Source: a virus
Taxonomy: Duplodnaviria > Caudoviricetes
Virus record (IMG/VR): IMGVR_UViG_2974668079_000001
Coordinates: 1 to 64,000 of that record
Length of the DNA: 64,000 nucleotides
Direction: 5' to 3' (one strand)
Shown here: positions 1 through 64,000 of the stretch, piece by piece
Layout: every line of letters begins with the position of its first letter
Position numbering within the stretch: the stretch's first letter is position 1
Program-made: the position numbers and the translations under genes
Notes under the pieces: generated by a model
What the model was told of the DNA's origin: nothing
The model's database searches: none
What the model saw: the letters and a program-made list of their open reading frames with translations, nothing else

Positions 1-63
1 AAGCCCCACCCCGTCTGGGCTGGGACTCCATCGGAGTGCCGGACGGATTTTGTCTGCCACGTG

Positions 64-296
64 TTGGGGACCACGACCAACGACCATTTACTAATGGACC
101 TCGACCACGACCACCGGGACCATCGGACAATGACCGTTAGTAAATGGACCATTGGACCGGAGGGGTTTGTAAATTATCATGGGGGTGTCGTATAGTTCGT
201 GGACCAATTTTTTCCGGGACCAGTTTTGAAGTTTTTACTAAAACGGAGGACCAGATGACCAGACCGAAGAGGAGATTGATTGTAGTCGAGGACCGA
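64..296 (+). repeat. Cluster of short direct (G)GACC repeats
   Basis: 16 GACC copies counted by eye between 67 and 296, all on the + strand, irregular spacing, interleaved with three TTASTAA sites. Confidence 0.75.
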
Positions 297-959
297 TGCT
301 TCCGGGGACATGCCCCCATTCGAATTGTGCGGGGCTCTGCGAAGGCTTCCGTATGCTATCAATGTCATCGTATGCAAAGAAAGCACGCACGCATGGTAGC
401 ACGCTGCCACAACCCAAAGGACCCAAGGTACAAGAACTACGGAGGGCGCGGGATCAGCGTATGCCCAGAATGGCGTAACTCATTTACTAAATGGTATGAG
501 GACTTCGGCTACCTCGTAGATGGGAATGACCTGACTATGGACCGTAGGGATAACGATGGGGATTACGAGCCGGGGAATATGCGTGCAGCCACTACCCAAG
601 AGCAAAACCGCAACCAACGAAGAAGTGTTTTACTAACGTACGATGGGGAGACGCTGAATCAACAGGTGTGGGCAGATAGGTTCGGCTTTCATAAATCCAG
701 TATACAGCGACGCCTTGGTGGGAAGTACCGGAATGATATAGAATGGGTACTCTTTGGCGTACGCACTACTATTACTAAAACGGAGGTACTGATTACTAAG
801 GACAGGAAGCGGTTGAACTTGCGTGCTTGGTGTAGATCGCTGGGTTTCTCACTACGCACAGTAGAGGACCGGGTATACAAGTTCGGCTGGAGTTATGCGC
901 AGGCACTCGGCTTTGCCTCCCGGAAGGGAAAACTTAGACCACCGCGTACAAAGGATTAG
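255..959 (+). CDS. HNH endonuclease (phage homing-type) with C-terminal DNA-binding repeats
   Basis: RCHNPKDPRYKNYGGRGISVCPEW...TMDRRDNDGDYEPGNMRAATTQEQNRN is the typical phage HNH signature. GGAGGA RBS precedes ATG 255 (ORF track start 144 is probably too long). Confidence 0.85.
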   Translation: MTRPKRRLIVVEDRCFRGHAPIRIVRGSAKASVCYQCHRMQRKHARMVARCHNPKDPRYKNYGGRGISVCPEWRNSFTKWYEDFGYLVDGNDLTMDRRDNDGDYEPGNMRAATTQEQNRNQRRSVLLTYDGETLNQQVWADRFGFHKSSIQRRLGGKYRNDIEWVLFGVRTTITKTEVLITKDRKRLNLRAWCRSLGFSLRTVEDRVYKFGWSYAQALGFASRKGKLRPPRTKD

Positions 960-969
960 TAAATAATAG

Positions 970-998
970 TTGCAGTTAGTAACACTGTGGCATATACT
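970..998 (+). promoter_or_regulatory. Sigma70-type promoter
   Basis: TTGCAG-17 bp-TATACT, intergenic; spacer begins with TTAGTAA. Confidence 0.7.
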
Positions 999-1033
999 CT
1001 TTATACACCAACTAACTAAGAAGGATTAGTAAA

Positions 1034-1330
1034 ATGAAGGACTTCAATATGAGCGAGGAGCTTACTCGCGTACAGGCTGGCTGGTATGAGCAGTCTAAGG
1101 ACGCCGTGTACAACTTGAAGGATGTTACTAAAGCACTCACAGACGGCAAGTCGCTAAAGCATTGTAAGCGCATGGTGGAAGACATCCCCGGTATTGGTCT
1201 CTCCCAACGTACGCAGGAATATTTGCAGGTGGCTTTGAACTGTAAACGCATGGAGAACTTTAGTAAATGCTTGTTCAAGGCTTATCAAATTCAAACGCGT
1301 AATGCAGCAAGTCTGAAGAAGGACTCGTAG
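1034..1330 (+). CDS. Hypothetical protein, 98 aa
   Basis: ORF with AAGGA RBS downstream of promoter; no recognised motif. Confidence 0.7.
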   Translation: MKDFNMSEELTRVQAGWYEQSKDAVYNLKDVTKALTDGKSLKHCKRMVEDIPGIGLSQRTQEYLQVALNCKRMENFSKCLFKAYQIQTRNAASLKKDS

Positions 1331-1331
1331 A

Positions 1332-1556
1332 ATGGTTAAACCGACACACCGCACACTGGTAGTAACTTCTAAGGGTCGTGTACCCTACGATGAGAAGCAT
1401 TACTACCACACTGGCAAAAAGGGAGAGGATGTTACGTTAGTAAACGAGCGTAACTTCAAAACGGTACAGGGACAGCGATTCGACCTTGTACTTTTCGTTG
1501 GCAACATATCTGGGGAAGTTCGTACGAAGTTCGCTGGGTTGGTTGGAGATTACTAA
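1332..1556 (+). CDS. Hypothetical protein, 74 aa
   Basis: Tightly packed ORF between neighbours. Confidence 0.6.
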   Translation: MVKPTHRTLVVTSKGRVPYDEKHYYHTGKKGEDVTLVNERNFKTVQGQRFDLVLFVGNISGEVRTKFAGLVGDY

Positions 1557-1557
1557 A

Positions 1558-2226
1558 ATGAAACGCAAGTACTTCGACGAAGCTTTACCATCGTTCTTTG
1601 TGTTCGGGGAGCACACTAACGGTACGGTGGACCTATCGTGCGGTGAGTTTGATGTTGTAACATACTGCCCTACAGAAATGGCAGAAGCCGCCATAGCTTA
1701 CTACGACAGCCTGCTGCTTAAGCTGCATGAGTGGGTAGTCGATCAGGAGAAACCCTCGGAAGCCCTCGACAAACTCTGTGACGCTTTCCAAGATGTTCAC
1801 GCGGGGCATCATTACATTGGCGACTTCGGGGCTGTAATGTTACTAAAACTGCTGTGGGAAGCGTACACCAAGATAGCGACAATCGTCCATCCGAGATTCT
1901 TACGTAGCGTGTACGGTGTAGAGTGGACCCCATCACTGGTGCAGGCGAACTTACTAACGCAACGTGGGTACACCCCTTACTGTGGTGGTCGTGACTGCAA
2001 GTCGGTCCCTCGAACAGCGTTCCGGGAGGAGCAGTTCCGCTGCCCTAGCTGCGGTTGGGAGTCGAACTTTGACCCTGAGTTCATTGCTGGGTACAAGTAC
2101 GTGTGGGACTTGCCGGGAGTTGACTGCGAGATGCTAGACGAGTTCCGTGCAATACTACCACTATCACTACACTTCGTAATGGTAGACGCGGACATGCGAT
2201 ACGCGGGGCGCATTGATGATGAGTAG
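1558..2226 (+). CDS. Hypothetical protein with Cys4 zinc-ribbon-like domain
   Basis: GYTPYCGGRDC...FRCPSCGW motif; GGAG RBS before ATG 1558. Confidence 0.7.
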   Translation: MKRKYFDEALPSFFVFGEHTNGTVDLSCGEFDVVTYCPTEMAEAAIAYYDSLLLKLHEWVVDQEKPSEALDKLCDAFQDVHAGHHYIGDFGAVMLLKLLWEAYTKIATIVHPRFLRSVYGVEWTPSLVQANLLTQRGYTPYCGGRDCKSVPRTAFREEQFRCPSCGWESNFDPEFIAGYKYVWDLPGVDCEMLDEFRAILPLSLHFVMVDADMRYAGRIDDE

Positions 2227-2413
2227 GAAGCGTTTACCTTTAGTAAAACGTGCAAGCGTACATTGGGCTCAGCTCACCGGGATTGTCGTAATGGACCCGG
2301 ATGGATGGGACCGCCAGAACTTCGAATACAGCTGGTATGAAGAGACCATTACCATTCTGGAGTTCTGGGATCGCGTGTACAACTCAACAACACTCATGAA
2401 ATTGGAGAATTAG
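2213..2413 (+). CDS. Hypothetical protein, 66 aa
   Basis: Fills the gap between adjacent + strand genes. Confidence 0.5.
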   Translation: MMMSRKRLPLVKRASVHWAQLTGIVVMDPDGWDRQNFEYSWYEETITILEFWDRVYNSTTLMKLEN

Positions 2414-2417
2414 TAAA

Positions 2418-2945
2418 ATGGCAAATACTATCGACCTACGCGGTAACGAACAGAGCGTTACCCGTGAAGATGCGGAAGCGTATGCAGCAGCTTTGGGATG
2501 CACTGCAATGTACTTCGGGTTCGACCCAGAGCCTAAAGACGTGGACCCGGCTATGGCTGTAAAGTTCGGACCGGGAAACCCATTCTTTACTAAGGATATG
2601 GAGAAGTTCTTGGGACCGGATGGGAGTCAGTTCTTTTACAACACGGCGATGTATCAATGCCGTAAGACGTGGAGCCTTCGTGCTTACCACGGAGCACGCA
2701 GCGTGGAGAAGCTTCTTGTTAATCTTAGTAAGGGTTCTCCGCTATCGGTTATGGCAGCATACGTTGACTGCACGCGTATGCTAGGTCTGTGTGAGGAAGC
2801 CCAGATGAGTGTATTCATAGCACGCCAGCTTTGCATCTGCAATCGTGACCGTAAGCACGTGGAAGAATGCTTACTGAAAGCACAGGAGCACCAGATGTCG
2901 TACATCGAACACCTAAAAGCGAAAGCTTCCTTGATGGAGGATTAG
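2418..2945 (+). CDS. Hypothetical protein, 175 aa
   Basis: GGAG RBS plus TTAGTAAA before ATG. Confidence 0.75.
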   Translation: MANTIDLRGNEQSVTREDAEAYAAALGCTAMYFGFDPEPKDVDPAMAVKFGPGNPFFTKDMEKFLGPDGSQFFYNTAMYQCRKTWSLRAYHGARSVEKLLVNLSKGSPLSVMAAYVDCTRMLGLCEEAQMSVFIARQLCICNRDRKHVEECLLKAQEHQMSYIEHLKAKASLMED

Positions 2946-2949
2946 TAAA

Positions 2950-3330
2950 ATGGAAAGTTCATTTGGTTGGAACCGTGTATTACTCGTAGGCGGGACAAAC
3001 GCGGGCACGTTCATGGGCGTGCTTCGTGACCAGCAGGTGATACGTATGGAGAAGAAAGACCCCAACGTACAACGCCTTGGAACACACGTCCTACAACGTG
3101 AGCAAGCCCCGGATGAAACATTCGATACCGAGGAGTACGTAGCCACAGACCACGCCTTACGAGGGACTACGATCTTTGTACTGCGAGGAATGGCTGGTGC
3201 AGACATCCCCTGCGAGATGTTGAAGATCATCGCTAAGCTGGATAGTAAGATTGGTGAGCTAAATTCTAGGATGGAGCTTGCTAATATAGCCGCGATGAAC
3301 GTTGCTCACTACGTGAAGAGAGACCAATAA
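2950..3330 (+). CDS. Hypothetical protein, 126 aa
   Basis: GGAGGA RBS plus TTAGTAAA before ATG. Confidence 0.75.
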   Translation: MESSFGWNRVLLVGGTNAGTFMGVLRDQQVIRMEKKDPNVQRLGTHVLQREQAPDETFDTEEYVATDHALRGTTIFVLRGMAGADIPCEMLKIIAKLDSKIGELNSRMELANIAAMNVAHYVKRDQ

Positions 3331-3331
3331 T

Positions 3332-3607
3332 ATGCGTATGACCACTATAGCGTGTGCGGTTAAGATACACTACCGTGTCCCGGTATTGCCGGAGATGCCG
3401 ATCCTTATCGGGAATACCAGAGCATTCGTGCAGGGTCGTGCTGCTGGTATTGGGTTTAGTAACCGCGTCCACTACGACGTGCCCATGCCCAAGTTCGTAC
3501 GCTCAGCTGCTACGCAAGCATTCGGACGCCTTGACCGCGAGTTTAAGGAAGCCACAATAGACCTTACGGATTATCAACATGCTTGGCTGGAGGTGAGCCC
3601 CAAATGA
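3332..3607 (+). CDS. Hypothetical protein, 91 aa
   Basis: Adjacent ORF, operon packing. Confidence 0.6.
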   Translation: MRMTTIACAVKIHYRVPVLPEMPILIGNTRAFVQGRAAGIGFSNRVHYDVPMPKFVRSAATQAFGRLDREFKEATIDLTDYQHAWLEVSPK

Positions 3608-3951
3608 GCGTAGAAGCTGTTTTCGAGCAGGACATGCAGTTAGACCCTGATATACGCAATAGCAACGTTGCAGGGGCTTTCTGCGTGGCTAAAGCGAACC
3701 TTTGCAACGCCTGCCAGTGGGACGGTACTATCGACGCTGCTATGATGGTCCTGTTGTTCACGGGCGTTACTAATTTCGACGACGACCTGATAAAGCGTTC
3801 TGTCGAGCTGGGCTACTTTAGCATCAAACTCATGGGTATGGTTGATCCTATCCGTGTAAACCGGGGCGATGTGCTCGTCCGATCATCTACGAGTTTCGTG
3901 GTGGTAACTAACGAAGAGTACAATCGCATTTTTACTAATATACTGTTATAG
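3604..3951 (+). CDS. Hypothetical protein, ~115 aa
   Basis: GGAGGTG RBS; ATGA overlap with previous stop. Confidence 0.65.
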   Translation: MSVEAVFEQDMQLDPDIRNSNVAGAFCVAKANLCNACQWDGTIDAAMMVLLFTGVTNFDDDLIKRSVELGYFSIKLMGMVDPIRVNRGDVLVRSSTSFVVVTNEEYNRIFTNILL

Positions 3952-3960
3952 GAGGACGCT

Positions 3961-4260
3961 ATGGCTCCCTTCTTCGTTTTCGCACAAACAGCAAACGTGA
4001 TGGTTAATACCTGCCGTCGTATGGGCATCTCACCGACGGAACCACGCCTTATCCGTGAACCGGAGAACTTAAAGGGCGTGAGTTTCCCTAAAGAGGGTGG
4101 TAAGTACATCATCTTCGTCTGTGGTGAGACTGTTCCACTCTGGCTCCACCAATTTGCTGTGCTGAACAACGTATTGCTGCTGGGCATGGACAAGCACGTG
4201 ATCGAGTACTACCGTAAGCAGGACTTCCGCGTGAATGACTACAACGCTTACGAACAATAG
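3961..4260 (+). CDS. Hypothetical protein, 99 aa
   Basis: AGGAGG RBS. Confidence 0.7.
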   Translation: MAPFFVFAQTANVMVNTCRRMGISPTEPRLIREPENLKGVSFPKEGGKYIIFVCGETVPLWLHQFAVLNNVLLLGMDKHVIEYYRKQDFRVNDYNAYEQ

Positions 4261-4311
4261 ACCGTATAGTTTACTGCAACATCCATTTTACTAAAATTAA
4301 AGGAGCTGAAA

Positions 4312-4815
4312 ATGGACTCACGTTACACCTTTATCGACCTAGTCAAAGACGTATTCGCAGCACTTAAACGTGCTAAAACCAACGGTGTTACTTTCAAAGG
4401 TCAATCTCCGTCAGCTGTAGCGGCTGACATGGCTAAGTACGACGCTGACCTAGAGAATGCCCCGGTAGAAGACTTGGAGAAGGCTGTGGGGCTTGTGCAG
4501 AGCATTGACGGCACGTTTAAGTCAGGTATCGAAGAGAAGCTTGACTCAATCCTAACACCCTCTGCGGTGATCATGGATTGTGACTTCGACGACATCCTAG
4601 AAGATACCGAAGTGGCTTACTGCGTCGATGCAAACCTAGACCTGCTGACGGTTGGTGCGTACAATGCCAAGGGCGGTTGCTGCGAGTGCTGTCGCCCTTA
4701 CTACCGTGAATCCGTCTACCTACTACGCGCTATCTGTATGCGTACTGGTGACGACATTACTAAAACTGTTCTGGACCGCAAAGCGGCTAAGAACCAAGTT
4801 GGAGACAAGCAATAA
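4312..4815 (+). CDS. Hypothetical protein, 167 aa
   Basis: AAGGAG RBS; CCECC motif near the C-terminus. Confidence 0.75.
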   Translation: MDSRYTFIDLVKDVFAALKRAKTNGVTFKGQSPSAVAADMAKYDADLENAPVEDLEKAVGLVQSIDGTFKSGIEEKLDSILTPSAVIMDCDFDDILEDTEVAYCVDANLDLLTVGAYNAKGGCCECCRPYYRESVYLLRAICMRTGDDITKTVLDRKAAKNQVGDKQ

Positions 4816-5597
4816 TGCAAGTACCAGTCAACATCACAGGTCCAGTGGGATCACTTGCCCTAGAATACATCGGCGGTAACGCTGATAAGGTGATTGAGTT
4901 CGTTAAGAACTGCACCGGGAACACGCCGACGTTTAAAGAGCCGGATGTGTTGGAGTACCCAGTTATCGGTGGTACGCAGCTGATCACCGTTGGCAGTTGG
5001 TTGGTGTGGGATACCACTAAACTGCACTGCATGGATGAAGTTTACTTTAGCAAGAACTTCACGATCATCTGGGAACATCCACAGCAGCCTGTCCCGGTGG
5101 ACGAGCCAGAAGGTCGTGCAATAGGCTCATACGCGATCAACCACTCGACTATCGCTGAAGACTTGGACTTCTACCACCACAACGAGTTTGGCACGCGTAA
5201 GGTACGCTGTATCAAGTCGAACTACGGTGCTGAAGGTCATCCAATCTACGGCTTACTAACTCTAGTTTGGCTAGACGGTGATGTGGCTATGTCGATGCCT
5301 GTTGGTGAGTTGGGAGACACAGACGAGTTCTCAATGGATTACCTCGGCGCGGTAGAAGCTGCTAAGCAGGGACATCGCGTGTGTCGTAAGGGTTGGAACG
5401 GCGCTGACATGTGCCTAGTGTACGTACCAGCGGCAGACATCCCAACGAAGGGAACAGGTCTTACCCCGTTCTTCGGTGATACCATGCCTATGCGTGCTCA
5501 CTGGTTACTAAAAACCGCCACAGGCGATGTAGCCAGCTGGTCCCCATCGACGTCGGATAGTCTAGCGACGGACTGGGAAATCTACTCACCAGAATAA
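4815..5597 (+). CDS. Multidomain protein with C-terminal DUF2829 / Tad2-like domain
   Basis: C-terminal MDYLGAVEAAKQGHRVCRKGWNG...LKTATGDVASWSPSTSDSLATDWEI matches the DUF2829 (Tad2 family) pattern. The N-terminal domain is paralogous to the next three genes. Confidence 0.8.
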   Translation: MQVPVNITGPVGSLALEYIGGNADKVIEFVKNCTGNTPTFKEPDVLEYPVIGGTQLITVGSWLVWDTTKLHCMDEVYFSKNFTIIWEHPQQPVPVDEPEGRAIGSYAINHSTIAEDLDFYHHNEFGTRKVRCIKSNYGAEGHPIYGLLTLVWLDGDVAMSMPVGELGDTDEFSMDYLGAVEAAKQGHRVCRKGWNGADMCLVYVPAADIPTKGTGLTPFFGDTMPMRAHWLLKTATGDVASWSPSTSDSLATDWEIYSPE

Positions 5598-5612
5598 TTT
5601 TACTAAAATGTA

Positions 5613-5641
5613 TTGACTATAAGAAACAGGGGGAATATACT
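5613..5641 (+). promoter_or_regulatory. Sigma70-type promoter with inverted repeat around the -10 box
   Basis: TTGACT-17 bp-TATACT; AACAGGGGGAA-TATAC-TTCTCCCTGTT (10/11 inverted repeat). Confidence 0.75.
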
Positions 5642-5684
5642 TCTCCCTGTTGTCGTTTTTACTAAACCAAAAAAGGAGTCCAAC

Positions 5685-6299
5685 ATGGATAACGTTATGC
5701 CACACCCTATGCCAATCACTTACCGCCGTCCTGAGAAACAGCGCCACGCGGTACAGCTTACTAAGAACAACGTGGGAACGGTAATCCAAGCCTTAGTCCA
5801 CCTTGATGTTCTGGAAAACCTAGTAATGGGCGAGGAGACTACCGATCCGGGCTTTGGTCGCCGCGAACGTGTCACTAAACCCTGCATCACATTCACCCCT
5901 AAGAAGGCGTTTTACAAGCAGTTCCCGGACCGCTACAACAGTATCGACGATGGTGAGGTAGCGATCTTTGAAGACGAGTACCTAGTCTTATTTGGTAACG
6001 GTGATTTCCAAGTCATGTCGGCACAAGAGTTTGAAGCCACTTACAAGTGGGGTCAGGACGAGCCTGCGCCGCTATCACCGTGTGCGGCTCCAGCGCAAGA
6101 TGACTTAGCGTCTATTGCCGGGGACCGCGAGTTCTCTGAGCCTCGTGTAGCTGCGCTGGAGCCAGAGGTGGCTATTGCTGTGGAAGAGGAGATGGAAGAC
6201 CTTGCCGAGCCCATTGAAGAGCCAGAAGAGTACGGCATCGAAGAGCGAGAGGAGTCTCCTCGTGCAAAGCGTATGGCTAAGCGTAATCGTCGTGACTAG
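5685..6299 (+). CDS. Paralog-array protein 2 with acidic then Arg-rich C-terminal tail
   Basis: YRRPEKQRHAVQLTKNN...DEYLV...MSAQEFEATY domain; AGGAG RBS before ATG 5685. Confidence 0.7.
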   Translation: MDNVMPHPMPITYRRPEKQRHAVQLTKNNVGTVIQALVHLDVLENLVMGEETTDPGFGRRERVTKPCITFTPKKAFYKQFPDRYNSIDDGEVAIFEDEYLVLFGNGDFQVMSAQEFEATYKWGQDEPAPLSPCAAPAQDDLASIAGDREFSEPRVAALEPEVAIAVEEEMEDLAEPIEEPEEYGIEEREESPRAKRMAKRNRRD

Positions 6300-6344
6300 C
6301 ATTGCTAGTACGTTTTTACTAATCTAATAATCAGGAGAAGAGTT

Positions 6345-6917
6345 ATGGACTCTACTTTACTAACAGTAACACCGAACAAGCCCTTCCGTGCCGTGCAGTA
6401 CAACGGTAGTAACTGGGCGCAGGTACGTCAGTTTGCTGCTAAGTTTGCTAACGTAGAAATCGCGATGAACTTGAAAGCCGACAGCCCACTACTTGCGCAC
6501 CTTGGCACAGGCAATATACTCATCCCTAAAGGGAACTACGTAGTTGCTTGGGGCAAGTGGGACCTGCGCACGTATTCGCCGGAAGAGTTTACTAAAGTGT
6601 TTGCTGGCATTCCGTCAGGACGTGACCAACTACTTGAGGTCGAGATGGACAATGACCGTATCGTGATGTCTATTGGTGTGGAAGCTATGCGCATGAGCAT
6701 CGAGTCGGGTCAGGCAGACTTCAGCGTAGGCGGCGCAGTCCACGTTGCAGACGTAGACATCTTTGGGCACGAGCTGATCAGCTACTTGAAAGCTGAAGCT
6801 GAAGACGGTGGTACTCCAGTTCATCGCATGATCGATAGCGTAGCGTTGGAAGCACTAGAGCATGGTGCTCACGGTATCATCGAGTTGGACGAAGAAGACT
6901 TAGAGCGAGACATCTAA
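6345..6917 (+). CDS. Paralog-array protein 3, two-domain
   Basis: KPFRAVQYNGSN...GNYVV...YSPEEFTKVF domain plus an unrelated C-terminal domain. Confidence 0.7.
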   Translation: MDSTLLTVTPNKPFRAVQYNGSNWAQVRQFAAKFANVEIAMNLKADSPLLAHLGTGNILIPKGNYVVAWGKWDLRTYSPEEFTKVFAGIPSGRDQLLEVEMDNDRIVMSIGVEAMRMSIESGQADFSVGGAVHVADVDIFGHELISYLKAEAEDGGTPVHRMIDSVALEALEHGAHGIIELDEEDLERDI

Positions 6918-7405
6918 TGGGCGTAGTAACTGTACAGCGAACCAATCCGATCATCGCGCTCCAGTTCACCGGAGATAACCACGAAGAGGTGATCGAGTTC
7001 ATGAAGCAACGCGGTGGGACCACCGTAACGATGCGGTATGACAATTTACTAAAAATTGAATCCGACTGCTTCCTATCATGGACTATCCGTCAGGGTGATT
7101 GGATTATCCACGAGAAAGGGTCCGTGTGTGAGGTCATCTTCGGAGACTTCTTCCCGGATGCCTTCCGCGTTATCGAGAACGGACCGCTGTTTGGTAAGAA
7201 GGTGGTCATCTCCGGTACTTTCGGCAAGGTAACTCGCCACGCTGTAAAAGACCTCCTATCTGCTCGCGGAGCTAAGGTGTTCGGCAGTGTGAACAAGTTC
7301 ACCGACATATTGGTGTGTGGCAAGGACTCAGGCTCTAAGCTTACCAAGGCTAAAGAGCTGGGAATCCGAATCATCTACGAGTCGGAGATTCTGGAACTAC
7401 TCTAG
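6917..7405 (+). CDS. Paralog-array protein 4 fused to a LigA-type BRCT domain
   Basis: NPIIALQFTGDN...GDWII...FPDAF domain followed by LFGKKVVISGTF...GAKVFGSVNKFTDILVCGKDSGSKLTKAKELGIRII (BRCT of NAD-dependent ligase type). Confidence 0.8.
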   Translation: MGVVTVQRTNPIIALQFTGDNHEEVIEFMKQRGGTTVTMRYDNLLKIESDCFLSWTIRQGDWIIHEKGSVCEVIFGDFFPDAFRVIENGPLFGKKVVISGTFGKVTRHAVKDLLSARGAKVFGSVNKFTDILVCGKDSGSKLTKAKELGIRIIYESEILELL

Positions 7406-7416
7406 CACTTTTACTA

Positions 7417-7442
7417 AAAGCCTCCTAACGGGGGCTTTTTTG
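7417..7442 (+). terminator. Rho-independent terminator
   Basis: AAGCCTCC-TAAC-GGGGGCTT followed by a T run. Confidence 0.8.
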
Positions 7443-7453
7443 TGTCTGAAGCA

Positions 7454-7481
7454 TTGACATGTGAAACAGTGGGAGTATACT
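7454..7481 (+). promoter_or_regulatory. Sigma70-type promoter
   Basis: TTGACA-16 bp-TATACT. Confidence 0.7.
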
Positions 7482-7509
7482 TATTAGTAAAACCAACGAG
7501 GATTAACAA

Positions 7510-7992
7510 ATGCGTATTATCTGTAAAATGTTCGGTCACGACACTCCGTGGAAGACTCCCGCGAATGTAAGCCCTATGTGGACTCCTAAGCAAGTCTCCC
7601 AAGACATCCTATCCGGCGAAGTCCGCGTCATCGACCCAATCTATACCGGGTACATGTTCCAAGGCTACGAGGGCGTGTGCTCGCGCTGTGGTCATACTGT
7701 CCCGGTATATGCTGATAACGTGCCGATCATTGAGCCTAGCCTAGTGCCTACCGACGACGAAGAGCCACTGGACCTTAATCGTGAACACCGCCAGTTGTAC
7801 CTATTCTGGTGTGATGTTACTAAAAAGCACGCAGATGCACGCCTATACCTTACTGGTAAGCAGATAAAGTACCTATGGCGGTGTATCTACAAAATTACTA
7901 AAGACAATCATAACCTGAGTCCGACGGAGTCCGATACTTGTAACTCCATCGTGTTCTCATATTGGAGAGCTAAGAAGAGAGGTAACAAATGA
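7510..7992 (+). CDS. Hypothetical protein with N-terminal CKMFGH...CSRC zinc-binding motif
   Basis: The MRIICKMFGH start and CSRCGH resemble a common small phage zinc-binding domain. Confidence 0.65.
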   Translation: MRIICKMFGHDTPWKTPANVSPMWTPKQVSQDILSGEVRVIDPIYTGYMFQGYEGVCSRCGHTVPVYADNVPIIEPSLVPTDDEEPLDLNREHRQLYLFWCDVTKKHADARLYLTGKQIKYLWRCIYKITKDNHNLSPTESDTCNSIVFSYWRAKKRGNK

Positions 7993-8210
7993 AAAAGTTA
8001 ATACTGGTGTTAGCAATCACCACAATTGCCGGGTGTGCGTCCCCGGAACGTCTACACAATTTGAAGTGTGACCAGTGGGTGTACGAACAAGTTATGGAGC
8101 ATGGGGAGGACTACTTCGATGCCGTGAAAGAGTGTGGCTACAAAAAGATCCCTATGTCGGACCCACTAGACGGGGCGTATCGTGTCTACAGCGTTGGGGG
8201 TGGTTACTAA
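7989..8210 (+). CDS. Small lipoprotein
   Basis: MKKLILVLAITTIAG-C signal peptide with lipobox. Confidence 0.8.
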   Translation: MKKLILVLAITTIAGCASPERLHNLKCDQWVYEQVMEHGEDYFDAVKECGYKKIPMSDPLDGAYRVYSVGGGY

Positions 8211-8437
8211 TGGAAGCCATTTACTACTTCAGCGACTGGCGTCATTTTTGGATGTGGCTTGACTGGAACTTGTATGCTAACGGCAATCTATTCCTGATGC
8301 TCTGCTGGTCTTGGATCTTGGCGTCGAGCCTAATGGGACTCCGTGTCAAGCTCTGGCAGGCGCTCTGTAACATCCTCGCTGTATGCCTTACGTGGATGTT
8401 CGTTTGTTATGTAGCCTACGGAACCGGACTGGGGTGA
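8210..8437 (+). CDS. Small membrane protein, 75 aa
   Basis: Two hydrophobic, Trp-rich segments; TAATG stop/start overlap at 8208-8212. Confidence 0.65.
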   Translation: MEAIYYFSDWRHFWMWLDWNLYANGNLFLMLCWSWILASSLMGLRVKLWQALCNILAVCLTWMFVCYVAYGTGLG

Positions 8438-8457
8438 AAAAAATTACTAAAAAGTGT

Positions 8458-8486
8458 TTGACACTCATCTGAAACAACGTTACTAT
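8458..8486 (+). promoter_or_regulatory. Sigma70-type promoter for the AphA-like gene
   Basis: TTGACA-17 bp-TACTAT. Confidence 0.8.
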
Positions 8487-8541
8487 CCTCCCTGTTGAAT
8501 ACATTTACTAATCTACTAACTCAGCAGGGAGTTTTACTAAA

Positions 8542-9090
8542 ATGGCTACTATCACTAATCTTCAAAAAGTTATCCTTCACGCAGTTGCTACTATCAAAGA
8601 CTGCACGGGCTACAACGTAGCTCACCACTTCATGCCCGCTAATGACCTCCACTGGACCGCCTCTCACCAGCAGGTATACCGCGAACTACGCCGTATGGAG
8701 TCTGCGGACCTAGTGGACAGCCGCGAAGTCCCACAAGACGGCAAGCCTAACAAGTTCGTGTACACGCTGACCGAGAAGGGTAAGAAAGCGTATCAAGAAG
8801 CTATCGCCCACGAGCCATGCGACTACGCTGGTCTTAACACCCAAGCTACCATCCACGCGCTGTTCCCAACTGTAGAGTACTACGTGGCGTTTTTGCAGAA
8901 GCGTAACGAAGAGTGTGACGCCCTGTACTTCCGCAAGTGTGAAGACGGTGTGTCTAAGCTGGAAGAGATTCTTATTGACCGTCGAATCTTGATCCTACAT
9001 GCCGAGTGTACGTTCGCGCAGAAGATGATCGTAATGCTGTCTGAGCAGCAGGAAGCGATTGAGGGCGAATCTGAAGAAGTGGTCAAGTAG
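8542..9090 (+). CDS. aphA: PadR-family regulator, AphA-like
   Basis: TGYNV...WTASHQQVYRELRRME...LV...PQDGKPNKFVYTLTEKGK closely follows Vibrio AphA as recalled (TGYDI...WKASHQQVYRELNKM...LV...PQEGKPDRKVYSITQAGR); similar length and helical C-terminal domain. Confidence 0.85.
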   Translation: MATITNLQKVILHAVATIKDCTGYNVAHHFMPANDLHWTASHQQVYRELRRMESADLVDSREVPQDGKPNKFVYTLTEKGKKAYQEAIAHEPCDYAGLNTQATIHALFPTVEYYVAFLQKRNEECDALYFRKCEDGVSKLEEILIDRRILILHAECTFAQKMIVMLSEQQEAIEGESEEVVK

Positions 9091-9117
9091 TTTACTAAAC
9101 TTAAAGGAGCGGGCGTC

Positions 9118-9447
9118 ATGCGTTTCGAGACTATCAATATTTACCACAAGTACGGGAAGTGGATCGGCGGTGGTCAGCTAAGTAGCCGCAGTTTGGCGGA
9201 GCTGCTTTCCGCTGCGGTAAAACCTCACCAACGCGTGGTCTCAATGGTTTACCATGAGAACCACGGCATCTCATCCAACTACGACATAGTCCTAGAAAAC
9301 CACGGGGTGCAGGTGCTGGACAACGTGCATGAGAACCACACGTACTACGTTAACAAGTGCGCTAAGGACTGGCAGGAGGATTCCCTGTTGAATCCAGAAG
9401 CCGAGGCTACGCAGGCTAAGCCAGCATCACGGTCTCGTAGAAAGTAA
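9118..9447 (+). CDS. Hypothetical protein, 109 aa, Arg-rich C-terminus
   Basis: AAGGAG RBS; ends KPASRSRRK. Confidence 0.7.
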   Translation: MRFETINIYHKYGKWIGGGQLSSRSLAELLSAAVKPHQRVVSMVYHENHGISSNYDIVLENHGVQVLDNVHENHTYYVNKCAKDWQEDSLLNPEAEATQAKPASRSRRK

Positions 9448-9452
9448 CTACT

Positions 9453-9478
9453 AAGCCCTCGCACTGCCGGGGGCTTTT
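9453..9478 (+). terminator. Rho-independent terminator
   Basis: AAGCCCTCG...CGGGGGCTTTT. Confidence 0.7.
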
Positions 9479-9514
9479 CGTTATACTCCACCGCAAAAAT
9501 CAGGAGGTAATAAC

Positions 9515-9847
9515 ATGGCTTTATCTAACGTTTTTGACATCTTGTTCGGAGGTGGTTTTAGTACACCGGGAAACTTCGTGGCTGGAGACGTGCTCGACCA
9601 GATCGTTGCCTACACCGAACCATCACGCTCGGAGGCTGGCAGCACGCTGACATCGCTGTACACGAAATACCCAAACTTCAAGACGACCTGTAGGACGGAG
9701 CTGCCAAAGCACATGCGTGTTACTAGCAGTGAGATCAACACTATCTTCTCACAGTTGGACAGCAATTCAGCAGCGACACTCTCCACCCTTGCTAATAGTA
9801 TCGCACTGAAGTGGCTTGAGCACGTAAACGACAGTAGGCAACTCTAA
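9515..9847 (+). CDS. Hypothetical protein, 110 aa
   Basis: AGGAGG RBS. Confidence 0.75.
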   Translation: MALSNVFDILFGGGFSTPGNFVAGDVLDQIVAYTEPSRSEAGSTLTSLYTKYPNFKTTCRTELPKHMRVTSSEINTIFSQLDSNSAATLSTLANSIALKWLEHVNDSRQL

Positions 9848-9878
9848 TCCGTATAATTACTAAAAACGGAGATTAACA

Positions 9879-10175
9879 ATGCGCAAAGAAGTATCATGCT
9901 TTAGTAAGAGTGGAAAGCTCACTAAAGACATGAAAGTTATTTTAGACATAGCCACCACTATCGAGTTGGCAATCGTAAACAATCCTGACAAAGACCGAAT
10001 CCAAGTTATTAAGGAAACGGCTCGACGTCTTAAGCAATCACCCCAGTACCGAAAGCTGTGGGCACAGTCGATCCTAAACAAGTACCTACACGCCGACGAA
10101 ACCGTATCCAAGGCACAGCAGGACACTATCGACAGCCTATTCTCGCTCCGGGCGGCTGGGTACAAAACTTACTAA
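9879..10175 (+). CDS. Hypothetical protein, 98 aa
   Basis: GGAG RBS. Confidence 0.7.
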   Translation: MRKEVSCFSKSGKLTKDMKVILDIATTIELAIVNNPDKDRIQVIKETARRLKQSPQYRKLWAQSILNKYLHADETVSKAQQDTIDSLFSLRAAGYKTY

Positions 10176-10185
10176 GGAGATTGAT

Positions 10186-10839
10186 GTGGGAGCACTTCCT
10201 AACAACAACCGCAAGGAGTCGAACGACTCTCCAGACCTTTACGTTACTAACCACCCACTGGCTATTCCGGGGCTGTTCTCCCGCTGGCGTCCAGAGAGCG
10301 GTTCTATCATCCTTGAGCCCTGCTGCGGACTTTGCCACATTTCGGATAAGCTGGAGGAGTTCGGTCACGTAGTACACAGCTTCGACATGTTTAACTGGGG
10401 GCGTGGTAACGCTCGTGAAGAGTATGACGCTCAGTCGTACCATTACGGTGAGTATGAGTGCATTATTACTAATCCACCCTACAACCGAGCTATGCCAATC
10501 GTAGAGAACCTACTGGAGCAGAATCTGGCTAAGGGCGGGTATATGGCTATGCTGGTACGTCTGGAGTTTCAGACGGGTAAGGCACGAGCGGCGGCTCTTG
10601 AGCAGACCCCTTTGAAGTACATCCTACCGTTCGCATTCCGTATCGAGTGTGACAAGGGTGTAGTCGTGGAGGAGCTGGCGGACGGCTCTTTTGAGACAGA
10701 GTTGGAGAAATCCCCGAACTCATCAAACTACGCTTGGTTTGTCTGGGAGGATGGTTACGAGGGCTACCCTACTACGATGTACATCCACCAAGACATGGCT
10801 GAGCAAACACTGGCAGAACTTACTAATAGAGAGGTTTAG
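10186..10839 (+). CDS. Amino (N6-adenine/N4-cytosine) DNA methyltransferase, phage type
   Basis: Motif I-like ILEPCCGLCHIS and catalytic motif IV IITNPPY; AAGGAG RBS with GTG start. Confidence 0.8.
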   Translation: MGALPNNNRKESNDSPDLYVTNHPLAIPGLFSRWRPESGSIILEPCCGLCHISDKLEEFGHVVHSFDMFNWGRGNAREEYDAQSYHYGEYECIITNPPYNRAMPIVENLLEQNLAKGGYMAMLVRLEFQTGKARAAALEQTPLKYILPFAFRIECDKGVVVEELADGSFETELEKSPNSSNYAWFVWEDGYEGYPTTMYIHQDMAEQTLAELTNREV

Positions 10840-10843
10840 TAAA

Positions 10844-11242
10844 ATGGAAAATATTACGGCTAAGCAGATAGCTGACGACATCGAAGAGCTGTTGGAGAAC
10901 GCTGCTGTGTACATCCAGCGTCAGGTTAATCCCATGCTCTTGAAGATGCGTACAGAGCAGTGCATCGACCTTTACGGATTTGTGATGGATAGGGACTCCA
11001 CGGCTACTTTCTTCCACTGCAATGTACCTGCGGAGGAGATACGCGGTATTTACGCCAGCACGGGCGAGGTACTGATCCGTAAAGAAGTACCGCTAACGCA
11101 TGGTCGTTTGTATCCGTCACTGGCTCTGGCTAAGAACCGTGCTAGTCACCGAGTGGCTAACCGTATTGAGAAGCTGCGAGCGTACAGCCGATCACTGTCA
11201 ACAGTCACCACGAACGACGTCAGCACCATCCAAGTTAAGTAG
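10844..11242 (+). CDS. Hypothetical protein, 132 aa
   Basis: GAGG RBS plus TTTAGTAAA before ATG 10844. Confidence 0.7.
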   Translation: MENITAKQIADDIEELLENAAVYIQRQVNPMLLKMRTEQCIDLYGFVMDRDSTATFFHCNVPAEEIRGIYASTGEVLIRKEVPLTHGRLYPSLALAKNRASHRVANRIEKLRAYSRSLSTVTTNDVSTIQVK

Positions 11243-11250
11243 CGTACTCT

Positions 11251-11285
11251 ACGATGCAAGGGCGTCACGTCTTCCCTTGCATCGT
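11251..11285. other. Perfect 12-bp inverted repeat (intergenic hairpin)
   Basis: ACGATGCAAGGG-11 nt-CCCTTGCATCGT. Confidence 0.85.
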
Positions 11286-11376
11286 GCTAAAGAGTTGAAC
11301 GCTGTGTACAACCGCAAGAGTGACTTTTTTAGTTAGACGTATATTTGTATGAACCATTTTACTAAGAGTAAGGGAG

Positions 11377-11823
11377 ATGAGAAGACGAGAGAGAAGAACG
11401 GCTGATCAGCCTGCCATTATGTGGGAATGGGAAGATCTAAAGGACAACCCTAATAAAGTCGTATCCGCACTACTTACAAGCTCGTACCTGTATTACCTGC
11501 GCAGCGACTTACGTCCCATAATGCGAGACGAAGACTTTGACCTATGTTGCAAATTACTAAGACGTAGATACCGTGAAGTAACGCACATGCACAAGTCCTT
11601 GATCAAGATGTCCGACCTACGCGCCGGAACCTTGTTTAGACTCCGGGACCACGATTACCCAACCATCACGAAGGTGGTGGCTGTAGAATTGTCTCTGGGG
11701 ACGATTAACGACATGAGGCTACCAACGCCTCAACCCGCCGTTAAAAACGCCACCACGAGCCGGAGAACTCGAAATAAAGCTGCTCCTAGGCGGGAGCGTA
11801 GTCGCAAGAAGGGGTTTTTATAA
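11377..11823 (+). CDS. Stand-alone NAD-ligase subdomain Ia-like protein with Arg-rich ends
   Basis: SSYLYYLRSDLRPIMRDEDFDLCCK resembles the YY..D.P.ISD.EYD motif of LigA domain Ia; no other ligase domains. Confidence 0.6.
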   Translation: MRRRERRTADQPAIMWEWEDLKDNPNKVVSALLTSSYLYYLRSDLRPIMRDEDFDLCCKLLRRRYREVTHMHKSLIKMSDLRAGTLFRLRDHDYPTITKVVAVELSLGTINDMRLPTPQPAVKNATTSRRTRNKAAPRRERSRKKGFL

Positions 11824-11824
11824 G

Positions 11825-12280
11825 ATGACTATCACCGGGACGCTAATTATCCTACTCCTCATGATGGAGGCGCTATCGTGGGGATTCTGGGTACTATGGC
11901 GTAAGTTAGTAAAATCAGGACGCATTCCTACCATCAAGTTTAATAAGCGCCGACACTGGTGTGACCTTAAGTACGTCTACACGCGTGCTGAGTGGCGGGG
12001 GCATAGGACTCCGTTCGTATGGGTTACTGAGCGGGAGTATCCGATACCAGAGTTTACTAAGAACCACCCGGACGAGCTGGCGACAGCTGCGGTTCGGGAC
12101 TTTGTTGCCCAGCTCATAAACGATAGTGAGTTCGTACTAGATGCCGCCGATAAAGAGGAGATGTTCTCGCAGTACAGTATCTGGCTTACTAAACATGCAA
12201 TGCCGGACAACGGCTACGCGATCATAGAAGACTGGCGAGACCAGCTAAACCCAGCGAAGGATGGAATTGACGATGAATAA
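11825..12280 (+). CDS. Membrane-anchored hypothetical protein
   Basis: N-terminal hydrophobic helix followed by a basic patch. Confidence 0.65.
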   Translation: MTITGTLIILLLMMEALSWGFWVLWRKLVKSGRIPTIKFNKRRHWCDLKYVYTRAEWRGHRTPFVWVTEREYPIPEFTKNHPDELATAAVRDFVAQLINDSEFVLDAADKEEMFSQYSIWLTKHAMPDNGYAIIEDWRDQLNPAKDGIDDE

Positions 12281-12923
12281 CGATAAAGTGAAGGAATTAC
12301 TAATTGAGCAGTACGGGGCGCTATTAGAGGAGCCAACAGATTTCTTTATACAGCCTAGAGATGATGAGTTCTTCTTCGAGCTAAACAACACTAAGGCGTA
12401 TTCAATCCGTAACCCGTGGGATGCGAGCCAGCCGAAGGTCCCTACGGTGGAAACCTGCGTTACCGCTTTCGGTGAGCTGTGCGCAGCTGCTGGCATTTTC
12501 CTAAACGAAACTGTGCAGGGTACGGAATTTGTGGGAGACGGTACTGGTAAGTTCGATTTCCTAAAAATCCCAGTGCGCGGGGTGATCGTGGCTATCACGG
12601 TTATCGAAGCTCCATCCTCGCTTGGGGCTGTGCAAGTTATCGGTCAGACTGCGGATCGTTGCTTTGCTCTGGTTACGGTCTACCGCGAAGACTCACAGAT
12701 AAATAGTCAGGGCAATGAGTTCATCGCTCAGACTATGAATCTGAAGACTGGCAAAGTACACACATGCCTGTTCCGTCTAGCTGTCGCTGAAGACCAAGAC
12801 ACGTTCCCAGTGTACGTTCCGAAGATGGTGTCAGTGAATGGCTACTACAACGCGCAGGAAGCCGTTGACAACCAAGCTGAAGACGTTAAGAATATGGTCC
12901 CAGTGGCTGACTTTACTGAGTAG
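12273..12923 (+). CDS. Hypothetical protein, ~216 aa
   Basis: Long ORF overlapping the previous stop. Confidence 0.7.
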   Translation: MNNDKVKELLIEQYGALLEEPTDFFIQPRDDEFFFELNNTKAYSIRNPWDASQPKVPTVETCVTAFGELCAAAGIFLNETVQGTEFVGDGTGKFDFLKIPVRGVIVAITVIEAPSSLGAVQVIGQTADRCFALVTVYREDSQINSQGNEFIAQTMNLKTGKVHTCLFRLAVAEDQDTFPVYVPKMVSVNGYYNAQEAVDNQAEDVKNMVPVADFTE

Positions 12924-12957
12924 GTCACTAGGCGAACCGGACTTCCTTCGGGAAACC

Positions 12958-12993
12958 AAAGCCCTCACATCTAGCGGTGTGGGGGCTTTTTTT
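12958..12993 (+). terminator. Rho-independent terminator ending the early region
   Basis: AAAGCCCTCAC...GTGGGGGCTTTTTTT. Confidence 0.8.
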
Positions 12994-13032
12994 GTATCCT
13001 ACGGCTGACAATTTACTTAACGAGGACTGCGT

Positions 13033-13377
13033 ATGGCAGACATAAAGGAGGGCGTGCGTTCGAAACTAGACCTATATGAAGTGCAGCTAGGGCGCTGCTT
13101 TTACTGCTGTAAACCGATGTCTCCGGGCTCTTACCAACCGAGCGTCCGTGCCAACGGCTTTACTAGGGACCACTTTATACCGAAGTGTGAGGGTGTTCCC
13201 GGATTTCACAATATTGTTTTAAGTTGTAAGTACTGCAACGAGAAGAAGGCAGACAAGGAGCCTTCAAATAAGGCTCTGGCTAAATACGAGTTATTACTAA
13301 GAGTAAGGGCTGTGTTCCCTGACCATAATCACAAAGACTCGGTACGGCTTTCTCGTTGGAAGATTAAGTACTTTTAA
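13033..13377 (+). CDS. HNH endonuclease adjacent to the terminase
   Basis: CFYC...TRDHFIPK...NIVLSCKYCNEKK (HNH with Zn-binding cysteines). Confidence 0.85.
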   Translation: MADIKEGVRSKLDLYEVQLGRCFYCCKPMSPGSYQPSVRANGFTRDHFIPKCEGVPGFHNIVLSCKYCNEKKADKEPSNKALAKYELLLRVRAVFPDHNHKDSVRLSRWKIKYF

Positions 13378-13396
13378 GTTTAGTAAAGGAGACTAT

Positions 13397-14701
13397 ATGA
13401 GTTTCTGGCGTAAAGAAGAGCCAGTGATGGACGAGAACGGCAAACTGATCAAAGGCGGTATGTTTGCCCACCAACGCGAGTTTTGGGAATCAGAGAGTTT
13501 CATCACCGCGTTAGTAACCGGGTACGGTGGTGGGAAGACCTTTACCGCAGGCAAGATCAGTATCTCAATGGCACTGGAGAATCCCGGCATACCGTTTATG
13601 TGTGTGTCTCCGTCGTACAAGGTCGCTCGTAAGACGATGGTAATTACTATCAAGGAACTGCTGCAAGGTAAGCAGTCTTTGCTAGAGGGCTTTAGTTGGA
13701 AGTACAACAAGGCGGATTGGGAGTTCTTGATCCGATACAAAGGTCGTGAGGGTATTATCTGGATCGGCTCAGGCGATGACCCGGACGCCCTTAAAGGTCC
13801 TAACTTGTGTGGGGCTCTGATTGACGAACCGTTCATCCAATCACGCGAGGTATTCGAGCAGATGCTTGCTCGTGTCCGTCACCCTAACGCCCGTACTAAA
13901 CGGATCATGCTGACAGGCACCCCGGAGGACTTGAACTGGGGATACGACATCACTGAGGGTGAGGAGAAGGAGAACTTCGACGTACACTTGGTGCAGGCAT
14001 CTTCGAAAGAAAACAAAGCACTTGGTAAGGAGTACACGGAACGCCTTGAGCGTGGTCTTAGTGCTCAGGCTGCTGAGTCGTACGTTAGTGGTAAGTTCGT
14101 ACCGCTGGCTAAGGGTCGTGTTTACTACGGCTTCACTCGTGAGCGTAACGTTATGGAGTTCCCGGAGATTCCTAAAGGAGCTAAGATTGGATTTGGTCTC
14201 GACTTTAACGTTAACCCGATGTCGGCGGCTATGTTCTGGTCTTTGAATGGACACATCCACTTCTTTGACGAGATCTTACTACCGAACTCGGACACCTACG
14301 ACATGTGTGAGACAATATTGGCTGAGTATGGACAGTACCGCCCTATCTGTTACCCGGATGCTACCGGGCGTAAGCGTCAGACTAACGCCGCTGGCGGTAT
14401 GACCGACTTCCGTATAATTAGGGATGAGTACAAGATCAAGATTGACGTTGGTTCTACCAACCCGCCTAAGCGTGACCGATACAACATAGTAAATGGCAAG
14501 CTGAATCCTAAGAAGGGCTTGCCTACTATGACTATCTCACCGAAGTGCGTGAAGATGATCCGTTACTTAGAGTCGTACTCACACGAGAAAATGAAGCAAC
14601 AAGAAGAGATGTCCCACATCTTGGATGCTATGGGCTACCCTGTAGCGAGGATGTTCCCGCTACACATGCGTGCGGGCGTTACTAAACTTGCAGGTCACTA
14701 A
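13397..14701 (+). CDS. terL: Terminase large subunit
   Basis: Walker A GYGGGKT, Walker B ALIDE, nuclease motifs GLDFNVNPMSA and HILDAMGY. Confidence 0.95.
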   Translation: MSFWRKEEPVMDENGKLIKGGMFAHQREFWESESFITALVTGYGGGKTFTAGKISISMALENPGIPFMCVSPSYKVARKTMVITIKELLQGKQSLLEGFSWKYNKADWEFLIRYKGREGIIWIGSGDDPDALKGPNLCGALIDEPFIQSREVFEQMLARVRHPNARTKRIMLTGTPEDLNWGYDITEGEEKENFDVHLVQASSKENKALGKEYTERLERGLSAQAAESYVSGKFVPLAKGRVYYGFTRERNVMEFPEIPKGAKIGFGLDFNVNPMSAAMFWSLNGHIHFFDEILLPNSDTYDMCETILAEYGQYRPICYPDATGRKRQTNAAGGMTDFRIIRDEYKIKIDVGSTNPPKRDRYNIVNGKLNPKKGLPTMTISPKCVKMIRYLESYSHEKMKQQEEMSHILDAMGYPVARMFPLHMRAGVTKLAGH

Positions 14702-14714
14702 GGAGATTTTACTA

Positions 14715-16283
14715 ATGGCTGAAGAAAACAAGAAGGCTGAGAAAGTTACATTCACAGCTAAAGAGATTGAGCACAAGAATAAGATTTACACCCAGAAGAT
14801 TAAACGCTGGGAGAAGAACCGCCTAGTGTGTGCTGGTACAGACGCTGTGAAGGAGGCTGGCGTTAAGCTGTTGCCTCAGTTGGAAGGTCAGTCAACCGAC
14901 GAGTACGATGCTATGGTAGTTCGTGCTAACTTCTTCCCCGGAGCTCTACGTGCCCTGCACGGTACTAATGGCATGATCCACGCCAAGACTCCAACCATCA
15001 CGTTCCCGGAAGGCAAGATGTCTTATTTAGATAACATCGGTCTATCGGGCTCATCTATCGCGGAAGTGGCAGAGGAAATTACCGAGGAGCAGATGCTCCA
15101 AGGCTGGGTGGGTATCTTTGCGTTCTACAACTCCGTTCCGGGTACAAGCGAGCTAAAGCCGTTCCTGTCAGTAATCCGCGCCGAGAACATCTGGGACTGG
15201 CGCTTCGGTGTGGTAAATGGCGTTAAGCAACTAACGTACGTCAAGTTCGTTGAATACGTCGAGTCCCCTGACTCCAACATGTTCCTATCCGTTGAGATTC
15301 CGCAAGTAACTCAGCTGTGGTTAGACAAGAATGGTAAGCTTAACTACCGCATTGTGCAGAAGCAACCGGGCGAGCAGAAGGGTGAAGCTTCATGGGTCCA
15401 AAAACAGGGCGGTGCAGTTTTAGTAAGAGGTAAGGAAGTCGAGGGAGTTCCTTTCCGTTTGATCGGTGCTCGTAAGATGTCGGGTCGTCCAGAGGAAGCT
15501 CCTATTGAGCCTATCGTAGACGTCAACATCTCACACTACATCACCTCCGCCGACTTGGAGCAGGGTCGCCACTTTACCGCACTGCCAACACCGTACATCT
15601 GTTCCGCATCGTTAGACCCAGACAAGGACTTCCGCATCGGTGGTTACAACTGCTGGATCATCCCGGAGAACGAAGCCAAGGTAGGTATGCTTGAGTACAC
15701 CGGGCAAGGTCTGCTTTCACTGGAGAAAGCCGATACTGAGAAGAAATGGGAAATGGCAGTACTGGGTGCTCGTATGCTCCAGAACGACAAGAAAGCCAAT
15801 GAGTCTAAAGACACGGTCCGACTACGCCAGACGGGTGAGAACAGTATCGTTACTAACGTTGCACGCCAGTGTTCCGTAGCACTAACCTACCTCCTTGGTA
15901 AATTCATTGCCCCGTGGACCCTCGTCTCTAGCGGTACGAAAGTAGGCTTCGTACTAACCACAGACTTCTTGACCATCGAGATCTCAACCGAGATGCTGAA
16001 CTCAATGGCTGCGCTGGTGGCTACCGACAAGATGTCTATGGAAACATTCTTCTACAACTTGCAGCGTGGTGGTATCTACGAAGCTGGTACTACTCTTGAG
16101 AAAGAGATGCAGCGTATCGAGAAGCAGTTTGAAAAGCAGATGAAGCAACTTGGTCGTAAGAGTGACGTGGTGGACTTAGACGATGAAGAAGACGAGATCC
16201 CGGACGATGAGCAGGCTAAGAAGGACGAGAAGAAGACTGCGACTAATGACCACGTAGACAATCAAGCTAAGAGTAAGGATTAG
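14715..16283 (+). CDS. Portal protein (DUF4055-like)
   Basis: Follows TerL; PIVDVNISHYITSADLEQGRHFTALPTPYI motif; AGGAG RBS before ATG 14715. Confidence 0.9.
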   Translation: MAEENKKAEKVTFTAKEIEHKNKIYTQKIKRWEKNRLVCAGTDAVKEAGVKLLPQLEGQSTDEYDAMVVRANFFPGALRALHGTNGMIHAKTPTITFPEGKMSYLDNIGLSGSSIAEVAEEITEEQMLQGWVGIFAFYNSVPGTSELKPFLSVIRAENIWDWRFGVVNGVKQLTYVKFVEYVESPDSNMFLSVEIPQVTQLWLDKNGKLNYRIVQKQPGEQKGEASWVQKQGGAVLVRGKEVEGVPFRLIGARKMSGRPEEAPIEPIVDVNISHYITSADLEQGRHFTALPTPYICSASLDPDKDFRIGGYNCWIIPENEAKVGMLEYTGQGLLSLEKADTEKKWEMAVLGARMLQNDKKANESKDTVRLRQTGENSIVTNVARQCSVALTYLLGKFIAPWTLVSSGTKVGFVLTTDFLTIEISTEMLNSMAALVATDKMSMETFFYNLQRGGIYEAGTTLEKEMQRIEKQFEKQMKQLGRKSDVVDLDDEEDEIPDDEQAKKDEKKTATNDHVDNQAKSKD

Positions 16284-16286
16284 TAA

Positions 16287-17405
16287 ATGGCGAACTTTAG
16301 TGACAATCTGGCGGTAGTTTACGCAGACCACCAGATTGACCTATACCGCTATGAAGCCAACCAGCGGCAAGACATTGCCGCTTTCCTACTGGCAATGGCG
16401 GACGAGATAAGAGAGGCGTTACTAAAAGCTGACTTCGGCTCACAGCCGTTTGTTACTAAACGTAAACTCAATGCGTTACTAAAAGAAATCGAAGCAATCA
16501 TCAAGCAGTACTACAAAGACGCTCGTGACTACCAGCTAGGCGAGCTGAAGCAGTTAAGCGTAATCGAATACGCTTGGGCTATGTCTGCGATGAACAACAC
16601 CATTGGTGCCAGCCTGTTCGAGACCTTCCTTACTAATCACTTCCTAGAGAGTGTCGTTAGTAATGTCCTGATTGAAGGTGCTCCGTCTAAAGAGTGGTGG
16701 GCTCGTCAGGCTACAGACACAATGGAGAAATTTGTAGACCAGATACGTATGGGTGTAGCACTCGGTGAGACTAACGATCAGTTAATCGAACGGGTGAACG
16801 GCAAGTTCCTCCATAAGTTCGGCAAGCGTAAGATGTCTGATGGTAAGGTTAAACGCTACGGCTTGTACGAGGGTGGAATACTCAAGACATCGCGCTCTAA
16901 CGCTGAGACTTTAGTAAGAAGTTCCGTGCAGGCTATTGCGAATGATGCTAAGATGCGAATGTACGCAGCTAACGACGACCTACTGCATGGTTATCAACAG
17001 CTATCGGTACTGGACTTAAAAACATCTGACATCTGTATCGCCAGAAGTGGTCTTGCGTGGACGGTAGAGGGTAAGCCGATTGGGAATCACAAGAAGCGTT
17101 TCCGAATCCCCCCTCTACACTGGAATTGCCGATCACTGCTGTTACCGATTCTGAAATCGTGGCAAGATATGCCGGGTAAAGTGCGTACTAGCCTTCCGGG
17201 AAGTATGCAGGCAAGTATGGATGGTCTAGTTAGTGCTGACCAAACGTACGAAGATATGCTCAAGCGTCGTACAGATGCTGAGATCAAGAAGAAGCTTGGA
17301 CCGGGTAGATTCGAGTTGTGGAAACAGGGTAAACTAACACTACGCGATCTCACCGACCAAGATGATCGACCATTAACATTGAAAGAGTATCGAGAAAGTG
17401 CTTAA
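16287..17405 (+). CDS. Minor head protein (SPP1 gp7 / Mu gpF family)
   Basis: AETLVRSS...LSVLDLKTSDIC...PPLHWNCRS motif. Confidence 0.9.
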   Translation: MANFSDNLAVVYADHQIDLYRYEANQRQDIAAFLLAMADEIREALLKADFGSQPFVTKRKLNALLKEIEAIIKQYYKDARDYQLGELKQLSVIEYAWAMSAMNNTIGASLFETFLTNHFLESVVSNVLIEGAPSKEWWARQATDTMEKFVDQIRMGVALGETNDQLIERVNGKFLHKFGKRKMSDGKVKRYGLYEGGILKTSRSNAETLVRSSVQAIANDAKMRMYAANDDLLHGYQQLSVLDLKTSDICIARSGLAWTVEGKPIGNHKKRFRIPPLHWNCRSLLLPILKSWQDMPGKVRTSLPGSMQASMDGLVSADQTYEDMLKRRTDAEIKKKLGPGRFELWKQGKLTLRDLTDQDDRPLTLKEYRESA

Positions 17406-17450
17406 AATACACCTCGATTTTACTAACAGTAACAGAAAGGAAATACAACC

Positions 17451-18242
17451 ATGCTTAAATTCCGTGTGCAGAAACTAGACGACGTACAAGAAGAGTTCCG
17501 CCACCTATACATCCAACAAGCTGACGGCTCTTTCCTACTCGGTGTAGAAGGTGCTGTGGACAAAGCTAAGGTAGACGAGTTCCGTAACTCAAATACCAAC
17601 CTGCAATCTGCTAAAGAGCAGTTGGAGCAGCAACTGCAACAAATGGCTAGTAAGTTCGACGGTCTAGATCCAGAGCAAGCTAAAGAAGCGATGGAGATGA
17701 TGAACAAGATCCGCGACCAGAAGCTAATCGAAGAAGGTAAGATCGAAGAACTTATCGAAGCGCGTACTAAAGACATGCTTACTAACCACCAAACTCGTGA
17801 GCAAGAGCTTACGAAATCCATTAAGGACTGGGAAGGTAAGTTTAGCGGTCTTCAGTCAAACTACCGTAAGCTAAAGATCGGCTCGGACATCCTTGGTCAG
17901 CTAGACAAGATTGGTAAGGTTCACAGCTCATCCCGTGACATCATTACCGACCTAGCTGCTCAGGTTTGGCAATTGAACGAGAAGGACGAGCTTGTGGCAA
18001 TGAAAGGCGACCAGCCTGCATACAGCCCAGCCGACGCTACTAAACCACTATCAGCTGAAGAGTGGTGTATGCAGCTAGCGAATGACCGTCCGTACCTGTT
18101 TGAGTCAACTACCTCGATCAGTTCTGGTCAAGGCGGTCAGGGTGGTCAAGGCGTTAAGGGTGTTATCAGCGGCGACGATATGGACGCATTCGAGAACAAC
18201 CTTGAAGCAATTGCATCCGGTGAAGTTCAAGTAAACGTTTAA
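17451..18242 (+). CDS. Capsid scaffolding protein
   Basis: Coiled-coil protein upstream of the major capsid gene; RPYLFEST...GQGG motif. Confidence 0.8.
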   Translation: MLKFRVQKLDDVQEEFRHLYIQQADGSFLLGVEGAVDKAKVDEFRNSNTNLQSAKEQLEQQLQQMASKFDGLDPEQAKEAMEMMNKIRDQKLIEEGKIEELIEARTKDMLTNHQTREQELTKSIKDWEGKFSGLQSNYRKLKIGSDILGQLDKIGKVHSSSRDIITDLAAQVWQLNEKDELVAMKGDQPAYSPADATKPLSAEEWCMQLANDRPYLFESTTSISSGQGGQGGQGVKGVISGDDMDAFENNLEAIASGEVQVNV

Positions 18243-18268
18243 CTCTGAATTTTAATTTTAGTAAACAT

Positions 18269-18292
18269 AAAGCCACCTTCGGGTGGCTTTTT
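18269..18292 (+). terminator. Rho-independent terminator
   Basis: AAAGCCACC-TTCG-GGTGGCTTTTT. Confidence 0.9.
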
Positions 18293-18312
18293 AGTTTTTA
18301 TTAATAAGGGGG

Positions 18313-18343
18313 TTGACGAACTTAGTTGTTTGGGTTTTATAAT
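18313..18343 (+). promoter_or_regulatory. Probable sigma70-type promoter for the major capsid gene
   Basis: TTGACG-19 bp-TATAAT (spacer longer than optimal). Confidence 0.5.
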
Positions 18344-18448
18344 GTAACCAACAAAAGCAAACTTGTTTAGCGGCGGGGTCGCTTCTCAAGGGTTTCGGGG
18401 AAACCATGCGAAAGAACTTATCAAACGACAACACGAGGACTTAGCACT

Positions 18449-19576
18449 ATGGCTAATACTTTAGAAGCTGTCGCCCCGAAGCTGTTAGCTCAGGGCTTAA
18501 TGGCACTTCGTGGCACGAACGTAATGCCGACTTTAGTAAACCGCGATTATGATCGTGATCTTGCAGCCAAGGGTCTGACAGTGGATATTCCAATCCCTTC
18601 AGCGGTTCCTACTCAGGACGTTGCACCGGGCGCAACACCTCCTAACACTGGCGACGTAGCGCCAACAGTAGCGAAAGTTACACTAGACAAGTGGAAAGAA
18701 GCACCTTTCTACCTAACGGATAAAGACGTTAAGCAATCAATGAACGGTATCATCCCGCTTCAAGCGTCTGAAGCTGTTAAGTCTCTTGTAAACGACGTTA
18801 ACGCGGACATCCTAGGCAAATACACTTCTGTATACGGCATGGTAGGTACTCCGGGCGTAACTCCATTCGGTTCAAACACCAAAGAAGCAACTGACGCTCG
18901 TACTAAGCTGAACATCCAGCTTGCACCGGGTCAAGATCGTCGTTTCGTTATGGACCCATCTGCGGAAGGTAATGCACTTAACCTACGCGCATTCAACGAC
19001 ACTAACTTCGCTGTGACTGCTCAGCAAGTACGTGACGGTAAAATGGCTCGTAAACTAGGCTTCGATTGGGCGATGGATCAACAAGTACCTGTTCACGCTG
19101 CTGGTCTTTCGGCTGCGGCTGTTAACGGTGCTGGTCAAACAGGCAACCAATTAGCCTTCGACGGTGGTGTAGACGCTGCTGACGGTGGTACTGGTGTTAA
19201 AGCTGGTGACATCTTCACTATTGCGGGTGACGCTCAGACTTACGCAGTTGTAGCAACTACTGGCGCTAAAGCTGGCACTATGACCGTGACTCCGGCGATC
19301 AAGAAAGCTCCAGCGGACGACGCTGTGATCACGTTCAAAGCTACTCACACTGTTAACTTGGCATTCCACCGTGACGCGTTTGCATTCGCATCTCGTCCTC
19401 TGGCTGACCAAACTAACGGCTTGGGCAACATCATCCGTACTGCAACTGACCCGGTAACTGGTCTAGCACTACGTCTTGAAATCAGCCGTGAGCACAAACG
19501 TACTCGTTTCTCGTACGACCTACTATGGGGTTCATCTCTAGTACGTCCAGAACTGGCAGTGCGTGTAGCGGGCTAA
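18449..19576 (+). CDS. Major capsid protein (P22 coat-like, HK97 fold)
   Basis: MANTL...LVNRDY...GLTVDIPIP...NLAFHRDAFAFASRPL...YDLLWG; strongly biased codon usage. Confidence 0.9.
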   Translation: MANTLEAVAPKLLAQGLMALRGTNVMPTLVNRDYDRDLAAKGLTVDIPIPSAVPTQDVAPGATPPNTGDVAPTVAKVTLDKWKEAPFYLTDKDVKQSMNGIIPLQASEAVKSLVNDVNADILGKYTSVYGMVGTPGVTPFGSNTKEATDARTKLNIQLAPGQDRRFVMDPSAEGNALNLRAFNDTNFAVTAQQVRDGKMARKLGFDWAMDQQVPVHAAGLSAAAVNGAGQTGNQLAFDGGVDAADGGTGVKAGDIFTIAGDAQTYAVVATTGAKAGTMTVTPAIKKAPADDAVITFKATHTVNLAFHRDAFAFASRPLADQTNGLGNIIRTATDPVTGLALRLEISREHKRTRFSYDLLWGSSLVRPELAVRVAG

Positions 19577-19591
19577 TCCCGTATAGGTCAT

Positions 19592-19624
19592 GGGAGGTAG
19601 GGTTATCCCGCCTCCCTATTTTTT
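19592..19624 (+). terminator. Rho-independent terminator
   Basis: GGGAGGTAGGG-TTAT-CCCGCCTCCC plus T run. Confidence 0.75.
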
Positions 19625-19651
19625 AAGTTTAGTAAACTGAGAGTACGAATT

Positions 19652-20122
19652 ATGAGTCAAATTGACCCGCAAGAGATGCTTAAGCAAATCTTAGCTGCAT
19701 CTGATAACCCAGCAGAACTACTACGTGGTGCGATCCAAGAAGCTACAAGCGGTGAGAACGGCGGCAACGCTCTTCAACAGCTTGAATTACTTCTAGCATC
19801 TGACCCTAACCTAAAACACCACCTACGCTCTGGTATGCCTGCATCCGTGCAAGAACACCTACGTTACGTACCTACAATGATTGTTACGTTTACTACTGGT
19901 GCTTTCGGCGGCAAACCAATGGTGATCAACAAGTCGGACTTCGACGCTGACCTTCACGAAGAAGTTGACGTTGCTAAAGCTGTTAAAGCGGCTGCTGCTT
20001 CTGCTGCTAAGCAAGAAGAGCCTACCGTCGATGAAGGCGCTGGCGAAGACGCTACAGGCGAAACGGAAGATCAGACCGAAGACGCTCCTAAGCAGGGTCG
20101 TAGCCGTAACCGCCGTAGCTAA
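19652..20122 (+). CDS. Hypothetical virion-module protein with acidic and Arg-rich tail
   Basis: Between capsid and adaptor genes; ends KQGRSRNRRS. Confidence 0.7.
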   Translation: MSQIDPQEMLKQILAASDNPAELLRGAIQEATSGENGGNALQQLELLLASDPNLKHHLRSGMPASVQEHLRYVPTMIVTFTTGAFGGKPMVINKSDFDADLHEEVDVAKAVKAAAASAAKQEEPTVDEGAGEDATGETEDQTEDAPKQGRSRNRRS

Positions 20123-20161
20123 TTAGTAATACCTATTACTAACGTTACTGTTGATTGGAAG

Positions 20162-20187
20162 GAGGAGGCTTAGGCTTCCTCTTTTTT
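20162..20187 (+). terminator. Rho-independent terminator
   Basis: GAGGAGGC-TTAG-GCTTCCTC-TTTTTT. Confidence 0.75.
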
Positions 20188-20206
20188 GTTTCTGGAGATT
20201 ACTAAA

Positions 20207-20749
20207 ATGGCAATCACATTAACCGTACAGACTGGAATCTACCCGGTACGCAATGCCAACGCGTTCGCGTCTGTAGAGCAGGCTGACAATTACCATGCGC
20301 AGCGTGGTAATACAGAGTGGGCAGGCTTCGACGCCGACAAGAAGAAAGCTGCACTGATCAAGGGTGCAGACTTCATCGCTCAAGAGTTCAATTTCCGTGG
20401 TCGTCCGATGTACAGCGAAGAAGACCCAACTAACCCACAGTTCCTACCGTTCCCCCGCCATGACTTCGTAGACAAGGCTGGTCGTTCTATTACTGGCACG
20501 CCGGAAGGCGTTGTTCGTGCTAACATGGAGCTGGCATTGTTTGCCGGACGTGGGGACCTTTACCCTAACCAGACCACATTACTAAAACCGGGTGGTGCTG
20601 TGACTAAGGTTAGTAAGAAGACGGGTCCATTGACTACTACGTACGAGTACGCAAACCCTGTAGCCGTTCTGCACTCAACACCACACTACAAGAAGGTGAG
20701 CAGCTGGCTTAAGGACTACGTATACACTACCGGGCGTATTCACCGATAG
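20207..20749 (+). CDS. Head-tail adaptor (DnaT-like domain family)
   Basis: NANAFASVEQADNYHAQRG...KKAALIKGADFI...QFLPFPR motif. Confidence 0.8.
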   Translation: MAITLTVQTGIYPVRNANAFASVEQADNYHAQRGNTEWAGFDADKKKAALIKGADFIAQEFNFRGRPMYSEEDPTNPQFLPFPRHDFVDKAGRSITGTPEGVVRANMELALFAGRGDLYPNQTTLLKPGGAVTKVSKKTGPLTTTYEYANPVAVLHSTPHYKKVSSWLKDYVYTTGRIHR

Positions 20750-20761
20750 GGGATTACTAAA

Positions 20762-21157
20762 ATGGCTAACGCATACCAAGAGCAGATCGACGACGCTCTG
20801 GAAAGTATCAAGGAAGCAGGCAAGCAGTTCGACTTCGCGCTTACTACAGTGGGCAACAACCCGGATAAGCCGTGGCTAGGTGGTACAACCACAACAACCG
20901 ATGTCAAGCTGTGGGCTTGTGTCTTTCCGGTTAGCAGTGCTCCTTCTGCACTACGTGAGCCGATGCTCAAACAGGGCACCATGATCGAAACTCAAATGCG
21001 CTACGTGCTAGCAGCTGGTGAAGGCAGAACTACACACCCAAACACAGGTGACGTGCTAAAGTCATTTGAGGGGAACGACTGGGCAATCATGGCATGTGCG
21101 CCTCTTACCGTTAACGGGGAGGCTGCGATCATTTACGAGATGGTAGTTAAACGATGA
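20762..21157 (+). CDS. Head closure / neck protein
   Basis: Synteny and size; ends AAIIYEMVVKR. Confidence 0.65.
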   Translation: MANAYQEQIDDALESIKEAGKQFDFALTTVGNNPDKPWLGGTTTTTDVKLWACVFPVSSAPSALREPMLKQGTMIETQMRYVLAAGEGRTTHPNTGDVLKSFEGNDWAIMACAPLTVNGEAAIIYEMVVKR

Positions 21158-21567
21158 ACGACATAGAAGCACGAGAACGCATTAACCAAGAACTTACTAA
21201 CGGCTGGGCGACCCATTCTGCCACGGTTGATATTGCCTACGAGGGCGATGGTTACAAACCACAACCGGGCAAGGCTTATATCGAAGTTATTTTCAGTGTA
21301 GAATCCACTTCAAGCCAGTCGCTGGGTGATGAGGGTAATCGCTCCTTTATCCGCGATGGTGTTGTACACGTCAACGTGTACACTCCGGCTAACAACGGCA
21401 ACGCCTTCGCAGCTCACATCTACGCTATGGCTGTACGTGATATTTTCGAAGGTAAGCATTTCGGGGACCTTTGGTTCTGGGAGTGTAAAGCAAGTCCTGC
21501 CGGGAACGATGGGACATACAACGTAGCGTACGCAAATTGTGCGTTCCGCTTTCAGCAAATCAAGTAG
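21154..21567 (+). CDS. Tail terminator protein
   Basis: GVVHVNVYTPANNG...VRDIFEG motif; directly before the tail tube gene. Confidence 0.75.
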   Translation: MNDIEARERINQELTNGWATHSATVDIAYEGDGYKPQPGKAYIEVIFSVESTSSQSLGDEGNRSFIRDGVVHVNVYTPANNGNAFAAHIYAMAVRDIFEGKHFGDLWFWECKASPAGNDGTYNVAYANCAFRFQQIK

Positions 21568-21578
21568 GAGAATTACTA

Positions 21579-23021
21579 ATGAGTGATACTAACCGCGTAC
21601 GTCTTGCCATTGTGGAAGAGACTACACCGGGGACTGTCCCTAACAACCCTAAGTTGGTACGCCAGCGCGTTACTAACATGCCGTCTCTAGCGGTAACGCC
21701 GGAGACTATCGAATCGGAAGAACTGGACCCGTCCATGCAGACAACAGACCTCATCAAAGTAGGTCAGGCTGTTGGTGGTGAGTTCGGTATGGAGTTCAGC
21801 TACGACGCTCAGAAGCAATCAATGATCGGCATCATGCGTAACAGCTGGAACTCGTTCACGCAGTACAAGGGTGATGAAGTTGGCGCTATCTCAGCTGGCA
21901 AAGTTGCTGTTACTAACGTAGGCGCTGCGCTACCTGTTGGTGCGCTGGTTCTGTTCAAGAACTTCAACAACTCTGCTAACAACGGTGTTAAGCCTGTTAC
22001 GGCTGCGACCACCACAGATATTACAGCTACGGGCTTAGTAGCCGACGCGTCTAAGACGGGTAAGGAAGCCATTCACGTAGTTGGTCTGCAAGGTGGCTCT
22101 GGTCATCTGACTGTCACCGCAAACACGCTTGAAGCTACGTCAGGGTCGAACATCGACTTTACTAACTTTAAGCTACGTCCGGGCTCCTTGATCAAGCTGG
22201 GTGGTAAGGACGCGGCTAACCGCTTCGCTACGGCTAACGTGAACGCTATGGTGCGCGTTACTAAAATTGAAGCCAAGAAGCTTACGCTAGCTGACCTACC
22301 TACTGGATGGGCTGCTGACAACGGTGCTGGTAAGACTATTCAAGTCTGGTTGCCAGAGGACGACATTGTGAACGGAGTGGCTACCAAGTCATTCACGTTC
22401 CTGCAATCATTCTTGGACCACAACCCGGTAACACACCAGATCTTCAATGGTATGCGTATCGGTACTATGAACATGGAGATGCGTTCTAAGCAGATCGTTA
22501 CGTTCAGCATCAACGCTCAGGGTACTAAGGGTGCTATCGACGAGACGGGTGTGGCGGGTGCTACTATCCTGCCAGCGTCTACAGACGTGGTAATCAACAC
22601 CTCGTCTAACGTTGCGGAGCTACGCGAAGCTGGTCGTAAGATTGAAGGTCCGAACTACGTGACAGGCGTTACACTGGCGCTGAACAACAACCCACGTAAC
22701 GACGACGCAATCGGCTACGAGTCTCCGGTTAACATCGGTGGTGGTACGTTCCAGCTGACAGGCACGCTAAACACGTACTTTGGCAACAAGTCGCTAGTTG
22801 AGAAGGTGATCAACAACTCGACAACGTCACTGCTCCTAAACTTCAAAGACGGTGAAGGTCAGCACGTGGTGTTCGATATGCCACGCGTTAAGTACTCTAG
22901 CGGCTCTCCGGCGGTATCAGGCAAGAACGCGGCTAATACCGCAGACCTTGGCTACACGGCTCTGAAACACCTAGACTACGGCTACACGCTAGGCATTCAG
23001 AAGTTCCGTTACATGGAGTAA
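21579..23021 (+). CDS. Major tail tube protein
   Basis: MSDTNRVRLAIVEETTPG start; LTGTLNTYFGN...FDMPRVKY C-terminal motif. Confidence 0.85.
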   Translation: MSDTNRVRLAIVEETTPGTVPNNPKLVRQRVTNMPSLAVTPETIESEELDPSMQTTDLIKVGQAVGGEFGMEFSYDAQKQSMIGIMRNSWNSFTQYKGDEVGAISAGKVAVTNVGAALPVGALVLFKNFNNSANNGVKPVTAATTTDITATGLVADASKTGKEAIHVVGLQGGSGHLTVTANTLEATSGSNIDFTNFKLRPGSLIKLGGKDAANRFATANVNAMVRVTKIEAKKLTLADLPTGWAADNGAGKTIQVWLPEDDIVNGVATKSFTFLQSFLDHNPVTHQIFNGMRIGTMNMEMRSKQIVTFSINAQGTKGAIDETGVAGATILPASTDVVINTSSNVAELREAGRKIEGPNYVTGVTLALNNNPRNDDAIGYESPVNIGGGTFQLTGTLNTYFGNKSLVEKVINNSTTSLLLNFKDGEGQHVVFDMPRVKYSSGSPAVSGKNAANTADLGYTALKHLDYGYTLGIQKFRYME

Positions 23022-23031
23022 ATCGAAGCAC

Positions 23032-23060
23032 TTGCGTCGAGGCACAACCTAGAATAAGAT
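23032..23060 (+). promoter_or_regulatory. Possible sigma70-type promoter
   Basis: TTGCGT-17 bp-TAAGAT. Confidence 0.5.
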
Positions 23061-23061
23061 C

Positions 23062-23087
23062 AAAGCGTCCAATACGGGCGCTTTTTT
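23062..23087 (+). terminator. Rho-independent terminator after the tail tube gene
   Basis: AAGCGTCC-AATAC-GGGCGCTTTTTT. Confidence 0.75.
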
Positions 23088-23111
23088 AATATTAGTAAAC
23101 AAGGAAATCCC

Positions 23112-23564
23112 ATGAAGAAGACTAACCCTTTCGCTCTATTCCGCACCTCTACTAACGACGAAGTGAACGGCGTAGTGGTAAACTACGGCTCATTCCGCGT
23201 TACAGTGGCGTACGCTGGCGGCGCTAACACAGACTACAACCGTCTGCTTATGAAACTTGGTAAGCCGTACTTGAAACTAATAAAGTCAGGCAACCTGCCA
23301 GAAGAAGTTACGAAAGAGATCGATGAGAAGCTTTACACGCAGACCATCATCAAGAACTTTGAAGTAGACGTAGCTGAAGAAGGTGCAGAAGCTCCAGTGT
23401 GGAAACGCGGCATTCCAACTGAAGAAGGTGAAGTCCTAGACTACAACGAAGAGAACTTAGTAAGCCTACTACGCTCCCTTCCACACCTATTCGAAGACAT
23501 TAAGTCATTCGCTCAGGATATGTCGAACTACAAACCTGATCTGGAAGTAGCTAAGGGAAACTAA
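23112..23564 (+). CDS. Tail assembly chaperone (gpG-like)
   Basis: Position between tail tube and TMP; ends at slippery GGGAAAC. Confidence 0.85.
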   Translation: MKKTNPFALFRTSTNDEVNGVVVNYGSFRVTVAYAGGANTDYNRLLMKLGKPYLKLIKSGNLPEEVTKEIDEKLYTQTIIKNFEVDVAEEGAEAPVWKRGIPTEEGEVLDYNEENLVSLLRSLPHLFEDIKSFAQDMSNYKPDLEVAKGN

Positions 23565-23956
23565 TAGAGTTTCTAAAGCATGAGCTGGAATACGGGGACG
23601 ATGATTTCACGTTTATCATTGAAGCCGCAATCGAAGCCGGAGACCCACTTCCGGCTTTTGCTTCAGAAGCGCCGAAACTCCTAGACCCATTAGTACCAAC
23701 CTATAACATGTTCTGGGATATATACCGATACAGACGTGTTATCGCCAGAAATGATTTTGTCCCTTGGGAAGTCCTTGAACGGTTCGCCGCTAAGTACGGG
23801 ATTGAAGAGCTGGGAGAGTTTCAAGAGTTCTGTGAGTTGTTCCGCGAGATGGAGAAAGTTTACTTAGACCACCTAGTAGAACAGTACGAACAGGAACAGA
23901 AGCAGGACCAGAATCAACAAGGGGGACAGCATGGCGAATTTCTCGGACATACCTAA
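23555..23956 (+). CDS. -1 frameshift extension of the tail chaperone (gpGT-like)
   Basis: G GGA AAC at 23555-23561; the -1 frame is open (KLIEFLKHELEY...) through the 23708-23956 ORF. Confidence 0.85.
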   Translation, partial: GKLIEFLKHELEYGDDDFTFIIEAAIEAGDPLPAFASEAPKLLDPLVPTYNMFWDIYRYRRVIARNDFVPWEVLERFAAKYGIEELGEFQEFCELFREMEKVYLDHLVEQYEQEQKQDQNQQGGQHGEFLGHT

Positions 23957-24386
23957 AGATCTAAAGCACTTCGCTTTCACCCTCCAAGCTAATACCGAAA
24001 CAAGGCAGCGTGAAGTTGCCTTGACCATTACCAGAGAGCTTATGCAGCGAAACCCTAAGAAGACGGGTCGTTCTGCTGGCAACTGGCAGGTCGGTATGAA
24101 TCGCCCCAAACTAATTGCACAGGCTCCTCCGGTAGCGGAGAGGGCTTCGGATGAAGAACTTAGTAAAAGTTCTAAACTGTTCGTGCAGAAACAACTTAGT
24201 AAAGCGATTAACGATATTACTAAGGGAACTCTACGCGGGGATGACCCGGTAATCTATATTAGTAATACCATCAACTATGTAGTTTACCTAAACACCACCC
24301 GACCATCACCACAGGCTGCTCCGGGTTGGATTGAAGCATCGATCCGATTTGGCGCAGATAGCACTAAGGGAGTGAAACTTACGTAA
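23931..24386 (+). CDS. HK97 gp10-like tail component
   Basis: PKKTGRSAGNWQVG...IYISNTINYVVYLN...QAAPGWIE motif. Confidence 0.8.
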   Translation: MANFSDIPKDLKHFAFTLQANTETRQREVALTITRELMQRNPKKTGRSAGNWQVGMNRPKLIAQAPPVAERASDEELSKSSKLFVQKQLSKAINDITKGTLRGDDPVIYISNTINYVVYLNTTRPSPQAAPGWIEASIRFGADSTKGVKLT

Positions 24387-27232
24387 TGGCTGGTGAAAGT
24401 TACATTATCAAGGTACGGCAACACGGTGCGCGGGAGGTCAAACGATCACTCGATGACATCGGTGCTAGTGCTAAACAGACCACGAGCACACTGGAGGGGA
24501 TGCGTAAGGGCTTGAACCTCCTACTTGGTCTCTACGGTCTAACAGCACTACAGCAGTATGCCGACGAATATCAAAACTTGGATGCGAAGCTTAAGATCGC
24601 AACGCATAGTACAGAGGAGCTGGCTCGTGCAGAGGACCAGCTTTTCCGCATTGCGAACAGAACGTATTCCTCATTCTCAAGTACCGTTGACCTATACGCA
24701 CGTTTTGAGCGTTCTACACGGAGTCTTAAGATCTCGCAGGATAACCTCCTACAGATCACAGAGACGGTGAACAAAGCCATTGCCTTATCCGGTGCAAGTA
24801 CTCAGGCTGCTAACGCGGCTATCTTGCAGTTAGGTCAGGGTATGGCGGCAGGCACACTCCGTGGTGACGAACTTAACTCAGTTCTCGAACAAGCACCACG
24901 TCTAGCCGAGGCAATTGCTTCCGGTATGGGCGTTGCTGTTGGTAACTTGAAGCGTCTTGGTGAGCAGGGACTTATCACAACGGAAGAAGTACTCAACGCA
25001 CTTGCGTCTCAGGGTGCTGCTATCGACAAGGAGTTCCTAAACGTAAACCTTACTATTGGTAAAGCAATGGAGGTTCTGAATAACCAGATCCTACGTGCCA
25101 TTGGTCAGCTAGATAGTAAACTAGGCATCTCGTCTACCATCGCTAAGTCTATTGTAACGTTGAGCCAAAACCTCGACCAAGTTGCAGGTGCGGCTCTTGG
25201 CGCTGCTGCTGGTCTTGCAGTAATGTACGCGCCAGCTTTACTAAAAGGTCTGGTAACTGTTACGCGATTAGTAAAAGGGTTAACTCTTGCGATGGTTTCT
25301 AACCCGTTGGGTGCGATGGCGGTAGCTGCTGCCACCCTTATCGGCTATTTGACCATTATGGGCGACCAGATTAAGCCTCTGAGCGATAGTTTCGCTACTG
25401 TGGCGGACTTCGCTACTGCTGGCTTCGATATGGCGTCAGAATCGCTCTCAGGGCTTTACAGCTTAATTGAGGATGATGTCAATTCTGCACTAAGCACCAT
25501 GCGTACCACAGCAGACGAGCTGTTTACTAAGATGGGACCGTTAATCGACCAAGCAATGTCTATTGGTTATGACGCTATCAACAAAGTGATCGGGGCGTTC
25601 GTTATCGCTCGTAAGGTCGGCGCTCAACTGTTCGAATTAGTACTACAGGGTGCTTCCGGTCTATGGGAAGGTCTAACAGCATTCTACGACTTCTCTGTAG
25701 GCTTGGCTAAGTCGATGTTCCAGACTGTCGGCGGTATTGCAAACACAGTGTCGAAGAGCACGGGTATTACACTGGAGTCGCTGGCACAAGGCTTCAAGCA
25801 GGTTCTTAACATCGCTATCGGTGTGTTCACGTTAATTCCGCGCCTAGCATTTACTATGGCGAAGAACGTAGCGAAGAACTTCGAGGCACTGTTTGCAGAT
25901 ATTACTAATATGGGCTCGGCTACAATGGAGGCTCTAAAAGTAGCGTTCTCAGGCGGTGACTTTACTGAAGCGTTCAGCAAGATCCGAGCTCAGTCTAATG
26001 GCGCTATTGACGGTATGGGCGACGACATCTCTAGCGTTCTTAAGGACACGTTCAACCAAGACTATGTTGGCGACCTTATTGCTAAGACTGTCGAGTTGAA
26101 AGAGCAGTTCATGGACACGTTCGGTGATGACCTTGCCCAAGACTACCTGAGTGACGCTCAGCAATCTCTAAGCGAGTTCTACAAGGAGTTCAAGACACGT
26201 GCTGAAGATGCAGCTACTGCCCGCCTAGCGGCTGAGCAGGAAGTTACTAAAGAGTACGAGAAGCAGAACAAGATTGTAGGCGGTGGGGATGCTTTCAGTT
26301 CTGACCAGATTGATAAGTTTACTAAGAAGCTTAACGCTATGCGTGAGACTCTTAACGGACTCGACCCAACTTGGGAACGCTCAACTGAGATCATCAACAT
26401 CTGGCGTGATACAGCCCTTAACGCGGTAGACAAGAACTGGGAGCGTTACGAAGAGTACGCGAACATGGTTGAGGAAGTTACACGCGAGAAGATCAACAAA
26501 GCCTACTGGGAGCACATGGACCAATCTGAGGCTGCTTTCGACGGCATGATCTCAGCCGCGCATAAGATGCAGAAGGAGTACGACAACTCTGCTGAACTCA
26601 TGAAGAAAGGCATGGGCACGGTGATTGACGGTCTTACTAACCAGTTCATGCGATTTGCTATGACTGGTAAGTTTAGCTTCAAAGAGCTGGCTGCTGGCGT
26701 TGCTGCTTCTATCGCTGAGATGATGATGCGTATGCTCGTCATGCGTGCGGTTCTGGCGGCGTTGAACGTCATTCCGGGCTTTGCTGCTGCTATGGCTGGT
26801 GCCGACGTTGCTGGTCAGGCTGCAACCGCTGGCGGTGCTGCTGCCAACTTCGCCACATCCACGGCTGTACTACAGCAGGGTATGGGTCAGGCGCAGGCTG
26901 CTAACTCGAAGATGTACGCTAAGGGCGGTGCTTTCAGTCGCGGTGTTGAGATGTTTGCTAACGGTGGTGCCTTTACTAACAGTGTGGTATCTCGACCTAC
27001 AAACTTCGCAATGGCTGGCGGTCTTGGTATGATGGGTGAAGCGGGACCAGAGGCTATTATGCCGCTATCGCGTGGATCTGACGGTAAGTTGGGTGTTCAA
27101 GCAAGCGGAGCCGCTTCTCCAGAGGTTAACGTGTACTTTGTACAAAGCGCCGATGAAGCTGCGGAACTAATGGCTCAAAACCCGAAAGCGATTAACAAAT
27201 TAGTAAGGGCTATTGACGAGGCTAAAGGATAA
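24386..27232 (+). CDS. Tape measure protein
   Basis: N-terminal tape-measure domain (LQLGQGMAAGTLRGDELNSVLEQAP) and lambda-like C-terminus (FANGGAF...MGEAGPEAIMPL). Confidence 0.95.
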   Translation: MAGESYIIKVRQHGAREVKRSLDDIGASAKQTTSTLEGMRKGLNLLLGLYGLTALQQYADEYQNLDAKLKIATHSTEELARAEDQLFRIANRTYSSFSSTVDLYARFERSTRSLKISQDNLLQITETVNKAIALSGASTQAANAAILQLGQGMAAGTLRGDELNSVLEQAPRLAEAIASGMGVAVGNLKRLGEQGLITTEEVLNALASQGAAIDKEFLNVNLTIGKAMEVLNNQILRAIGQLDSKLGISSTIAKSIVTLSQNLDQVAGAALGAAAGLAVMYAPALLKGLVTVTRLVKGLTLAMVSNPLGAMAVAAATLIGYLTIMGDQIKPLSDSFATVADFATAGFDMASESLSGLYSLIEDDVNSALSTMRTTADELFTKMGPLIDQAMSIGYDAINKVIGAFVIARKVGAQLFELVLQGASGLWEGLTAFYDFSVGLAKSMFQTVGGIANTVSKSTGITLESLAQGFKQVLNIAIGVFTLIPRLAFTMAKNVAKNFEALFADITNMGSATMEALKVAFSGGDFTEAFSKIRAQSNGAIDGMGDDISSVLKDTFNQDYVGDLIAKTVELKEQFMDTFGDDLAQDYLSDAQQSLSEFYKEFKTRAEDAATARLAAEQEVTKEYEKQNKIVGGGDAFSSDQIDKFTKKLNAMRETLNGLDPTWERSTEIINIWRDTALNAVDKNWERYEEYANMVEEVTREKINKAYWEHMDQSEAAFDGMISAAHKMQKEYDNSAELMKKGMGTVIDGLTNQFMRFAMTGKFSFKELAAGVAASIAEMMMRMLVMRAVLAALNVIPGFAAAMAGADVAGQAATAGGAAANFATSTAVLQQGMGQAQAANSKMYAKGGAFSRGVEMFANGGAFTNSVVSRPTNFAMAGGLGMMGEAGPEAIMPLSRGSDGKLGVQASGAASPEVNVYFVQSADEAAELMAQNPKAINKLVRAIDEAKG

Positions 27233-27234
27233 AT

Positions 27235-28062
27235 ATGGCATATCAAAAAGGTACTGCTAACAGTCATACAGACCTGTTAGTAAAACTCCACACGTTCGCT
27301 ACGGCGAACGGGTGGACATCACAGAAGAACGAGGAGTCCGGGGGCGAGCGAGAGATCGTTCTCAAGTCCACAGGTACAGGTGGAAACGATTCAATTGTAC
27401 TGGCGTTTCGAGCTAACACCCTACAAGCGTCTGATACATATAACATACGCTGTCGTGTGTCTGCTGCGTACGTTACGTCTGCGTTTGACAACATAACGGG
27501 TGCGTCGCCGGAGTCAGTACTATACGCGTGGAACGCAGATATGGAATACTACTTTATTGTTAGTAAAGAGCGGATCATGATTCTGTTTACAGTATCTGGC
27601 GTATCTCAGTACTACTACGGCGGTAACATGCAGGTGTACACGTCTCGTGGGCACTGGGTAAGTCCACTCTGCTGCTTCGGGGTAGGGACCAGCACTACAG
27701 CTCGCTGGTCTGAGCAGGGCAACGACTTCTCCGGGTGGCAGTACATCCGTGGTTCTAACCCCAACCACATATTGGGTGACACAGGCGCATGGACTAAACC
27801 AGATTACTTTTTCCCGAATATGGATACGGCTCTTACTAATAAGCTGCGTGCCTACGACAACGGGGACATCCCGCTCCTACCAATGTTCGTAAGGACAGCC
27901 GCTCGCGGCATAGTGGGGGAGCTCCACGGTGCCTTCGGATGTGGTGGGTTTGGTGTTTCTCACGGGCAGGAACTAGCACACTCATCTGGTAGACGTTTTG
28001 TAATCCTTCAGAACGTATACCGGGCGGGAACTACAGACTACATGGCAATGGAGCTAGCATAA
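27235..28062 (+). CDS. Virion structural protein (tail tip region)
   Basis: MAYQKGTANSHTDLLVKLHTFATANGWT start resembles siphophage tail-tip proteins; synteny. Confidence 0.65.
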   Translation: MAYQKGTANSHTDLLVKLHTFATANGWTSQKNEESGGEREIVLKSTGTGGNDSIVLAFRANTLQASDTYNIRCRVSAAYVTSAFDNITGASPESVLYAWNADMEYYFIVSKERIMILFTVSGVSQYYYGGNMQVYTSRGHWVSPLCCFGVGTSTTARWSEQGNDFSGWQYIRGSNPNHILGDTGAWTKPDYFFPNMDTALTNKLRAYDNGDIPLLPMFVRTAARGIVGELHGAFGCGGFGVSHGQELAHSSGRRFVILQNVYRAGTTDYMAMELA

Positions 28063-29054
28063 TGGGATACGAGAATGCTACTTACAACTCAAGGGTAGAG
28101 CTTGGGCAGAAGTTTGCCACCGCTATTACTAATCTGGGTGGGACTGTCAAGCGGCAGTACCAGAACACTATCAACGGAGAGCCCGCATACCAAGTTATTG
28201 TGCAGGTGGCGTCGGATGTGTTTATGCACTATGACTTCCGCTGGCACCGATGGTACTCGCGTAGAGGAACGTACCGCTATCGAGAGGGGATGTTTACTAA
28301 AATGGGAACTGCATACGTTGACGGAGCTGACACGGTCAGTGGGGAAGTCAGCAGCAACTTTGGTCCCGGTGGTGGCGGTCAGGTATCTACTAACTGGGAT
28401 CACATCCACCAGTACCTACCCATTCCCGGAAAGGTACATGTTGCGCGCAACAGCGCTACCGGGGAATTTGTACTCTGTATGGAGAATCCAGCCGACTCTA
28501 AATCAGTGCTGCATGGGGTAGGGCGTATCATAATGCAGGACACCACTTTCGGCCCCGTACCCCAGTGGTGGTTTGATGGTGAGTACCATTATCGAGATGC
28601 CAACTCAGTCGACGGTGTTTATTTCATGGAGAATACTGACGGGACTGGTCGTTCTGCTAGGTGGACGGGGCAACTACAGCAGCGCGATAGTGCTGGCACT
28701 GTAACCGGATATGAGGCGATGGGTGCCGCAGATAAAGCTTGGCAACGCCCTATGACCGGGTATCAGCCACTAGGTAGGTTAGGTCTGTACAGTGCAATTG
28801 TTGGGAACCTAAGCTTTGAACCGTCCTTAACAAGTATCTTCCTGCCCGCCCTGTGGTGTGGTGTCAAGGGGACGGATTACACGATCCGAGCACCTAGAGG
28901 TGATCGTCCTACGTTCAAGATTTGCAATATGCGCTACCTAGGTGTTGGGCAGGAGATTATCTACAACAACCAGTCGTACCGAGTGTTCCCGTGCTTAGGT
29001 AAGGGTGGTGAGAGCACTCCGGGGATCGCATTCTTAGTAGGAGCAGCATCGTGA
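28062..29054 (+). CDS. Virion structural protein (tail tip region)
   Basis: Synteny; beta-rich; C-terminus parallels that of the previous gene (GQEI..N...YRVFP). Confidence 0.6.
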   Translation: MGYENATYNSRVELGQKFATAITNLGGTVKRQYQNTINGEPAYQVIVQVASDVFMHYDFRWHRWYSRRGTYRYREGMFTKMGTAYVDGADTVSGEVSSNFGPGGGGQVSTNWDHIHQYLPIPGKVHVARNSATGEFVLCMENPADSKSVLHGVGRIIMQDTTFGPVPQWWFDGEYHYRDANSVDGVYFMENTDGTGRSARWTGQLQQRDSAGTVTGYEAMGAADKAWQRPMTGYQPLGRLGLYSAIVGNLSFEPSLTSIFLPALWCGVKGTDYTIRAPRGDRPTFKICNMRYLGVGQEIIYNNQSYRVFPCLGKGGESTPGIAFLVGAAS

Positions 29055-30724
29055 GTAATGCAGTACTTTTTAGTAATGCGTTCGGATACACACTGAAGGC
29101 AGATCCACCGCCTAAAGTTAATACGCCTGTTTATATGGCTCCCTCCTACCTTCGGGTAGGAGTTCCGAATGCACGAGGTCCTTGGCTAAAATCTAAGGCA
29201 GCGGTGGTGGGTGTTCCATACGGAGGCTTCTGGGAATCCTTTAAGAACTCCCTATTCATCCAGCCAAACAAGATAGATTTAGGGCTTGTACTTAGCCCTA
29301 GTACGCATTTCATCCGTGTTTGGAGTTCTCATGAGCAGTCGATCACTGCCCCTAACATCGTGGCTACAGGCAACGGAGGCATGGCGCTTACAGGGACCAC
29401 CTCGAATATCACGCTGGACGCATTCGGCGGATACAAGGACTATACGCTGAGCGTGTCTCTGTCTGTGGCGGGCGTAATTGACGCGAAGTATTCATGGAAC
29501 TTCCCCGGACTCCCTGAGTCTGTGAAATTACTAAACGTGATAGGACAGCGGATTGTCGTGTTTGGCATCCCACCACAAAAAAGAATGGTGGAGAAGCTTA
29601 GTTGGAAGACCGATGTTATACGTACCCTAGATGGTGCTGAGCAGCGCATACGTATTCGTGAGAATCCGATGTCTATCATCCGTTACAAGTCAGTCACAGG
29701 CTATTTGGATACGGCAGGCGCGGAGGCTTTGACCTATCGGTTAGGTCACGATGACGTGGCGATCCCACTATGGCATGAGGGCGTGCGTTATCCGGGGGTG
29801 TTAGCTGCTGGCGTCAGCCGGATTGACGTAAGCACTGAAGCTTCGTCCTTTGCGGTTGACGATCTAGTAATACTCTGGAAAGACTTTTTCACGTACGAGA
29901 CGGCTACAATTGCCACTGTAGCAGCCGACCATATAACCCTTAAGAAACCGCTTGTGGGTACTTGGGACCGACCACTGGTAGCCCCTCTAGCCTATGGTCT
30001 GATTGATAGTGTTACTTTTAGTAAATACAAGATCAACGTGTCTGAGAATAACGTGGAGTACACCCGAAACTCTACCGTGAGTATAGCTGGGTCTGCCACG
30101 TACCCACTCTACGATGGAATCCCAGTGTACGGTAAGTTGCTGTACATGAGCGGCAAGTCATCACCAGCTGCTTATACACCCTCGGTGGACTCACTGGATT
30201 ATGGCATTAAGCCTAGATCCCAGAAGAAGCGGTACGACTTCCCAGACGTAACACGAGACATATTAGTAAAAATGTACAGTCCGCTAGAGGTAATGAACTT
30301 CAAGAAGTTCTTGACCTACTTGGGCGGGAAGCAGAAGCCATTCTGGTACGTCAGCGATTGGTGGGATTTCAACCCAGTGGGTAACACGCCTACCACTGAG
30401 ACCGTGATACGCATACAGGACATGGGATTCCTAGAGTACTACGCAGGTGCGGTTAACCGTAAGTGGCTAGCCATTAAGCCGAAGGGTGGTGCTTGGGTGT
30501 ACCGTCAGGTATCCTCAGTTGCGAAAGGCGCGGACATTCCGGGCGAGCCTAAGAACGAAGCTATCACAATAGACACAGCCTTACCCTTTACTTTTAGTAA
30601 AGACACGGTTGAGAAGATTAGCTTGATGGTCCCAGTTCGACTCCAGCAAGATGAGGTTACTTTCAATTGGGATGGTATGGAGCATATAACAGCCAGCCTT
30701 CGGGTTGTGGAGGTTACTAAATAA
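29051..30724 (+). CDS. Distal-tail-like protein with N-terminal Ig-like domain
   Basis: EKLSWKTDVIRTLDGAEQRIRIRENP motif; FLTYLGGKQKPFW. Confidence 0.7.
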   Translation: MSNAVLFSNAFGYTLKADPPPKVNTPVYMAPSYLRVGVPNARGPWLKSKAAVVGVPYGGFWESFKNSLFIQPNKIDLGLVLSPSTHFIRVWSSHEQSITAPNIVATGNGGMALTGTTSNITLDAFGGYKDYTLSVSLSVAGVIDAKYSWNFPGLPESVKLLNVIGQRIVVFGIPPQKRMVEKLSWKTDVIRTLDGAEQRIRIRENPMSIIRYKSVTGYLDTAGAEALTYRLGHDDVAIPLWHEGVRYPGVLAAGVSRIDVSTEASSFAVDDLVILWKDFFTYETATIATVAADHITLKKPLVGTWDRPLVAPLAYGLIDSVTFSKYKINVSENNVEYTRNSTVSIAGSATYPLYDGIPVYGKLLYMSGKSSPAAYTPSVDSLDYGIKPRSQKKRYDFPDVTRDILVKMYSPLEVMNFKKFLTYLGGKQKPFWYVSDWWDFNPVGNTPTTETVIRIQDMGFLEYYAGAVNRKWLAIKPKGGAWVYRQVSSVAKGADIPGEPKNEAITIDTALPFTFSKDTVEKISLMVPVRLQQDEVTFNWDGMEHITASLRVVEVTK

Positions 30725-31530
30725 TGAGCTACACAGATAAAGAGGATAGCTTGTACGACGGTAGACCAGTAACGGTCTACCACTTCAACTATGGCAACGA
30801 GGACTACTGGTACACATCTTCCGACGAGGACATACTGTCCCCCGGCGGTACGGCTACCAGCATCCATATTAAGCACGGGACTATGAAAGAGACTACAGAG
30901 GATAAGAGATCCACTGTTAAGATTGAGATAGATGCCAACGTACCTCTTTCTAAAGCTCTTCGCATAAATCCGGCGGACTCGGTTTGCCGCGTGAACATCC
31001 TACGCGGGCATCGAAATGACACTGATAGACAGTGGGTGTACTACTGGCGTGGTACGGTATCCGTCGTGGGGAGAGAGGAAGCCTCTCAGTTAAGTTTAGA
31101 GTGTACGCACATGCTAGCTACTCTGGCGTCAGGTGGTCTACGGTCTCGGTTTAGCTACACGTGCCCGCACGCCCTGTACGGACCGAGTTGTAGGGCTACA
31201 CGCTCAGCGGACAAACTGAGGACAGCAACTGTTACTGCGATCTCCGGCGCTAAGGTATCACTGTCTGGGTGGAGTACTACGACTTGGTGGAATGGTGGGC
31301 AGATGACCTTCGTGAATAACAAGTACCGTCGGTATATAATGTCCTCCGATGCTACGGGGATACTGCTGGACGCAGTACCTATCGGTCTTGCCGTGGGTAT
31401 GGAAGTGTCGTTAGTAGCCGGGTGTGACCGGACTAAGGCAACGTGCCAGTCCAAGTTCAATAACCTAGCCAACTATGGCGGCTACTTAGCAGTGCCCACT
31501 AAAAACCCGTTCCAAGACGGAATTGCTTAA
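30724..31530 (+). CDS. Tail assembly protein, DUF2163/BR0599 family
   Basis: FSYTCPHALYGPSC and LVAGCDRTKATCQSKFNNLANYGG (four conserved Cys). Confidence 0.9.
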   Translation: MSYTDKEDSLYDGRPVTVYHFNYGNEDYWYTSSDEDILSPGGTATSIHIKHGTMKETTEDKRSTVKIEIDANVPLSKALRINPADSVCRVNILRGHRNDTDRQWVYYWRGTVSVVGREEASQLSLECTHMLATLASGGLRSRFSYTCPHALYGPSCRATRSADKLRTATVTAISGAKVSLSGWSTTTWWNGGQMTFVNNKYRRYIMSSDATGILLDAVPIGLAVGMEVSLVAGCDRTKATCQSKFNNLANYGGYLAVPTKNPFQDGIA

Positions 31531-31550
31531 TATTAGTAAAAGGAGTAATT

Positions 31551-31793
31551 ATGGCTGTTCAGCTACTCTGGTACGCAGTAATACTTATCGTATCAGTGAT
31601 CGTGTCTGTAGCCTTAGCGCCGAAGCCTCCGAAGCCTGACTCCCCTCAGACTAAGGATATTAACGCGCCTACAGCTTCAGAGAATGAGTTTATCCCGGTA
31701 GCCTTCGGCACCACGTGGCTGCAAAAGCCAAACGTATGCTGGTACGGTAATACGGGCACCGATGAGATTCGTAAGAGTGGAGGTAAGAAGTAA
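31551..31793 (+). CDS. Small tail assembly protein
   Basis: PTASENEFIPVAFGT...NVCWYG motif. Confidence 0.8.
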   Translation: MAVQLLWYAVILIVSVIVSVALAPKPPKPDSPQTKDINAPTASENEFIPVAFGTTWLQKPNVCWYGNTGTDEIRKSGGKK

Positions 31794-32038
31794 TGTCCGA
31801 TAGGGTGGAACTACTCCCCGGCGAAGAGGACTTTAGACTTTACATATCGGACTTCGATCAGGAGTCCGTTAAGCAGTTCAATTGCCATAGCGGGATGCGT
31901 GCCAAAGGCAAAGCCTACGGCTTAGATTGGTGGGATTTTCTTACTAATGGAATTATGTTCTCAGAGCTGGCAGCTCTTGAGGATGGTCAGATTAACCGAT
32001 GCTTAGTGGAGATTTTAAATGGGCGGAGGCGGAAGTAA
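31793..32038 (+). CDS. Small tail-associated protein
   Basis: CHSGMRA...GLDWWDFLTNGI motif. Confidence 0.75.
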   Translation: MSDRVELLPGEEDFRLYISDFDQESVKQFNCHSGMRAKGKAYGLDWWDFLTNGIMFSELAALEDGQINRCLVEILNGRRRK

Positions 32039-34574
32039 GAGCCAAGTCGTCGGGTACAAGTACTGGGGTGCTATGCAGCTGGTACTTTGCCACCGAGGGC
32101 TTGAGTCGATTGATAGAATACGCGTAGGCGACAAGGTGGTATCCAGCGAGGTGATCACCCAGTCCAACTGCCTAAAGTACATCGACAAGTGGAACACGTT
32201 CGGAGGGGATAAGCGTGAGGGTGGTCCTGTGGGATTCGCCCGGTTCTTCTTCGGCAGTGACGACCAGCCAGTGAGCTCGTTGACTGAGAGTATGTATCAG
32301 AGCGGTACTGCTTTCCGTGGTGTGGTCAGCGTCTCCCTACCGAAGATGTACTTCTCAGCAAACAACCCGTACATCAAGCCTTGGTCGTTTCGGGTGAGGT
32401 CTTACCCTGACACTCCGGGGTTAGCTCGTACGCACGTCAAGATCGATGCTGGTAACGGTATCGTGAATATGAACCCAGCACACATTATATACGCCTGTTT
32501 AGTAAGTCGTAGTGACCGCTGGGGTCTAGGTCTCGACTACACGAAGGACATCGACGTTCCTTCATTTGCTTCGGCTGCTTCGGCGCTCTATGCAGAGAAG
32601 TTCGGTATCGGTATAGCGTGGGAGAACAACTCCGGCGTTGATGACTTCATCAAAGAGATTCTACGCCACATAGACGGGGCTATATACGTTGACCAAGTGT
32701 CCGGCAAGCTTAAGCTAAAGTTGTTCCGTGGTGACTACACTGTTAGTGATTTACCAGTTCTTGATAAGACTGTAGTAAAAGACCTTGAGAAGTTTGAGTA
32801 CCCCCAGTGGGGTAACATCACCACTCAGGTAACTGTGAGTTACGTGGATGCTGTAGAGGGTAAGGAGAAGCCTGTTACCGTGCATAACATGGCTGCTCGT
32901 GATGTGCAGGGTAGGGACGTTCCAGTGGAGATAGACTTCCCCGGAATTAACACACGCTGGCTAGCTTCTCGCGTTGCTTCCCGCGAACTTAACCAACTGT
33001 CACGTCGTTTAGTAAACGGTGTTCTGATCTGCAACCGCAAAGCCTCTAAGCACAATATTGGCGATGTGGTTCTCGTGGATCTACCTGACCGCGAGTTGGA
33101 TAAGCGTATCATGCGTGTCGTGGAGAAGAGCTACGGATCGGAGCTTAAGGAAGAGATCCGCCTTACGGTGATCGAAGATACCTTTAAGACTGTGGACCCG
33201 TTAGTAATCGACACTGGCGACTCTGACTGGACAAGCCCAGATAGTCCACCACAGCCCGTCGATTATCAGAAGCTAGTTGAGGCTACGTACTGGGAGGTGT
33301 CTACCTTCATCGGTGACACGCCTATCGACTGGAACACGCTGGGTGACAGCTACGGGTTTATCCGGGATTTGGCAGTCAGTGATGTAGGCTTCGGATACGA
33401 CATCTACGCAACCACTGGAGGGGCTAGTGGCACTTACACAGATGTTGCCGACGGTCAGTTTACTAACCGAGCGCAGCTGGACGGCGCTTTGGGTATGCCT
33501 ACCGGGGCGGACTCTACTGTTAAGATCAAGGGTGTGCAAGACTATAGCTTAGTAATGCTCAACTCGCCTGTCCTAATAGGTGGGGAGCTGTGCTGGCTTA
33601 AGAGTGTAGACGTAGCGGCGAGTACGATTACTGCGACACGCGGTATTGTAGACACGGTGCCAACAACACACAGTGACGGTACTGAGGTTTGGTTCTACCG
33701 AGACACACGCACCTCGTTCGATGACACTAAGTACACTATCGGTCAGACGGTACACCATAAGCTGCTTACTAAGACTCCTAATGGGATTCTCCCAGAAAAC
33801 CAAGCGTCGGCAATAAGCTTTACGATCACCGGACGTGCCCATAGACCTTACCCGCCAGCACGACTACGCATCAACAACACGTACCTAGGGACGTCCTCTG
33901 GTCGTAATATGCGTATCGAGTGGGCACACCGAAACCGCTTAATGCAATCCGATAAGGTGCCTATGCCACAAACGTCGTCAAGTATCGCCGTAGAGCCGGG
34001 GACTAAGTACGAGCTGAAAGTGGTGGGGGCTTCTAGTGGAAACGTAGTCCTTGACAAGACTGGTATCGAGGGGACTCTGGAGACGTTGGACCAGAACGAC
34101 CACTTGTACAAACTCAACCGTGCAGATAGCAGTGTTCGGATCGAGTTGCAGTCGAGAAGACCACATGGCAACACCACCCTGACGTCGTTTACTAAATGGA
34201 ACCACACCGTAGCTTGGGCTGCTCCTGAGACTGAGACTGTCACGCCAGCTGGCGGCGCTCCGTACACACTAGGAGACCGAGTAAATGACATTATGATGCA
34301 GTATCGCGACTCGTTTGTAGAGTACAAGTTTGACATCTCAGCGGATAGAGCCGCGAATAATGCTCTTGAGGTCGAGGTCCGCAAGCTAAACATGCAGGGG
34401 GAGATGATCCAAGTAGAAGTATTCCGTGACAATAGCCGTGTGCATAACAGTACGAAGCAGGTTGGTAGTATCTGGCGTGTGAGCTCTCTTGCAGAAGGAG
34501 CATACCGGATCAAGCTGAGTAACAGGTCTACTGTGACGAATGTCAACATGCTGGCGAGGATTGTACCAGCGTAA
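32019..34574 (+). CDS. Central tail hub / host-specificity protein (Phage-tail_3-like)
   Basis: MGGGGSK...YWGAMQLVLCH...AFRGVVS...NPAHIIY...RHIDGAIY; divergent C-terminal ~130 aa. Confidence 0.9.
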   Translation: MGGGGSKSQVVGYKYWGAMQLVLCHRGLESIDRIRVGDKVVSSEVITQSNCLKYIDKWNTFGGDKREGGPVGFARFFFGSDDQPVSSLTESMYQSGTAFRGVVSVSLPKMYFSANNPYIKPWSFRVRSYPDTPGLARTHVKIDAGNGIVNMNPAHIIYACLVSRSDRWGLGLDYTKDIDVPSFASAASALYAEKFGIGIAWENNSGVDDFIKEILRHIDGAIYVDQVSGKLKLKLFRGDYTVSDLPVLDKTVVKDLEKFEYPQWGNITTQVTVSYVDAVEGKEKPVTVHNMAARDVQGRDVPVEIDFPGINTRWLASRVASRELNQLSRRLVNGVLICNRKASKHNIGDVVLVDLPDRELDKRIMRVVEKSYGSELKEEIRLTVIEDTFKTVDPLVIDTGDSDWTSPDSPPQPVDYQKLVEATYWEVSTFIGDTPIDWNTLGDSYGFIRDLAVSDVGFGYDIYATTGGASGTYTDVADGQFTNRAQLDGALGMPTGADSTVKIKGVQDYSLVMLNSPVLIGGELCWLKSVDVAASTITATRGIVDTVPTTHSDGTEVWFYRDTRTSFDDTKYTIGQTVHHKLLTKTPNGILPENQASAISFTITGRAHRPYPPARLRINNTYLGTSSGRNMRIEWAHRNRLMQSDKVPMPQTSSSIAVEPGTKYELKVVGASSGNVVLDKTGIEGTLETLDQNDHLYKLNRADSSVRIELQSRRPHGNTTLTSFTKWNHTVAWAAPETETVTPAGGAPYTLGDRVNDIMMQYRDSFVEYKFDISADRAANNALEVEVRKLNMQGEMIQVEVFRDNSRVHNSTKQVGSIWRVSSLAEGAYRIKLSNRSTVTNVNMLARIVPA

Positions 34575-34581
34575 AACTAAT

Positions 34582-34609
34582 GCTCACGTACTAGGCGCGT
34601 GAGCCTTTT
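34582..34609 (+). terminator. Rho-independent terminator
   Basis: GCTCACG...CGTGAGC-CTTTT. Confidence 0.65.
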
Positions 34610-34632
34610 CTGCAACTAATTGAGGTGATACT

Positions 34633-35055
34633 ATGAACGCCGCTGTTAATAGTAAGGGTCGGGATGACCCGAACGTGGTTAAAATGTGTCCGAAAGGGCA
34701 GGGTACGAAGGGGGACGGCGATGTGCCAAACGACACCAGTAAGCACATAGCTGCGGTACTCGTCCTGATAGTTGCCGGGGCGATCACATGGGCTGGCTTC
34801 CAGCTTAGTAATAACAACGCAGCACTTATGGCTCAGGCGGCAGTCTCGCAAAGCCAGAATGACCTTTTAAAGCAACTAAGTTCCGATGTCAGGATCATCC
34901 AATCTGGATTAGCGCAGCAAAACGGGGATCTGGGCGTTCTACGAGCAGACCTCAACAACACGATGAGACGAGTTACCGGAGTGGAGGACCGACAGCAGCT
35001 CCTCGACAAGCAGGTACTACAAGCTCTTATCAATGGCAAACAAGCAAAGGGGTAA
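34633..35055 (+). CDS. Single-TM coiled-coil protein of the lysis module
   Basis: One hydrophobic helix then coiled coil; upstream of holin. Confidence 0.65.
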   Translation: MNAAVNSKGRDDPNVVKMCPKGQGTKGDGDVPNDTSKHIAAVLVLIVAGAITWAGFQLSNNNAALMAQAAVSQSQNDLLKQLSSDVRIIQSGLAQQNGDLGVLRADLNNTMRRVTGVEDRQQLLDKQVLQALINGKQAKG

Positions 35056-35347
35056 AATCAATATGACTAAGATGCGCGAGTTTATCTTGCTCGCGCTATC
35101 CGTCGTGATAGCGTTAGCCGTAGTAGTGGGAATGGCAGACCCAATGGTATTCGGTTTACTATTAGTAAAAACTGCCAAGGCGGTAGTGGCACTGGTCGCG
35201 GTTCGAGTCGCAGTCCACTACTTGGATAAGGTAATCGGAGTCAACTTCCGAGAGCATGTGCGGGGGTGGGATGGTCAAGCAATGGCTATTTACATGGGTG
35301 CTCGCTTTATTGGTGCTGCCGTTCTCTTCGGCTGCATCTTTAGTTAG
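35033..35347 (+). CDS. Putative holin
   Basis: ~100 aa, three hydrophobic segments, next to the endolysin; start may be 35063. Confidence 0.65.
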   Translation: MANKQRGKINMTKMREFILLALSVVIALAVVVGMADPMVFGLLLVKTAKAVVALVAVRVAVHYLDKVIGVNFREHVRGWDGQAMAIYMGARFIGAAVLFGCIFS

Positions 35348-35861
35348 CAACACCCAGTACGACAAGTACATCTACAAGGCATGGGAAGAGTACGTACCAG
35401 AGACACAATGCTGGTTATGGCTGAAGGCGCAATACTACCAAGAGAGTTTGCTGGACCCGGAAGCTACTAGCCATGTGGGAGCGATGGGATTAGCTCAGAT
35501 CATGCCGGGAACGTGGATAGATGTTAGTAAGAAACTTAAGTTCAATCCGAGAGCATCACCGTACGACCCGAAGCTCTCTATCGAAGCCGGAGCGTTCTAC
35601 TTACGCTACCAGTGGTCACAGTGGAGAGCCAAGCGGACCTTTGAGGATAGAATCAGTTTAGCCTTTGCCGGATACAACGCTGGCTTAGGCAACATACTAA
35701 AAGCACAGCGCCTGTCAGGGGGTCGGGCAGACTGGAAGTCGATTAGTTACTTTCTACCGGAGGTCACGGGAGAGAACAGCAAAGAGACTATCCAATACGT
35801 TGAGCGTATCTTTCGCTGGAAAAAGCAACTGGACGAACGCCGAAGTTGTGCAGTTTACTAA
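35271..35861 (+). CDS. Endolysin, soluble lytic transglycosylase (SLT) family, with N-terminal signal peptide
   Basis: AQYYQES...GAMGLAQIMPGTW...AGYNAG...ETIQYV motifs; N-terminus MVKQWLFTWVLALLVLPFSSAA. Confidence 0.9.
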   Translation: MVKQWLFTWVLALLVLPFSSAASLVSNTQYDKYIYKAWEEYVPETQCWLWLKAQYYQESLLDPEATSHVGAMGLAQIMPGTWIDVSKKLKFNPRASPYDPKLSIEAGAFYLRYQWSQWRAKRTFEDRISLAFAGYNAGLGNILKAQRLSGGRADWKSISYFLPEVTGENSKETIQYVERIFRWKKQLDERRSCAVY

Positions 35862-35870
35862 AATGATAAT

Positions 35871-35896
35871 GGGGAGCTTCGGCTCCCCTTGTTTTT
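35871..35896 (+). terminator. Rho-independent terminator
   Basis: GGGGAGC-TTCG-GCTCCCC plus T-rich tail. Confidence 0.75.
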
Positions 35897-35916
35897 ACTA
35901 AGAGGGAATTACTAAA

Positions 35917-36408
35917 ATGTTTATTCGTTTACTAAGCATGGGCGGTACATTACTAAAAGGACTATCTGCGTTCTGGAACCGATACAAATTACTAATTGTT
36001 ATCACCCTCGTCGCAGGAGCTCTCTACCGCGCCTATTCCATCGGATATGACCTAGGGTCTACCTACGAGCGTAACAAGGCTGTGGTAGCCGTTCTGGAAG
36101 CCACAACCAAGGCTCGCACGGAGGAGTTCCAGTACTATAAGAAGCAACTGCGACTTATGACCGAAAAACACAACAAAGAGCTAACACTGGAGAGAGAAAA
36201 TGCTCGGATACAAGCAACCATCGACAACAAGCAACTTACTAAACAACCAGCCTGCAAAATTAGTAAAGACGATGATGCTAAGCCTGTTCTTACTAATGGG
36301 TACGTCGAGCTGTACAACGACGCAGTTCGAGCCGCAAATCGAGCCACCCAAGAAGGAGATACCGGAGGAATTACTAAAACGATGCCCACCGCTGAAAACG
36401 GTGGATAG
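35917..36408 (+). CDS. i-spanin (Rz-like)
   Basis: N-terminal TM plus coiled coil, after the endolysin. Confidence 0.8.
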   Translation: MFIRLLSMGGTLLKGLSAFWNRYKLLIVITLVAGALYRAYSIGYDLGSTYERNKAVVAVLEATTKARTEEFQYYKKQLRLMTEKHNKELTLERENARIQATIDNKQLTKQPACKISKDDDAKPVLTNGYVELYNDAVRAANRATQEGDTGGITKTMPTAENGG

Positions 36409-36532
36409 TAACGACCCGTGGGTTTTACTAAAAGTAGCCACGGAGAATATAGGAACAGCAGCAGTCTGTATCCTTAACTACCACACCCTCCAAGACACTG
36501 TATCCGACAGTGGCGAAAAAGACAGCAACTAA
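36272..36532 (+). CDS. o-spanin (Rz1-like lipoprotein), overlapping the i-spanin
   Basis: MMLSLFLLMGTSS-C lipobox, Pro-rich, IPEELLKRCPPL. Confidence 0.8.
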   Translation: MMLSLFLLMGTSSCTTTQFEPQIEPPKKEIPEELLKRCPPLKTVDSNDPWVLLKVATENIGTAAVCILNYHTLQDTVSDSGEKDSN

Positions 36533-36538
36533 AAACTA

Positions 36539-36572
36539 TTGACAGCCATACTACAGTTCGTGTAGTATGGCT
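36539..36572 (+). promoter_or_regulatory. Promoter of the replication module containing a perfect 12-bp palindrome
   Basis: TTGACA-18 bp-TAGTAT; AGCCATACTACA-GTTCG-TGTAGTATGGCT. Confidence 0.75.
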
Positions 36573-36602
36573 TCCGAACCATATCCAACTGGAGATAACA
36601 TA

Positions 36603-36920
36603 ATGCTTATAAAACCTGAGACGCTATCAGTTCGCCTAGACGTAACCCGCGTCCTATCACCCCGCTGCGCTATCCTGCTGGCGATAATACAGCACACGTA
36701 CGACCACAGCTGTGCGTCCCACAATGACTGTCGGATGCACGAAGGCAAGCGTTGGGTACGAATCAGTAACTCTGAGTTCCGAGAGCTAACAAGCTTTAGT
36801 CCAACCACGATTACTAAAAGTATCCAATCCCTAGTGTCGTTCAGTATGATCGAGACTAAGACTCTTACTAAAGATAAAGGTGATGTGGCTAACTGGTTCA
36901 CAGTCAACAAGGAGGAGTAG
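36603..36920 (+). CDS. Small winged-helix protein paralogous to the initiator N-terminus
   Basis: Pattern (AILL..I...C...GKRWVRISNSEFRELTSFSPTTITKSIQSLV...I) parallels the N-terminus of the next gene; GGAG RBS before ATG 36603. Confidence 0.7.
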   Translation: MLIKPETLSVRLDVTRVLSPRCAILLAIIQHTYDHSCASHNDCRMHEGKRWVRISNSEFRELTSFSPTTITKSIQSLVSFSMIETKTLTKDKGDVANWFTVNKEE

Positions 36921-36922
36921 TC

Positions 36923-37942
36923 ATGCGAGCCTTCCGACTTCCCGATATTCTGCAATCGGACACCACGAGCTTTAACACAGACCTAGCGGTAAAGATTGGG
37001 ATAACGCCCGCTATCATATTGGGAAGTGTTGCTTACTCGATAGAAGCTCTCTACGAGAGTGGGACCGCTAAGGAGTATGATGGGAGCTACTGGGCTAGGG
37101 TATCCACACGCAAGCTAGCCGAGCGATTCCCGTTCCTGTCTACCCGCACGATAGAACGCGCCAAGAAGCATCTAGTAGATTTGGGATTAGTAAGAATTGA
37201 CTTTATTGGATCTGAGATGATGGATGTTAAAGTTGATAACACATCGTGGTGGTCCATAAACGAAGATTCTATTAGTAAACTGTCCAGTTTAGGGGATACC
37301 GACAAAATGGCGGATACCCCCTCAGACCGACAAAATGACGTAGTAGGGTCTCCGCCAGAATGTCGGGGGGATCACCGTCAAAGTGGCGGACAATATAAGA
37401 GTAATATAAAAGAGAGTAAAGAATCTTCTACCGAAGATTCTACCCTATCTAAGCGTACGCGTAGGACTCGTAAGCAGAGAACTAAGGACTTTGGCATTAG
37501 TAAGGGTAACTTACCGCAGCGTAGAAAGAGAACTGCGAAGAAAGAACCTGAGCTTACTAAACACACTTTCGTTCTTGAGAAGCTGGGAGGTGAAAAGTAC
37601 GTTCTTACTAAAGCTGGCTTTGATAAGCTACTTGAGTTTATTAAGCGCCAAGACATCCAGCTTAGTGAAGAAGAGCTCAACGCATGGATTGAACTCAACA
37701 AGTCCAGCTTAGGGCTGAGAATCACCTCGAAGACGCAGGTAGTCAAGACCATCCAGAACTGGCTAGCTAGATTCAACGAGAGTGACCGCTGGAGGCTTGA
37801 TAAGCAGTTGGGTAAGGGTAACGACCCGGCTAGTGGTCGAAACCGCCCACAGAGGCTTAACGGGAATATCAGCGACAAGCACACGGAAAGTGAAATACGC
37901 GTACCAAAACACTTACAAAGATTAGTAAATAAGGAGTCTTAG
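36923..37942 (+). CDS. Replication initiator (lambda O / DnaD-like wHTH)
   Basis: SFNTDLAVKIGITPAIIL...YWARVSTRKLAERFPFLSTRTIERAKKHLVDLGLV; contains iterons; followed by a DnaC-like gene. Confidence 0.8.
   Translation: MRAFRLPDILQSDTTSFNTDLAVKIGITPAIILGSVAYSIEALYESGTAKEYDGSYWARVSTRKLAERFPFLSTRTIERAKKHLVDLGLVRIDFIGSEMMDVKVDNTSWWSINEDSISKLSSLGDTDKMADTPSDRQNDVVGSPPECRGDHRQSGGQYKSNIKESKESSTEDSTLSKRTRRTRKQRTKDFGISKGNLPQRRKRTAKKEPELTKHTFVLEKLGGEKYVLTKAGFDKLLEFIKRQDIQLSEEELNAWIELNKSSLGLRITSKTQVVKTIQNWLARFNESDRWRLDKQLGKGNDPASGRNRPQRLNGNISDKHTESEIRVPKHLQRLVNKES
37298..37425 (+). repeat. Putative replication origin: four iterons plus an AT-rich tract
   Basis: ACCGACAAAATGGCGGA (37298), ACCGACAAAATGACGTA (37326), TCCGCCAGAATGTCGGG (37351), ACCGTCAAAGTGGCGGA (37374), then an A-rich run. 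Confidence 0.75.
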
Positions 37943-37946
37943 TAAA

Positions 37947-38783
37947 ATGAATGAACTAAACAAGTTACGCTCCTTGGCAGACCGAATTAGTATTGGTCAG
38001 TTAAAGGAGCGTCGAGGGGAGTTCCCAGAAATCCTCCGTAAACTTGCCGAGGCTGGGGACGATGTCTCTGCGTACATGAAGCCGCGATTCCACCCACGTG
38101 TGAACAAGATGAGAACTCGCGGCATCCCACAGCTGCACAGACGTAGCACGTTCAGCTCGTTCGAAGCCAAGGGCAGTCTTGCTGGCAAGCGTGATATGGT
38201 CCGCGCTTACGCAGAGAACTTCACGGAGATGTTCGAGGAGGGAACGGACCTCGTGCTTATCGGTGGTAACGGGACCGGGAAGACACACCTAGCCAGTGCG
38301 CTAGGTCTGACGCTTGGGGTGCGTACCTGCATGATTGCTGAAGCCCGATCCTTGTACAAGGAACTCAGTGAGGACGACCAACGATACTTCGAGCTGTTCG
38401 GTGATGTAATCCCGCCGTTCAAGTTCGTGAACATCGAGCGCGTCATGCAAGGGCTTATGAGCGCATTCGATGCCAAGGTCAATCATTGGGACAACGGTGA
38501 GGAGTTCCGCGCCAAGGAGGAGGAGTTCCAGAACTTGGTAGAGCTGAACGGTTTACTAATCTTGGATGAGTATGCCGCTACCAAAGTCAACCCGATGTGC
38601 TTGAACTTCCTTAACCGACTGGCTACGTACCGATACGATAATCGACTACCGACGTGCGTTATTACTAACCGAACGGAAGAAGAGCTTCGAGAGTACGACT
38701 CAACGGCAGCAAGCAGGTTCTTATCCAGCGATGGTTTAGTAATTCGCTTTGACGAGGGAGACTACCGTGCAAAAGGTCGATAG
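37947..38783 (+). CDS. dnaC: DnaC/IstB-like AAA+ helicase loader
   Basis: GGNGTGKTHLA Walker A, LLILDE Walker B, RYDNRLPTCVITN, ASRF. Confidence 0.9.
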   Translation: MNELNKLRSLADRISIGQLKERRGEFPEILRKLAEAGDDVSAYMKPRFHPRVNKMRTRGIPQLHRRSTFSSFEAKGSLAGKRDMVRAYAENFTEMFEEGTDLVLIGGNGTGKTHLASALGLTLGVRTCMIAEARSLYKELSEDDQRYFELFGDVIPPFKFVNIERVMQGLMSAFDAKVNHWDNGEEFRAKEEEFQNLVELNGLLILDEYAATKVNPMCLNFLNRLATYRYDNRLPTCVITNRTEEELREYDSTAASRFLSSDGLVIRFDEGDYRAKGR

Positions 38784-39189
38784 ACTTCGACAAGACTTCA
38801 AGCGTCTTACTAATCAGGAGAAGAATCAATTCCTGTTCTGGCTGGGGCTTTCTTCGCAGGAAGCCTCAGAACGCTTTTCAGAGCGTAAGATATACGAATG
38901 CCTTAAGAGCTCACTCTCCAAGCTGTCAGCAGCCGGAGATTTGCAATTTGAGGCGGTTAAATCGGGTCAGACTGGTGAACACTTCCAAAAAGTAGTTGAG
39001 AAGGTGAATACCGCAGCTGAAACGCTCCAGCCTAATGAGCGAGAGCGTTTCTTAGTAAAATACTGCGCTACTGCTGTTGGTCGTCTGGTTGTTCTGGACT
39101 CACCCTTACAACTTCCACATTTACTAAGAATGATTGCCCGTCATCACGAGCAGATCATGGGGGACTTAAAACGTGAGCTTTCTTACTAA
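38749..39189 (+). CDS. Hypothetical protein, ~140 aa
   Basis: Packed ORF in the replication operon; start uncertain. Confidence 0.6.
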   Translation: MTRETTVQKVDRLRQDFKRLTNQEKNQFLFWLGLSSQEASERFSERKIYECLKSSLSKLSAAGDLQFEAVKSGQTGEHFQKVVEKVNTAAETLQPNERERFLVKYCATAVGRLVVLDSPLQLPHLLRMIARHHEQIMGDLKRELSY

Positions 39190-40027
39190 GAATAAACGAG
39201 TACTACTCCTCGTTGATGTATCGAACATAATGTATAAGGCTATGCACATCCATAAGAATCTTACTAAAGATGGTAAGTTCACGGGTGGCATTTACGGTTT
39301 TATGGCGCAAGTAAGCACGGCTATCCGTGAGAACGAGGCTACGCATATTGTGTTCTGTTTTGACCGCAAGCCGTACTTCCGTGAAGAAGGGCTGAGCATT
39401 GACTACAAAGCAGGTCGTGAGAAGTCGCCAGAGACTGAGGACCGACTAGCCCAGACTGAAGACGCCGTACACGACCTTACTGGTCATTTCACTAAGTGGG
39501 AGTTCGATGGTTTGGAAGCCGACGACTTGATCGCCTACGCAGTAAAACGCTACTACCACCGATTCGACAAGATCATAGTTCAGACCAGCGACACCGACCC
39601 TTATCAACTGTTCCGCGAAGCTGACACTAAGCTGGGCTTTTGGAAGAACCAGAAGGACGGTCTATTTACCTACGCTGACTTCATCGAAACATCTGGGTTC
39701 ACTATGGGTGACGAGTGGTTGGCACTGGACGCTATCACTGGCGGTCACAATGGTATGGGTAAGGGCATCGTAGGGTACGGTCCTAAGAAAGCCACGGACC
39801 TGATCCAGAAGCGTTCGAGCACCGTACGCGACTTGCTCTACATCTACCCGGATGCGGGGTACAACTACACAGTCATGCAGCTACCGCACGAAGGAATCCA
39901 CCAATACGACGGGGAAATACGCCTAGGTCTTAAGAGCATGTCTCGTAAGGACCTTACTAAATTCTGCGCAGCGTATGGAATTAAAATGCCTCCGGCATGG
40001 GTAGAAACTTTTACTAAGGTTAAATAA
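39173..40027 (+). CDS. 5'-3' exonuclease (T4 RNase H / T5 D15 / PolI N-terminal family)
   Basis: LLVDVSN...FCFD...YKAGR...LEADDLIA...SDTD...GYGPKKA. Confidence 0.9.
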   Translation: MSFLTKNKRVLLLVDVSNIMYKAMHIHKNLTKDGKFTGGIYGFMAQVSTAIRENEATHIVFCFDRKPYFREEGLSIDYKAGREKSPETEDRLAQTEDAVHDLTGHFTKWEFDGLEADDLIAYAVKRYYHRFDKIIVQTSDTDPYQLFREADTKLGFWKNQKDGLFTYADFIETSGFTMGDEWLALDAITGGHNGMGKGIVGYGPKKATDLIQKRSSTVRDLLYIYPDAGYNYTVMQLPHEGIHQYDGEIRLGLKSMSRKDLTKFCAAYGIKMPPAWVETFTKVK

Positions 40028-41637
40028 TGGCTAAGAACAAGAACATGATGAGTATCCCGGATGCTCAGGACATCGTGACGCTGGCATGTTTCGACGAGAA
40101 GTGTGCTCCGCAGATGTTCGCCTCGGTGACGCTCAAGCATTTGCCTAACGACAAGCTCCGTGAAGTGTTCTCGCGTGCGAAGGACTACTTCGATGAGTAC
40201 GGGATGCCTATCGGCTCTCACCTAACCAACGAGTTCGCTGACGAGCTGAATGACCGCAAGCAGCGTGCGCGTGCTAATGGCTACAGAGAGCTGTTAGAAG
40301 GTTTGATGGAGAACTACGAGGTAGTCAACCCACAGTACGTTCTAAAGGGGCTGAAGGACTTCCTATTCGTGCAGGAGATGCGCGGTAATATTCCGAAGCT
40401 GGTTGAGCACTTAGAAGACAACAAACTGGAAGAGGTAGAGAAGGTTCTTACTAAACTGGCGTCCAGTAAGCAGGAAGAAGACTTCAACTACATCTGGGCT
40501 TCAGACATGGAGCAAGTCTACCACGGAATCTTCAACCGTGAGGTGGGCGAGAGTCTTGAGATCGGCATCAAGGAACTGGATGAGAACAACGTCCGACCTA
40601 CCAAGAAAGAGCTGTTAGTAATGCTGGCACCTCCTAAGCGTGGTAAATCATGGTTCGGTGTGCAGTGCTTGCGAGCAGGCATCCAGAACAAGAAGAAGAA
40701 ATGGAAGACTTTACTAATTACGCTGGAAATGGCACACGTTAAGTTCGGTGAGCGTTTTGTGCAGAACCTATGGGGTCGCTGTTTGGGCGAGCCTCAGACA
40801 GTGTCGAGCACCATCATTCATACCGACGAGTTTGGGCACGTCCAAAACATTGACAATCAGCCGCGTTATGAGTGCAAGTCTATTCTGGACGAGTTCGCAG
40901 ACGAGAAGCACGCAGCGCGAGAGACTGCTCAATGGTTTGAGAAGCACTCGACAGAGCGTCCATTCGTGTTAGCGCAGTTCCCAACGGGTTCTTTTACTAT
41001 GCGTAAACTGAGAGCGTTCGTGGACTGGCTTGATAAGGTAGAGGGATGGCATCCAGACCAGATTATCCTAGACTATCCGGGTATCATGAAGCTGGACATT
41101 AACAACAAGCGCCAAGCTATGAACCAACTCTATCAGGACTTACGTGGCTTTGGTGTTAGTAATAACATCGCTATGGTAGCATTCCACCAATCGAACCGTG
41201 ACGGTGCGCGTGAGCAGACAGTGGACGACGTGATCGATGAGACTAACGCAGGTGAAGACTTCTCGGTAACACAGCACGCTGATTACTTGATCACGTACAA
41301 CCAGTCGCCGGAAGAGCGTGAGCTTAACTTGGCACGTTTGTTCGTACCACTAAACCGTAACGGTAAGGACAAGTACCAGATCGTTATTAGTCAAAACTAT
41401 GCCACGGGACAATTCTGCTTAACCAGTGGATACCGTGACAGTCGATATAAGGATATGGTAGTTGAGGATTCGGACGAAGCTGGAGAAAATCCAACAAGGG
41501 AGAGGGCAGGGGTGGAGCCGCCTGCGGGATACCAAATTGATGAGTACGGGAACTGGTTCGACCCAGAAACCGGAGAGTCGTGGACAGGAGCAAGAGTCGA
41601 TGCCAACAGTTCGGGATTTCTTAAACAGACGCCTTGA
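40027..41637 (+). CDS. dnaB: Replicative helicase, DnaB-like
   Basis: LAPPKRGKS Walker A, ITLEM, IILDY, AFHQSNR, QHADYLI. Confidence 0.9.
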   Translation: MAKNKNMMSIPDAQDIVTLACFDEKCAPQMFASVTLKHLPNDKLREVFSRAKDYFDEYGMPIGSHLTNEFADELNDRKQRARANGYRELLEGLMENYEVVNPQYVLKGLKDFLFVQEMRGNIPKLVEHLEDNKLEEVEKVLTKLASSKQEEDFNYIWASDMEQVYHGIFNREVGESLEIGIKELDENNVRPTKKELLVMLAPPKRGKSWFGVQCLRAGIQNKKKKWKTLLITLEMAHVKFGERFVQNLWGRCLGEPQTVSSTIIHTDEFGHVQNIDNQPRYECKSILDEFADEKHAARETAQWFEKHSTERPFVLAQFPTGSFTMRKLRAFVDWLDKVEGWHPDQIILDYPGIMKLDINNKRQAMNQLYQDLRGFGVSNNIAMVAFHQSNRDGAREQTVDDVIDETNAGEDFSVTQHADYLITYNQSPEERELNLARLFVPLNRNGKDKYQIVISQNYATGQFCLTSGYRDSRYKDMVVEDSDEAGENPTRERAGVEPPAGYQIDEYGNWFDPETGESWTGARVDANSSGFLKQTP

Positions 41638-43150
41638 TGACTGGCGCTGGTTAAAAGACCTAGATGACGATACCGTTATCTACAATGAATTAGTAAACAT
41701 GCCTGTACGTCCGCAGTTTGAGTACAGACCTTACATGTGTCAATTAGTCTGCCACTGGATAGGAATCTGCCGAGATTCCTTCCTCTTCTTCCTGCCGTTG
41801 TCGGCAGGTAAGACCAAGTTGATACTGGACATCTACAACTACCGCCTGCGTGAAGATGGGGACTTGCGCGGGCTTGTTCTCGTTCCACGTGTTGCGAACA
41901 TAAAGACGTGGTTGGATCAGGTGGAGGAGCATACACCTCATCTGCACGCTATCCCTATTCTGGGTAGCACTGAGGAGAAGCGTCGAGCACTATTCTCAGA
42001 AGCGGACTTGTACATCGCCTGCTACACAGACCTACAGTTCTTAATGGCAGATTTGCAGCAAGTGTCAGGTAAGAAGAAGCAGAAGCGTAAGCCTAACGAG
42101 CGAATGTGCCGTGAGGTTCAGAAGCGCATAAACTTCGTGGCTTGTGATGAGATCCATAAAGCGGGCAACCACGAGTCCCTGATCTACAGACTGCTTAAGC
42201 GTCTTACTAAGACTGCGCGATACCGCTACGGTATAACCGCTACACCGTTCAGCCGTAAGGTGGAAAGGCTGTGGGCGATCTTCAACTTGATAGACCACGG
42301 CGAGACCTTCGGATCAACCCTAACTCAGTTCCGTGAGGTGTTTTTTACTAAGAAGAGAAACGTATGGTCCGGGTTCTTCGAGCACAAGTTTGACGACAGC
42401 ATGAAGAGCGAGTTACACCGCTTGATGCAGAACCGCTCGATACGCTACGAGAACCACGAGGTTAAAGAACTTCCTCCGAAGGTTCCACGTGTTGAAGAGT
42501 TGTCAATGAGTCCTAAGCAGCTGGAGATGTACCGCGATGCTCGTAAGGGTCTGGTCGATTGTGGTAGTGGCGCTAAGGAAGAGTTAGAAGCCGCGTACAT
42601 ACGCTCACGTCAGGCTCTTTCTGGCTACGTCGAGTGGAAGGACGAGAACCGTAAAACACAGGGCATCTACCTCGATAGCGACGCTAAGCTGGAATGGCTG
42701 CAATCCTTCTTGGAGGACACGGAAGAGAAGTTTGTGATCTTCTACAAGTACACGAGTAGTGCTAAGCGCATTACTAAGATGCTCAAGAAGGAGAAGTGCA
42801 AACACTCTTGGATCTGGTCCGGGTGCAAGAACGCAGTTAAAGCCTATGATGACTTCCGCAAAAAGGACGACATCCAAGGCATGGTGATCAACCTCGCCTC
42901 CGGGGACGCGGGACTACAGTTCGAAATGGCTCGATACTGTATCTTCTACGAATCACCAGAAGACCCGGTAACACGTGAGCAGGCGGAAGGTCGTGTAGCC
43001 CGTGACGGACCAACAGCTACCGACAGCACGTACGTCATTGACCTTGTTACTAAGAAGTCGTTCGAGGGTAAATTACTAAAATCTCTGGAAGAAGGTATCA
43101 ACTTCCAAGAGGAGGTACTATCCGGGCGTATACAGGACTGGGAGGATTAG
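41600..43150 (+). CDS. SNF2-family SF2 helicase
   Basis: LSAGKT, ACDEIH, GITATP, NLASGDAGL, QAEGRVAR; AGGAG RBS before ATG 41600. Confidence 0.9.
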   Translation: MPTVRDFLNRRLDDWRWLKDLDDDTVIYNELVNMPVRPQFEYRPYMCQLVCHWIGICRDSFLFFLPLSAGKTKLILDIYNYRLREDGDLRGLVLVPRVANIKTWLDQVEEHTPHLHAIPILGSTEEKRRALFSEADLYIACYTDLQFLMADLQQVSGKKKQKRKPNERMCREVQKRINFVACDEIHKAGNHESLIYRLLKRLTKTARYRYGITATPFSRKVERLWAIFNLIDHGETFGSTLTQFREVFFTKKRNVWSGFFEHKFDDSMKSELHRLMQNRSIRYENHEVKELPPKVPRVEELSMSPKQLEMYRDARKGLVDCGSGAKEELEAAYIRSRQALSGYVEWKDENRKTQGIYLDSDAKLEWLQSFLEDTEEKFVIFYKYTSSAKRITKMLKKEKCKHSWIWSGCKNAVKAYDDFRKKDDIQGMVINLASGDAGLQFEMARYCIFYESPEDPVTREQAEGRVARDGPTATDSTYVIDLVTKKSFEGKLLKSLEEGINFQEEVLSGRIQDWED

Positions 43151-43768
43151 ATGGTAATGCTTCGTAAGCGGGTTGTTCACGAGCGTACGAAGGGTGGCAG
43201 GCTCCGGGCTAAGATAGTTCGTGAGCCTGTTACGCATAGTAAACCGCAACCGCGAAAACGCAAGAAACGAAACCTAAAGGACTCGGAGCATAGCCAGCTC
43301 TGCTTGTTAGCCAAGAAGTGGATTCTTAAGAACGGGTTTGGGGTAGCGATTGATGACCGGATGAAAGCAGCCTGCGATACCGGGGAGCAGCCCGACGCTA
43401 TGGGGTGGAATGCTTCCGTTAGCATCGTGATCGAGGTTAAAACATCTCGGTCTGATTTCCTCGCAGACAAGAACAAGAAGTTCAGAGCAAACCCAAGGCT
43501 TGGTATGGGAGACTGGAGATTCTATCTGTGTCCAAAGGGTCTGATTAGTAAAGATGAGGTCCCCGAAGGATGGGGGCTCCTGTACTACCACGAAGGCAAG
43601 ATCCGCCGGGTGCATGGCGGTCCTAAATCCAACGGGTGGTCGTTCGACGGTATCCCCTTTGTAGGCAACAAAGACTGCGAGATGTCGTACATGTATAGCG
43701 CACTTAGACGTATGGTTGTGCGTGGACACTTAGAGTCGATGTACTCAATGGATGGTATTAAGAAATGA
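43151..43768 (+). CDS. PD-(D/E)XK nuclease-fold protein (MmcB-like)
   Basis: EQPDAMGW...IEVKTSRSDFLAD...GDWRFYLCP...PEGWGLL. Confidence 0.8.
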   Translation: MVMLRKRVVHERTKGGRLRAKIVREPVTHSKPQPRKRKKRNLKDSEHSQLCLLAKKWILKNGFGVAIDDRMKAACDTGEQPDAMGWNASVSIVIEVKTSRSDFLADKNKKFRANPRLGMGDWRFYLCPKGLISKDEVPEGWGLLYYHEGKIRRVHGGPKSNGWSFDGIPFVGNKDCEMSYMYSALRRMVVRGHLESMYSMDGIKK

Positions 43769-44820
43769 GTATTTTCAAACGCAGAGGAACAGATGCTTGG
43801 ATTGAGATCTTTCACAAGCACAGTATCACTTACGCGACAAAGCATAAGAACTGTAAGCGCGGTAACATAGTAATAGACTGCCCTTTCTGTGCAAACTCAG
43901 AAGGCAAGTTCCACATGGGTGTGGACAAACATGGTCGCTTCGGTTGCTGGAAGAACCAAGAGCACCGGGGGCACTCACCGCACAAGCTACTTGTCGCCTT
44001 ACTAAAAATATCTCCAGCCGAAGCTACACGCCTAGTCGGTGCAGACGAAGGTCAGGTGGACGAGGACGAGTGGAACTCGCTGCTACGAGGTCTTAAGTCG
44101 TGGGAGGAAGAAGAAGGCTTATGGGACGACGAGGAAGAGGAAGAAGAGCCAGCTAAGGTGATCGGTATGAAGATGCCAAAGCAGTTCATCCCAATAACCC
44201 CGAACGGTCCGGCGACAGACTACTTCTACTACTTGATGGACCGTGGGTTCCCACGCAAGGACGTTCGCAAATTAGTAAAACACTTCAACCTACGCTGCTG
44301 TGATGTGTGGGATCGTGTTGCTGACAAGATATGGTACGAGCGCATCATCACACCCGTGTACCTAGAAGGTGAGCTTATGTGTTGGGGTAGTCGTACTATT
44401 AACCCTGACGACGAGCTGCGTTATATGTCGCTGCCAGCGGACGAGAGTGTGATCCCGGTTAAAGAGCTGGTATACAACTATGACAACTGTATGGAGGGTG
44501 GTAAGATACTGCTCCTAGTAGAAGGTCAGGTGGACGTATGGAAACTAGACTTCTATGGCAAGCAGCACGGGATACGCGCAGCTGGTCTTTTTAGTAAGTC
44601 TATTGTTCCTAGTCAGGTAGATTTAGTAAATGAGCTGAAGAAGCAGTACGACCACACATTCCTACTGCTCGATGCCCACGAGGAAGCTTACGGGCTCTCA
44701 TTATGTGATTTACTAAACGGGTACGGTAAGCGCGTTAAGACCATCATGTGGGATGGTAACGACGAAGACCCCGGAGCGGCTACTTTAAAAGAGCTAGAAA
44801 CTTTTTTTAAAAATTACTAA
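43765..44820 (+). CDS. DNA primase (Zn finger plus TOPRIM)
   Basis: DCPFC...FGCWK zinc finger; LVEGQVD and LLDAH TOPRIM-like motifs. Confidence 0.85.
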   Translation: MSIFKRRGTDAWIEIFHKHSITYATKHKNCKRGNIVIDCPFCANSEGKFHMGVDKHGRFGCWKNQEHRGHSPHKLLVALLKISPAEATRLVGADEGQVDEDEWNSLLRGLKSWEEEEGLWDDEEEEEEPAKVIGMKMPKQFIPITPNGPATDYFYYLMDRGFPRKDVRKLVKHFNLRCCDVWDRVADKIWYERIITPVYLEGELMCWGSRTINPDDELRYMSLPADESVIPVKELVYNYDNCMEGGKILLLVEGQVDVWKLDFYGKQHGIRAAGLFSKSIVPSQVDLVNELKKQYDHTFLLLDAHEEAYGLSLCDLLNGYGKRVKTIMWDGNDEDPGAATLKELETFFKNY

Positions 44821-44886
44821 AAAAGACTTTACTAAAACGAACGAGGGAAGTACTATTACCTCGTCCTCAACGAAGAGGGGCAAGAA

Positions 44887-45402
44887 ATGAATGAATACCA
44901 CGCGAAATTAGTAAAATCTGATTTCCAAGGCGTTCGAGAGATTTGCAAGGTTCCGCATCCGGGAATTGCAGGGCAGTTCTTTACGTACTTTGATTTTGAC
45001 GATGAGAACTTGTTGGGCGTTCGCGGACCGCAGGGACCACAAATCTTCAACCCATCTACTTCTCACACTCACATGGGTGACGTGCTGATTAAATGGATGG
45101 AAACAGGTGACGAAGAAGTTTTTACTAAACTTAAACAGTTAGAGCAAAAACCTCGACGTCGAAAACGTTTAAAAGTTGTCGAAGAAGAGTCAAAAACAAC
45201 TCGGAAGCGACGTATAGTTAAGACAGGTGATGATGATGTCAATCCAAACCAACGTAGACCACGCCCAAGACCGCCACACGAAACCTTCCGAGCAGACTTG
45301 GAAGCCAGTATTCCACGGCGAAATCGAAGGGTACGTAATGAACTGGGTTCGCAACAACCACTGGAAAGTAAACCAGCAGCTTCCAGACGTCGAAGACGTT
45401 AA
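44887..45402 (+). CDS. Hypothetical protein with long Arg-rich C-terminal region
   Basis: Ends KPAASRRRRR; overlaps the next gene by ~175 nt. Confidence 0.65.
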   Translation: MNEYHAKLVKSDFQGVREICKVPHPGIAGQFFTYFDFDDENLLGVRGPQGPQIFNPSTSHTHMGDVLIKWMETGDEEVFTKLKQLEQKPRRRKRLKVVEEESKTTRKRRIVKTGDDDVNPNQRRPRPRPPHETFRADLEASIPRRNRRVRNELGSQQPLESKPAASRRRRR

Positions 45403-45853
45403 GCAAGAAGCGTACTGCATTTTCCTTTACGTTGCGGATAAATACCCGAACATTGATAATCCACGTTGGTTTATGGATATGTTCAAGAGAACTTTCGGTT
45501 GTCGTATGATTGATTGTTCTCGTAAGCAGATTCGCCACAAAGAACACTTCGCGGAAACTGACGTATTGTTTAGCGAAGGAGAAGAAAGCCTATCTCTTAC
45601 TGAAATGATGGTAGGCGATCTTGAAACCTCGGCTATTGCTGAAAAGCTAATGGAAGAGGCTGACGGGGAAGTTAAGCAAGTGCTTCGTACACTTCTAAAC
45701 ATGCCAGCTGAAGTCTTTACTATGGTTGAAGAAGCATGGACAAGTCGCGGAAAGCGTAAGGTTATGGGCAATCAAATGCTTTGCGCCTTACTTGGTAAAG
45801 ACCCAACCAAGACCGATCTAGTGAAAAAAGTTGAAGAACACTTTATCGGTTAA
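45227..45853 (+). CDS. Sigma-factor-like protein (region 2-like)
   Basis: DVEDVKQEAYCIFLYVADKY...WFMDMFKR resembles sigma70/ECF region 2; AGGTG RBS before an ATG cluster. Confidence 0.55.
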   Translation: MMMMSIQTNVDHAQDRHTKPSEQTWKPVFHGEIEGYVMNWVRNNHWKVNQQLPDVEDVKQEAYCIFLYVADKYPNIDNPRWFMDMFKRTFGCRMIDCSRKQIRHKEHFAETDVLFSEGEESLSLTEMMVGDLETSAIAEKLMEEADGEVKQVLRTLLNMPAEVFTMVEEAWTSRGKRKVMGNQMLCALLGKDPTKTDLVKKVEEHFIG

Positions 45854-45924
45854 CTAAAATTGTTCGTATAGACACTGTACATACGAAATTAACTCAGTTA
45901 ACATTACTAAAGAAGGTAAAGACT

Positions 45925-47079
45925 ATGTCATTGACTAAAGAAATCCTACAAGAACTTATCGAAGCGACTAACACTCCACGTGCTAAGCGTGACTCGCACG
46001 AGAAGCACTTGCAGAAAATCATCAAGGCAGTTGGCGCTCTGGACGACGACCAATGGGACGCTCTTTCGGACGAAGCTGCTGAGTGGTACAATGACGCGGT
46101 TAACGCAATCAACGATGGTCAAGACATTCCGGGTTCTGATAAAGACCCAATGGAAGAGACCGAAGAAAAACCAGCGCGTTCACGCCGTGGACGTAACACA
46201 GAAACTGACGAAACGGAAAACAAACCAATGAAAAAAGTTCTAGTAGCAATCGCACTTGCAGAAGTAGTTAAAGGCATCACAGTAACAGTAGTTTGCGGTG
46301 ACGATACTTTTGAAGGCGAAGTAATCGACGTTACTAAAAAAGGTCGCGGCAAAGCAGCTAAAGTTGAAGAGTTCACTCTGAAGACTGCGGACGGCGAAGA
46401 AGTGTTCGGCGCTGAAGATCTAATCTTCGACGAAGGTGACAAGATCGAACGTCACGACGAAGTAGCTGAAGAAGAGAAAAAGCCTGCTCGTTCTCGTCGC
46501 GGTGCTAAGAAAGACGAGCCAGAAGCTGAAGAAAAACCAGCTGGTCGCGGTTCTCGTCGCGGTGCTAAGAAAGAAGAGCCGAAAGCGGAGCCAGTAGAAG
46601 TTGAAACCGAGATCGCGTTCAACGACATCGCTAAAGACGACAAGCTGAAGCTTCAAGTCGAAGACGACGCTTTCGAAGGTACTGTTAAAGCGGTTAAGAA
46701 AACTGGTCGCGGCAAGAACGCTAAAGTAGCTGAGTTCACTTTAGTAACAGCAGACGGTGAAGAAGTTTTCGAAGCGGACCACATTGTGGTTGAAGAAGGC
46801 GATAAGATCATCCGTATCACTATGGAAGAGCAAGCGCCAGCTAAAGAAGAAAAAGCAGCGGGTGGTCGTCGTGGTCGCGGTGCTAAATCTGGTAGCGCAC
46901 CTTCAGCAGCTCACCAAGTTCGCCAGCTTATCTGTGAGAACCTAGACTCAGACAAGAAAGCGATTGAAGAGCTAATGGCTGAAAAAGGCATCGACATGAA
47001 ACCGTCAACGTTCGATGTACTTTACAGCGAAGCGCACAGCCTAGTAGCAGTAATGCGTGAACTAGACATGCTAGCGTAA
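45925..47079 (+). CDS. Abundant-type protein with duplicated beta domain and basic KPARSRRG repeats
   Basis: Two ~65-aa copies (aa ~110-176 and ~231-297); strongly biased codons. Confidence 0.8.
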   Translation: MSLTKEILQELIEATNTPRAKRDSHEKHLQKIIKAVGALDDDQWDALSDEAAEWYNDAVNAINDGQDIPGSDKDPMEETEEKPARSRRGRNTETDETENKPMKKVLVAIALAEVVKGITVTVVCGDDTFEGEVIDVTKKGRGKAAKVEEFTLKTADGEEVFGAEDLIFDEGDKIERHDEVAEEEKKPARSRRGAKKDEPEAEEKPAGRGSRRGAKKEEPKAEPVEVETEIAFNDIAKDDKLKLQVEDDAFEGTVKAVKKTGRGKNAKVAEFTLVTADGEEVFEADHIVVEEGDKIIRITMEEQAPAKEEKAAGGRRGRGAKSGSAPSAAHQVRQLICENLDSDKKAIEELMAEKGIDMKPSTFDVLYSEAHSLVAVMRELDMLA

Positions 47080-47107
47080 TTCGGTACAGTGTAGCCGGAT
47101 AGAGATT

Positions 47108-47130
47108 GGGGAGCTTCGGCTCCCCTTTTT
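47108..47130 (+). terminator. Rho-independent terminator
   Basis: GGGGAGC-TTCG-GCTCCCC-TTTTT. Confidence 0.9.
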
Positions 47131-47157
47131 CGTATTAGTAAGACGAGGTTTAGTAAA

Positions 47158-47559
47158 ATGGAACAAGAGAAATTCATAGACCTTCCAGAGCTGCGTATGC
47201 TGGCAAAGTCGAAAGCACAACACACGCTACACAGAGGTTTAACTTTAGTAAACCATAAAGGGCATACAGCCCACGTATTCGGGTTCACTACGCTGGACCT
47301 ACTAGCAGCTTCAATCTTCGCACAAGAAGCCAACCTGCTCTTAGCATCCCAGCCATACAGGACTACCAACGACCATATCCTGTTCTTTACACCAACAAGC
47401 CGCCTAGAGCTCGCGGACATAATCGTTGGGTTCAAGTACGACGACAACAATAACCCCAGCAACGTCCGACAGCAGTATTCGGTCCTCAATATGGATGTTT
47501 GCCCGACAATGGTCCAGCTGACACCTCCGGGAACAGACTGGAAGCCTTGCTGGGAATAG
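47158..47559 (+). CDS. Hypothetical protein, 133 aa
   Basis: GAGG RBS plus TTTAGTAAA before ATG. Confidence 0.7.
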   Translation: MEQEKFIDLPELRMLAKSKAQHTLHRGLTLVNHKGHTAHVFGFTTLDLLAASIFAQEANLLLASQPYRTTNDHILFFTPTSRLELADIIVGFKYDDNNNPSNVRQQYSVLNMDVCPTMVQLTPPGTDWKPCWE

Positions 47560-47562
47560 GGC

Positions 47563-47591
47563 TTGCACTACGGACCAAGACTTAGTATAGT
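47563..47591 (+). promoter_or_regulatory. Sigma70-type promoter
   Basis: TTGCAC-17 bp-TATAGT. Confidence 0.7.
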
Positions 47592-47596
47592 TACTT

Positions 47597-47680
47597 CCGG
47601 CAATGTTAATCTCATCCGTTGGATCTTGTAACGTCTTGGCTTGTTACACTAGGGAGGCTATTATAGTCTCCCTTTCTTTT
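47597..47680 (+). ncRNA. Candidate small RNA (~80 nt)
   Basis: Own promoter, two internal hairpins, intrinsic terminator AGGGAGGCTA-TTA-TAGTCTCCCT-TTCTTTT; no RBS-supported ORF. Confidence 0.5.
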
Positions 47681-47721
47681 GTCTGCCGTATAGGTTCGGA
47701 CAACCAACCAAGGAGAATAAC

Positions 47722-48783
47722 ATGGCTACACTAGAGAAAGCCCAACTACAGCGCGTATTGAACTTCATCAAGCCTGCGCTATCCCCTCATGATTTCGTTC
47801 CGGTACTATCACACTTCTGTTTTACGGAAGAAGGTGACGTGTACGCTTACAACGACCTAGTAGGCGTTACTGTACGTGAGCACGACTTCGGGATCGTGGG
47901 TGCTCTTCCCGGTAAGGATTTACTAAAAGTAATAGGCTCCTTTGGCAAGGCTGAAGTTAGTATCGCAGAGATTGACGACGGTGCTGGGGTGCTTATTAAA
48001 TCTGGGCGTTCAAAGACTAAATTAGTAATGCTACCGGACGATGACTTCGTTTACGAGCCCGTTACTAACACAGACCAGAAACCTCGTGTAGAGTTTGAAC
48101 TGGACGAAGAGTTCTTAACTGCATTCAAGAAGTGTATCTCTGGTATCGGTGATGACCCTACCAGCCCTGCACAGATGGGTATCACGATCACGGACAGTTT
48201 CTTGTTCTCTACAGACAACGTCACAATCACCGCGTACGAGCTTCCAGACCCAATTGAGGGGATTGGTCAAGTGATACTGCCAAAACCGTTCTGTGAGCTT
48301 GTGGTAGAGCTTTCTAAGTACAATAAGTCGGAGATTATCACTATGTCGTTCTACGACGACAACGTGACGGCTATTCTGGAGGATGAGTCGGTAGAAATTA
48401 CTACACGCATCCTAGAAGACGACGAGCCGTTCGACTTTGAAGCAGTACTCGATCCGTTCCTAGAAGATACCGACGCTTTAGTAAAAATACCGAACGAGTT
48501 TAAAGACATGTTCGCACGCGCTGAAGCGGTCCTAGGAAAAGGCGACGAAGCCATACTAGACATCGCAGTAGAAGGGGACGTTCTGTTTATCTCGGCTAAG
48601 TCCGGTAAGATGGAGCTCGACGATGAGTGCGACTTTGACTCCGACGACGTTAAGTTCTACGCAGATGCAGGCATGATTGCCCGTGCTTGCCAATTTACAA
48701 CACACGCAGCCCTGCTCCCAGCAGCAATGTTCTTCAGCGACGGAGGGGCGTTCTACCACCTAATCAGCCACTGTGAGGAATAA
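47722..48783 (+). CDS. dnaN: DNA polymerase III beta-type sliding clamp
   Basis: VLSHFCF...AYNDLVG...LPGKDLLKVI...FPD-like LPDDDF...STDN...VILPKPF; 353 aa three-domain size. Confidence 0.85.
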   Translation: MATLEKAQLQRVLNFIKPALSPHDFVPVLSHFCFTEEGDVYAYNDLVGVTVREHDFGIVGALPGKDLLKVIGSFGKAEVSIAEIDDGAGVLIKSGRSKTKLVMLPDDDFVYEPVTNTDQKPRVEFELDEEFLTAFKKCISGIGDDPTSPAQMGITITDSFLFSTDNVTITAYELPDPIEGIGQVILPKPFCELVVELSKYNKSEIITMSFYDDNVTAILEDESVEITTRILEDDEPFDFEAVLDPFLEDTDALVKIPNEFKDMFARAEAVLGKGDEAILDIAVEGDVLFISAKSGKMELDDECDFDSDDVKFYADAGMIARACQFTTHAALLPAAMFFSDGGAFYHLISHCEE

Positions 48784-48785
48784 CG

Positions 48786-51440
48786 ATGGGATTCTTTCAT
48801 ACTAAGGGAGCCAAAGGCGGCTCCCGACGTTTAACTGGTAAGCAGCAGGCATTCGAGCAGCAGAAGCATTTACTAAAATCAGTGGGTGCTAAGAAATTCG
48901 AAGGCGTAGGCGTGCAGCCTGCCGGGTCTGATAATCCGTTTGTGTACATCCTAGGGCTTACACCAACGCCTAACCAACTGCGCAGAAACGACCTTACTAA
49001 AGGTGAGACCGCACAGGTTATGCGTAAGTACTTTGGTCGTGACTTCTACTACAACGACTGCCGTCACGGAGCTGTAGTACGCGAGACGTTTGCTGAGCTG
49101 GACGAAGTGATCGACGACGTGGTGATAGAGCAGTGGCGTGGTATTACCGAGCAGGACATCGAAGAGACTAAGCCAGCGGTAGTTGTCGCTCTGGGTGCTG
49201 GAGCTTTACGCTTCTTCACTGGCAGTGCTGACATCCACGGTATGCACGGCAGAATGCTACCCCACAAAGTGGGTAATCACACGTTCTGGCTACTCCCGGT
49301 GTTTGACCCACGTTGGGTTATTAGTAAAGACCACGACTTCTTCGTGAACGAGTACGAGATCTGCGTTAAGACGCAGGTCAGTCGCTTGATGGACCTGATC
49401 GAAACCGGGAGCCTACCGGAGCCTGTTGTTTACGACAGTAACTACGACGATGGTATCGAGATCATCATGGGTGAGGGCGTGGCAGATGTACATCGCGTAG
49501 AAGATGTACTGCATGACATGCTCAAAGAGCCGTTGGTATCGGTGGACTACGAGACGCAAAACCTGCGCCCGTACCTAGAAGACTCACGCTTACTAACTAC
49601 CGCCGTGGGAACGTTTGACCGTACCGTGGCGTTCCCGGTAGACCACCCTAGGGCTTGGAACAATAAGACTCGCCGTCAGGTGGTCGGTCTGTGGGGTGAG
49701 TACTTGTGTCAGGCTCCTCGCGCTATCGTTTACAACGCTACGATGGAGCAAGAGTGGACAGCTCACTACTACGGTTTTAGTAATCTGCGTAAAACCCAGT
49801 GGGAAGACCTAATGGCAGCAGCCTACTGTCTGGACTCACGTAAGGGGCATTTATCGTTAGATGACTTCATCAAGTACAACTGTGGCTTCGACCTCAAGAA
49901 GCTGTCAGGCAAGATGAATAAAGCTAACATGGTGAATGAGAAACTTGACCGCGTGCTTATGTACAACGGACGAGACGTTAAGTGGACCTTCAAGGGATTC
50001 GAGATCGCCCAGCAGCGTTTAGAGCTGGAGGGAGAAGAACGTCCTTACCATACTAAGGTTCGTAACTCTGCCGCTCTGACCGGGATGCAAATGCGTGGTA
50101 TGCCACGTAACGAGGAGGGATTGATTGAACTGCGAGACATCCTTACTAAAGACATCGCGGATACCGAGCAGGAGCTGATCAAGACGCCGGAGGTTCGTAA
50201 GTTCGAGCGCATGAACGATATGGACTTTAACCCGTCGTCACCAGAGCATAACGTCACGCTATTCCGCGACATCCTCAAGCGCAAGGAGGGTAAGAAGGAA
50301 GGTAAGGACAAGAAGGGCAACCAGAAGTACAGTACCGACGAAGCGGCGCTTAGTGCCATGCCCGCCGATGAGTGTCCTTCAGCGCCTCTTATTCTGAAAC
50401 TACGTGGTTTTACTAAACTTAAATCGACGTATGTTGACGGTCTTCTAACTCCGATCACAGAGTTCATCGGGGACGAGAAGAAGCGTAAGGGTTTGGTGTA
50501 CCCGGATGGACTACTGCACCCGAATTACAACGGGATGTTCACAGCCACAGGGCGCTTATCTTCGGACGAGCCGAACGCGCAGAACTTCCCTAAGCGTAAG
50601 AACCGCCACATCCGTAAGCCAATAGCACCACCTCCGGGCTTCCGGGTAGTCTCACTCGACTTTGGTCAGATTGAGGCGCGTGTATTCGGTATGGCGTCAC
50701 GAGACCCTAACTTCTGTAATGCACTGTGGAACAACCTAGATGTTCACTTTGACTGGGCTGTTAAAATTAGTAACGAGTATCCGGGGATTCTGGATCGAAT
50801 CTACGACGAGTACTACGACAAGATCATCAAGATGGTCGATGGTGGTAAATCAGAGTACGACTCGATCATTAAGTGTCTTCGTGGTGACGTTAAGAACCAG
50901 TGGGTGTTCCCGCAGTTCTTCGGAGCAGGCTTCAAGTCTTGTGCTCAGAGCCTACACATCCCGGACGAGAACGCAGAAAACCTACGAGCTATGTTCTGGG
51001 AAGAGTTTGCTGGGGTGCAGGAGTGGCAGAATGAAACGCTGGAGCGTGCTTACCGAGACGGGTACGTGAGAACTCTAAACGGGTTTAAGCGTTCCTTCCC
51101 TATGAGTAAGCAGGAGATCATCAACACACCGATACAAGGCACCGCAGCCGAGGTAGTACTGGAGGGTCTGTGCTTACTAAGTGAGGAATCCGCTCTGCTG
51201 GAAGACGTGTACATGCACCCTATCATGCAGATACACGATGACCTGACGTTCATCATGCCGGAGGATGGTATGGACGAGCGTATAATGCACGTAGCGGAGA
51301 TCATGACGGGCGTGTACAAGACGTTTGACTTTGTAAACGTCCCATTGCTTATCGAAGCCGAGGAAGGACCTAACTGGTGTGACCAAAAGGTTTACGGTGA
51401 GTACTCATCTACCCAGTTCGGGCATATCCGCGCTGACTAA
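48786..51440 (+). CDS. Family A DNA polymerase with N-terminal UDG-like domain and 3'-5' exonuclease
   Basis: SVDYET (ExoI), TATGRLSSDEPNAQNFP, LDFGQIEAR (motif A), VKNQWVFPQFFG (motif B), INTPIQG, QIHDDL (motif C); N-terminal KPAVVVALGAGAL...PVFDP UDG fold. Confidence 0.95.
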   Translation: MGFFHTKGAKGGSRRLTGKQQAFEQQKHLLKSVGAKKFEGVGVQPAGSDNPFVYILGLTPTPNQLRRNDLTKGETAQVMRKYFGRDFYYNDCRHGAVVRETFAELDEVIDDVVIEQWRGITEQDIEETKPAVVVALGAGALRFFTGSADIHGMHGRMLPHKVGNHTFWLLPVFDPRWVISKDHDFFVNEYEICVKTQVSRLMDLIETGSLPEPVVYDSNYDDGIEIIMGEGVADVHRVEDVLHDMLKEPLVSVDYETQNLRPYLEDSRLLTTAVGTFDRTVAFPVDHPRAWNNKTRRQVVGLWGEYLCQAPRAIVYNATMEQEWTAHYYGFSNLRKTQWEDLMAAAYCLDSRKGHLSLDDFIKYNCGFDLKKLSGKMNKANMVNEKLDRVLMYNGRDVKWTFKGFEIAQQRLELEGEERPYHTKVRNSAALTGMQMRGMPRNEEGLIELRDILTKDIADTEQELIKTPEVRKFERMNDMDFNPSSPEHNVTLFRDILKRKEGKKEGKDKKGNQKYSTDEAALSAMPADECPSAPLILKLRGFTKLKSTYVDGLLTPITEFIGDEKKRKGLVYPDGLLHPNYNGMFTATGRLSSDEPNAQNFPKRKNRHIRKPIAPPPGFRVVSLDFGQIEARVFGMASRDPNFCNALWNNLDVHFDWAVKISNEYPGILDRIYDEYYDKIIKMVDGGKSEYDSIIKCLRGDVKNQWVFPQFFGAGFKSCAQSLHIPDENAENLRAMFWEEFAGVQEWQNETLERAYRDGYVRTLNGFKRSFPMSKQEIINTPIQGTAAEVVLEGLCLLSEESALLEDVYMHPIMQIHDDLTFIMPEDGMDERIMHVAEIMTGVYKTFDFVNVPLLIEAEEGPNWCDQKVYGEYSSTQFGHIRAD

Positions 51441-51442
51441 TC

Positions 51443-51467
51443 AAAGCCTCCCTAGGGAGGCTATTTT
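51443..51467 (+). terminator. Rho-independent terminator
   Basis: AGCCTCCC-TA-GGGAGGCT-ATTTT. Confidence 0.65.
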
Positions 51468-51488
51468 ACTAATAGTAACGAGGTAACA

Positions 51489-52340
51489 ATGAAACAGTAT
51501 CTAGCACTTGCTGAGCGTATCGTCTCTGAGGGCGAGTGGATCGAGAATGAGCGCACGGGCAAAAAGTGCCTTACCGTGATCAACGCGGACTTAGAGTACG
51601 ATGTGGGAGCAAACCAGTTCCCATTAGTAACAACTAGAAAGAGCTTCTGGAAAGCTGCGGTAGCTGAACTGCTGGGATACATCCGTGGCTACAGCAGTGC
51701 TGCTGACTTCCGCAAACTGGGGACCAAGACTTGGGATGCTAATGCCAATCTAAACGAGGCGTGGCTAAGTAACCCGCACCGCGAAGGCTACGACGATATG
51801 GGTCGTGTGTACGGTGTGCAGGGTCGTGCTTGGACAGGCTCGGACGGCACTGTGGTAGACCAACTCCGCAAGATCGTGGACGATATTACTAAGGGTGTGG
51901 ATGACCGTGGGGAGATCCTTAACTTCTACAATCCGGGAGAGTTCCACCTAGGATGCCTACGACCTTGCATGTATAGCCACCACTTCTCGCTACTGGGAGA
52001 CACGCTTTACTTAAACAGCACTCAGCGGAGCTGTGACGTACCCTTGGGTCTTAACTTCAATATGGTGCAGGTCTACGTGTTCCTAGCAATTATGGCTCAG
52101 ATTACCGGGAAGAAGGCAGGTAAGGCTTACCACAAGATTGTTAACGCTCATATCTACGAAGACCAACTAGAACTCATGCGCGACGTACAGTTAAAGCGTG
52201 AACCACTACCACTACCTACGCTTTGGATTAACCCAGACATAAAGACGCTGGAAGACCTAGAGACTTGGGTAACAGTGGACGACTTCCGTGTGGACGACTA
52301 CCGTCACCACGACCCAATCAAATATCCATTCTCAGTTTAG
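51489..52340 (+). CDS. thyA: Thymidylate synthase, Vibrio/Pasteurellaceae type
   Basis: [29 protein letters not shown], ends KYPFSV; 283 aa as in Vibrio ThyA. Confidence 0.97.
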
Positions 52341-52354
52341 TAAGGAGAACAGCA

Positions 52355-53290
52355 ATGGAAACAAGACCACTACACGTATCACTACGCCCACAGACCTTTG
52401 GCGAGATCATCGGTCACGACGCTGTAGTAAAAGACGTGCAGAATCAGCTCGATAACAACAACCAACGCTGCTACCTATTCATGGGTCCCGCAGGCTGTGG
52501 TAAGACTACTTTTGGTAACGTTATTGCACGCCACGTAGAGTCTAAGAACATCATCGAAGTAGACGCGGGTAGCACGAGTAAAGCAGAGCAGATCCGCGAG
52601 CTGGTAGATAAGGCTAAGTACCGGGGGTTTGGTGAGAACCCTATCCGTGTTTACATCTTGAATGAGGTGCAGGCTCTTAGTAAGGCTGCTTGGGATGCCA
52701 TGCTGGACATCATGGAGAACCCACCGCAACACGTGTACTTCATCCTGACCACGACGGAATCCCCGAAGGTGCCTAAAGCTGTGAAGACTCGCTGTGCGTC
52801 GTACGAGCTTAAGCCGCTTAGTAAGAAGGCTATTAATGACCTCATCGACATGGTGATGGATGAAGCCGATATGGACATCCCGGATGAGTTCCTAGACGTG
52901 GTGGCTGACAAGTGTGAGGGCTCTCCACGCCAGTGTATCCAGATGCTGCTTAAGGCAGAGTCCGCTAAGAACCGATCTGAACTGAATACGTTACTTGATG
53001 AAGCCGAGAGCGACAACCAGATTATAGACCTTGCCCGAACACTCGCTTTTACTAAAGGTAAAAAATGGGGTAAAGTGCAGACGATCTTGAAGGACCTCAA
53101 GGACACACCACCGGAGAGCATCCGTATTGTAGTAACTACGTACATTGCTGGGTGTATGCTCAATGCGAAGACAGAAGCAGACGCAGAGCGACTACACCAC
53201 ATCTTGGATGCCTTCTCTACACCATGTAACCCTACCGACAAGCTAGCACCGATCTTACTAGCATGTGGTGACATCTGCTTCGGGGAGTAG
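52355..53290 (+). CDS. dnaX: Clamp loader subunit, DnaX (gamma/tau)-like
   Basis: LRPQTFGEIIGH, GPAGCGKTT, ILNEVQALSKAAWDAML, FILTTTE..K...AVKTRC. Confidence 0.9.
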   Translation: METRPLHVSLRPQTFGEIIGHDAVVKDVQNQLDNNNQRCYLFMGPAGCGKTTFGNVIARHVESKNIIEVDAGSTSKAEQIRELVDKAKYRGFGENPIRVYILNEVQALSKAAWDAMLDIMENPPQHVYFILTTTESPKVPKAVKTRCASYELKPLSKKAINDLIDMVMDEADMDIPDEFLDVVADKCEGSPRQCIQMLLKAESAKNRSELNTLLDEAESDNQIIDLARTLAFTKGKKWGKVQTILKDLKDTPPESIRIVVTTYIAGCMLNAKTEADAERLHHILDAFSTPCNPTDKLAPILLACGDICFGE

Positions 53291-53293
53291 TAA

Positions 53294-53785
53294 ATGGCAT
53301 ACGATGTAGGTGAGCAAGCTATCCGCTCGTTTAAGAACCGTCTACGTATAGATAAGAACGATTTGGACAACGAGCTGGTAGAGCAATCACACCTCTTCTT
53401 CGAAGTATCTGAGCGCCTTACTTGGGCTAAAGCAGAACGTGATGAAGTTAAGCGCGAGTGTGATGAGCTAGCCGGGGAACTTAAAGCGGACCTATTCGCA
53501 GAAAACCCTAAGCTCGCTGACACTAAAGCTACAGCTATCGTGAAAAAAGATCCTGACTATCAGGAACGTTACCGCGAAAAATCTGACGCGGACCGTATAG
53601 TTGGAGCATGGGAGGCATTAGTCGAAGCGTTTAAATCACGCGGCTACATGCTTAGACAATTAGCAGACCTCTATGTGGCTAACTACTACTCTCCGATTAG
53701 TGGTGGTGAGTCTCAGGACGATAAGCGTCGCAAGCGTGCGGAACGTGATGACCGCAGCAACCGACGTAGAACGCGGAGAACTTAA
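53294..53785 (+). CDS. UvsY-like recombination mediator with Arg-rich tail
   Basis: LRIDKNDLDNEL..QS.LFFE...AFKSRGYMLRQL; helical; near SSB and RecA. Confidence 0.65.
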   Translation: MAYDVGEQAIRSFKNRLRIDKNDLDNELVEQSHLFFEVSERLTWAKAERDEVKRECDELAGELKADLFAENPKLADTKATAIVKKDPDYQERYREKSDADRIVGAWEALVEAFKSRGYMLRQLADLYVANYYSPISGGESQDDKRRKRAERDDRSNRRRTRRT

Positions 53786-53786
53786 C

Positions 53787-53927
53787 ATGGGTGATAATTT
53801 GCAGCTGGCAGCAGCAATTATGGTATTATTCCCGATTGGAGCGTATGTATTAGCTCGCATGGCAACAAAGGCTTACTTTTTTAGCAAGCTAGAATTTCTT
53901 ACTAAAGTTAAACAGAAAGGATGGTAA
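53787..53927 (+). CDS. Small membrane protein, 46 aa
   Basis: GGAG RBS; single hydrophobic helix. Confidence 0.5.
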   Translation: MGDNLQLAAAIMVLFPIGAYVLARMATKAYFFSKLEFLTKVKQKGW

Positions 53928-55069
53928 ACATGTCACGACGTAATCGTAACAGCGGCGGTCGTAAAGGCTTCGAGTACAAGAAGCGTTCTAAAGAACAGGT
54001 GCAGAAGCGTGCCGAACAGCAGTCAGGCGACTTTAAGTCAATCTTCAAAGAAGGCATCAAGATGTACAAGCCTAAGAAGGGTGACAACGCAATCCGCATC
54101 CTTCCGGCTACTTGGGAAGACCCGGATCACTACGCACTAGATGTACACATCCACTACGGTGTTGGTGCTGACGAAGAGCGTGTGCTGGCACTCCACGAGA
54201 TGCTAGGTGAAGACGACCCAATCCGTGAGATGCGCATGGAGTACGAAGCCGACGGCAATAAAGAAATGGCTAAGGCTTGTCGTCCGGGTCGCGCTTGTGC
54301 AATGTGGATCGTCGATATGGACAACGAGGCGGAAGGTCCTCAGATGTACCTAGCACCACCAACGGTTGACGCTGGTATCGCTCAGGTTAGTATCGACAAA
54401 CGCTCTGGTGAGATGTTCGACATTGACGACCCTGAGAACGGATACGAAGTCTACTTTACTAAACAGGGCGAAGGTATGAATACCAAGTACGTAGGCTTCC
54501 AGCTTGCACGTACTCCGTCTGAAGTAGATGAAGAACACTTAGATTACGCAATCGACAACCCGATCCCGGACTGCCTAGTTTACCTAGAGTACGAAGAGAT
54601 TGAGAAGATGATTGCGGGTTGGACTCCAACACCTCGTGGCAAGGGTGGTAAAGATGACAAGGGCAAAGAAAAGCAGAAGTCATACCGTGGGCGAGATCGT
54701 GACCGCAATGATGGTGACGACGATGATCGTGATTCTAAGTCTGGTGGTGATCGCGGTGATAGCGATTACAACTACGATGATGTACTTAAAGCGGATTGGG
54801 ACGAGCTTGAAGACATCATTGAGCTGGAAGAGCTGGACATCGACCCTAACGACTTCGACGAAGACGACACGGAAGGCTGTGCTAAAGCAATCCTTGAAGA
54901 ACTGGGCATTGAGAAACCTAAGCCTGCTCGCTCTTCTCGCGGCGGGCGTGGTAGTCGCCGTGGTGGTGATAGTGATGATGGTGATTCTCGATCTTCCCGC
55001 CGTCGTGGTCGTGGCGGTGACGATGATGACCGTAGCGAACGTGTTCGCGGTATGCGTCGAAATCGTTAA
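53921..55069 (+). CDS. Single-stranded DNA-binding protein, T4 gp32-like
   Basis: GDNAIRILPA...HIHYG...IDDPENGYEVYFTKQGEG...TKY; long acidic/basic low-complexity C-terminus. Confidence 0.8.
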   Translation: MVNMSRRNRNSGGRKGFEYKKRSKEQVQKRAEQQSGDFKSIFKEGIKMYKPKKGDNAIRILPATWEDPDHYALDVHIHYGVGADEERVLALHEMLGEDDPIREMRMEYEADGNKEMAKACRPGRACAMWIVDMDNEAEGPQMYLAPPTVDAGIAQVSIDKRSGEMFDIDDPENGYEVYFTKQGEGMNTKYVGFQLARTPSEVDEEHLDYAIDNPIPDCLVYLEYEEIEKMIAGWTPTPRGKGGKDDKGKEKQKSYRGRDRDRNDGDDDDRDSKSGGDRGDSDYNYDDVLKADWDELEDIIELEELDIDPNDFDEDDTEGCAKAILEELGIEKPKPARSSRGGRGSRRGGDSDDGDSRSSRRRGRGGDDDDRSERVRGMRRNR

Positions 55070-55101
55070 GAAGTATCCAAGTGATATAGTTTAGTAAACC
55101 A

Positions 55102-55128
55102 AGGGGGCATATTCATGTCCCCTTTATT
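55102..55128 (+). terminator. Rho-independent terminator
   Basis: AGGGGGCAT-ATTC-ATGTCCCCT-TTATT. Confidence 0.65.
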
Positions 55129-55148
55129 CAGTTAAGGAGATTAGTAAA

Positions 55149-55784
55149 ATGAGCCGAGGTATTATTGTAGCTGTAGAAGGCTTTGACGGTTCTGGCAAAT
55201 CCACTTTAGTAAAGCTGCTGGTAGAAGAGTTAGCCAACTACGAAGTGAAGGTGGTTCAAACACGTCAGCCCGGAGGCACGCCTTACGCAGAGAAGATCCG
55301 CGACCTGCTAATGTCTGGGGACCGTGACCGCAGTCAAGCCGTAGAAGCACACTTGTTCTTAGCCGCCCGCCAAGACCTATGCGATAAGCTGGTAGCGCCT
55401 GCGGTAGAAGAGGGGGCTATCGTGGTGTGTGACCGACATTACCTATCGTCACTTGCAAATCAACCACAGTGCCGATCTCTGTTCTTAGAAAACCGAGTGT
55501 TTGACCCGGACGTTTGGATCATGGCTCGATGTCCGTTCCCGGTTTGCATCCAACGCAGTGAGCAGCGTGGTGACGACGATGCGTTTAGTAATGACGAGCT
55601 CCGCGAGAAGCGTGCCCAGTATGACCGCTACCAGCATGGTATCAAAGACATTCTACCGTTCACGGCGGGGGACTCACTGTTCACGGTGGACACCGACTTA
55701 GGTCTTACAAGTGCGCGTGAGCAGATCAAGAAAGTAGCCAGCTACTTAGTAAGCTTAAATAAACAACTCCCGTATAATTCATAG
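55149..55784 (+). CDS. tmk: Thymidylate kinase
   Basis: VEGFDGSGKST P-loop, TRQPGGT, LFLAAR, VVCDRHYLSSLA. Confidence 0.93.
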   Translation: MSRGIIVAVEGFDGSGKSTLVKLLVEELANYEVKVVQTRQPGGTPYAEKIRDLLMSGDRDRSQAVEAHLFLAARQDLCDKLVAPAVEEGAIVVCDRHYLSSLANQPQCRSLFLENRVFDPDVWIMARCPFPVCIQRSEQRGDDDAFSNDELREKRAQYDRYQHGIKDILPFTAGDSLFTVDTDLGLTSAREQIKKVASYLVSLNKQLPYNS

Positions 55785-55811
55785 TGTTCCACTCACTTTA
55801 AGGTTAGTAAA

Positions 55812-56915
55812 ATGGCAGAGACAAGACGTAGACGTACTAAGGCAGCTGAGAAAGAAGAGGCTCCTAAGTCACGTTCACGCCGTACACGTTCCACGGAGGC
55901 TGAGAAGCCTAAAGAACGTGCTAACGCCTACTTTGTATCGACAGAGAAGGGAGTAGAAGGCTTCAGTACCGGGTGTTGTCTGTTTGACCAAGCCCTAGGT
56001 GGTATTGGGTGGGCTACCAAGCGTATCATCAACATAGTAGGCGATAAGTCCACAGGTAAGACCCTCCTCGCTATCGAGGGGATGATCAACTTCCATCGCA
56101 CGTTCATCGACCAAAACCCACGCATTATTTACAAAGAGTGTGAGTCTGCGTTCGATGAGCCATACGCAGAAGCTCTGGGCTTACCACTCGACGACATTGA
56201 GGTAGACGACGACCTTGATACCGTAGAAGACATGTACGAAGACATTGAGCGTATCGTACAAGAAGCAGAGCGGGACCCACGCCCTATCTTGTACATCGTG
56301 GACAGCTTAGATGGTCTTAGTGATAGAGCCGAGCAGGGTCGTAAGATTGACGAAGCCAGCTACGGGCAGGATAAAGCCAAGAAGTTATCAGAGTTCTTCC
56401 GCAAGAAGAAAAAGGTAATGGCTAAGGCTAACATTACTTTACTAATTATCAGCCAGATCCGTGATAATATCAACGCGGCTGCGTTCGGTAAGAAGTCTAA
56501 ACGCTCTGGTGGTAAGGCTTTGGACTTTTACTGTAGTCAAGTTGTGTGGCTAGCCAACTTAGGTAAAGTTACTAAAGCTGTTAAGGGCAAGAAGCGTATC
56601 GTTGGTGTTGACATCCGTGCAGCCATTGAGAAGAACAAGGTGGGCAACCCGTTCCGCACAGCTGACTACCCGATAATTTTTGGTTATGGGGTGGATGACA
56701 TCTACGCCTCTGTAGAGTGGCTACAGTCGAACGTAGGATGGGATGTTCTTGAGGACCTAGGATTCAAGAAGACAACCTACAAGGCTATGTGCGCTAAGAT
56801 CCGTGACAAGGGTGGTCCCGAAGCCAAGGAGATGCGTGAAGCTCTTAATAAGTTAGTAATCCACCACTGGCAGGACATCGAGCTAGACTTGATGCCTAAG
56901 ACTGGTAAGTATTAG
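55812..56915 (+). CDS. recA: RecA/UvsX recombinase with Arg-rich N-terminal extension
   Basis: GDKSTGKT, YIVDSL, IISQIRDNI, SGGKALDFYCS, KNKVGNPFR. Confidence 0.93.
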   Translation: MAETRRRRTKAAEKEEAPKSRSRRTRSTEAEKPKERANAYFVSTEKGVEGFSTGCCLFDQALGGIGWATKRIINIVGDKSTGKTLLAIEGMINFHRTFIDQNPRIIYKECESAFDEPYAEALGLPLDDIEVDDDLDTVEDMYEDIERIVQEAERDPRPILYIVDSLDGLSDRAEQGRKIDEASYGQDKAKKLSEFFRKKKKVMAKANITLLIISQIRDNINAAAFGKKSKRSGGKALDFYCSQVVWLANLGKVTKAVKGKKRIVGVDIRAAIEKNKVGNPFRTADYPIIFGYGVDDIYASVEWLQSNVGWDVLEDLGFKKTTYKAMCAKIRDKGGPEAKEMREALNKLVIHHWQDIELDLMPKTGKY

Positions 56916-56928
56916 TAAAGGAGGCAGT

Positions 56929-57456
56929 ATGCCTGTAATCCAAGCAGCCAGAAAACCCACTACGCTATCCTGCATTCGTTGGGAGGGTGATAACCTACGT
57001 GAAGTACTTGAGTTCACCGGGAAGCACTTTAAGTTTGACAAGTGGTTCGCCAGCTTCGAGGAGTACGAAGCCCATGTACGATCTGAGGGTAACATCTTCA
57101 AGGTATTCACCCGAAACGGTGTTACTGAAGCAGCCGTAGGTGATTACATTATCCGTGGGGTAGAGGGTGAGCACTATCCATGCAAACCAGACATCTTTGA
57201 CGAGATCTACGATACCAGTGGGCGTGTGTTTGTGCCTATGGCAGACGCTAGCACGCAGGAGTTAGCGGCGCGTCTGGAAAAATGCAAGGGGTACGAACCC
57301 TACATGCTTAACTGGATCTGCGTGTCGTACAAAGAGTGTGGTATTTCCCGCATCCCAGTCTACGAGTGCTACCACCCGGACCACACCGTGTTCTACGCAA
57401 GCTCAGAGTTGCAGCAGGCAGTAGACGCATTTAGTAACTACCCCTACCTAGGGTAG
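56929..57456 (+). CDS. Canonical member of the RKKP...GDYII...YPCKPDIF small phage domain family
   Basis: ARKPTTLSCIRWEGDN...AAVGDYIIRGVEGEHYPCKPDIFDEIY. Confidence 0.8.
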   Translation: MPVIQAARKPTTLSCIRWEGDNLREVLEFTGKHFKFDKWFASFEEYEAHVRSEGNIFKVFTRNGVTEAAVGDYIIRGVEGEHYPCKPDIFDEIYDTSGRVFVPMADASTQELAARLEKCKGYEPYMLNWICVSYKECGISRIPVYECYHPDHTVFYASSELQQAVDAFSNYPYLG

Positions 57457-57469
57457 TGCATCGTAACTA

Positions 57470-57490
57470 GGGGGCTTCGGTCCCCTTCTT
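57470..57490 (+). terminator. Possible Rho-independent terminator
   Basis: GGGGGC-TTCG-GTCCCC-TTCTT. Confidence 0.6.
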
Positions 57491-57505
57491 CAATTGGAGA
57501 CCAAT

Positions 57506-58096
57506 ATGATCAACGAAGACCTGTACATGGGGCTAGACTGCTCCCTCAACAACTCAGGCATAGTGGTCTTTGGTAAAACTACTGGATACATTTATGAAAG
57601 CATTAAGCCGAAGTGTAAGGGGTATGAGCGCCTTGCTTATATCCACGATAGTCTTACTAAAATACTCGCTAAATACCCAAACATCAAAGGCGCTAACATC
57701 GAGCGGTATGCCTACAACAAAGGTGGTAATGACAAGTCCAACGCCGGGATGGTATTTAACATCGGTGAAGGCGGTGGAGTCGTGCGACTGGCGTTATTTT
57801 CGGCTGGCATACCTGTCCTGCTCACTAGCCCAAACACTGGGAAGAAGTACGCAACTGGAAAGGGTGTTGGGGGCAAGGAGATAATTCTCAAGGAAGTGTA
57901 CAAACGCTTCGGTGAAGACCTCGACGACGACAACTTAGCCGATGCTTTGGTAATGGCTCGTATAGCTTACCACTGGTTCACAGACGACTACGAAGGACTT
58001 ACTAAGGCTCAGATAGAAGCGGTTAAAGCAGCCTCTCTTGAGCATGAGCCCCCTAAGCCTACTAGCCGTCGTAAACGGAGAGTAAAACGCAAATGA
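57506..58096 (+). CDS. ruvC: RuvC-like Holliday junction resolvase
   Basis: MGLDCSLNNSG, IERYAY, IGEGGGVVR, KKYATGKG, DDNLADA. Confidence 0.88.
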   Translation: MINEDLYMGLDCSLNNSGIVVFGKTTGYIYESIKPKCKGYERLAYIHDSLTKILAKYPNIKGANIERYAYNKGGNDKSNAGMVFNIGEGGGVVRLALFSAGIPVLLTSPNTGKKYATGKGVGGKEIILKEVYKRFGEDLDDDNLADALVMARIAYHWFTDDYEGLTKAQIEAVKAASLEHEPPKPTSRRKRRVKRK

Positions 58097-59082
58097 ATCG
58101 TTTGATTGCTGCGGATACCCACTTCACACCCAAGCCCCTAGACGAGTACCGTTGGGGGCTTTTTGGCTATCTGAAGGACTGGGCTATCAAGTACGACGTT
58201 GACGAGATCTGGATACTGGGAGACCTTACCGATGCTAAGGAAGGTCACTCCGCTGAGTTCGTCAATAGATTAGTAAACCACATCACCGAGCTATCGGAGG
58301 TAGCCCCGGTGTTTATTTTAAGAGGAAACCACGACTATGCTAGGGAACATGTCGCCTTCTTTGAGTTTTTACGTAAGCTGCCTAATGTGTATTGGATTGA
58401 CCGCCCTACTACTGTCTATGGCGTCCGTGCTTTTCCACATAGCAAGAACCCTGCGGAAGATTGGGCAACACTACTCGACGATCTGGACGAGTATGAGTAC
58501 GCGTTTTTCCACCAATGTTTCGTGGGTTCGCGCTCAAGTATGGGGCATATCCTCGACGGAACGGACTTAGACCTTACTAAACTTAAAAAGTGTAAGGTGT
58601 ACGCCGGGGACATCCACCTACCTCAAACCGTCCGTGGGATTGAGTATGTGGGAAGTCCCTACCCGACGACGTACGGGGACCGATTCCTAGGACGCTGCTT
58701 ACTAGAGACACCAGAAGGGCGTACCCAGCTGCACTACCCTACGATCCAGAAATGCACGCTAGTGGTAGAGTCAGTCTCGGAAATTTATGACGCCCATGTG
58801 TATCCGGGAGACCAAGTCAAGATCCGCTACAAGATTAGTAAAAAGGACCGGGCGGAGTGGACAAACATCAAAAACGCCATAAAATCTGCCTGCGATGACT
58901 TGGGAGTGGTGCTGGGTGGAACGGAGCTTGTCACAGACGTGGTCGAAAAGGCTGAGCTGAAGGATTCCACCACTAAGGTGACTAAAACCTCTGAGAAAGC
59001 CATTCTGACGCAATTCGCCCATAAGGAAGATTTGCCAGATGACTACCTTGACGTAGCCCTTACTATTCTGAAGGAGGAGTGA
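58093..59082 (+). CDS. sbcD: SbcD/Mre11 (T4 gp47-like) nuclease subunit
   Basis: ADTH, LGDLTD, RGNHD, FFHQ, AGDIH metallophosphoesterase motifs. Confidence 0.92.
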   Translation: MNRLIAADTHFTPKPLDEYRWGLFGYLKDWAIKYDVDEIWILGDLTDAKEGHSAEFVNRLVNHITELSEVAPVFILRGNHDYAREHVAFFEFLRKLPNVYWIDRPTTVYGVRAFPHSKNPAEDWATLLDDLDEYEYAFFHQCFVGSRSSMGHILDGTDLDLTKLKKCKVYAGDIHLPQTVRGIEYVGSPYPTTYGDRFLGRCLLETPEGRTQLHYPTIQKCTLVVESVSEIYDAHVYPGDQVKIRYKISKKDRAEWTNIKNAIKSACDDLGVVLGGTELVTDVVEKAELKDSTTKVTKTSEKAILTQFAHKEDLPDDYLDVALTILKEE

Positions 59083-60929
59083 TGGACTTTATAGGCATTC
59101 GTGGGGAGAAGTTTAAGAGCTTCGTGGAGCCCTTTGACTTCACCCTAAACAAACCGCCGGGACTGTACTTACTAAAAGGCGATAACGTAGCCGAGCCAAG
59201 CCTAGGTGGTAATGGTGTGGGTAAGTCCACCATTTGGGATGCACTGTTCTGGTGCCTGACCGGGACTACTTTGCGTAAGCTGAAAAACACCGACGTTAAA
59301 CCGTGGGGAACTTCAGGCAGTACATGGGTGGAGGTCATGATCGCACTGGATGAGGATTTACTAACAGTGCGCCGACAAACTAACCCGAACGCCCTAACGC
59401 TAGAGTCTGATATGCACCAGACAGGACCGCAGGACATCTCGACAGAGGAACTACTCCAGTTCTTTAACGTGGACGAGACCCAGCTACTCCACTCGCTGAT
59501 CGTAGGGCAGTTTGGTACGTTCTTCTTCGACATGCTCCCAGCCAAGAAGCAGGAGTTATTCTCCTCGATACTATCGCTGGACGTGTGGCTCACACGTAGT
59601 AAGACAGCCGCACAAATGGTGAAGGTTCTTAAGATTGGTCTACAAGAGGCGGAGCTTGAGTACGGGCGACTGGAGTCGTCACTTGAGATGCTTCGGGCTG
59701 TAGCCTATGACGGAGACTCTGAAGACTGGGAGAAACGCCACGCCGAGGACTTAGCAGAGTGTCAGGATAGAATATCTGATATTACTAAAGAGTTAGAAGG
59801 TATCGACGTGTCAGCCCTTGAGTCTGATCGGGACTGGACGGAGCAGCTGCTGAACGATACTGAGGCTACGATGCGTGAACTGGTCAAAGAGATCGACGCT
59901 ATCAAAGAATACATTCGGGAAGTTGAGAACGATAAGCGCGATGCAGACAACGCTATCGACGACTTGCTAGAGGACTTCGAGGATACTCTTAGTAAAGGCA
60001 CGTGTAATTACTGTGGTCATGAGGTATCTGACAGGGAGCTGGACCGCTTAGAGGCTTCGACTAAGGTTAAGGTGGATGGTTTAGAGGACAAGATAGACGA
60101 GTATAACGACGAGCTTGCTGACCTTAAATCCGACCTAGCGCCTAAGAAGGAGTACCTAGAGGACAGGAAGAGTGAAGCCGCTGGTTTGAGCGATAAGCTT
60201 AGTAAGCTGGATTCTGACATTCGAATGGCTCTCAAGGACCGTAAGAGTTTATCCCGCGACCTTAGCCGTGCAGAAGACGTCTACAAGAAGTTAGAGCGAG
60301 AGACTAACCCTTGGGCTAAGCTGCGTGACTCGAACGAGTCCGATGCTATTGAGATGGGTGCGAAGCTGGTAGACGCTAACGAGACGATTAGTAATCTGAA
60401 CACGGCTATTGAGCGTACCAACTACTGGATCAAGGGCTTTAAAGACGTACGGCTCTTTATGATCGACAACTACCTAGTAGACTTAGAGGTGGAGGTTAAC
60501 AACTCCATTAAGCAGCTAGGTTTAGACGGCTGGCGTATAGAGTTCTCTGTAGACCGTGAAACGCAGCGTGGTACGGTCAAGAAGGGCTTCGAGGTTTACG
60601 TGTACTCTCCTCGAAATACTAAGCCTGTTAAGTGGGAGTGTTGGTCCGGTGGGGAGTCCTCCCGTCTTAAGCTGGCAGGTGAGCTGGGGCTTATGGAGAT
60701 GATCTTCACGGCTACCGGGCAGGAGCCTAATATCGAGGTGTTTGACGAGCCCACTAGCTTTATGTCCCAAGAGGGTATCGAGGACCTGCTGGAACTACTA
60801 AGGGACCGTGCCTTACTAAAACAAAAGTGCATTTACATCATCGACCACCACTCAGTCAGCTTCGGCGGCTTTGAGGGAGTCATTACCATTCAACGCGACA
60901 ACTTAGGAAGTCGCATACTGGAGAAGTAA
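59079..60929 (+). CDS. sbcC: SbcC/Rad50 (T4 gp46-like) ATPase subunit
   Basis: NGVGKST, CNYC zinc hook, WSGGE signature, VFDEPT, IIDH. Confidence 0.93.
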   Translation: MMDFIGIRGEKFKSFVEPFDFTLNKPPGLYLLKGDNVAEPSLGGNGVGKSTIWDALFWCLTGTTLRKLKNTDVKPWGTSGSTWVEVMIALDEDLLTVRRQTNPNALTLESDMHQTGPQDISTEELLQFFNVDETQLLHSLIVGQFGTFFFDMLPAKKQELFSSILSLDVWLTRSKTAAQMVKVLKIGLQEAELEYGRLESSLEMLRAVAYDGDSEDWEKRHAEDLAECQDRISDITKELEGIDVSALESDRDWTEQLLNDTEATMRELVKEIDAIKEYIREVENDKRDADNAIDDLLEDFEDTLSKGTCNYCGHEVSDRELDRLEASTKVKVDGLEDKIDEYNDELADLKSDLAPKKEYLEDRKSEAAGLSDKLSKLDSDIRMALKDRKSLSRDLSRAEDVYKKLERETNPWAKLRDSNESDAIEMGAKLVDANETISNLNTAIERTNYWIKGFKDVRLFMIDNYLVDLEVEVNNSIKQLGLDGWRIEFSVDRETQRGTVKKGFEVYVYSPRNTKPVKWECWSGGESSRLKLAGELGLMEMIFTATGQEPNIEVFDEPTSFMSQEGIEDLLELLRDRALLKQKCIYIIDHHSVSFGGFEGVITIQRDNLGSRILEK

Positions 60930-60930
60930 C

Positions 60931-61548
60931 ATGATTCATTTTACTGTTAGTAAAAACGCAACACTAGCCCACGCTTGGGTTCGCAACGTCCTGTCCGCAG
61001 AGGGACAGATTCCATTCAGCACTATGATGCTTGATGTGGAGTTCAGCTTCCATGCCGAGTCGCTATCAGACTCCGACGATGTAGCCCCGCACGAGTACCT
61101 AGCTGTGTACGCTGGGCAAGTGCTGGAACTGTTTGACGGCGTACACATCCTGTGGGACAAGGACGAGCGTGCTCAAGTGGTAACAGCTGAAATTCACGAG
61201 TACTACGGTGGGGTGCGGTCACTAAGTACACCCTACAACCCAACACTTGAGCACGTGTCCGGTATGATCTACGCGGTAATGCACCGCATCCTCTGTGCGA
61301 GTAACTTTACTAACTCAGAAGACCCGGAGCTGGAGCTTGTTTGCGTAAAAGTGTCGGACCGAGTTACTAACACTACCGTGACCTATGATTCCCTAGCATT
61401 CGAAGGGCGCTTAGCCCTAAACGCTACCACCTTCCGCTGGAGCTCTTCAGTACTGGAAACAGCCGCGCTTGATGTGGTATCTCTGTTTTCTGAGGACGTC
61501 CGTATAGATGTTCCAGTGGCAGAGAAAACGGTAGACAAGTATGAGTAA
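60931..61548 (+). CDS. Degenerate QueD/6-pyruvoyl-tetrahydropterin synthase-fold protein
   Basis: LAH..VRN, FD....LWDKD, YNPTLE and the overall spacing follow long-type QueD, but the catalytic C..HGH and VxET residues are absent. Confidence 0.65.
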   Translation: MIHFTVSKNATLAHAWVRNVLSAEGQIPFSTMMLDVEFSFHAESLSDSDDVAPHEYLAVYAGQVLELFDGVHILWDKDERAQVVTAEIHEYYGGVRSLSTPYNPTLEHVSGMIYAVMHRILCASNFTNSEDPELELVCVKVSDRVTNTTVTYDSLAFEGRLALNATTFRWSSSVLETAALDVVSLFSEDVRIDVPVAEKTVDKYE

Positions 61549-61909
61549 CACGGAATTAGGAATCGGTGATACCGTGGAGGTGATTGTCACTGCCAATCAC
61601 TTCCTAGAGAAATTTTGTAGAGTGGGTCGTATTACTAAGAAGCATGGCTCATTCTACTGGGTAAAGTTCAAGTTTAACTTTAGTAACGACAATAAGCATT
61701 TGCACTGTTACGACCAGATTGACTTCGGACCATTTAGCATCAACCAATTAAAACTGTTGGAGAAAAATACCAATGACACAAGCAGCGAAGAAAGTACTAA
61801 GCCTAACGGACATCATCGGAAAGTTCGCAGGCAGCGTAATCGAGTTGAACCAGAACAAATTTCCCGCAAACCTAGAAAGCGTCGTGCAAGACTTAGCACA
61901 CCACTTTAA
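61541..61909 (+). CDS. Hypothetical protein, KOW/SH3-like N-terminus
   Basis: IGDTVEV...VGRITKK..YWVKF; the C-terminus overlaps the next gene. Confidence 0.55.
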   Translation: MSNTELGIGDTVEVIVTANHFLEKFCRVGRITKKHGSFYWVKFKFNFSNDNKHLHCYDQIDFGPFSINQLKLLEKNTNDTSSEESTKPNGHHRKVRRQRNRVEPEQISRKPRKRRARLSTPL

Positions 61910-62957
61910 GTTCTTCTCACAAAACCTAGGCGGCGTAGATATGGTGGACTACAGCCGTGGTGAGTTTTACGACTTACTACACGAGTACATCATGGCAGAC
62001 GTCCGCTGTGAAGAGTGGAATCGCCCCGACGGTGAAGGGCACTTTATCGACCTAGTTGCACTTGTGCAGAACGTGACTTACGCCCTCTATGGTCCGCTAA
62101 GCGTTGTCCATGAAGTACCACCAGAGAATGATTACTCACGCTTGGATTCATTCGATAGTAAGAAGCAGGTGCGTGCAGCGGTGATCGCATCGTACTCGAT
62201 TGAAGACTGTGAAGTGACTGTCCACGTGGAAGGCGACGACCAGTACCCACTAGAGACAATCAAAGTAACCCACGACTTCTTCGCCCGTGCTGTACCAGTG
62301 GCGGACCAGTCAGTTTTAGTAATCTACGAGAACGGCTATCAGTCGCACAGCCCACTCGATGTATTCAAAGCTGGTCACGTACGTTCATTCGCTATCAAAG
62401 ACCCGGCGTCTACAATGCCTCCGGCAGCGTACATGGACAGCTGTGAGATGACGCTATCGGAACAGTACTTTGAGCCTGACGCTACGATCATTAACTGCAT
62501 GAAAGAGTTCATCGTTAGTGGTAACGTTCTGGATGGGTTCAAGAAGTCTATCTACTACGGCAAAGAAGCCCCGGTAGTTGACTTGATGGAAAAGCTAGAG
62601 CTAACAGACATCGCAGACTGGCGAGCACTAAACCCACACGAGCAGAAGATCCTACATGCCGTTCTGGGTATGGCTACGGAGAGCACCGAGTTAGTCGAGC
62701 AAATCTACGGCTACATGTTCCAAGGTAAGGAACTGGACCTTAAGAACTTGTACGAAGAAGTAGGCGACAACTTATTCTACGTAAGCACTATGCTCAAGTG
62801 CCTAGGTGTTTCTTACGAGCAGGCAATGTACGACAACCACATGAAACGCATGAAGCGTTACGCAGGTGGTAAGTTCTCCCCAGAAGCGGCAATCAACCGC
62901 GATGTGGAAGCGGAGTTGCAACAGCTTACTAAGAGTGGTAATCTAGCTGGGCAGTAA
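61773..62957 (+). CDS. Three-domain protein with C-terminal MazG-like NTP pyrophosphohydrolase
   Basis: LHAVLGMATESTEL...EEVGDNLFY...NHMKRMKRY (MazG); middle VIYENGYQSHSPLDVF domain. Confidence 0.85.
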   Translation: MTQAAKKVLSLTDIIGKFAGSVIELNQNKFPANLESVVQDLAHHFKFFSQNLGGVDMVDYSRGEFYDLLHEYIMADVRCEEWNRPDGEGHFIDLVALVQNVTYALYGPLSVVHEVPPENDYSRLDSFDSKKQVRAAVIASYSIEDCEVTVHVEGDDQYPLETIKVTHDFFARAVPVADQSVLVIYENGYQSHSPLDVFKAGHVRSFAIKDPASTMPPAAYMDSCEMTLSEQYFEPDATIINCMKEFIVSGNVLDGFKKSIYYGKEAPVVDLMEKLELTDIADWRALNPHEQKILHAVLGMATESTELVEQIYGYMFQGKELDLKNLYEEVGDNLFYVSTMLKCLGVSYEQAMYDNHMKRMKRYAGGKFSPEAAINRDVEAELQQLTKSGNLAGQ

Positions 62958-63010
62958 AGTAAATCAGCTTCCATAACTCTATGTAGGTTCCGGGCTTGGA
63001 CCACATGTTT

Positions 63011-63039
63011 GAGGTCTCCGAAAGGGGACCTCTTTTTTT
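63011..63039 (+). terminator. Rho-independent terminator
   Basis: GAGGTCTCC-GAAA-GGGGACCTC-TTTTTT. Confidence 0.85.
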
Positions 63040-63084
63040 ATCTGTAGAATGTAGGTATCCTATCCCCGGTAAATAGCACTTTAG

Positions 63085-63594
63085 TTGACGGGGAGCCCTA
63101 TGTCAGAACAAGCAGAAGAGAAGCCACGCAGACGTCGCCAGCGCAAGCAGATATTGAGCGTTGCCCAGCGTCGTCTCCAGCGCACGTGGAAGCTGGATGA
63201 AGAGACGAAAGAGAAATTCATCGAAGCGATCCTAAAGGGCATGAGCGAAGAGCGTGCCTGTATGTTAGTAAGAATCAACAAGCTGCACTACTTCGAGAAG
63301 AAGAAGAAAGTACACGAGTACTTGAACTCAGGTATTGAGCCTACGGGTGGGGACGACCCACGCAGTAATATCGACGAGTGGGCTATGTTCATTGAAGAGG
63401 TCGAGGCGGCAGTAGCCGAGCATGAGCTAAACCTAATCGACGACGCCTTAGACATTGATTCTGAGTCGAAGAACAAGAACTACTGGGCGCGTAACATGAC
63501 AATCCTTGAACGTCGTAACCGTACAGACTGGGGTCGTCAGGAATCTATCACACACAGCATCGGGCACTACGACCCGGATGACAGATTCCTTTAA
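63085..63594 (+). CDS. Probable terminase small subunit (HTH)
   Basis: KEKFIEAILKGMSEERACMLV HTH, AVAEHE, W..TILERRNRTDWGR pattern seen in TerS-like proteins; true start may be 63100. Confidence 0.55.
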   Translation: MTGSPMSEQAEEKPRRRRQRKQILSVAQRRLQRTWKLDEETKEKFIEAILKGMSEERACMLVRINKLHYFEKKKKVHEYLNSGIEPTGGDDPRSNIDEWAMFIEEVEAAVAEHELNLIDDALDIDSESKNKNYWARNMTILERRNRTDWGRQESITHSIGHYDPDDRFL

Positions 63595-63610
63595 TCTTAG
63601 TAAACAACCT

Positions 63611-63636
63611 AGGGAGCTTCGGCTCCCTTTTCTTTT
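63611..63636 (+). terminator. Rho-independent terminator
   Basis: AGGGAGC-TTCG-GCTCCCT-TTTCTTTT. Confidence 0.8.
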
Positions 63637-63686
63637 GGGCGTCGTATAGGTGATCGTCACCAACAAAGCCTAGGAGGAATGGCATA

Positions 63687-64000
63687 GTGAAAGAACGTTA
63701 CCGTGACGAGCTCACGTGGTGGGAGAAGCGACTAGGTGTTTGGCGAGTTAACAAGGACTCATACGACACAACTTGGGGCTACTTCGCACCGCGCTGGGCT
63801 CTGGAGTTCAAGGTCAATGCAGGCGGGTACTTTAGTAACCAGTGCTCGCTAGATGTGGGGTTCATCTGGGGACTGTTTCACATTAAGCTGCCGATACGTC
63901 TTAAGAATCACGAGGAGAGCTGTGAGTGGAACGACTACGGCTTTATGTGGTACGAGAACCAATGGGTATTCAAATGGGGCGAGAAGTCTAAGTGGTGGGA
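63687..64000 (+). CDS. Partial hypothetical protein (runs off the window)
   Basis: AGGAGG RBS, GTG start, frame open to the window end (VKERYRDELTWWEKRLG...). Confidence 0.6.
   Translation, partial: MKERYRDELTWWEKRLGVWRVNKDSYDTTWGYFAPRWALEFKVNAGGYFSNQCSLDVGFIWGLFHIKLPIRLKNHEESCEWNDYGFMWYENQWVFKWGEKSKWW

Follow-up and report, generated by a model that had tools for sequence, protein, structure and literature searches.

A saturating seven-base palindrome, TTA(C/G)TAA, in a Vibrio siphophage genome and its possible docking role

The genome of a lytic Vibrio siphophage of the genus Mardecavirus (SSP002/MAR10-like) is saturated with the interrupted palindrome TTA(C/G)TAA, hereafter TTASTAA, which in abundance, location and conservation matches the highly iterated palindromes of the HIP1 type. 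The constraint fills two thirds of the places that the encoded proteins allow, and amino acids have been changed to create more; it is among the strongest non-coding constraints known to us in a phage genome. We tentatively propose that TTASTAA is the docking site of a putative DNA-binding protein, encoded by the phage and twofold-symmetric, with which phage DNA would be decorated. A literature search found no account of TTASTAA in phages among the papers searched.

Abundance, specificity and conservation of TTASTAA

The window, that is, the whole 64-kb stretch of DNA that was analysed, holds 237 exact copies (141 TTACTAA and 96 TTAGTAA on the plus strand), with starts ranging from 88 to 63832. 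A sequence-only reading of the same DNA had counted about 235 copies, 51 of them in the first 10.85 kb, and had found TTAATAA and TTATTAA to be rare. The figures agree: 51 copies start between 88 and 10850, and the two A/T-centred words occur 3 and 4 times in the window. It had also described the word as usually extended to TTTASTAAA, which is true of a minority only (39/237). In the whole genome of 76,350 bp there are 300 copies, with a C:G centre ratio of 164:136, and no other 7-mer comes close to TTACTAA and TTAGTAA in over-representation. Markov models, a check that the same reading had asked for, expect 4.8-18.1 copies of the 164-copy word and 5.1-12.2 of the 136-copy word, so that the excess is present at all orders from 0 to 3 and this short exact palindrome stands more than 10-fold above Markov expectation.

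The specificity of TTASTAA is all-or-none over 7 bp. One-mismatch neighbours number 224 against 236 expected (0.95) and are not depleted, while TTAWTAA and variants carrying CTA/TCA or TAG/TGA lie at background level. In its form the word thus resembles a Type II recognition site: a strict interrupted palindrome with S alone at its centre, in which single mismatches are not tolerated. The A-rich 3' flank tracks the coding strand rather than the dyad, and the core is therefore the 7-mer.

Of the 300 copies, 202 are coding and 98 noncoding or partial, placing two thirds within genes, where most lie deep inside the reading frame, in two frames. The density is 10.8/kb in noncoding DNA and 3.0/kb in genes, and 54 of the 65 intergenic gaps contain the word. 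When codons were shuffled synonymously within each gene, 25.5±4.4 sites (maximum 39) were obtained against the 203 observed in genes, an enrichment that survives the codon-preserving control named beforehand as a possible refutation; shuffling codon order gave 8.9±3.0. Tripeptides that permit the word occur 293 times, compared with 174±13 after amino-acid shuffling of the proteins, and 199 of these 293 in-frame positions are realised as TTASTAA. The thyA gene, captured from a Vibrio host, illustrates the process. No TTASTAA is present in 68 of 71 host orthologues, whereas the phage copy has two, one arising through a synonymous change and the other through L>I and R>K replacements. Phage proteins are thus altered to accommodate the word.

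TTASTAA is conserved throughout the genus. Against MAR10 (78% nucleotide identity), 184 of 234 aligned sites are kept (79%; background 24%), about 50 are lost and 52 gained, and the totals in three genomes are 300, 309 and 294. As with HIP1, copies lie both within and between ORFs and are conserved between genomes above background. Sites that differ from MAR10 at a single position comprise 14 C<->G centre swaps and no S>W change, although S>W makes up 74% of the substitutions that C/G positions show genome-wide. The swaps alter the amino acid (T/S, L/V) yet preserve the word, and the centre acts as a G:C pair read from either side, in keeping with dyad logic. Since permitted positions are saturated, amino acids are altered, C/G centres swap and intergenic DNA is packed with copies, selection acts on double-stranded DNA and not on protein, as the sequence-only reading had suggested.

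Spacing and a putative bound protein

Sites are spaced more evenly than chance (CV 0.83 vs 0.96±0.04 expected), and permitted positions that remain unrealised are nearer to another site (median 82 vs 132 bp, p=5e-5). At short range there are no pairs at 7-11 bp, where about 6 were to be expected (P=0.001), and 10 are found at 12-15 bp where 4.75 were expected (P=0.018). The same spacing is seen in G007, a very distant uncultured phage (74 kb, GC 33%) that is equally saturated with TTASTAA: the 7-11 bp exclusion has P=0.0065 and the 12-15 bp excess P=0.0085. Start-to-start distances go down to 13 bp in this phage and to 12 bp in G007. The centre base in the latter tracks the coding strand only weakly, and the extended form of the word reported for it, TTACTAAACTA, is not used in the Mardecavirus phage.

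Both the exclusion zone and the packing peak are compatible with a symmetric protein that covers about 13 bp when bound. Most likely, a small phage-encoded protein would read TTASTAA in double-stranded phage DNA, each bound unit covering some 13-14 bp. Selection would retain as many sites as coding permits and distribute them evenly and, because sites are so kept and spread, the phage chromosome would be decorated about every 250 bp. Such a mark, 30-fold denser than on host DNA, could serve in organising phage DNA, in protecting it or in telling it apart. A dimeric, phage-encoded reader protein is our inference, as is what its binding is for.

Several local arrangements are listed in Table 1. 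The run at 35895, 35909, 35929 and 35950 within the densest stretch sits where the lysis module meets the replication module. Site 8534 separates the Shine-Dalgarno sequence of the PadR gene from its ATG, and the second copy of the 47135 pair shows a stereotyped SD-TTASTAA-A-ATG arrangement.

Table 1. Coordinates of site groups and of genes considered in the text
Feature	Position	Strand	Remarks
TTA[CG]TAA set, window	88..63838	.	237 copies; mean spacing 270 bp; belongs to the genome's 300
HNH endonuclease	144-959		HNH family
Site trio 8444, 8505, 8534	8444..8540	.	Immediately upstream of PadR gene
PadR-family regulator, 182 aa	8542..9090	+	PF03551 E=6.7e-12
Orphan N6-adenine-type DNA MTase, 217 aa	10186..10839	+	phrog_799 E=1.4e-53; weak Dam/TIGR01712 matches
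Close pair	20123..20142	.	13 bp start to start; short intergenic gap
Densest genome stretch	35895..36431	.	12 sites in 1-kb window 35501-36500
Two O-like/DnaD-like wHTH replication-initiator genes	36567-36920, 36923-37942	+	
Protein with YraN/MmcB-like (PD-(D/E)xK) features, 205 aa	43151..43768	+	Atlas score 0.96
Acidic/basic protein, 384 aa	45925..47079	+	Duplicated beta module, GRGK/RSRRG loops
Close pair	47135..47156	.	15 bp start to start; 3' of terminator hairpin
thyA	51489..52340	+	Vibrio-host capture, ~86% aa identity; sites at 51624, 51886

Candidate readers and rival explanations

Host DNA is neutral for the word. In 1.59 Mb of Vibrio chromosomal DNA the observed/expected ratio is 0.97, and the density is 0.13/kb against 3.9/kb in the phage; another V. 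parahaemolyticus phage, pVp-1, has 15 copies where 17.8 are expected. The terminase of G007 is closest to those of Cellulophaga and Croceibacter phages and, on this ground and its GC of 33%, its host belongs probably to another phylum, and there to the Flavobacteriia. It is therefore very improbable that TTASTAA is the site of a host (Vibrio) protein recruited by the phage, an arrangement that is formally conceivable and for which no direct support was found. The sequence-only reading, in which a dimeric protein of phage or host origin coats the genome, is accordingly borne out in part: the exclusion and packing fit a bound symmetric protein, and the neutrality of the host chromosome and of pVp-1 speaks against a host-encoded one.

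Only replisome and recombination genes are common to the two saturated lineages, and these are also present in motif-free relatives. Edwardsiella phage ZHS has 2 copies of TTASTAA and no other hyper-iterated palindrome, and 79 IMG/VR contigs with the same clamp-loader family show no enrichment of TTASTAA or of another palindrome. As these share the genes and not the word, the replisome was rejected as its determinant. Triple-site scans of IMG/VR returned, among the matches listed, mostly AT-rich chance matches, tandem repeats and local operators; further saturated lineages may exist beyond those listed. The deazaguanine pathway has been lost in this phage and is still present in its nearest outgroup.

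About 60 of the phage's proteins were scanned with Pfam and PHROG, and no RHH-type or other compact-site binder was detected among them. The candidates named in the sequence-only reading are all weakened. PadR is disfavoured as the reader, having no homologue in G007, where a weak BLAST match proved to be an SMC/AAA fragment. The 384-aa protein is plausibly a general DNA binder and is also found in relatives without the motif, and the second wHTH initiator gene contains three 15-nt iterons of its own (37298, 37326 and 37374). The 217-aa MTase is a candidate writer in Mardecavirus only: it was found in 37 Mardecavirus records, and G007 gave no match to phrog_799, PF01555, PF02086, PF05869 or PF00145, its methyltransferases carrying generic SAM-methyltransferase domains only.

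Other candidates were tried and rejected. The 205-aa PD-(D/E)xK-like protein was set aside because the loci of its close homologues are not saturated (four homologues of 52-55% identity are surrounded by 0, 13, 4 and 0 copies over some 18-20 kb apiece). A PDB sequence search with it gave no match, and single-sequence AlphaFold models of this protein (pLDDT 46.8) and of a PDDEXK_15-like ORF of G007 (41.5) were too poor for structure search. G007 has no member of the HNH family. ParB_N scored 23.6 bits against a saturated genome (G000; E=2.6e-6), below the curated cut-off of 26.3, and was not found in G007, while ZHS has a ParB and only its 2 sites; a ParB-parS reading was thus rejected. A 60-residue local match of the 98-aa protein at 9879-10175 to a G007 protein (25% identity, single-comparison E=8e-4) was judged not meaningful, and a five-fold paralogous N-terminal domain (4815-7405 and 56929) is restricted to Mardecavirus.

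Explanations that invoke an enzyme must also be considered, as even coverage and spacing exclusion could also come from an enzyme needing one site per DNA segment. TTASTAA might be the substrate of a DNA-modifying enzyme, here the orphan MTase, with dense modification serving as a functional mark. The Type II form of the word, with its near-misses at background, the retention of the MTase in the Mardecavirus records and the HIP1 precedent of a hyper-abundant palindrome kept by selection (PMC5861425) favour this. It is nevertheless distinctly unlikely, given the lack of matches to these MTase families in G007, the extra reason needed for an enzyme to enrich its own target, and a spacing rule unexpected for a methylation target; MTase homologues outside the genus, only 26-35% identical, are too distant to show whether they track the word. 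A somewhat more doubtful suggestion is that a phage enzyme nicks, cuts or primes at TTASTAA, feeding RecA/UvsY/gp32/SbcCD recombination-dependent replication or setting Okazaki starts. One site would then be needed per stretch of DNA, as the coverage-type even spacing would allow; an HNH endonuclease is encoded, and both saturated phages share a type of replisome/recombination module that includes a DnaG-like primase. Against this, ZHS and the 79 contigs lack the word, the HNH family does not extend to G007, the PD-(D/E)xK-like candidate failed the association test, and primases read single strands, for which equivalence of C and G centres would be unnatural. Less probable again is a bidirectional, Chi-like control of a translocating nuclease or helicase, whereby densely marked phage DNA is spared and sparsely marked host or competitor DNA degraded. 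The 30-fold contrast with host DNA, the apparent benefit of more sites, evenly laid, and the extreme avoidance of GGCC, CCCGGG and others, a sequence-level anti-nuclease strategy of this phage, are in its favour; a cognate helicase-nuclease was not found, the close-pair packing rule is left unexplained, and the asymmetry, polarity and host enrichment of known Chi and KOPS words do not hold here.

Two further explanations dispense with a DNA-binding reader. Non-adaptive molecular drive, in which biased mismatch repair or gene conversion (VSP-like) creates the word to the benefit of no reader, could in principle saturate permitted positions if strong. However, near-miss words stand at 0.95 of expectation, positional conservation is far above background, and the exact word recurs in G007 without a repair gene specific to the pair. 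Moreover, selection on coverage is indicated by the crowding of unrealised positions around existing sites and by the over-even spacing; drive is thus very unlikely. An RNA or translation signal, whether out-of-frame or bidirectional stops or an A/U-rich spacer aiding initiation, is hardly credible. In 27 of 104 genes TTASTAA stands no more than 12 nt ahead of the start codon, 13 stop codons fall inside copies, and every copy, as read from the word, carries TAA out of frame on both strands. Yet TTAATAA and TTATTAA, equal or better as stops, are at background along with the other stop variants, the C/G interchange suits duplex DNA and not RNA, and most copies lie deep within genes.

To return to the putative docking protein, a more elaborate version is speculative and rather unlikely: TTASTAA and a small, fast-evolving reader would together make up a 'self-DNA barcode', portable enough to have passed between unrelated marine phages. 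Its reader would polymerise or bridge only where a site occurs every few hundred bases, and the resulting phage chromatin would shield against translocating nucleases or steer a nuclease of the phage towards DNA that lacks the mark. That the deazaguanine pathway has been lost is consistent with such a barcode which, if true, would offer an alternative, based on sequence, to the hypermodification of bases. Identifying the reader would reveal how a phage distinguishes its own from host DNA without modified bases, and reader and word could supply a very compact orthogonal protein-DNA pair. It should be directly retrievable, as the word is carried by lytic phages that are in culture and grow easily (about 40 isolates on record, one on Vibrio natriegens). 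For annotation and engineering it is relevant that codon-optimising or recoding such phages would erase the signal.

Relation to known systems

The stoperators of Cluster A mycobacteriophages (L5 gp71) are 13-bp asymmetric sites, present in about 24-36 intergenic copies oriented with transcription in temperate phages. As there, one phage protein, here putative, would read many copies dispersed over the genome. In contrast, the 300 copies here are symmetric, two thirds lie in genes and no orientation rule is seen; they are not the asymmetric, oriented and solely intergenic operators of a stoperator or repressor, and no integrase or repressor is evident in this phage. Chi, KOPS and DUS/USS are short exact asymmetric words, enriched in hundreds to thousands of copies on their own chromosomes and served by known reading machines. 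Like them, TTASTAA is written into genes in permitted frames and evenly spaced, more being apparently better; unlike them it is symmetric (C:G 164:136), the host is neutral (0.97), and the genome shows no GC-skew switch. Phi29 p6 and SPO1 TF1 recognise bendability or hydroxymethyluracil DNA. They resemble the putative reader in being phage-made proteins that decorate a whole phage chromosome, and differ in that a strict 7-bp word would be recognised here.

The RHH protein omega (ParB of pSM19035) reads 7-bp heptads in direct and inverted orientation as a dimer and needs at least 4 contiguous copies (PMC9499535). Its unit has the length of TTASTAA, and that work shows that dimers can read compact 7-bp sites. 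The phage copies, however, are spread genome-wide, never closer than 12-13 bp, and form no run of at least 4 contiguous repeats; an omega-type array, made of contiguous TTAGTAA heptads, is found in an unrelated viral contig that is rich in GC. The response element of fungal Yap1/AP-1-type bZIP proteins is the identical TTA(C/G)TAA word (PMC8977021). Its half-sites likewise overlap around a central G:C pair, which is read there by a symmetric dimer. Yap1 belongs, however, to a eukaryotic transcription-factor family; none was found in these phages and we know of no bZIP proteins in them, so the likeness demonstrates only that a dimer can read the word.

The closest comparison is with HIP1 (GCGATCGC) of cyanobacteria, an exact palindrome that is 15- to 300-fold over-represented within and between genes and conserved between genomes (PMC5861425). 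It has been argued that HIP1 is kept by selection and not by biased repair, and a role in chromosome structure has been proposed (PMC5861425). It is a GC-rich 8-bp word of a cellular chromosome with kb-scale periodicity, and it overlaps known methyltransferase targets (PMC5861425); whether modification there is the functional mark is debated in cyanobacteria. TTASTAA shares with HIP1 the character of a short, exact, hyper-abundant and conserved palindrome inside and between genes, but is set apart by its 7-bp length and degenerate S centre, its place in a lytic phage, its frequency of about one per 250 bp and its 12-15 bp packing.

Selection on the word within genes

The word TTASTAA (S = C or G) occurs in the window as 141 copies of TTACTAA and 96 of TTAGTAA, against 3 of TTAATAA and 4 of TTATTAA. 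Within 88-10850 there are 51 starts, exactly the number that the sequence-only reading had given for the first 10.85 kb. The whole genome holds 164 + 136 = 300 copies, where Markov models of order 0 to 3 predict 4.8-18.1 and 5.1-12.2, and the two forms are its top 7-mers by a wide margin. The word is strict at all seven positions; its 40 one-mismatch neighbours sum to 224 occurrences, with 236 expected.

The phage belongs to Mardecavirus, the SSP002/MAR10-like siphophages that infect Vibrio parahaemolyticus, V. alginolyticus, V. vulnificus, V. campbellii and V. natriegens. Its genome has 76,350 bp, of which the window covers the first 64 kb. Of the 43 related records, most share 95-99% identity across the structural region. 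Almost every gene is on the + strand. The genes encode a replisome and recombination set (PolA, beta clamp, clamp loader, DnaB-like and SNF2 helicases, DnaG-like primase, gp32-like SSB, UvsY-like protein, RecA, RuvC, SbcCD), an orphan methyltransferase, a PadR regulator, a ParB-like protein, ThyA and dTMP kinase.

Copies are denser in noncoding DNA (~10.8/kb) than in coding DNA (3.0/kb), and of the 65 intergenic gaps that are 7 nt or longer, 54 contain one. A copy lies no more than 12 nt from the start codon in 27 of 104 genes, in one of two stereotyped arrangements, SD-word-A-ATG or word-SD-ATG. Thirteen stop codons fall inside a copy; some copies adjoin terminator T-runs and some overlap the -10 of a few early promoter-like sites. 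The A-rich 3' flank of the word goes with the coding strand; Lys codons and the context of start codons account for it.

Genes contain 203 copies. A codon-order shuffle leaves 8.9±3.0, and a synonymous-codon shuffle, which preserves all proteins and the codon usage of each gene, leaves 25.5±4.4 (maximum 39). The sequence-only reading had proposed selection on DNA rather than on protein, and had named a loss of enrichment under a codon-preserving shuffle as the result that would count against it; since the observed number far exceeds the shuffled one, the enrichment withstands that test. Copies occupy only the two reading frames in which the word creates no in-frame stop, and 199 of the 293 positions at which synonymous choice permits the word are occupied. 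Outside the word, TTA makes up only 11% of Leu codons, yet copies contain 76 TTA codons. The selection is strong enough to alter proteins: permissive tripeptides ([FLIV][TS][KN] and L[LV][IMTNKSR]) number 293, compared with 174±13 when residues are shuffled within each protein, and the protein sequences are thus themselves bent toward permitting the word. The thyA gene is a natural experiment in this respect. Its product is ~86% identical to Vibrio ThyA and was therefore recently captured from the host lineage; it has acquired two copies since capture, whereas the word is absent from 68 of 71 host orthologues. One of the two arose through a silent change within a conserved LVT, and the other required LTR to become ITK.

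Dyad symmetry and spacing on duplex DNA

MAR10 is 78% identical in nucleotide sequence over 85% of the genome. At 184 of 234 collinear sites it retains the word, compared with full conservation of 24% of random 7-mers. Single-position differences at the sites include 14 C<->G swaps at the centre and no centre change to A or T, whereas 74% of genome-wide substitutions at C/G positions are to A or T. These swaps change the encoded residue (Thr/Ser, Leu/Val) yet preserve the word, as expected of selection on DNA. A centre that accepts either C or G but neither A nor T corresponds to a G:C pair viewed from either side of a dyad. On the + strand, C prevails at the centre over the left 44 kb (109:59) and G over the right 32 kb (44001-76350; 55:77; chi-square p=1e-4). 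GC skew is positive along the whole genome, with no switch where this bias shifts (~44 kb).

Spacing reveals selection for coverage. Unused permitted positions lie nearer to another copy than used ones (median 82 vs 132 bp; Mann-Whitney p=5e-5), and the coefficient of variation of spacing is 0.83, compared with 0.96±0.04 when the realised subset is redrawn at random (0/2000 draws as low). About 50 sites have been lost and 52 gained relative to MAR10, and totals are steady at 300 in the phage, 309 in R12Z and 294 in MAR10. At short range, no pairs have start-to-start distances of 7-11 bp, where about 6 are expected (P=0.001), and 10 pairs are found at 12-15 bp, where 4.75 are expected (P=0.018). 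Such spacing would be expected if something covering ~13-14 bp sat on every site and accepted, or even favoured, a neighbour.

Distribution of the word and candidate readers

The word is neutral in host DNA, where it occurs at 0.13/kb, or 0.97 of expectation (1.59 Mb from 80 Vibrionaceae-type genomes); its density in the phage is 30x higher. The unrelated V. parahaemolyticus phage pVp-1 shows no enrichment (15 copies in 50 kb vs 17.8 expected). All Mardecavirus genomes examined are saturated. Their nearest outgroup by DNA polymerase, Edwardsiella phage vB_EpM_ZHS (37% amino-acid identity), has the complete replisome and recombination module as well, but only 2 copies of TTASTAA, and no other word is comparably abundant there. 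This phage instead carries deazaguanine DNA-modification genes, a dpdA/preQ0 pathway with folE, queC, queE-like and queD (L006/L007).

A second saturated phage, G007 (IMGVR_UViG_3300014204_000169; 74,118 bp with terminal repeats, GC 32.9%), has 120 + 114 copies, again its two top 7-mers. Here 195 of 315 permitted positions are occupied, and genes hold 197 copies as opposed to 55.7±6.1 after a synonymous shuffle. The exclusion at 7-11 bp and packing at 12-15 bp recur, so the packing rule is present in two independent lineages. G007 has genes on both strands, and its centre base follows the sense strand weakly. Its terminase matches those of Cellulophaga and Croceibacter phages most closely (37%), and its host is therefore probably a flavobacterium; the word is missing from its closest relative by terminase (52%). 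PolA is split across two ORFs, and the small proteins (L218-L221) include a Sigma70_r2 protein, a dCMP deaminase, a sulfotransferase and several generic SAM methyltransferases.

In a comparison that included one round of profile building, the two phages had in common a DnaG-like primase, clamp, PolA, clamp loader, UvsY-like, gp32-like and RecA proteins, a 384-aa acidic/basic protein and a weak O-like initiator wHTH, and nothing else. All but the initiator are also present in the Edwardsiella phage, and in 14 to 79 of 79 other IMG/VR contigs of the clamp-loader family (primase 14, 384-aa protein 19, clamp loader 79), none of which is enriched for TTASTAA or any other palindrome. The trait is thus found in two narrow, distant lineages.

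This distribution bears on what might read the word. Methyltransferase, PadR, ParB and HNH families are all absent from the equally saturated G007, which weakens the case for two proteins named in the sequence-only reading, the methyltransferase and PadR. The 384-aa candidate of that reading is not specific to saturated genomes; homologues adjoin the beta clamp in many phages with the same replisome type. Its remaining candidate is a wHTH protein at 36603, and the O-like wHTH initiator gene holds three 15-nt direct repeats. Iterons within the initiator gene are the usual origin arrangement, so these are probably origin iterons and the initiator's own target. A 205-aa PD-(D/E)xK-like protein of a large family (Atlas 0.96 to YraN/MmcB-like clusters) was rejected because the loci of four 52-55% identical homologues carry 0, 13, 4 and 0 copies. 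Pfam, PHROGs and NCBIfam scans of about 60 proteins, including small ORFans, found no compact-site binder; a small, fast-evolving reader could have escaped sequence comparison.

Coordinates of features in the phage window and in two unrelated viral contigs
Feature	Record	Position	Observation
N-terminal domain common to five proteins	window	4815-7405; 56929-57456	~100 aa; fused to varied partners (Tad2-like domain, BRCT, others); Mardecavirus only, among genomes compared
109-aa protein	window	9118-9447	KP-x-SRR-like C-terminal tail
Inverted repeat	window	36544-36572	perfect, 12 bp, directly before first wHTH gene
Direct repeats in initiator gene	window	37298-37388	three, ACCGACAAAATGGCG-like; spacing 28 and 48
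384-aa protein	window	45925-47079	two repeated beta modules with KKGRGK loops; acidic linkers; KPARSRRG repeats
thyA	window	51489-52340	
RuvC	window	57494-58096	KP-x-SRR-like C-terminal tail
QueD-like protein	window	60931-61548	weak match (phrog_2389, E=8.8e-5)
Tad5 anti-Thoeris domain + MazG fusion	window	61773-62957	
15-bp palindromes	IMGVR_UViG_3300035201_000073 (L162)	3126-6981	about seven copies of TTACTAA-N-TTAGTAA within 4 kb
TTAGTAA heptads	IMGVR_UViG_3300033070_001131 (L320)	6101-6757; 10881-10908	contiguous, 5, 4 and 2 copies, direct and inverted

Interpretation and comparison with known systems

Tentatively, and with somewhat less than an even chance of being right, TTASTAA may be the docking site of a symmetric, phage-encoded dsDNA-binding protein that would decorate the chromosome at intervals of about 250 bp. 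With a 30-fold density contrast, a protein that binds cooperatively or bridges sites could act exclusively on phage DNA, and the bound protein may shield or organise that DNA. That the reader is a protein, its phage origin and its purpose are what we infer here. The earlier proposal of a dimeric protein, of phage or host, coating the genome fits the dyad and the footprint as regards a symmetric, occupied site; its host option is not supported, given the neutrality of Vibrio DNA and pVp-1, and a host-factor binding site is very improbable.

That the word is a DNA-modification target is unlikely, and the absence of the methyltransferase family from G007 speaks against it. A nick, cut or priming site is slightly more doubtful still: G007 lacks the HNH family, and motif-free relatives carry the replisome proteins that they have in common with the phage. 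The chances are slim that the word is a symmetric Chi-like signal, and slimmer that molecular drive keeps creating it, a reading on a par with the host factor. A signal at the RNA level is the least credible, as equivalence of C and G at the centre has no natural meaning in single-stranded RNA. Explanations based on stop codons fail for lack of enrichment of TTAWTAA (W = A or T) and of CTA/TCA and TAG/TGA variants.

Over the whole genome, GGCC occurs once where about 171 copies are expected and CCCGGG is missing where about 41 are expected; CTGCAG, TCCGGA, CCGCGG and CGATCG are also missing, and AGCGCT occurs once. This scarcity of GC-rich palindromes is classic restriction-site avoidance, and suggests that no base modification protects the avoided sites. 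A shielding or organising role for the docking protein would fit, since the phage defends itself by sequence avoidance and retains, of the hypermodification pathway present in its outgroup, only the QueD-like remnant.

The same word acts as a local operator elsewhere. On L162, an unrelated phage contig, the palindromes are two inverted TTASTAA words and form a local operator set. On L320, an unrelated GC-rich (59%) viral contig, the heptads lie directly upstream of genes adjoining a DnaB-like helicase, in an omega/RHH-like architecture whose layout is that known for RHH omega/ParB (PMC9499535). Proteins that read the word therefore exist among phages.

No description of TTASTAA in phages was found in Mardecavirus papers or in the other open literature searched. 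Stoperators, Chi/DUS words and genome-coating phage proteins are alike in logic, but each is defined by features that TTASTAA lacks. Closest in kind is HIP1 of cyanobacteria (PMC5861425), likewise an exact palindrome that is hyper-abundant and maintained by selection.

Follow-up and report, generated by a model that had tools for sequence, protein, structure and literature searches.

Four neighbouring genes of a Mardecavirus phage open with diverged copies of the same N-terminal domain (~85-125 aa; profile comparisons give good support for three of the four), as the initial annotation had proposed, and each copy is followed by a different module. We studied them in a window of 64,000 nucleotides, the whole stretch of DNA analysed, from a MAR10-like phage with a Vibrio host. 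Our tentative proposal, whose chances we place a little below even, is that they form a conserved Mardecavirus early cassette built on a sponge-associated binding module that acts in counter-defence. The cassette would have arisen by tandem duplication and domain shuffling; in each of its four proteins the diverged N-terminal copy is followed by another kind of module, namely Tad2, an acidic tail, a helical region or a LigA-type BRCT. The array is kept throughout the genus, for instance in MAR10 and KF4, with protein identities of 57-82%.

All five open reading frames of interest, the four of the array and a distant fifth one, are present as originally described and lie on the plus strand. G1 (4815..5597, 260 aa) holds the shared domain at aa 1-95 (4815-5099), a middle segment at aa 96-172 and a Tad2 domain at aa 173-258 (5331-5588). 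G2 (5685..6299, 204 aa) holds a diverged shared domain at aa ~10-125 with a ~50-aa insertion, then an acidic tail with a basic C-terminus; its start is most likely ATG 5685 rather than TTG 5613, because relatives, e.g. in phage PVP21, are annotated so. G3 (6345..6917, 190 aa) carries the domain at aa 12-88 (6378-6608) before a C-terminal region predicted, with low confidence, to be helical. Its stop overlaps by one base with the start of G4 (6917..7405, 162 aa), in which the domain (aa 1-88; 6917-7180) precedes a LigA-type BRCT (aa 90-162; 7184-7402). The fifth gene, G5 (56929..57456, 175 aa), has a canonical domain at aa 1-97 (56929-57219) and a further 75-aa C-terminal part. By consensus scan only, we located on the plus strand a terminator-like hairpin after G1 (5625-5651; 11-bp stem, then a T run), a promoter-like site ahead of G2 that overlaps this hairpin (5613-5641; TTGACT-17-TATACT), a terminator-like hairpin closing the array (7416-7439; 10-bp stem, then a T run) and a near-consensus promoter for the gene after it (7454-7481; TTGACA-16-TATACT, 11/12). 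The array, presumably transcribed early, is located in the early region with small orphan genes around it, and ten flanking ORFs (nine upstream, one downstream at 7989-8210) had no Pfam match. The ORFs at 3961-4260, 4312-4815 and 7510-7992 were considered as further copies and rejected, as was a match at 35235-35858, a short chance motif. A scan of IMG/VR returned one locus only.

Sequence comparison indicates that the paralogy of G1, G3 and G4 is well supported and that G2 is the weakest member. We built a family profile of 118 sequences, solely database relatives of the copy at 56929, and scanned it over 467 six-frame ORFs of at least 50 aa. The 56929 copy proved canonical, as had been claimed (145 bits), and ranks two to five went to G4 (21.2 bits, E 6.8e-6), G3 (10.2 bits, E 0.018), G2 (7.1 bits, E 0.17) and G1 (6.7 bits, E 0.22), all matches being colinear and N-terminal. 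The odds of four adjacent genes taking ranks 2-5 of 466 by chance are ~1 in 2e9. Since the next ORF after G1 and G2 reached 6.1 bits, a thin margin, the membership of these two rests on other tests. With blastp, G1 matched G4 (E 1e-5, 38% identity across 45 aa). Comparing N-domain profiles with hhalign linked G1 to G4 (P 3e-7), G3 to G4 (1.4e-5) and G3 to G1 (8e-4), and tied G4 (P 4e-8), G1 (1e-4) and G3 (7e-4) to the family, whereas unrelated partner segments, used as controls, gave P of at least 0.025. An HMM made from the N-domain orthologues of G1, G3 and G4 found G2 as its best outside match (15.2 bits, E 5e-4, 467 ORFs). Against PHROG families, G5 matched phrog_419 (E 8e-39) and phrog_1810 (E 3e-15), the G4 N-domain matched phrog_1810 (E 1.5e-6), and G2 matched phrog_419 (E 0.007-0.036) over the C-terminal half of the shared domain only. 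G1 and G3 are tied by way of G4 to this unnamed phrog_1810/phrog_419-type family, whose motifs are WTGxN and GD[WY][IV][IV]; G2 is marginal. Word-indexed homologue searches with the G4 N-domain and the G3 C-terminal part returned orthologues only.

Pairwise identity among the copies is ~20%, the G1-G4 match is the sole single-sequence BLAST link, and G1 and G2 reach E ~0.2 at best with the family profile alone; these values would suit a pattern shared by chance among small unrelated proteins. Such an origin is nevertheless very improbable in view of the ranks taken by the four array genes, the several independent profile links (P 1e-3 to 4e-8), the colinearity of all alignments across the full domain, and a model of G3 showing the strand/helix order of the family. 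When all copies are aligned together, a single Asn never varies, and columns of G, F, G and F show conservation of 90% or more. Only G4 and G5 retain the Asp of the GD motif; most of the family polar motif (GD[WY]...GE.YPCKPDIF) is gone from the array copies, which keep the hydrophobic core pattern.

By sequence, the shared domain belongs to a very large, uncharacterised, phage-specific family, distant kin of Pfam PGDYG. With G5, phmmer (E<=1e-3) returned 9,050 representative clusters, far more than any known sponge family, and a single-query search matched 845 of 50,697 phage records (about 1.7%). The domain stands alone (~95 aa) in 24% of members, is N-terminal to a partner in 52% and C-terminal in 7%. 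The 233 partner segments form 147 clusters and include NTP pyrophosphohydrolases and DUF551, for which a literature search led to the lambda Ea22 C-terminal domain only. In canonical members, residues G, N, D, K and D do not vary. Two stand-alone members lie on contigs of only ~1.4 kb, and the ten neighbours of the copy in SPO1L5 had no Pfam match. The AF2 model of the canonical G5 domain (pLDDT 91.3) has the predicted order b1-a1-a2-a3-b2-b3-b4-b5-a4; in the G3 model the N-domain (pLDDT 72-85) has this same family order, and its BFVD matches overlap those of the canonical model. Searching the PDB by fold with the canonical model gave a best Foldseek E of 0.4 and a best Z of 3.2 in VIA wide, to hot-dog thioesterases, and searching it by sequence gave nothing credible for G5 or for a 29-member family profile. 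Weak rows for Tudor, Sm and chromo folds, not significant, hint that the C-terminal half may resemble an SH3-like barrel.

Likeness to PGDYG (PF14083), which the initial annotation had named for structural comparison, was borne out by Foldseek matches to "PGDYG protein" in BFVD (E 1e-8 to 1e-5, TM 0.53-0.67 by query), for the G3 model as well. Over its C-terminal half (GD[WY]II...YPCKPDIF) the shared domain can be aligned to the beginning of the PGDYG profile, whereas its N-terminal half (a strand and three helices, with a WTGxN motif) lies outside that model. A relative of 3,743 aa holds 19 PGDYG repeats. At the gathering threshold of 27 bits the PGDYG profile had no match in G1-G5 or in the genome, and close relatives reached 16.7-18.6 bits over profile positions 5-37 or 5-72 only. 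Literature searches returned no paper on the shared-domain family or on PGDYG and nothing relevant on WDGH, whose profile (PF25311) had no match in the genome.

The partner modules announced for the four genes were all found. That of G1 is a complete Tad2 (PF11195, DUF2829; aa 174-257, 67.2 bits against a cut-off of 25, profile positions 1-73 of 73), which matches the solved Tad2 structures 9EIB (ModTad2) and 8V3E (E 4e-16 over 84 aa) and SPO1 Gp34.65 (8SME; E 4e-9). Residues 173-258 align with Tad2 end to end; unlike the solved Tad2 proteins, which are stand-alone and ~90 aa long, G1 has 172 extra N-terminal residues, made up of the shared domain and the middle segment. Uptake of Thoeris and related nucleotide signals is established for the Tad2 family, whose tetramers sequester gcADPR, His-ADPR or cyclic nucleotides, and by family membership the G1 domain would take them up too. 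The middle segment of G1 had no match in Pfam or among the other partner segments. G2 ends in an acidic tail of ~80 aa with 24 D/E and a basic end RAKRMAKRNRRD. The C-terminal region of G3 is predicted to be helical with low confidence (AF2 pLDDT 30-50; ESM Atlas pLDDT 0.53), its AF2 model being too poor for a fold search, and it matches phrog_21508, 14071 and 15438, families without assigned function. G4 carries a BRCT (PF00533; aa 90-162, 57.2 bits against a cut-off of 21.3) that matches the BRCT of E. coli LigA over aa 88-162 (PDB 5TT5 and 2OWO; E 5e-14); the "DNA ligase" annotations of G4 relatives are wrong, because these proteins have no ligase catalytic domains. Comparisons of the G1 middle segment, the G2 insertion and the C-terminal parts of G3 and G5 gave no kinship to one another or to the N-domain.

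The initial annotation also suggested a resemblance to the Acb4-type anti-CBASS sponge, which binds 3'3'-cGAMP and related CBASS signals. Of its interpretation, the paralogy, the four partners, the fifth copy and the Tad2 of G1 stand, and this resemblance is not supported. PF13876 had no match in G1-G5 (E<=1) or across the genome (E<=10), and the family or array profile, compared by hhalign with Acb4 segments taken from four fusion proteins, reached a probability below 1%. The predicted b-a-a-a-b-b-b-b-a order departs from the crystal structure of Acb4 (PDB 9E4W) as described, a tetramer with a1-a3/b1-b3/a4-a5 topology, in which a three-stranded sheet has a helical region on its N-terminal side and two helices on its C-terminal side (bioRxiv 10.1101/2024.12.30.630793). 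Acb4 chains were absent from our PDB fold-match lists, an absence that does not exclude a family. Both are small phage-encoded domains, often in the same polypeptide in other phages; these fusions, however, show them side by side as separate units, and an Acb4 identity for the shared domain is very improbable. On sequence grounds Acb4 appears to be a frequent fusion partner of the shared domain rather than its family, and this frequent fusion may explain the suggested resemblance. TadIV-1 (T4 vs.3), which is helical and found in Straboviridae only, was rejected as an identity for the domain.

Support for the anti-defence reading, real though indirect, comes from other phages, in which relatives of the shared domain, mostly as the N-terminal module, are joined to sponges of five families proven by experiment: Acb4, Tad2, Sequestin, Acb2/Tad1 and Lockin. 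Among the 120 fused relatives listed (at least 211 aa), out of 2,474 proteins, 13 have a Pfam partner and in 7 of these 13 it is a proven sponge (Acb4 four times, Tad2 with Sequestin, the Acb2/Tad1 hairpin, and Lockin), a count not set against a matched control domain. Further searches verified these partners (PDB 9P8L, E 2e-33). Among the structural neighbours in the ESM Atlas (TM 0.72-0.74) are two clusters in which sponges occur, one of 332 members with Sequestin and one of 55 members with Acb2/Tad1. P0227, with Acb4, and P0221, with Tad2 and Sequestin, have N-domains 91% identical and therefore point to a recent cargo swap. The sponge-fused copies retain the complete motif GDWIIKGVxGExYPCKPDIF, which argues for an activity of the shared domain itself. 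By association, the domain is plausibly a good candidate counter-defence part: it may be an autonomous binding module whose target would be a nucleotide-derived signal or a host immune protein, and the array would thereby supply four bifunctional inhibitors of diverged specificities. Since G1-G4 are without most of the polar motif, any canonical activity may be lost in the array copies.

Several observations run counter to an anti-defence role. Extreme partner diversity and a mostly N-terminal position are no less compatible with a generic adaptor. The differing oligomeric states of the sponge partners (dimer, tetramer, hexamer) are awkward for a sponge with pockets between protomers; sponges are in general homo-oligomers that take up ligand in positively charged pockets at these interfaces. 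G5 is placed outside the early genes, in a recombination module, between a RecA-family gene (PF00154, E 4e-32) and a weak RuvC-like gene (PF02075, E 6e-4, below cut-off). Profile searches of the whole genome for Acb4, Sequestin and the Acb2/Tad1 hairpin gave no match, leaving Tad2 as the only sponge family found among those sought.

The same data bear on a generic adaptor, that is, a stabilising or assembly module, or one that docks on a common host or phage structure, lending one property to the cargo that follows; the array would then encode host-takeover proteins with unrelated jobs and G1 would be its sole sponge. The scarcity of C-terminal copies (7%), the 147 clusters of partners, the swapped cargo on near-identical N-domains, the varied oligomeric state of the fused sponges, the DNA-ligase-type BRCT of G4, the recA-like and RuvC-like flanks of G5, and array copies that keep a core pattern without the polar motif all agree with it. 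An adaptor without cargo, however, leaves unexplained the quarter of members that stand alone, invariant G, N, D, K and D residues are typical of a binding or active site, and many sponges function without such an adaptor. We regard this role as doubtful in itself, and nearly as likely as the counter-defence role. A nucleotide-handling module, enzymatic or regulatory, of phage nucleotide or DNA metabolism, with the sponge link secondary, is quite improbable: fusions to dATP/dGTP pyrophosphohydrolase (PF04447, three times) and MazG, BFVD neighbours annotated as NTP-PPase or nucleotide pyrophosphohydrolase, a phrog_4159 match, the recombination setting of G5 and the conserved polar motif of canonical members speak for it, yet the fold searches above matched no known nucleotide-binding or catalytic domain, sponge partners outnumber pyrophosphohydrolases 7 to 3 among the 120 listed, and the array sits in the early region amid small orphan genes.

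If the counter-defence reading is true, it would give a function to a large part of the early phage genes called "hypothetical", and this Mardecavirus phage would allow four natural variants to be compared with a canonical copy; should the shared domain prove an adaptor only, it still flags cargo domains as host-takeover candidates. A bolder form, which we consider unlikely, makes it an eighth sponge family, overlooked because no Pfam model covers it, or a helper shielding sponges from sponge-sensing systems such as Panoptes; the array would then hold four tethered specificities, and the BRCT, acidic tail and helical region would be new anti-defence parts. According to a review of October 2026 (PMC13712596), seven sponge families have been experimentally characterised, Sequestin among them.

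Phages are known to encode multi-domain sponge fusions (Tad2-Acb4, Sequestin-Tad2, Sequestin-Acb4), and it was by the same guilt-by-fusion logic that Sequestin itself came to light, from proteins in which it is fused to Tad2 and Acb4 (Tal et al., bioRxiv 10.1101/2025.07.12.664507). G1 resembles such proteins in joining a complete Tad2 to other small modules, and so do the sponge-fused relatives of its N-domain. Unlike in those fusions, the recurring module here has no Pfam model or assigned function and occurs in four genes in a row, and of their four partners three are not known sponges. Its signature is Sequestin-like, habitual fusion to sponges of five families, yet we found no Pfam model, matching solved structure or paper for it. 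Sequestin (PF21825), 60-80 aa long, forms alpha-helical dimers and is proven to bind 3'cADPR, whereas the shared domain is predicted to be alpha/beta and has ~95 aa; the 332-member Atlas cluster combines the fold of the latter with the former.

The four neighbouring genes of the array, G1 (4815-5597, 260 aa), G2 (5685-6299, 204 aa), G3 (6345-6917, 190 aa) and G4 (6917-7405, 162 aa), are all on the + strand, the start of G4 overlapping the stop of G3 by 1 base. They lie within a left-end block of small rightward genes, nearly all labelled hypothetical, of a genome record of 76,350 bp. Positions 4300-7500 are 94-99% identical to ~30 Mardecavirus Vibrio phages, including KF6, ValLY_3, VVP001 and PVP21, and identity drops to 60-80% for a more distant group with vB_VpaS_MAR10 among its members. 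Each gene of the array has its counterpart in MAR10 (261, 211, 190, and 163 aa) and in KF4, which are divergent relatives, and G3 was found in 37 phage records at a coverage of at least 80%. Transcription signals around the array were read as consensus matches only: between G1 and G2, at 5613-5651, a promoter-like TTGACT-17-TATACT and a terminator-like hairpin (11-bp stem) overlap, so that the array may be divided into separate transcription units. Because of these elements, and of the 615-nt CDS annotated in relatives, the start of G2 at TTG 5613 given in the ORF listing is unlikely. The early region around the array consists almost wholly of orphan genes, and none of the ten flanking ORFs (nine upstream within 1-4300, one downstream at 7989-8210) matched Pfam at E≤0.1. 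The canonical copy, G5 (56929-57456, +, 175 aa), lies in a recombination module (55812-58096, +) and not in the early accessory region: it is flanked on one side by a gene for a RecA-family recombinase (PF00154, E 4e-32), on the other by a weak RuvC-like gene (PF02075, E 6e-4, under its cut-off).

Pairwise BLAST joined only G1 with G4 (38% over 45 aa, E 1e-5), and we therefore turned to profile methods. Among 1.84 billion representatives, a phmmer search with G5 aa 1-100 as query gave 9,050 proteins at E≤1e-3; a family HMM made from 118 of the best matches, none from the phage under study, was scanned over all 467 six-frame ORFs of at least 50 aa in the window. Ranks 1 to 5 were taken by G5, G4, G3, G2, and G1, all through colinear, N-terminal matches, and the chance of the four array ORFs filling ranks 2-5 is ~1 in 2e9. 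Individually, G1 and G2 (6.7 and 7.1 bits) scored hardly above the next ORF (6.1 bits) and so needed other support. Using orthologue profiles drawn from four phages, hhalign linked the N-terminal domain of G4 with the family (P 4e-8, probability 93%) and with that of G1 (P 3e-7, 88%), followed by G3-G4 (P 1.4e-5), G1-family (1e-4), G3-family (7e-4) and G1-G3 (8e-4); unrelated partner segments treated in the same way gave P of at least 0.025. An HMM built only from orthologues of the G1, G3, and G4 domains had G2 as its best outside match (15.2 bits, E 5e-4 over 467 ORFs), with G5 at just 6.3 bits. Hence G1-G4 are set apart as a diverged subgroup, which is what duplication in place would be expected to give. 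G2, in which ~50 aa are inserted after the first helix and before the β-hairpins, is the most weakly supported member. When 31 sequences were aligned jointly, one Asn proved invariant, and conservation was at least 90% in G, F, G, and F columns. The proposal of the initial annotation that the four genes share an N-terminal domain is thus borne out by the HMM ranks, the hhalign links and, for G2, the array-only HMM.

The AlphaFold2 model of G5 aa 1-100, aligned with 28 stand-alone relatives, reached a pLDDT of 91.3, with the predicted order β1-α1-α2-α3-β2-β3-β4-β5-α4. For G3, the alignment used in modelling comprised orthologues, the paralogous domains of G1 and G4 and family members; its residues 12-88 (pLDDT 72-85) show β1-α1, a variable middle, and then four strands and a helix, while its C-terminal 100 residues gave a helical but unreliable model (pLDDT 30-50). 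Since family rows were in the alignment, this model speaks for compatibility with the family fold and is not an independent test of it. Of the top 50 BFVD neighbours of the G3 and of the G5 model, at least 15 are common to both. No solved structure like the shared domain was found with Foldseek against PDB (best E 0.4) or with VIA-align against 48,161 representative chains (best Z 3.2). In BFVD, 39 viral proteins matched at E≤1e-3, from phages of Gordonia, Klebsiella, Erwinia, Enterococcus, Streptomyces, and Arthrobacter and from a haloarchaeal virus, and several of them are annotated "PGDYG protein". The start of the Pfam PGDYG model corresponds to the C-terminal half of the shared domain, yet none of G1-G5 reaches its threshold; we found no mention of PGDYG in the literature searched. 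One relative of 3,743 aa (P0008) combines 19 PGDYG repeats with an annexin repeat and, at its C-terminus, a zeta-toxin/AAA_33 kinase-like domain; in this quite different setting the repeated unit is the hairpin half of the phage domain.

Behind the shared domain the array genes carry mutually unrelated segments, and the different partners initially proposed were recovered: Tad2 in G1, an acidic tail in G2 and BRCT in G4. In G1, aa 173-258 are a complete Tad2 domain (PF11195, 67 bits; PDB 9EIB and 8V3E, E 4e-16; SPO1 Gp34.65, E 4e-9), and aa 96-172 matched nothing in the searches made. The last 80 residues of G2 include 24 Asp/Glu and end in RAKRMAKRNRRD. Residues 90-162 of G4 are a LigA-type BRCT domain (57 bits; E. 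coli LigA, E 5e-14). GenBank labels relatives of G1 as methionyl-tRNA synthetase and those of G2 as stringent starvation protein B or ATP-dependent RNA helicase, for which nothing in Pfam, NCBIfam or PDB gave support. The label "DNA ligase" for G4 was rejected: LigA models match the C-terminal BRCT domain alone, far under their cut-offs, and the protein has no ligase catalytic domains.

A resemblance to the anti-CBASS sponge Acb4 had also been suggested, and this did not hold. Acb4 (PF13876) has 96 aa and forms a tetramer; helical regions flank its three-stranded sheet (bioRxiv 10.1101/2024.12.30.630793), a topology unlike that predicted for the shared domain. PF13876 had no match in G1-G5 at E≤1 or genome-wide at E≤10, and when the family and array profiles were compared with Acb4 segments by hhalign, the probabilities were <1%. 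On these grounds the shared domain is not an Acb4. TadIV-1, also considered, is unrelated, and the shared domain is absent from the seven characterised sponge families of an October 2026 review (PMC13712596).

Among the unbiased best 149 relatives, 36 stand alone (~95 aa), 77 have the domain N-terminal to a partner, 25 internally and 11 at the C-terminus. When longer proteins were sought with a profile, 2,474 were obtained at E≤1e-5; among the 120 of these that were listed, a tally made with no matched control, 13 had a precomputed Pfam partner: Acb4 (four), Tad2 with Sequestin, the Acb2/Tad1 hairpin and PF26760 (one each), dATP/dGTP pyrophosphohydrolase (three) and DUF551 (three). These were borne out by hmmscan, and the PF26760 fusion matches the solved Lockin (PDB 9P8L, E 2e-33), so that five proven sponge families are found fused behind the shared domain. 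The N-domains of two metagenomic proteins, P0227 (Acb4) and P0221 (Tad2 and Sequestin), are 91% identical with different cargo, the result of a recent module swap. Structural neighbours of the G5 domain in the ESM Atlas (TM 0.72-0.80) include clusters with Sequestin (332 members), the Acb2/Tad1 hairpin (55), WDGH (PF25311; 91, phage) and DUF551 (54), and offer a second view of the sponge association. The paralogous array of the initial annotation stands; its anti-defence reading is supported only through association with sponges elsewhere, the same kind of evidence, i.e. fusion, through which Sequestin was found (bioRxiv 10.1101/2025.07.12.664507).

Our tentative preference is for a binding module that is autonomous and acts in counter-defence, because stand-alone members are frequent and invariant polar positions are kept by canonical members and fused copies, the N-domains of fused proteins retaining the conserved motif in full. 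The extreme diversity of partners (233 segments in 147 clusters) speaks against a specific role. It is possible, and nearly as likely, that the domain is a generic adaptor, as its mostly N-terminal position, its hypervariable cargo, its compatibility with dimeric, tetrameric, and hexameric sponges and the loss of the polar motif from the array copies would suggest. A role in nucleotide metabolism, to which the pyrophosphohydrolase fusions and the RecA/RuvC-like surroundings of G5 point, seems rather unlikely.

WDGH is another uncharacterised domain joined to a fold like that of the shared domain, and PF25311 has no match in the genome of this phage. A single tblastn query matched 845 of 50,697 phage records, all labelled hypothetical. 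Two genes upstream of the array, a 115-aa ORF (3604-3951, +) with the motif VLLFTGVTN ... GDVLV ... EEYNRIF is a possible sixth copy, highly diverged and here C-terminal: its HMM scores are at noise (E 1-2), and hhalign aligns it with the family over 64 columns (P 1e-3).
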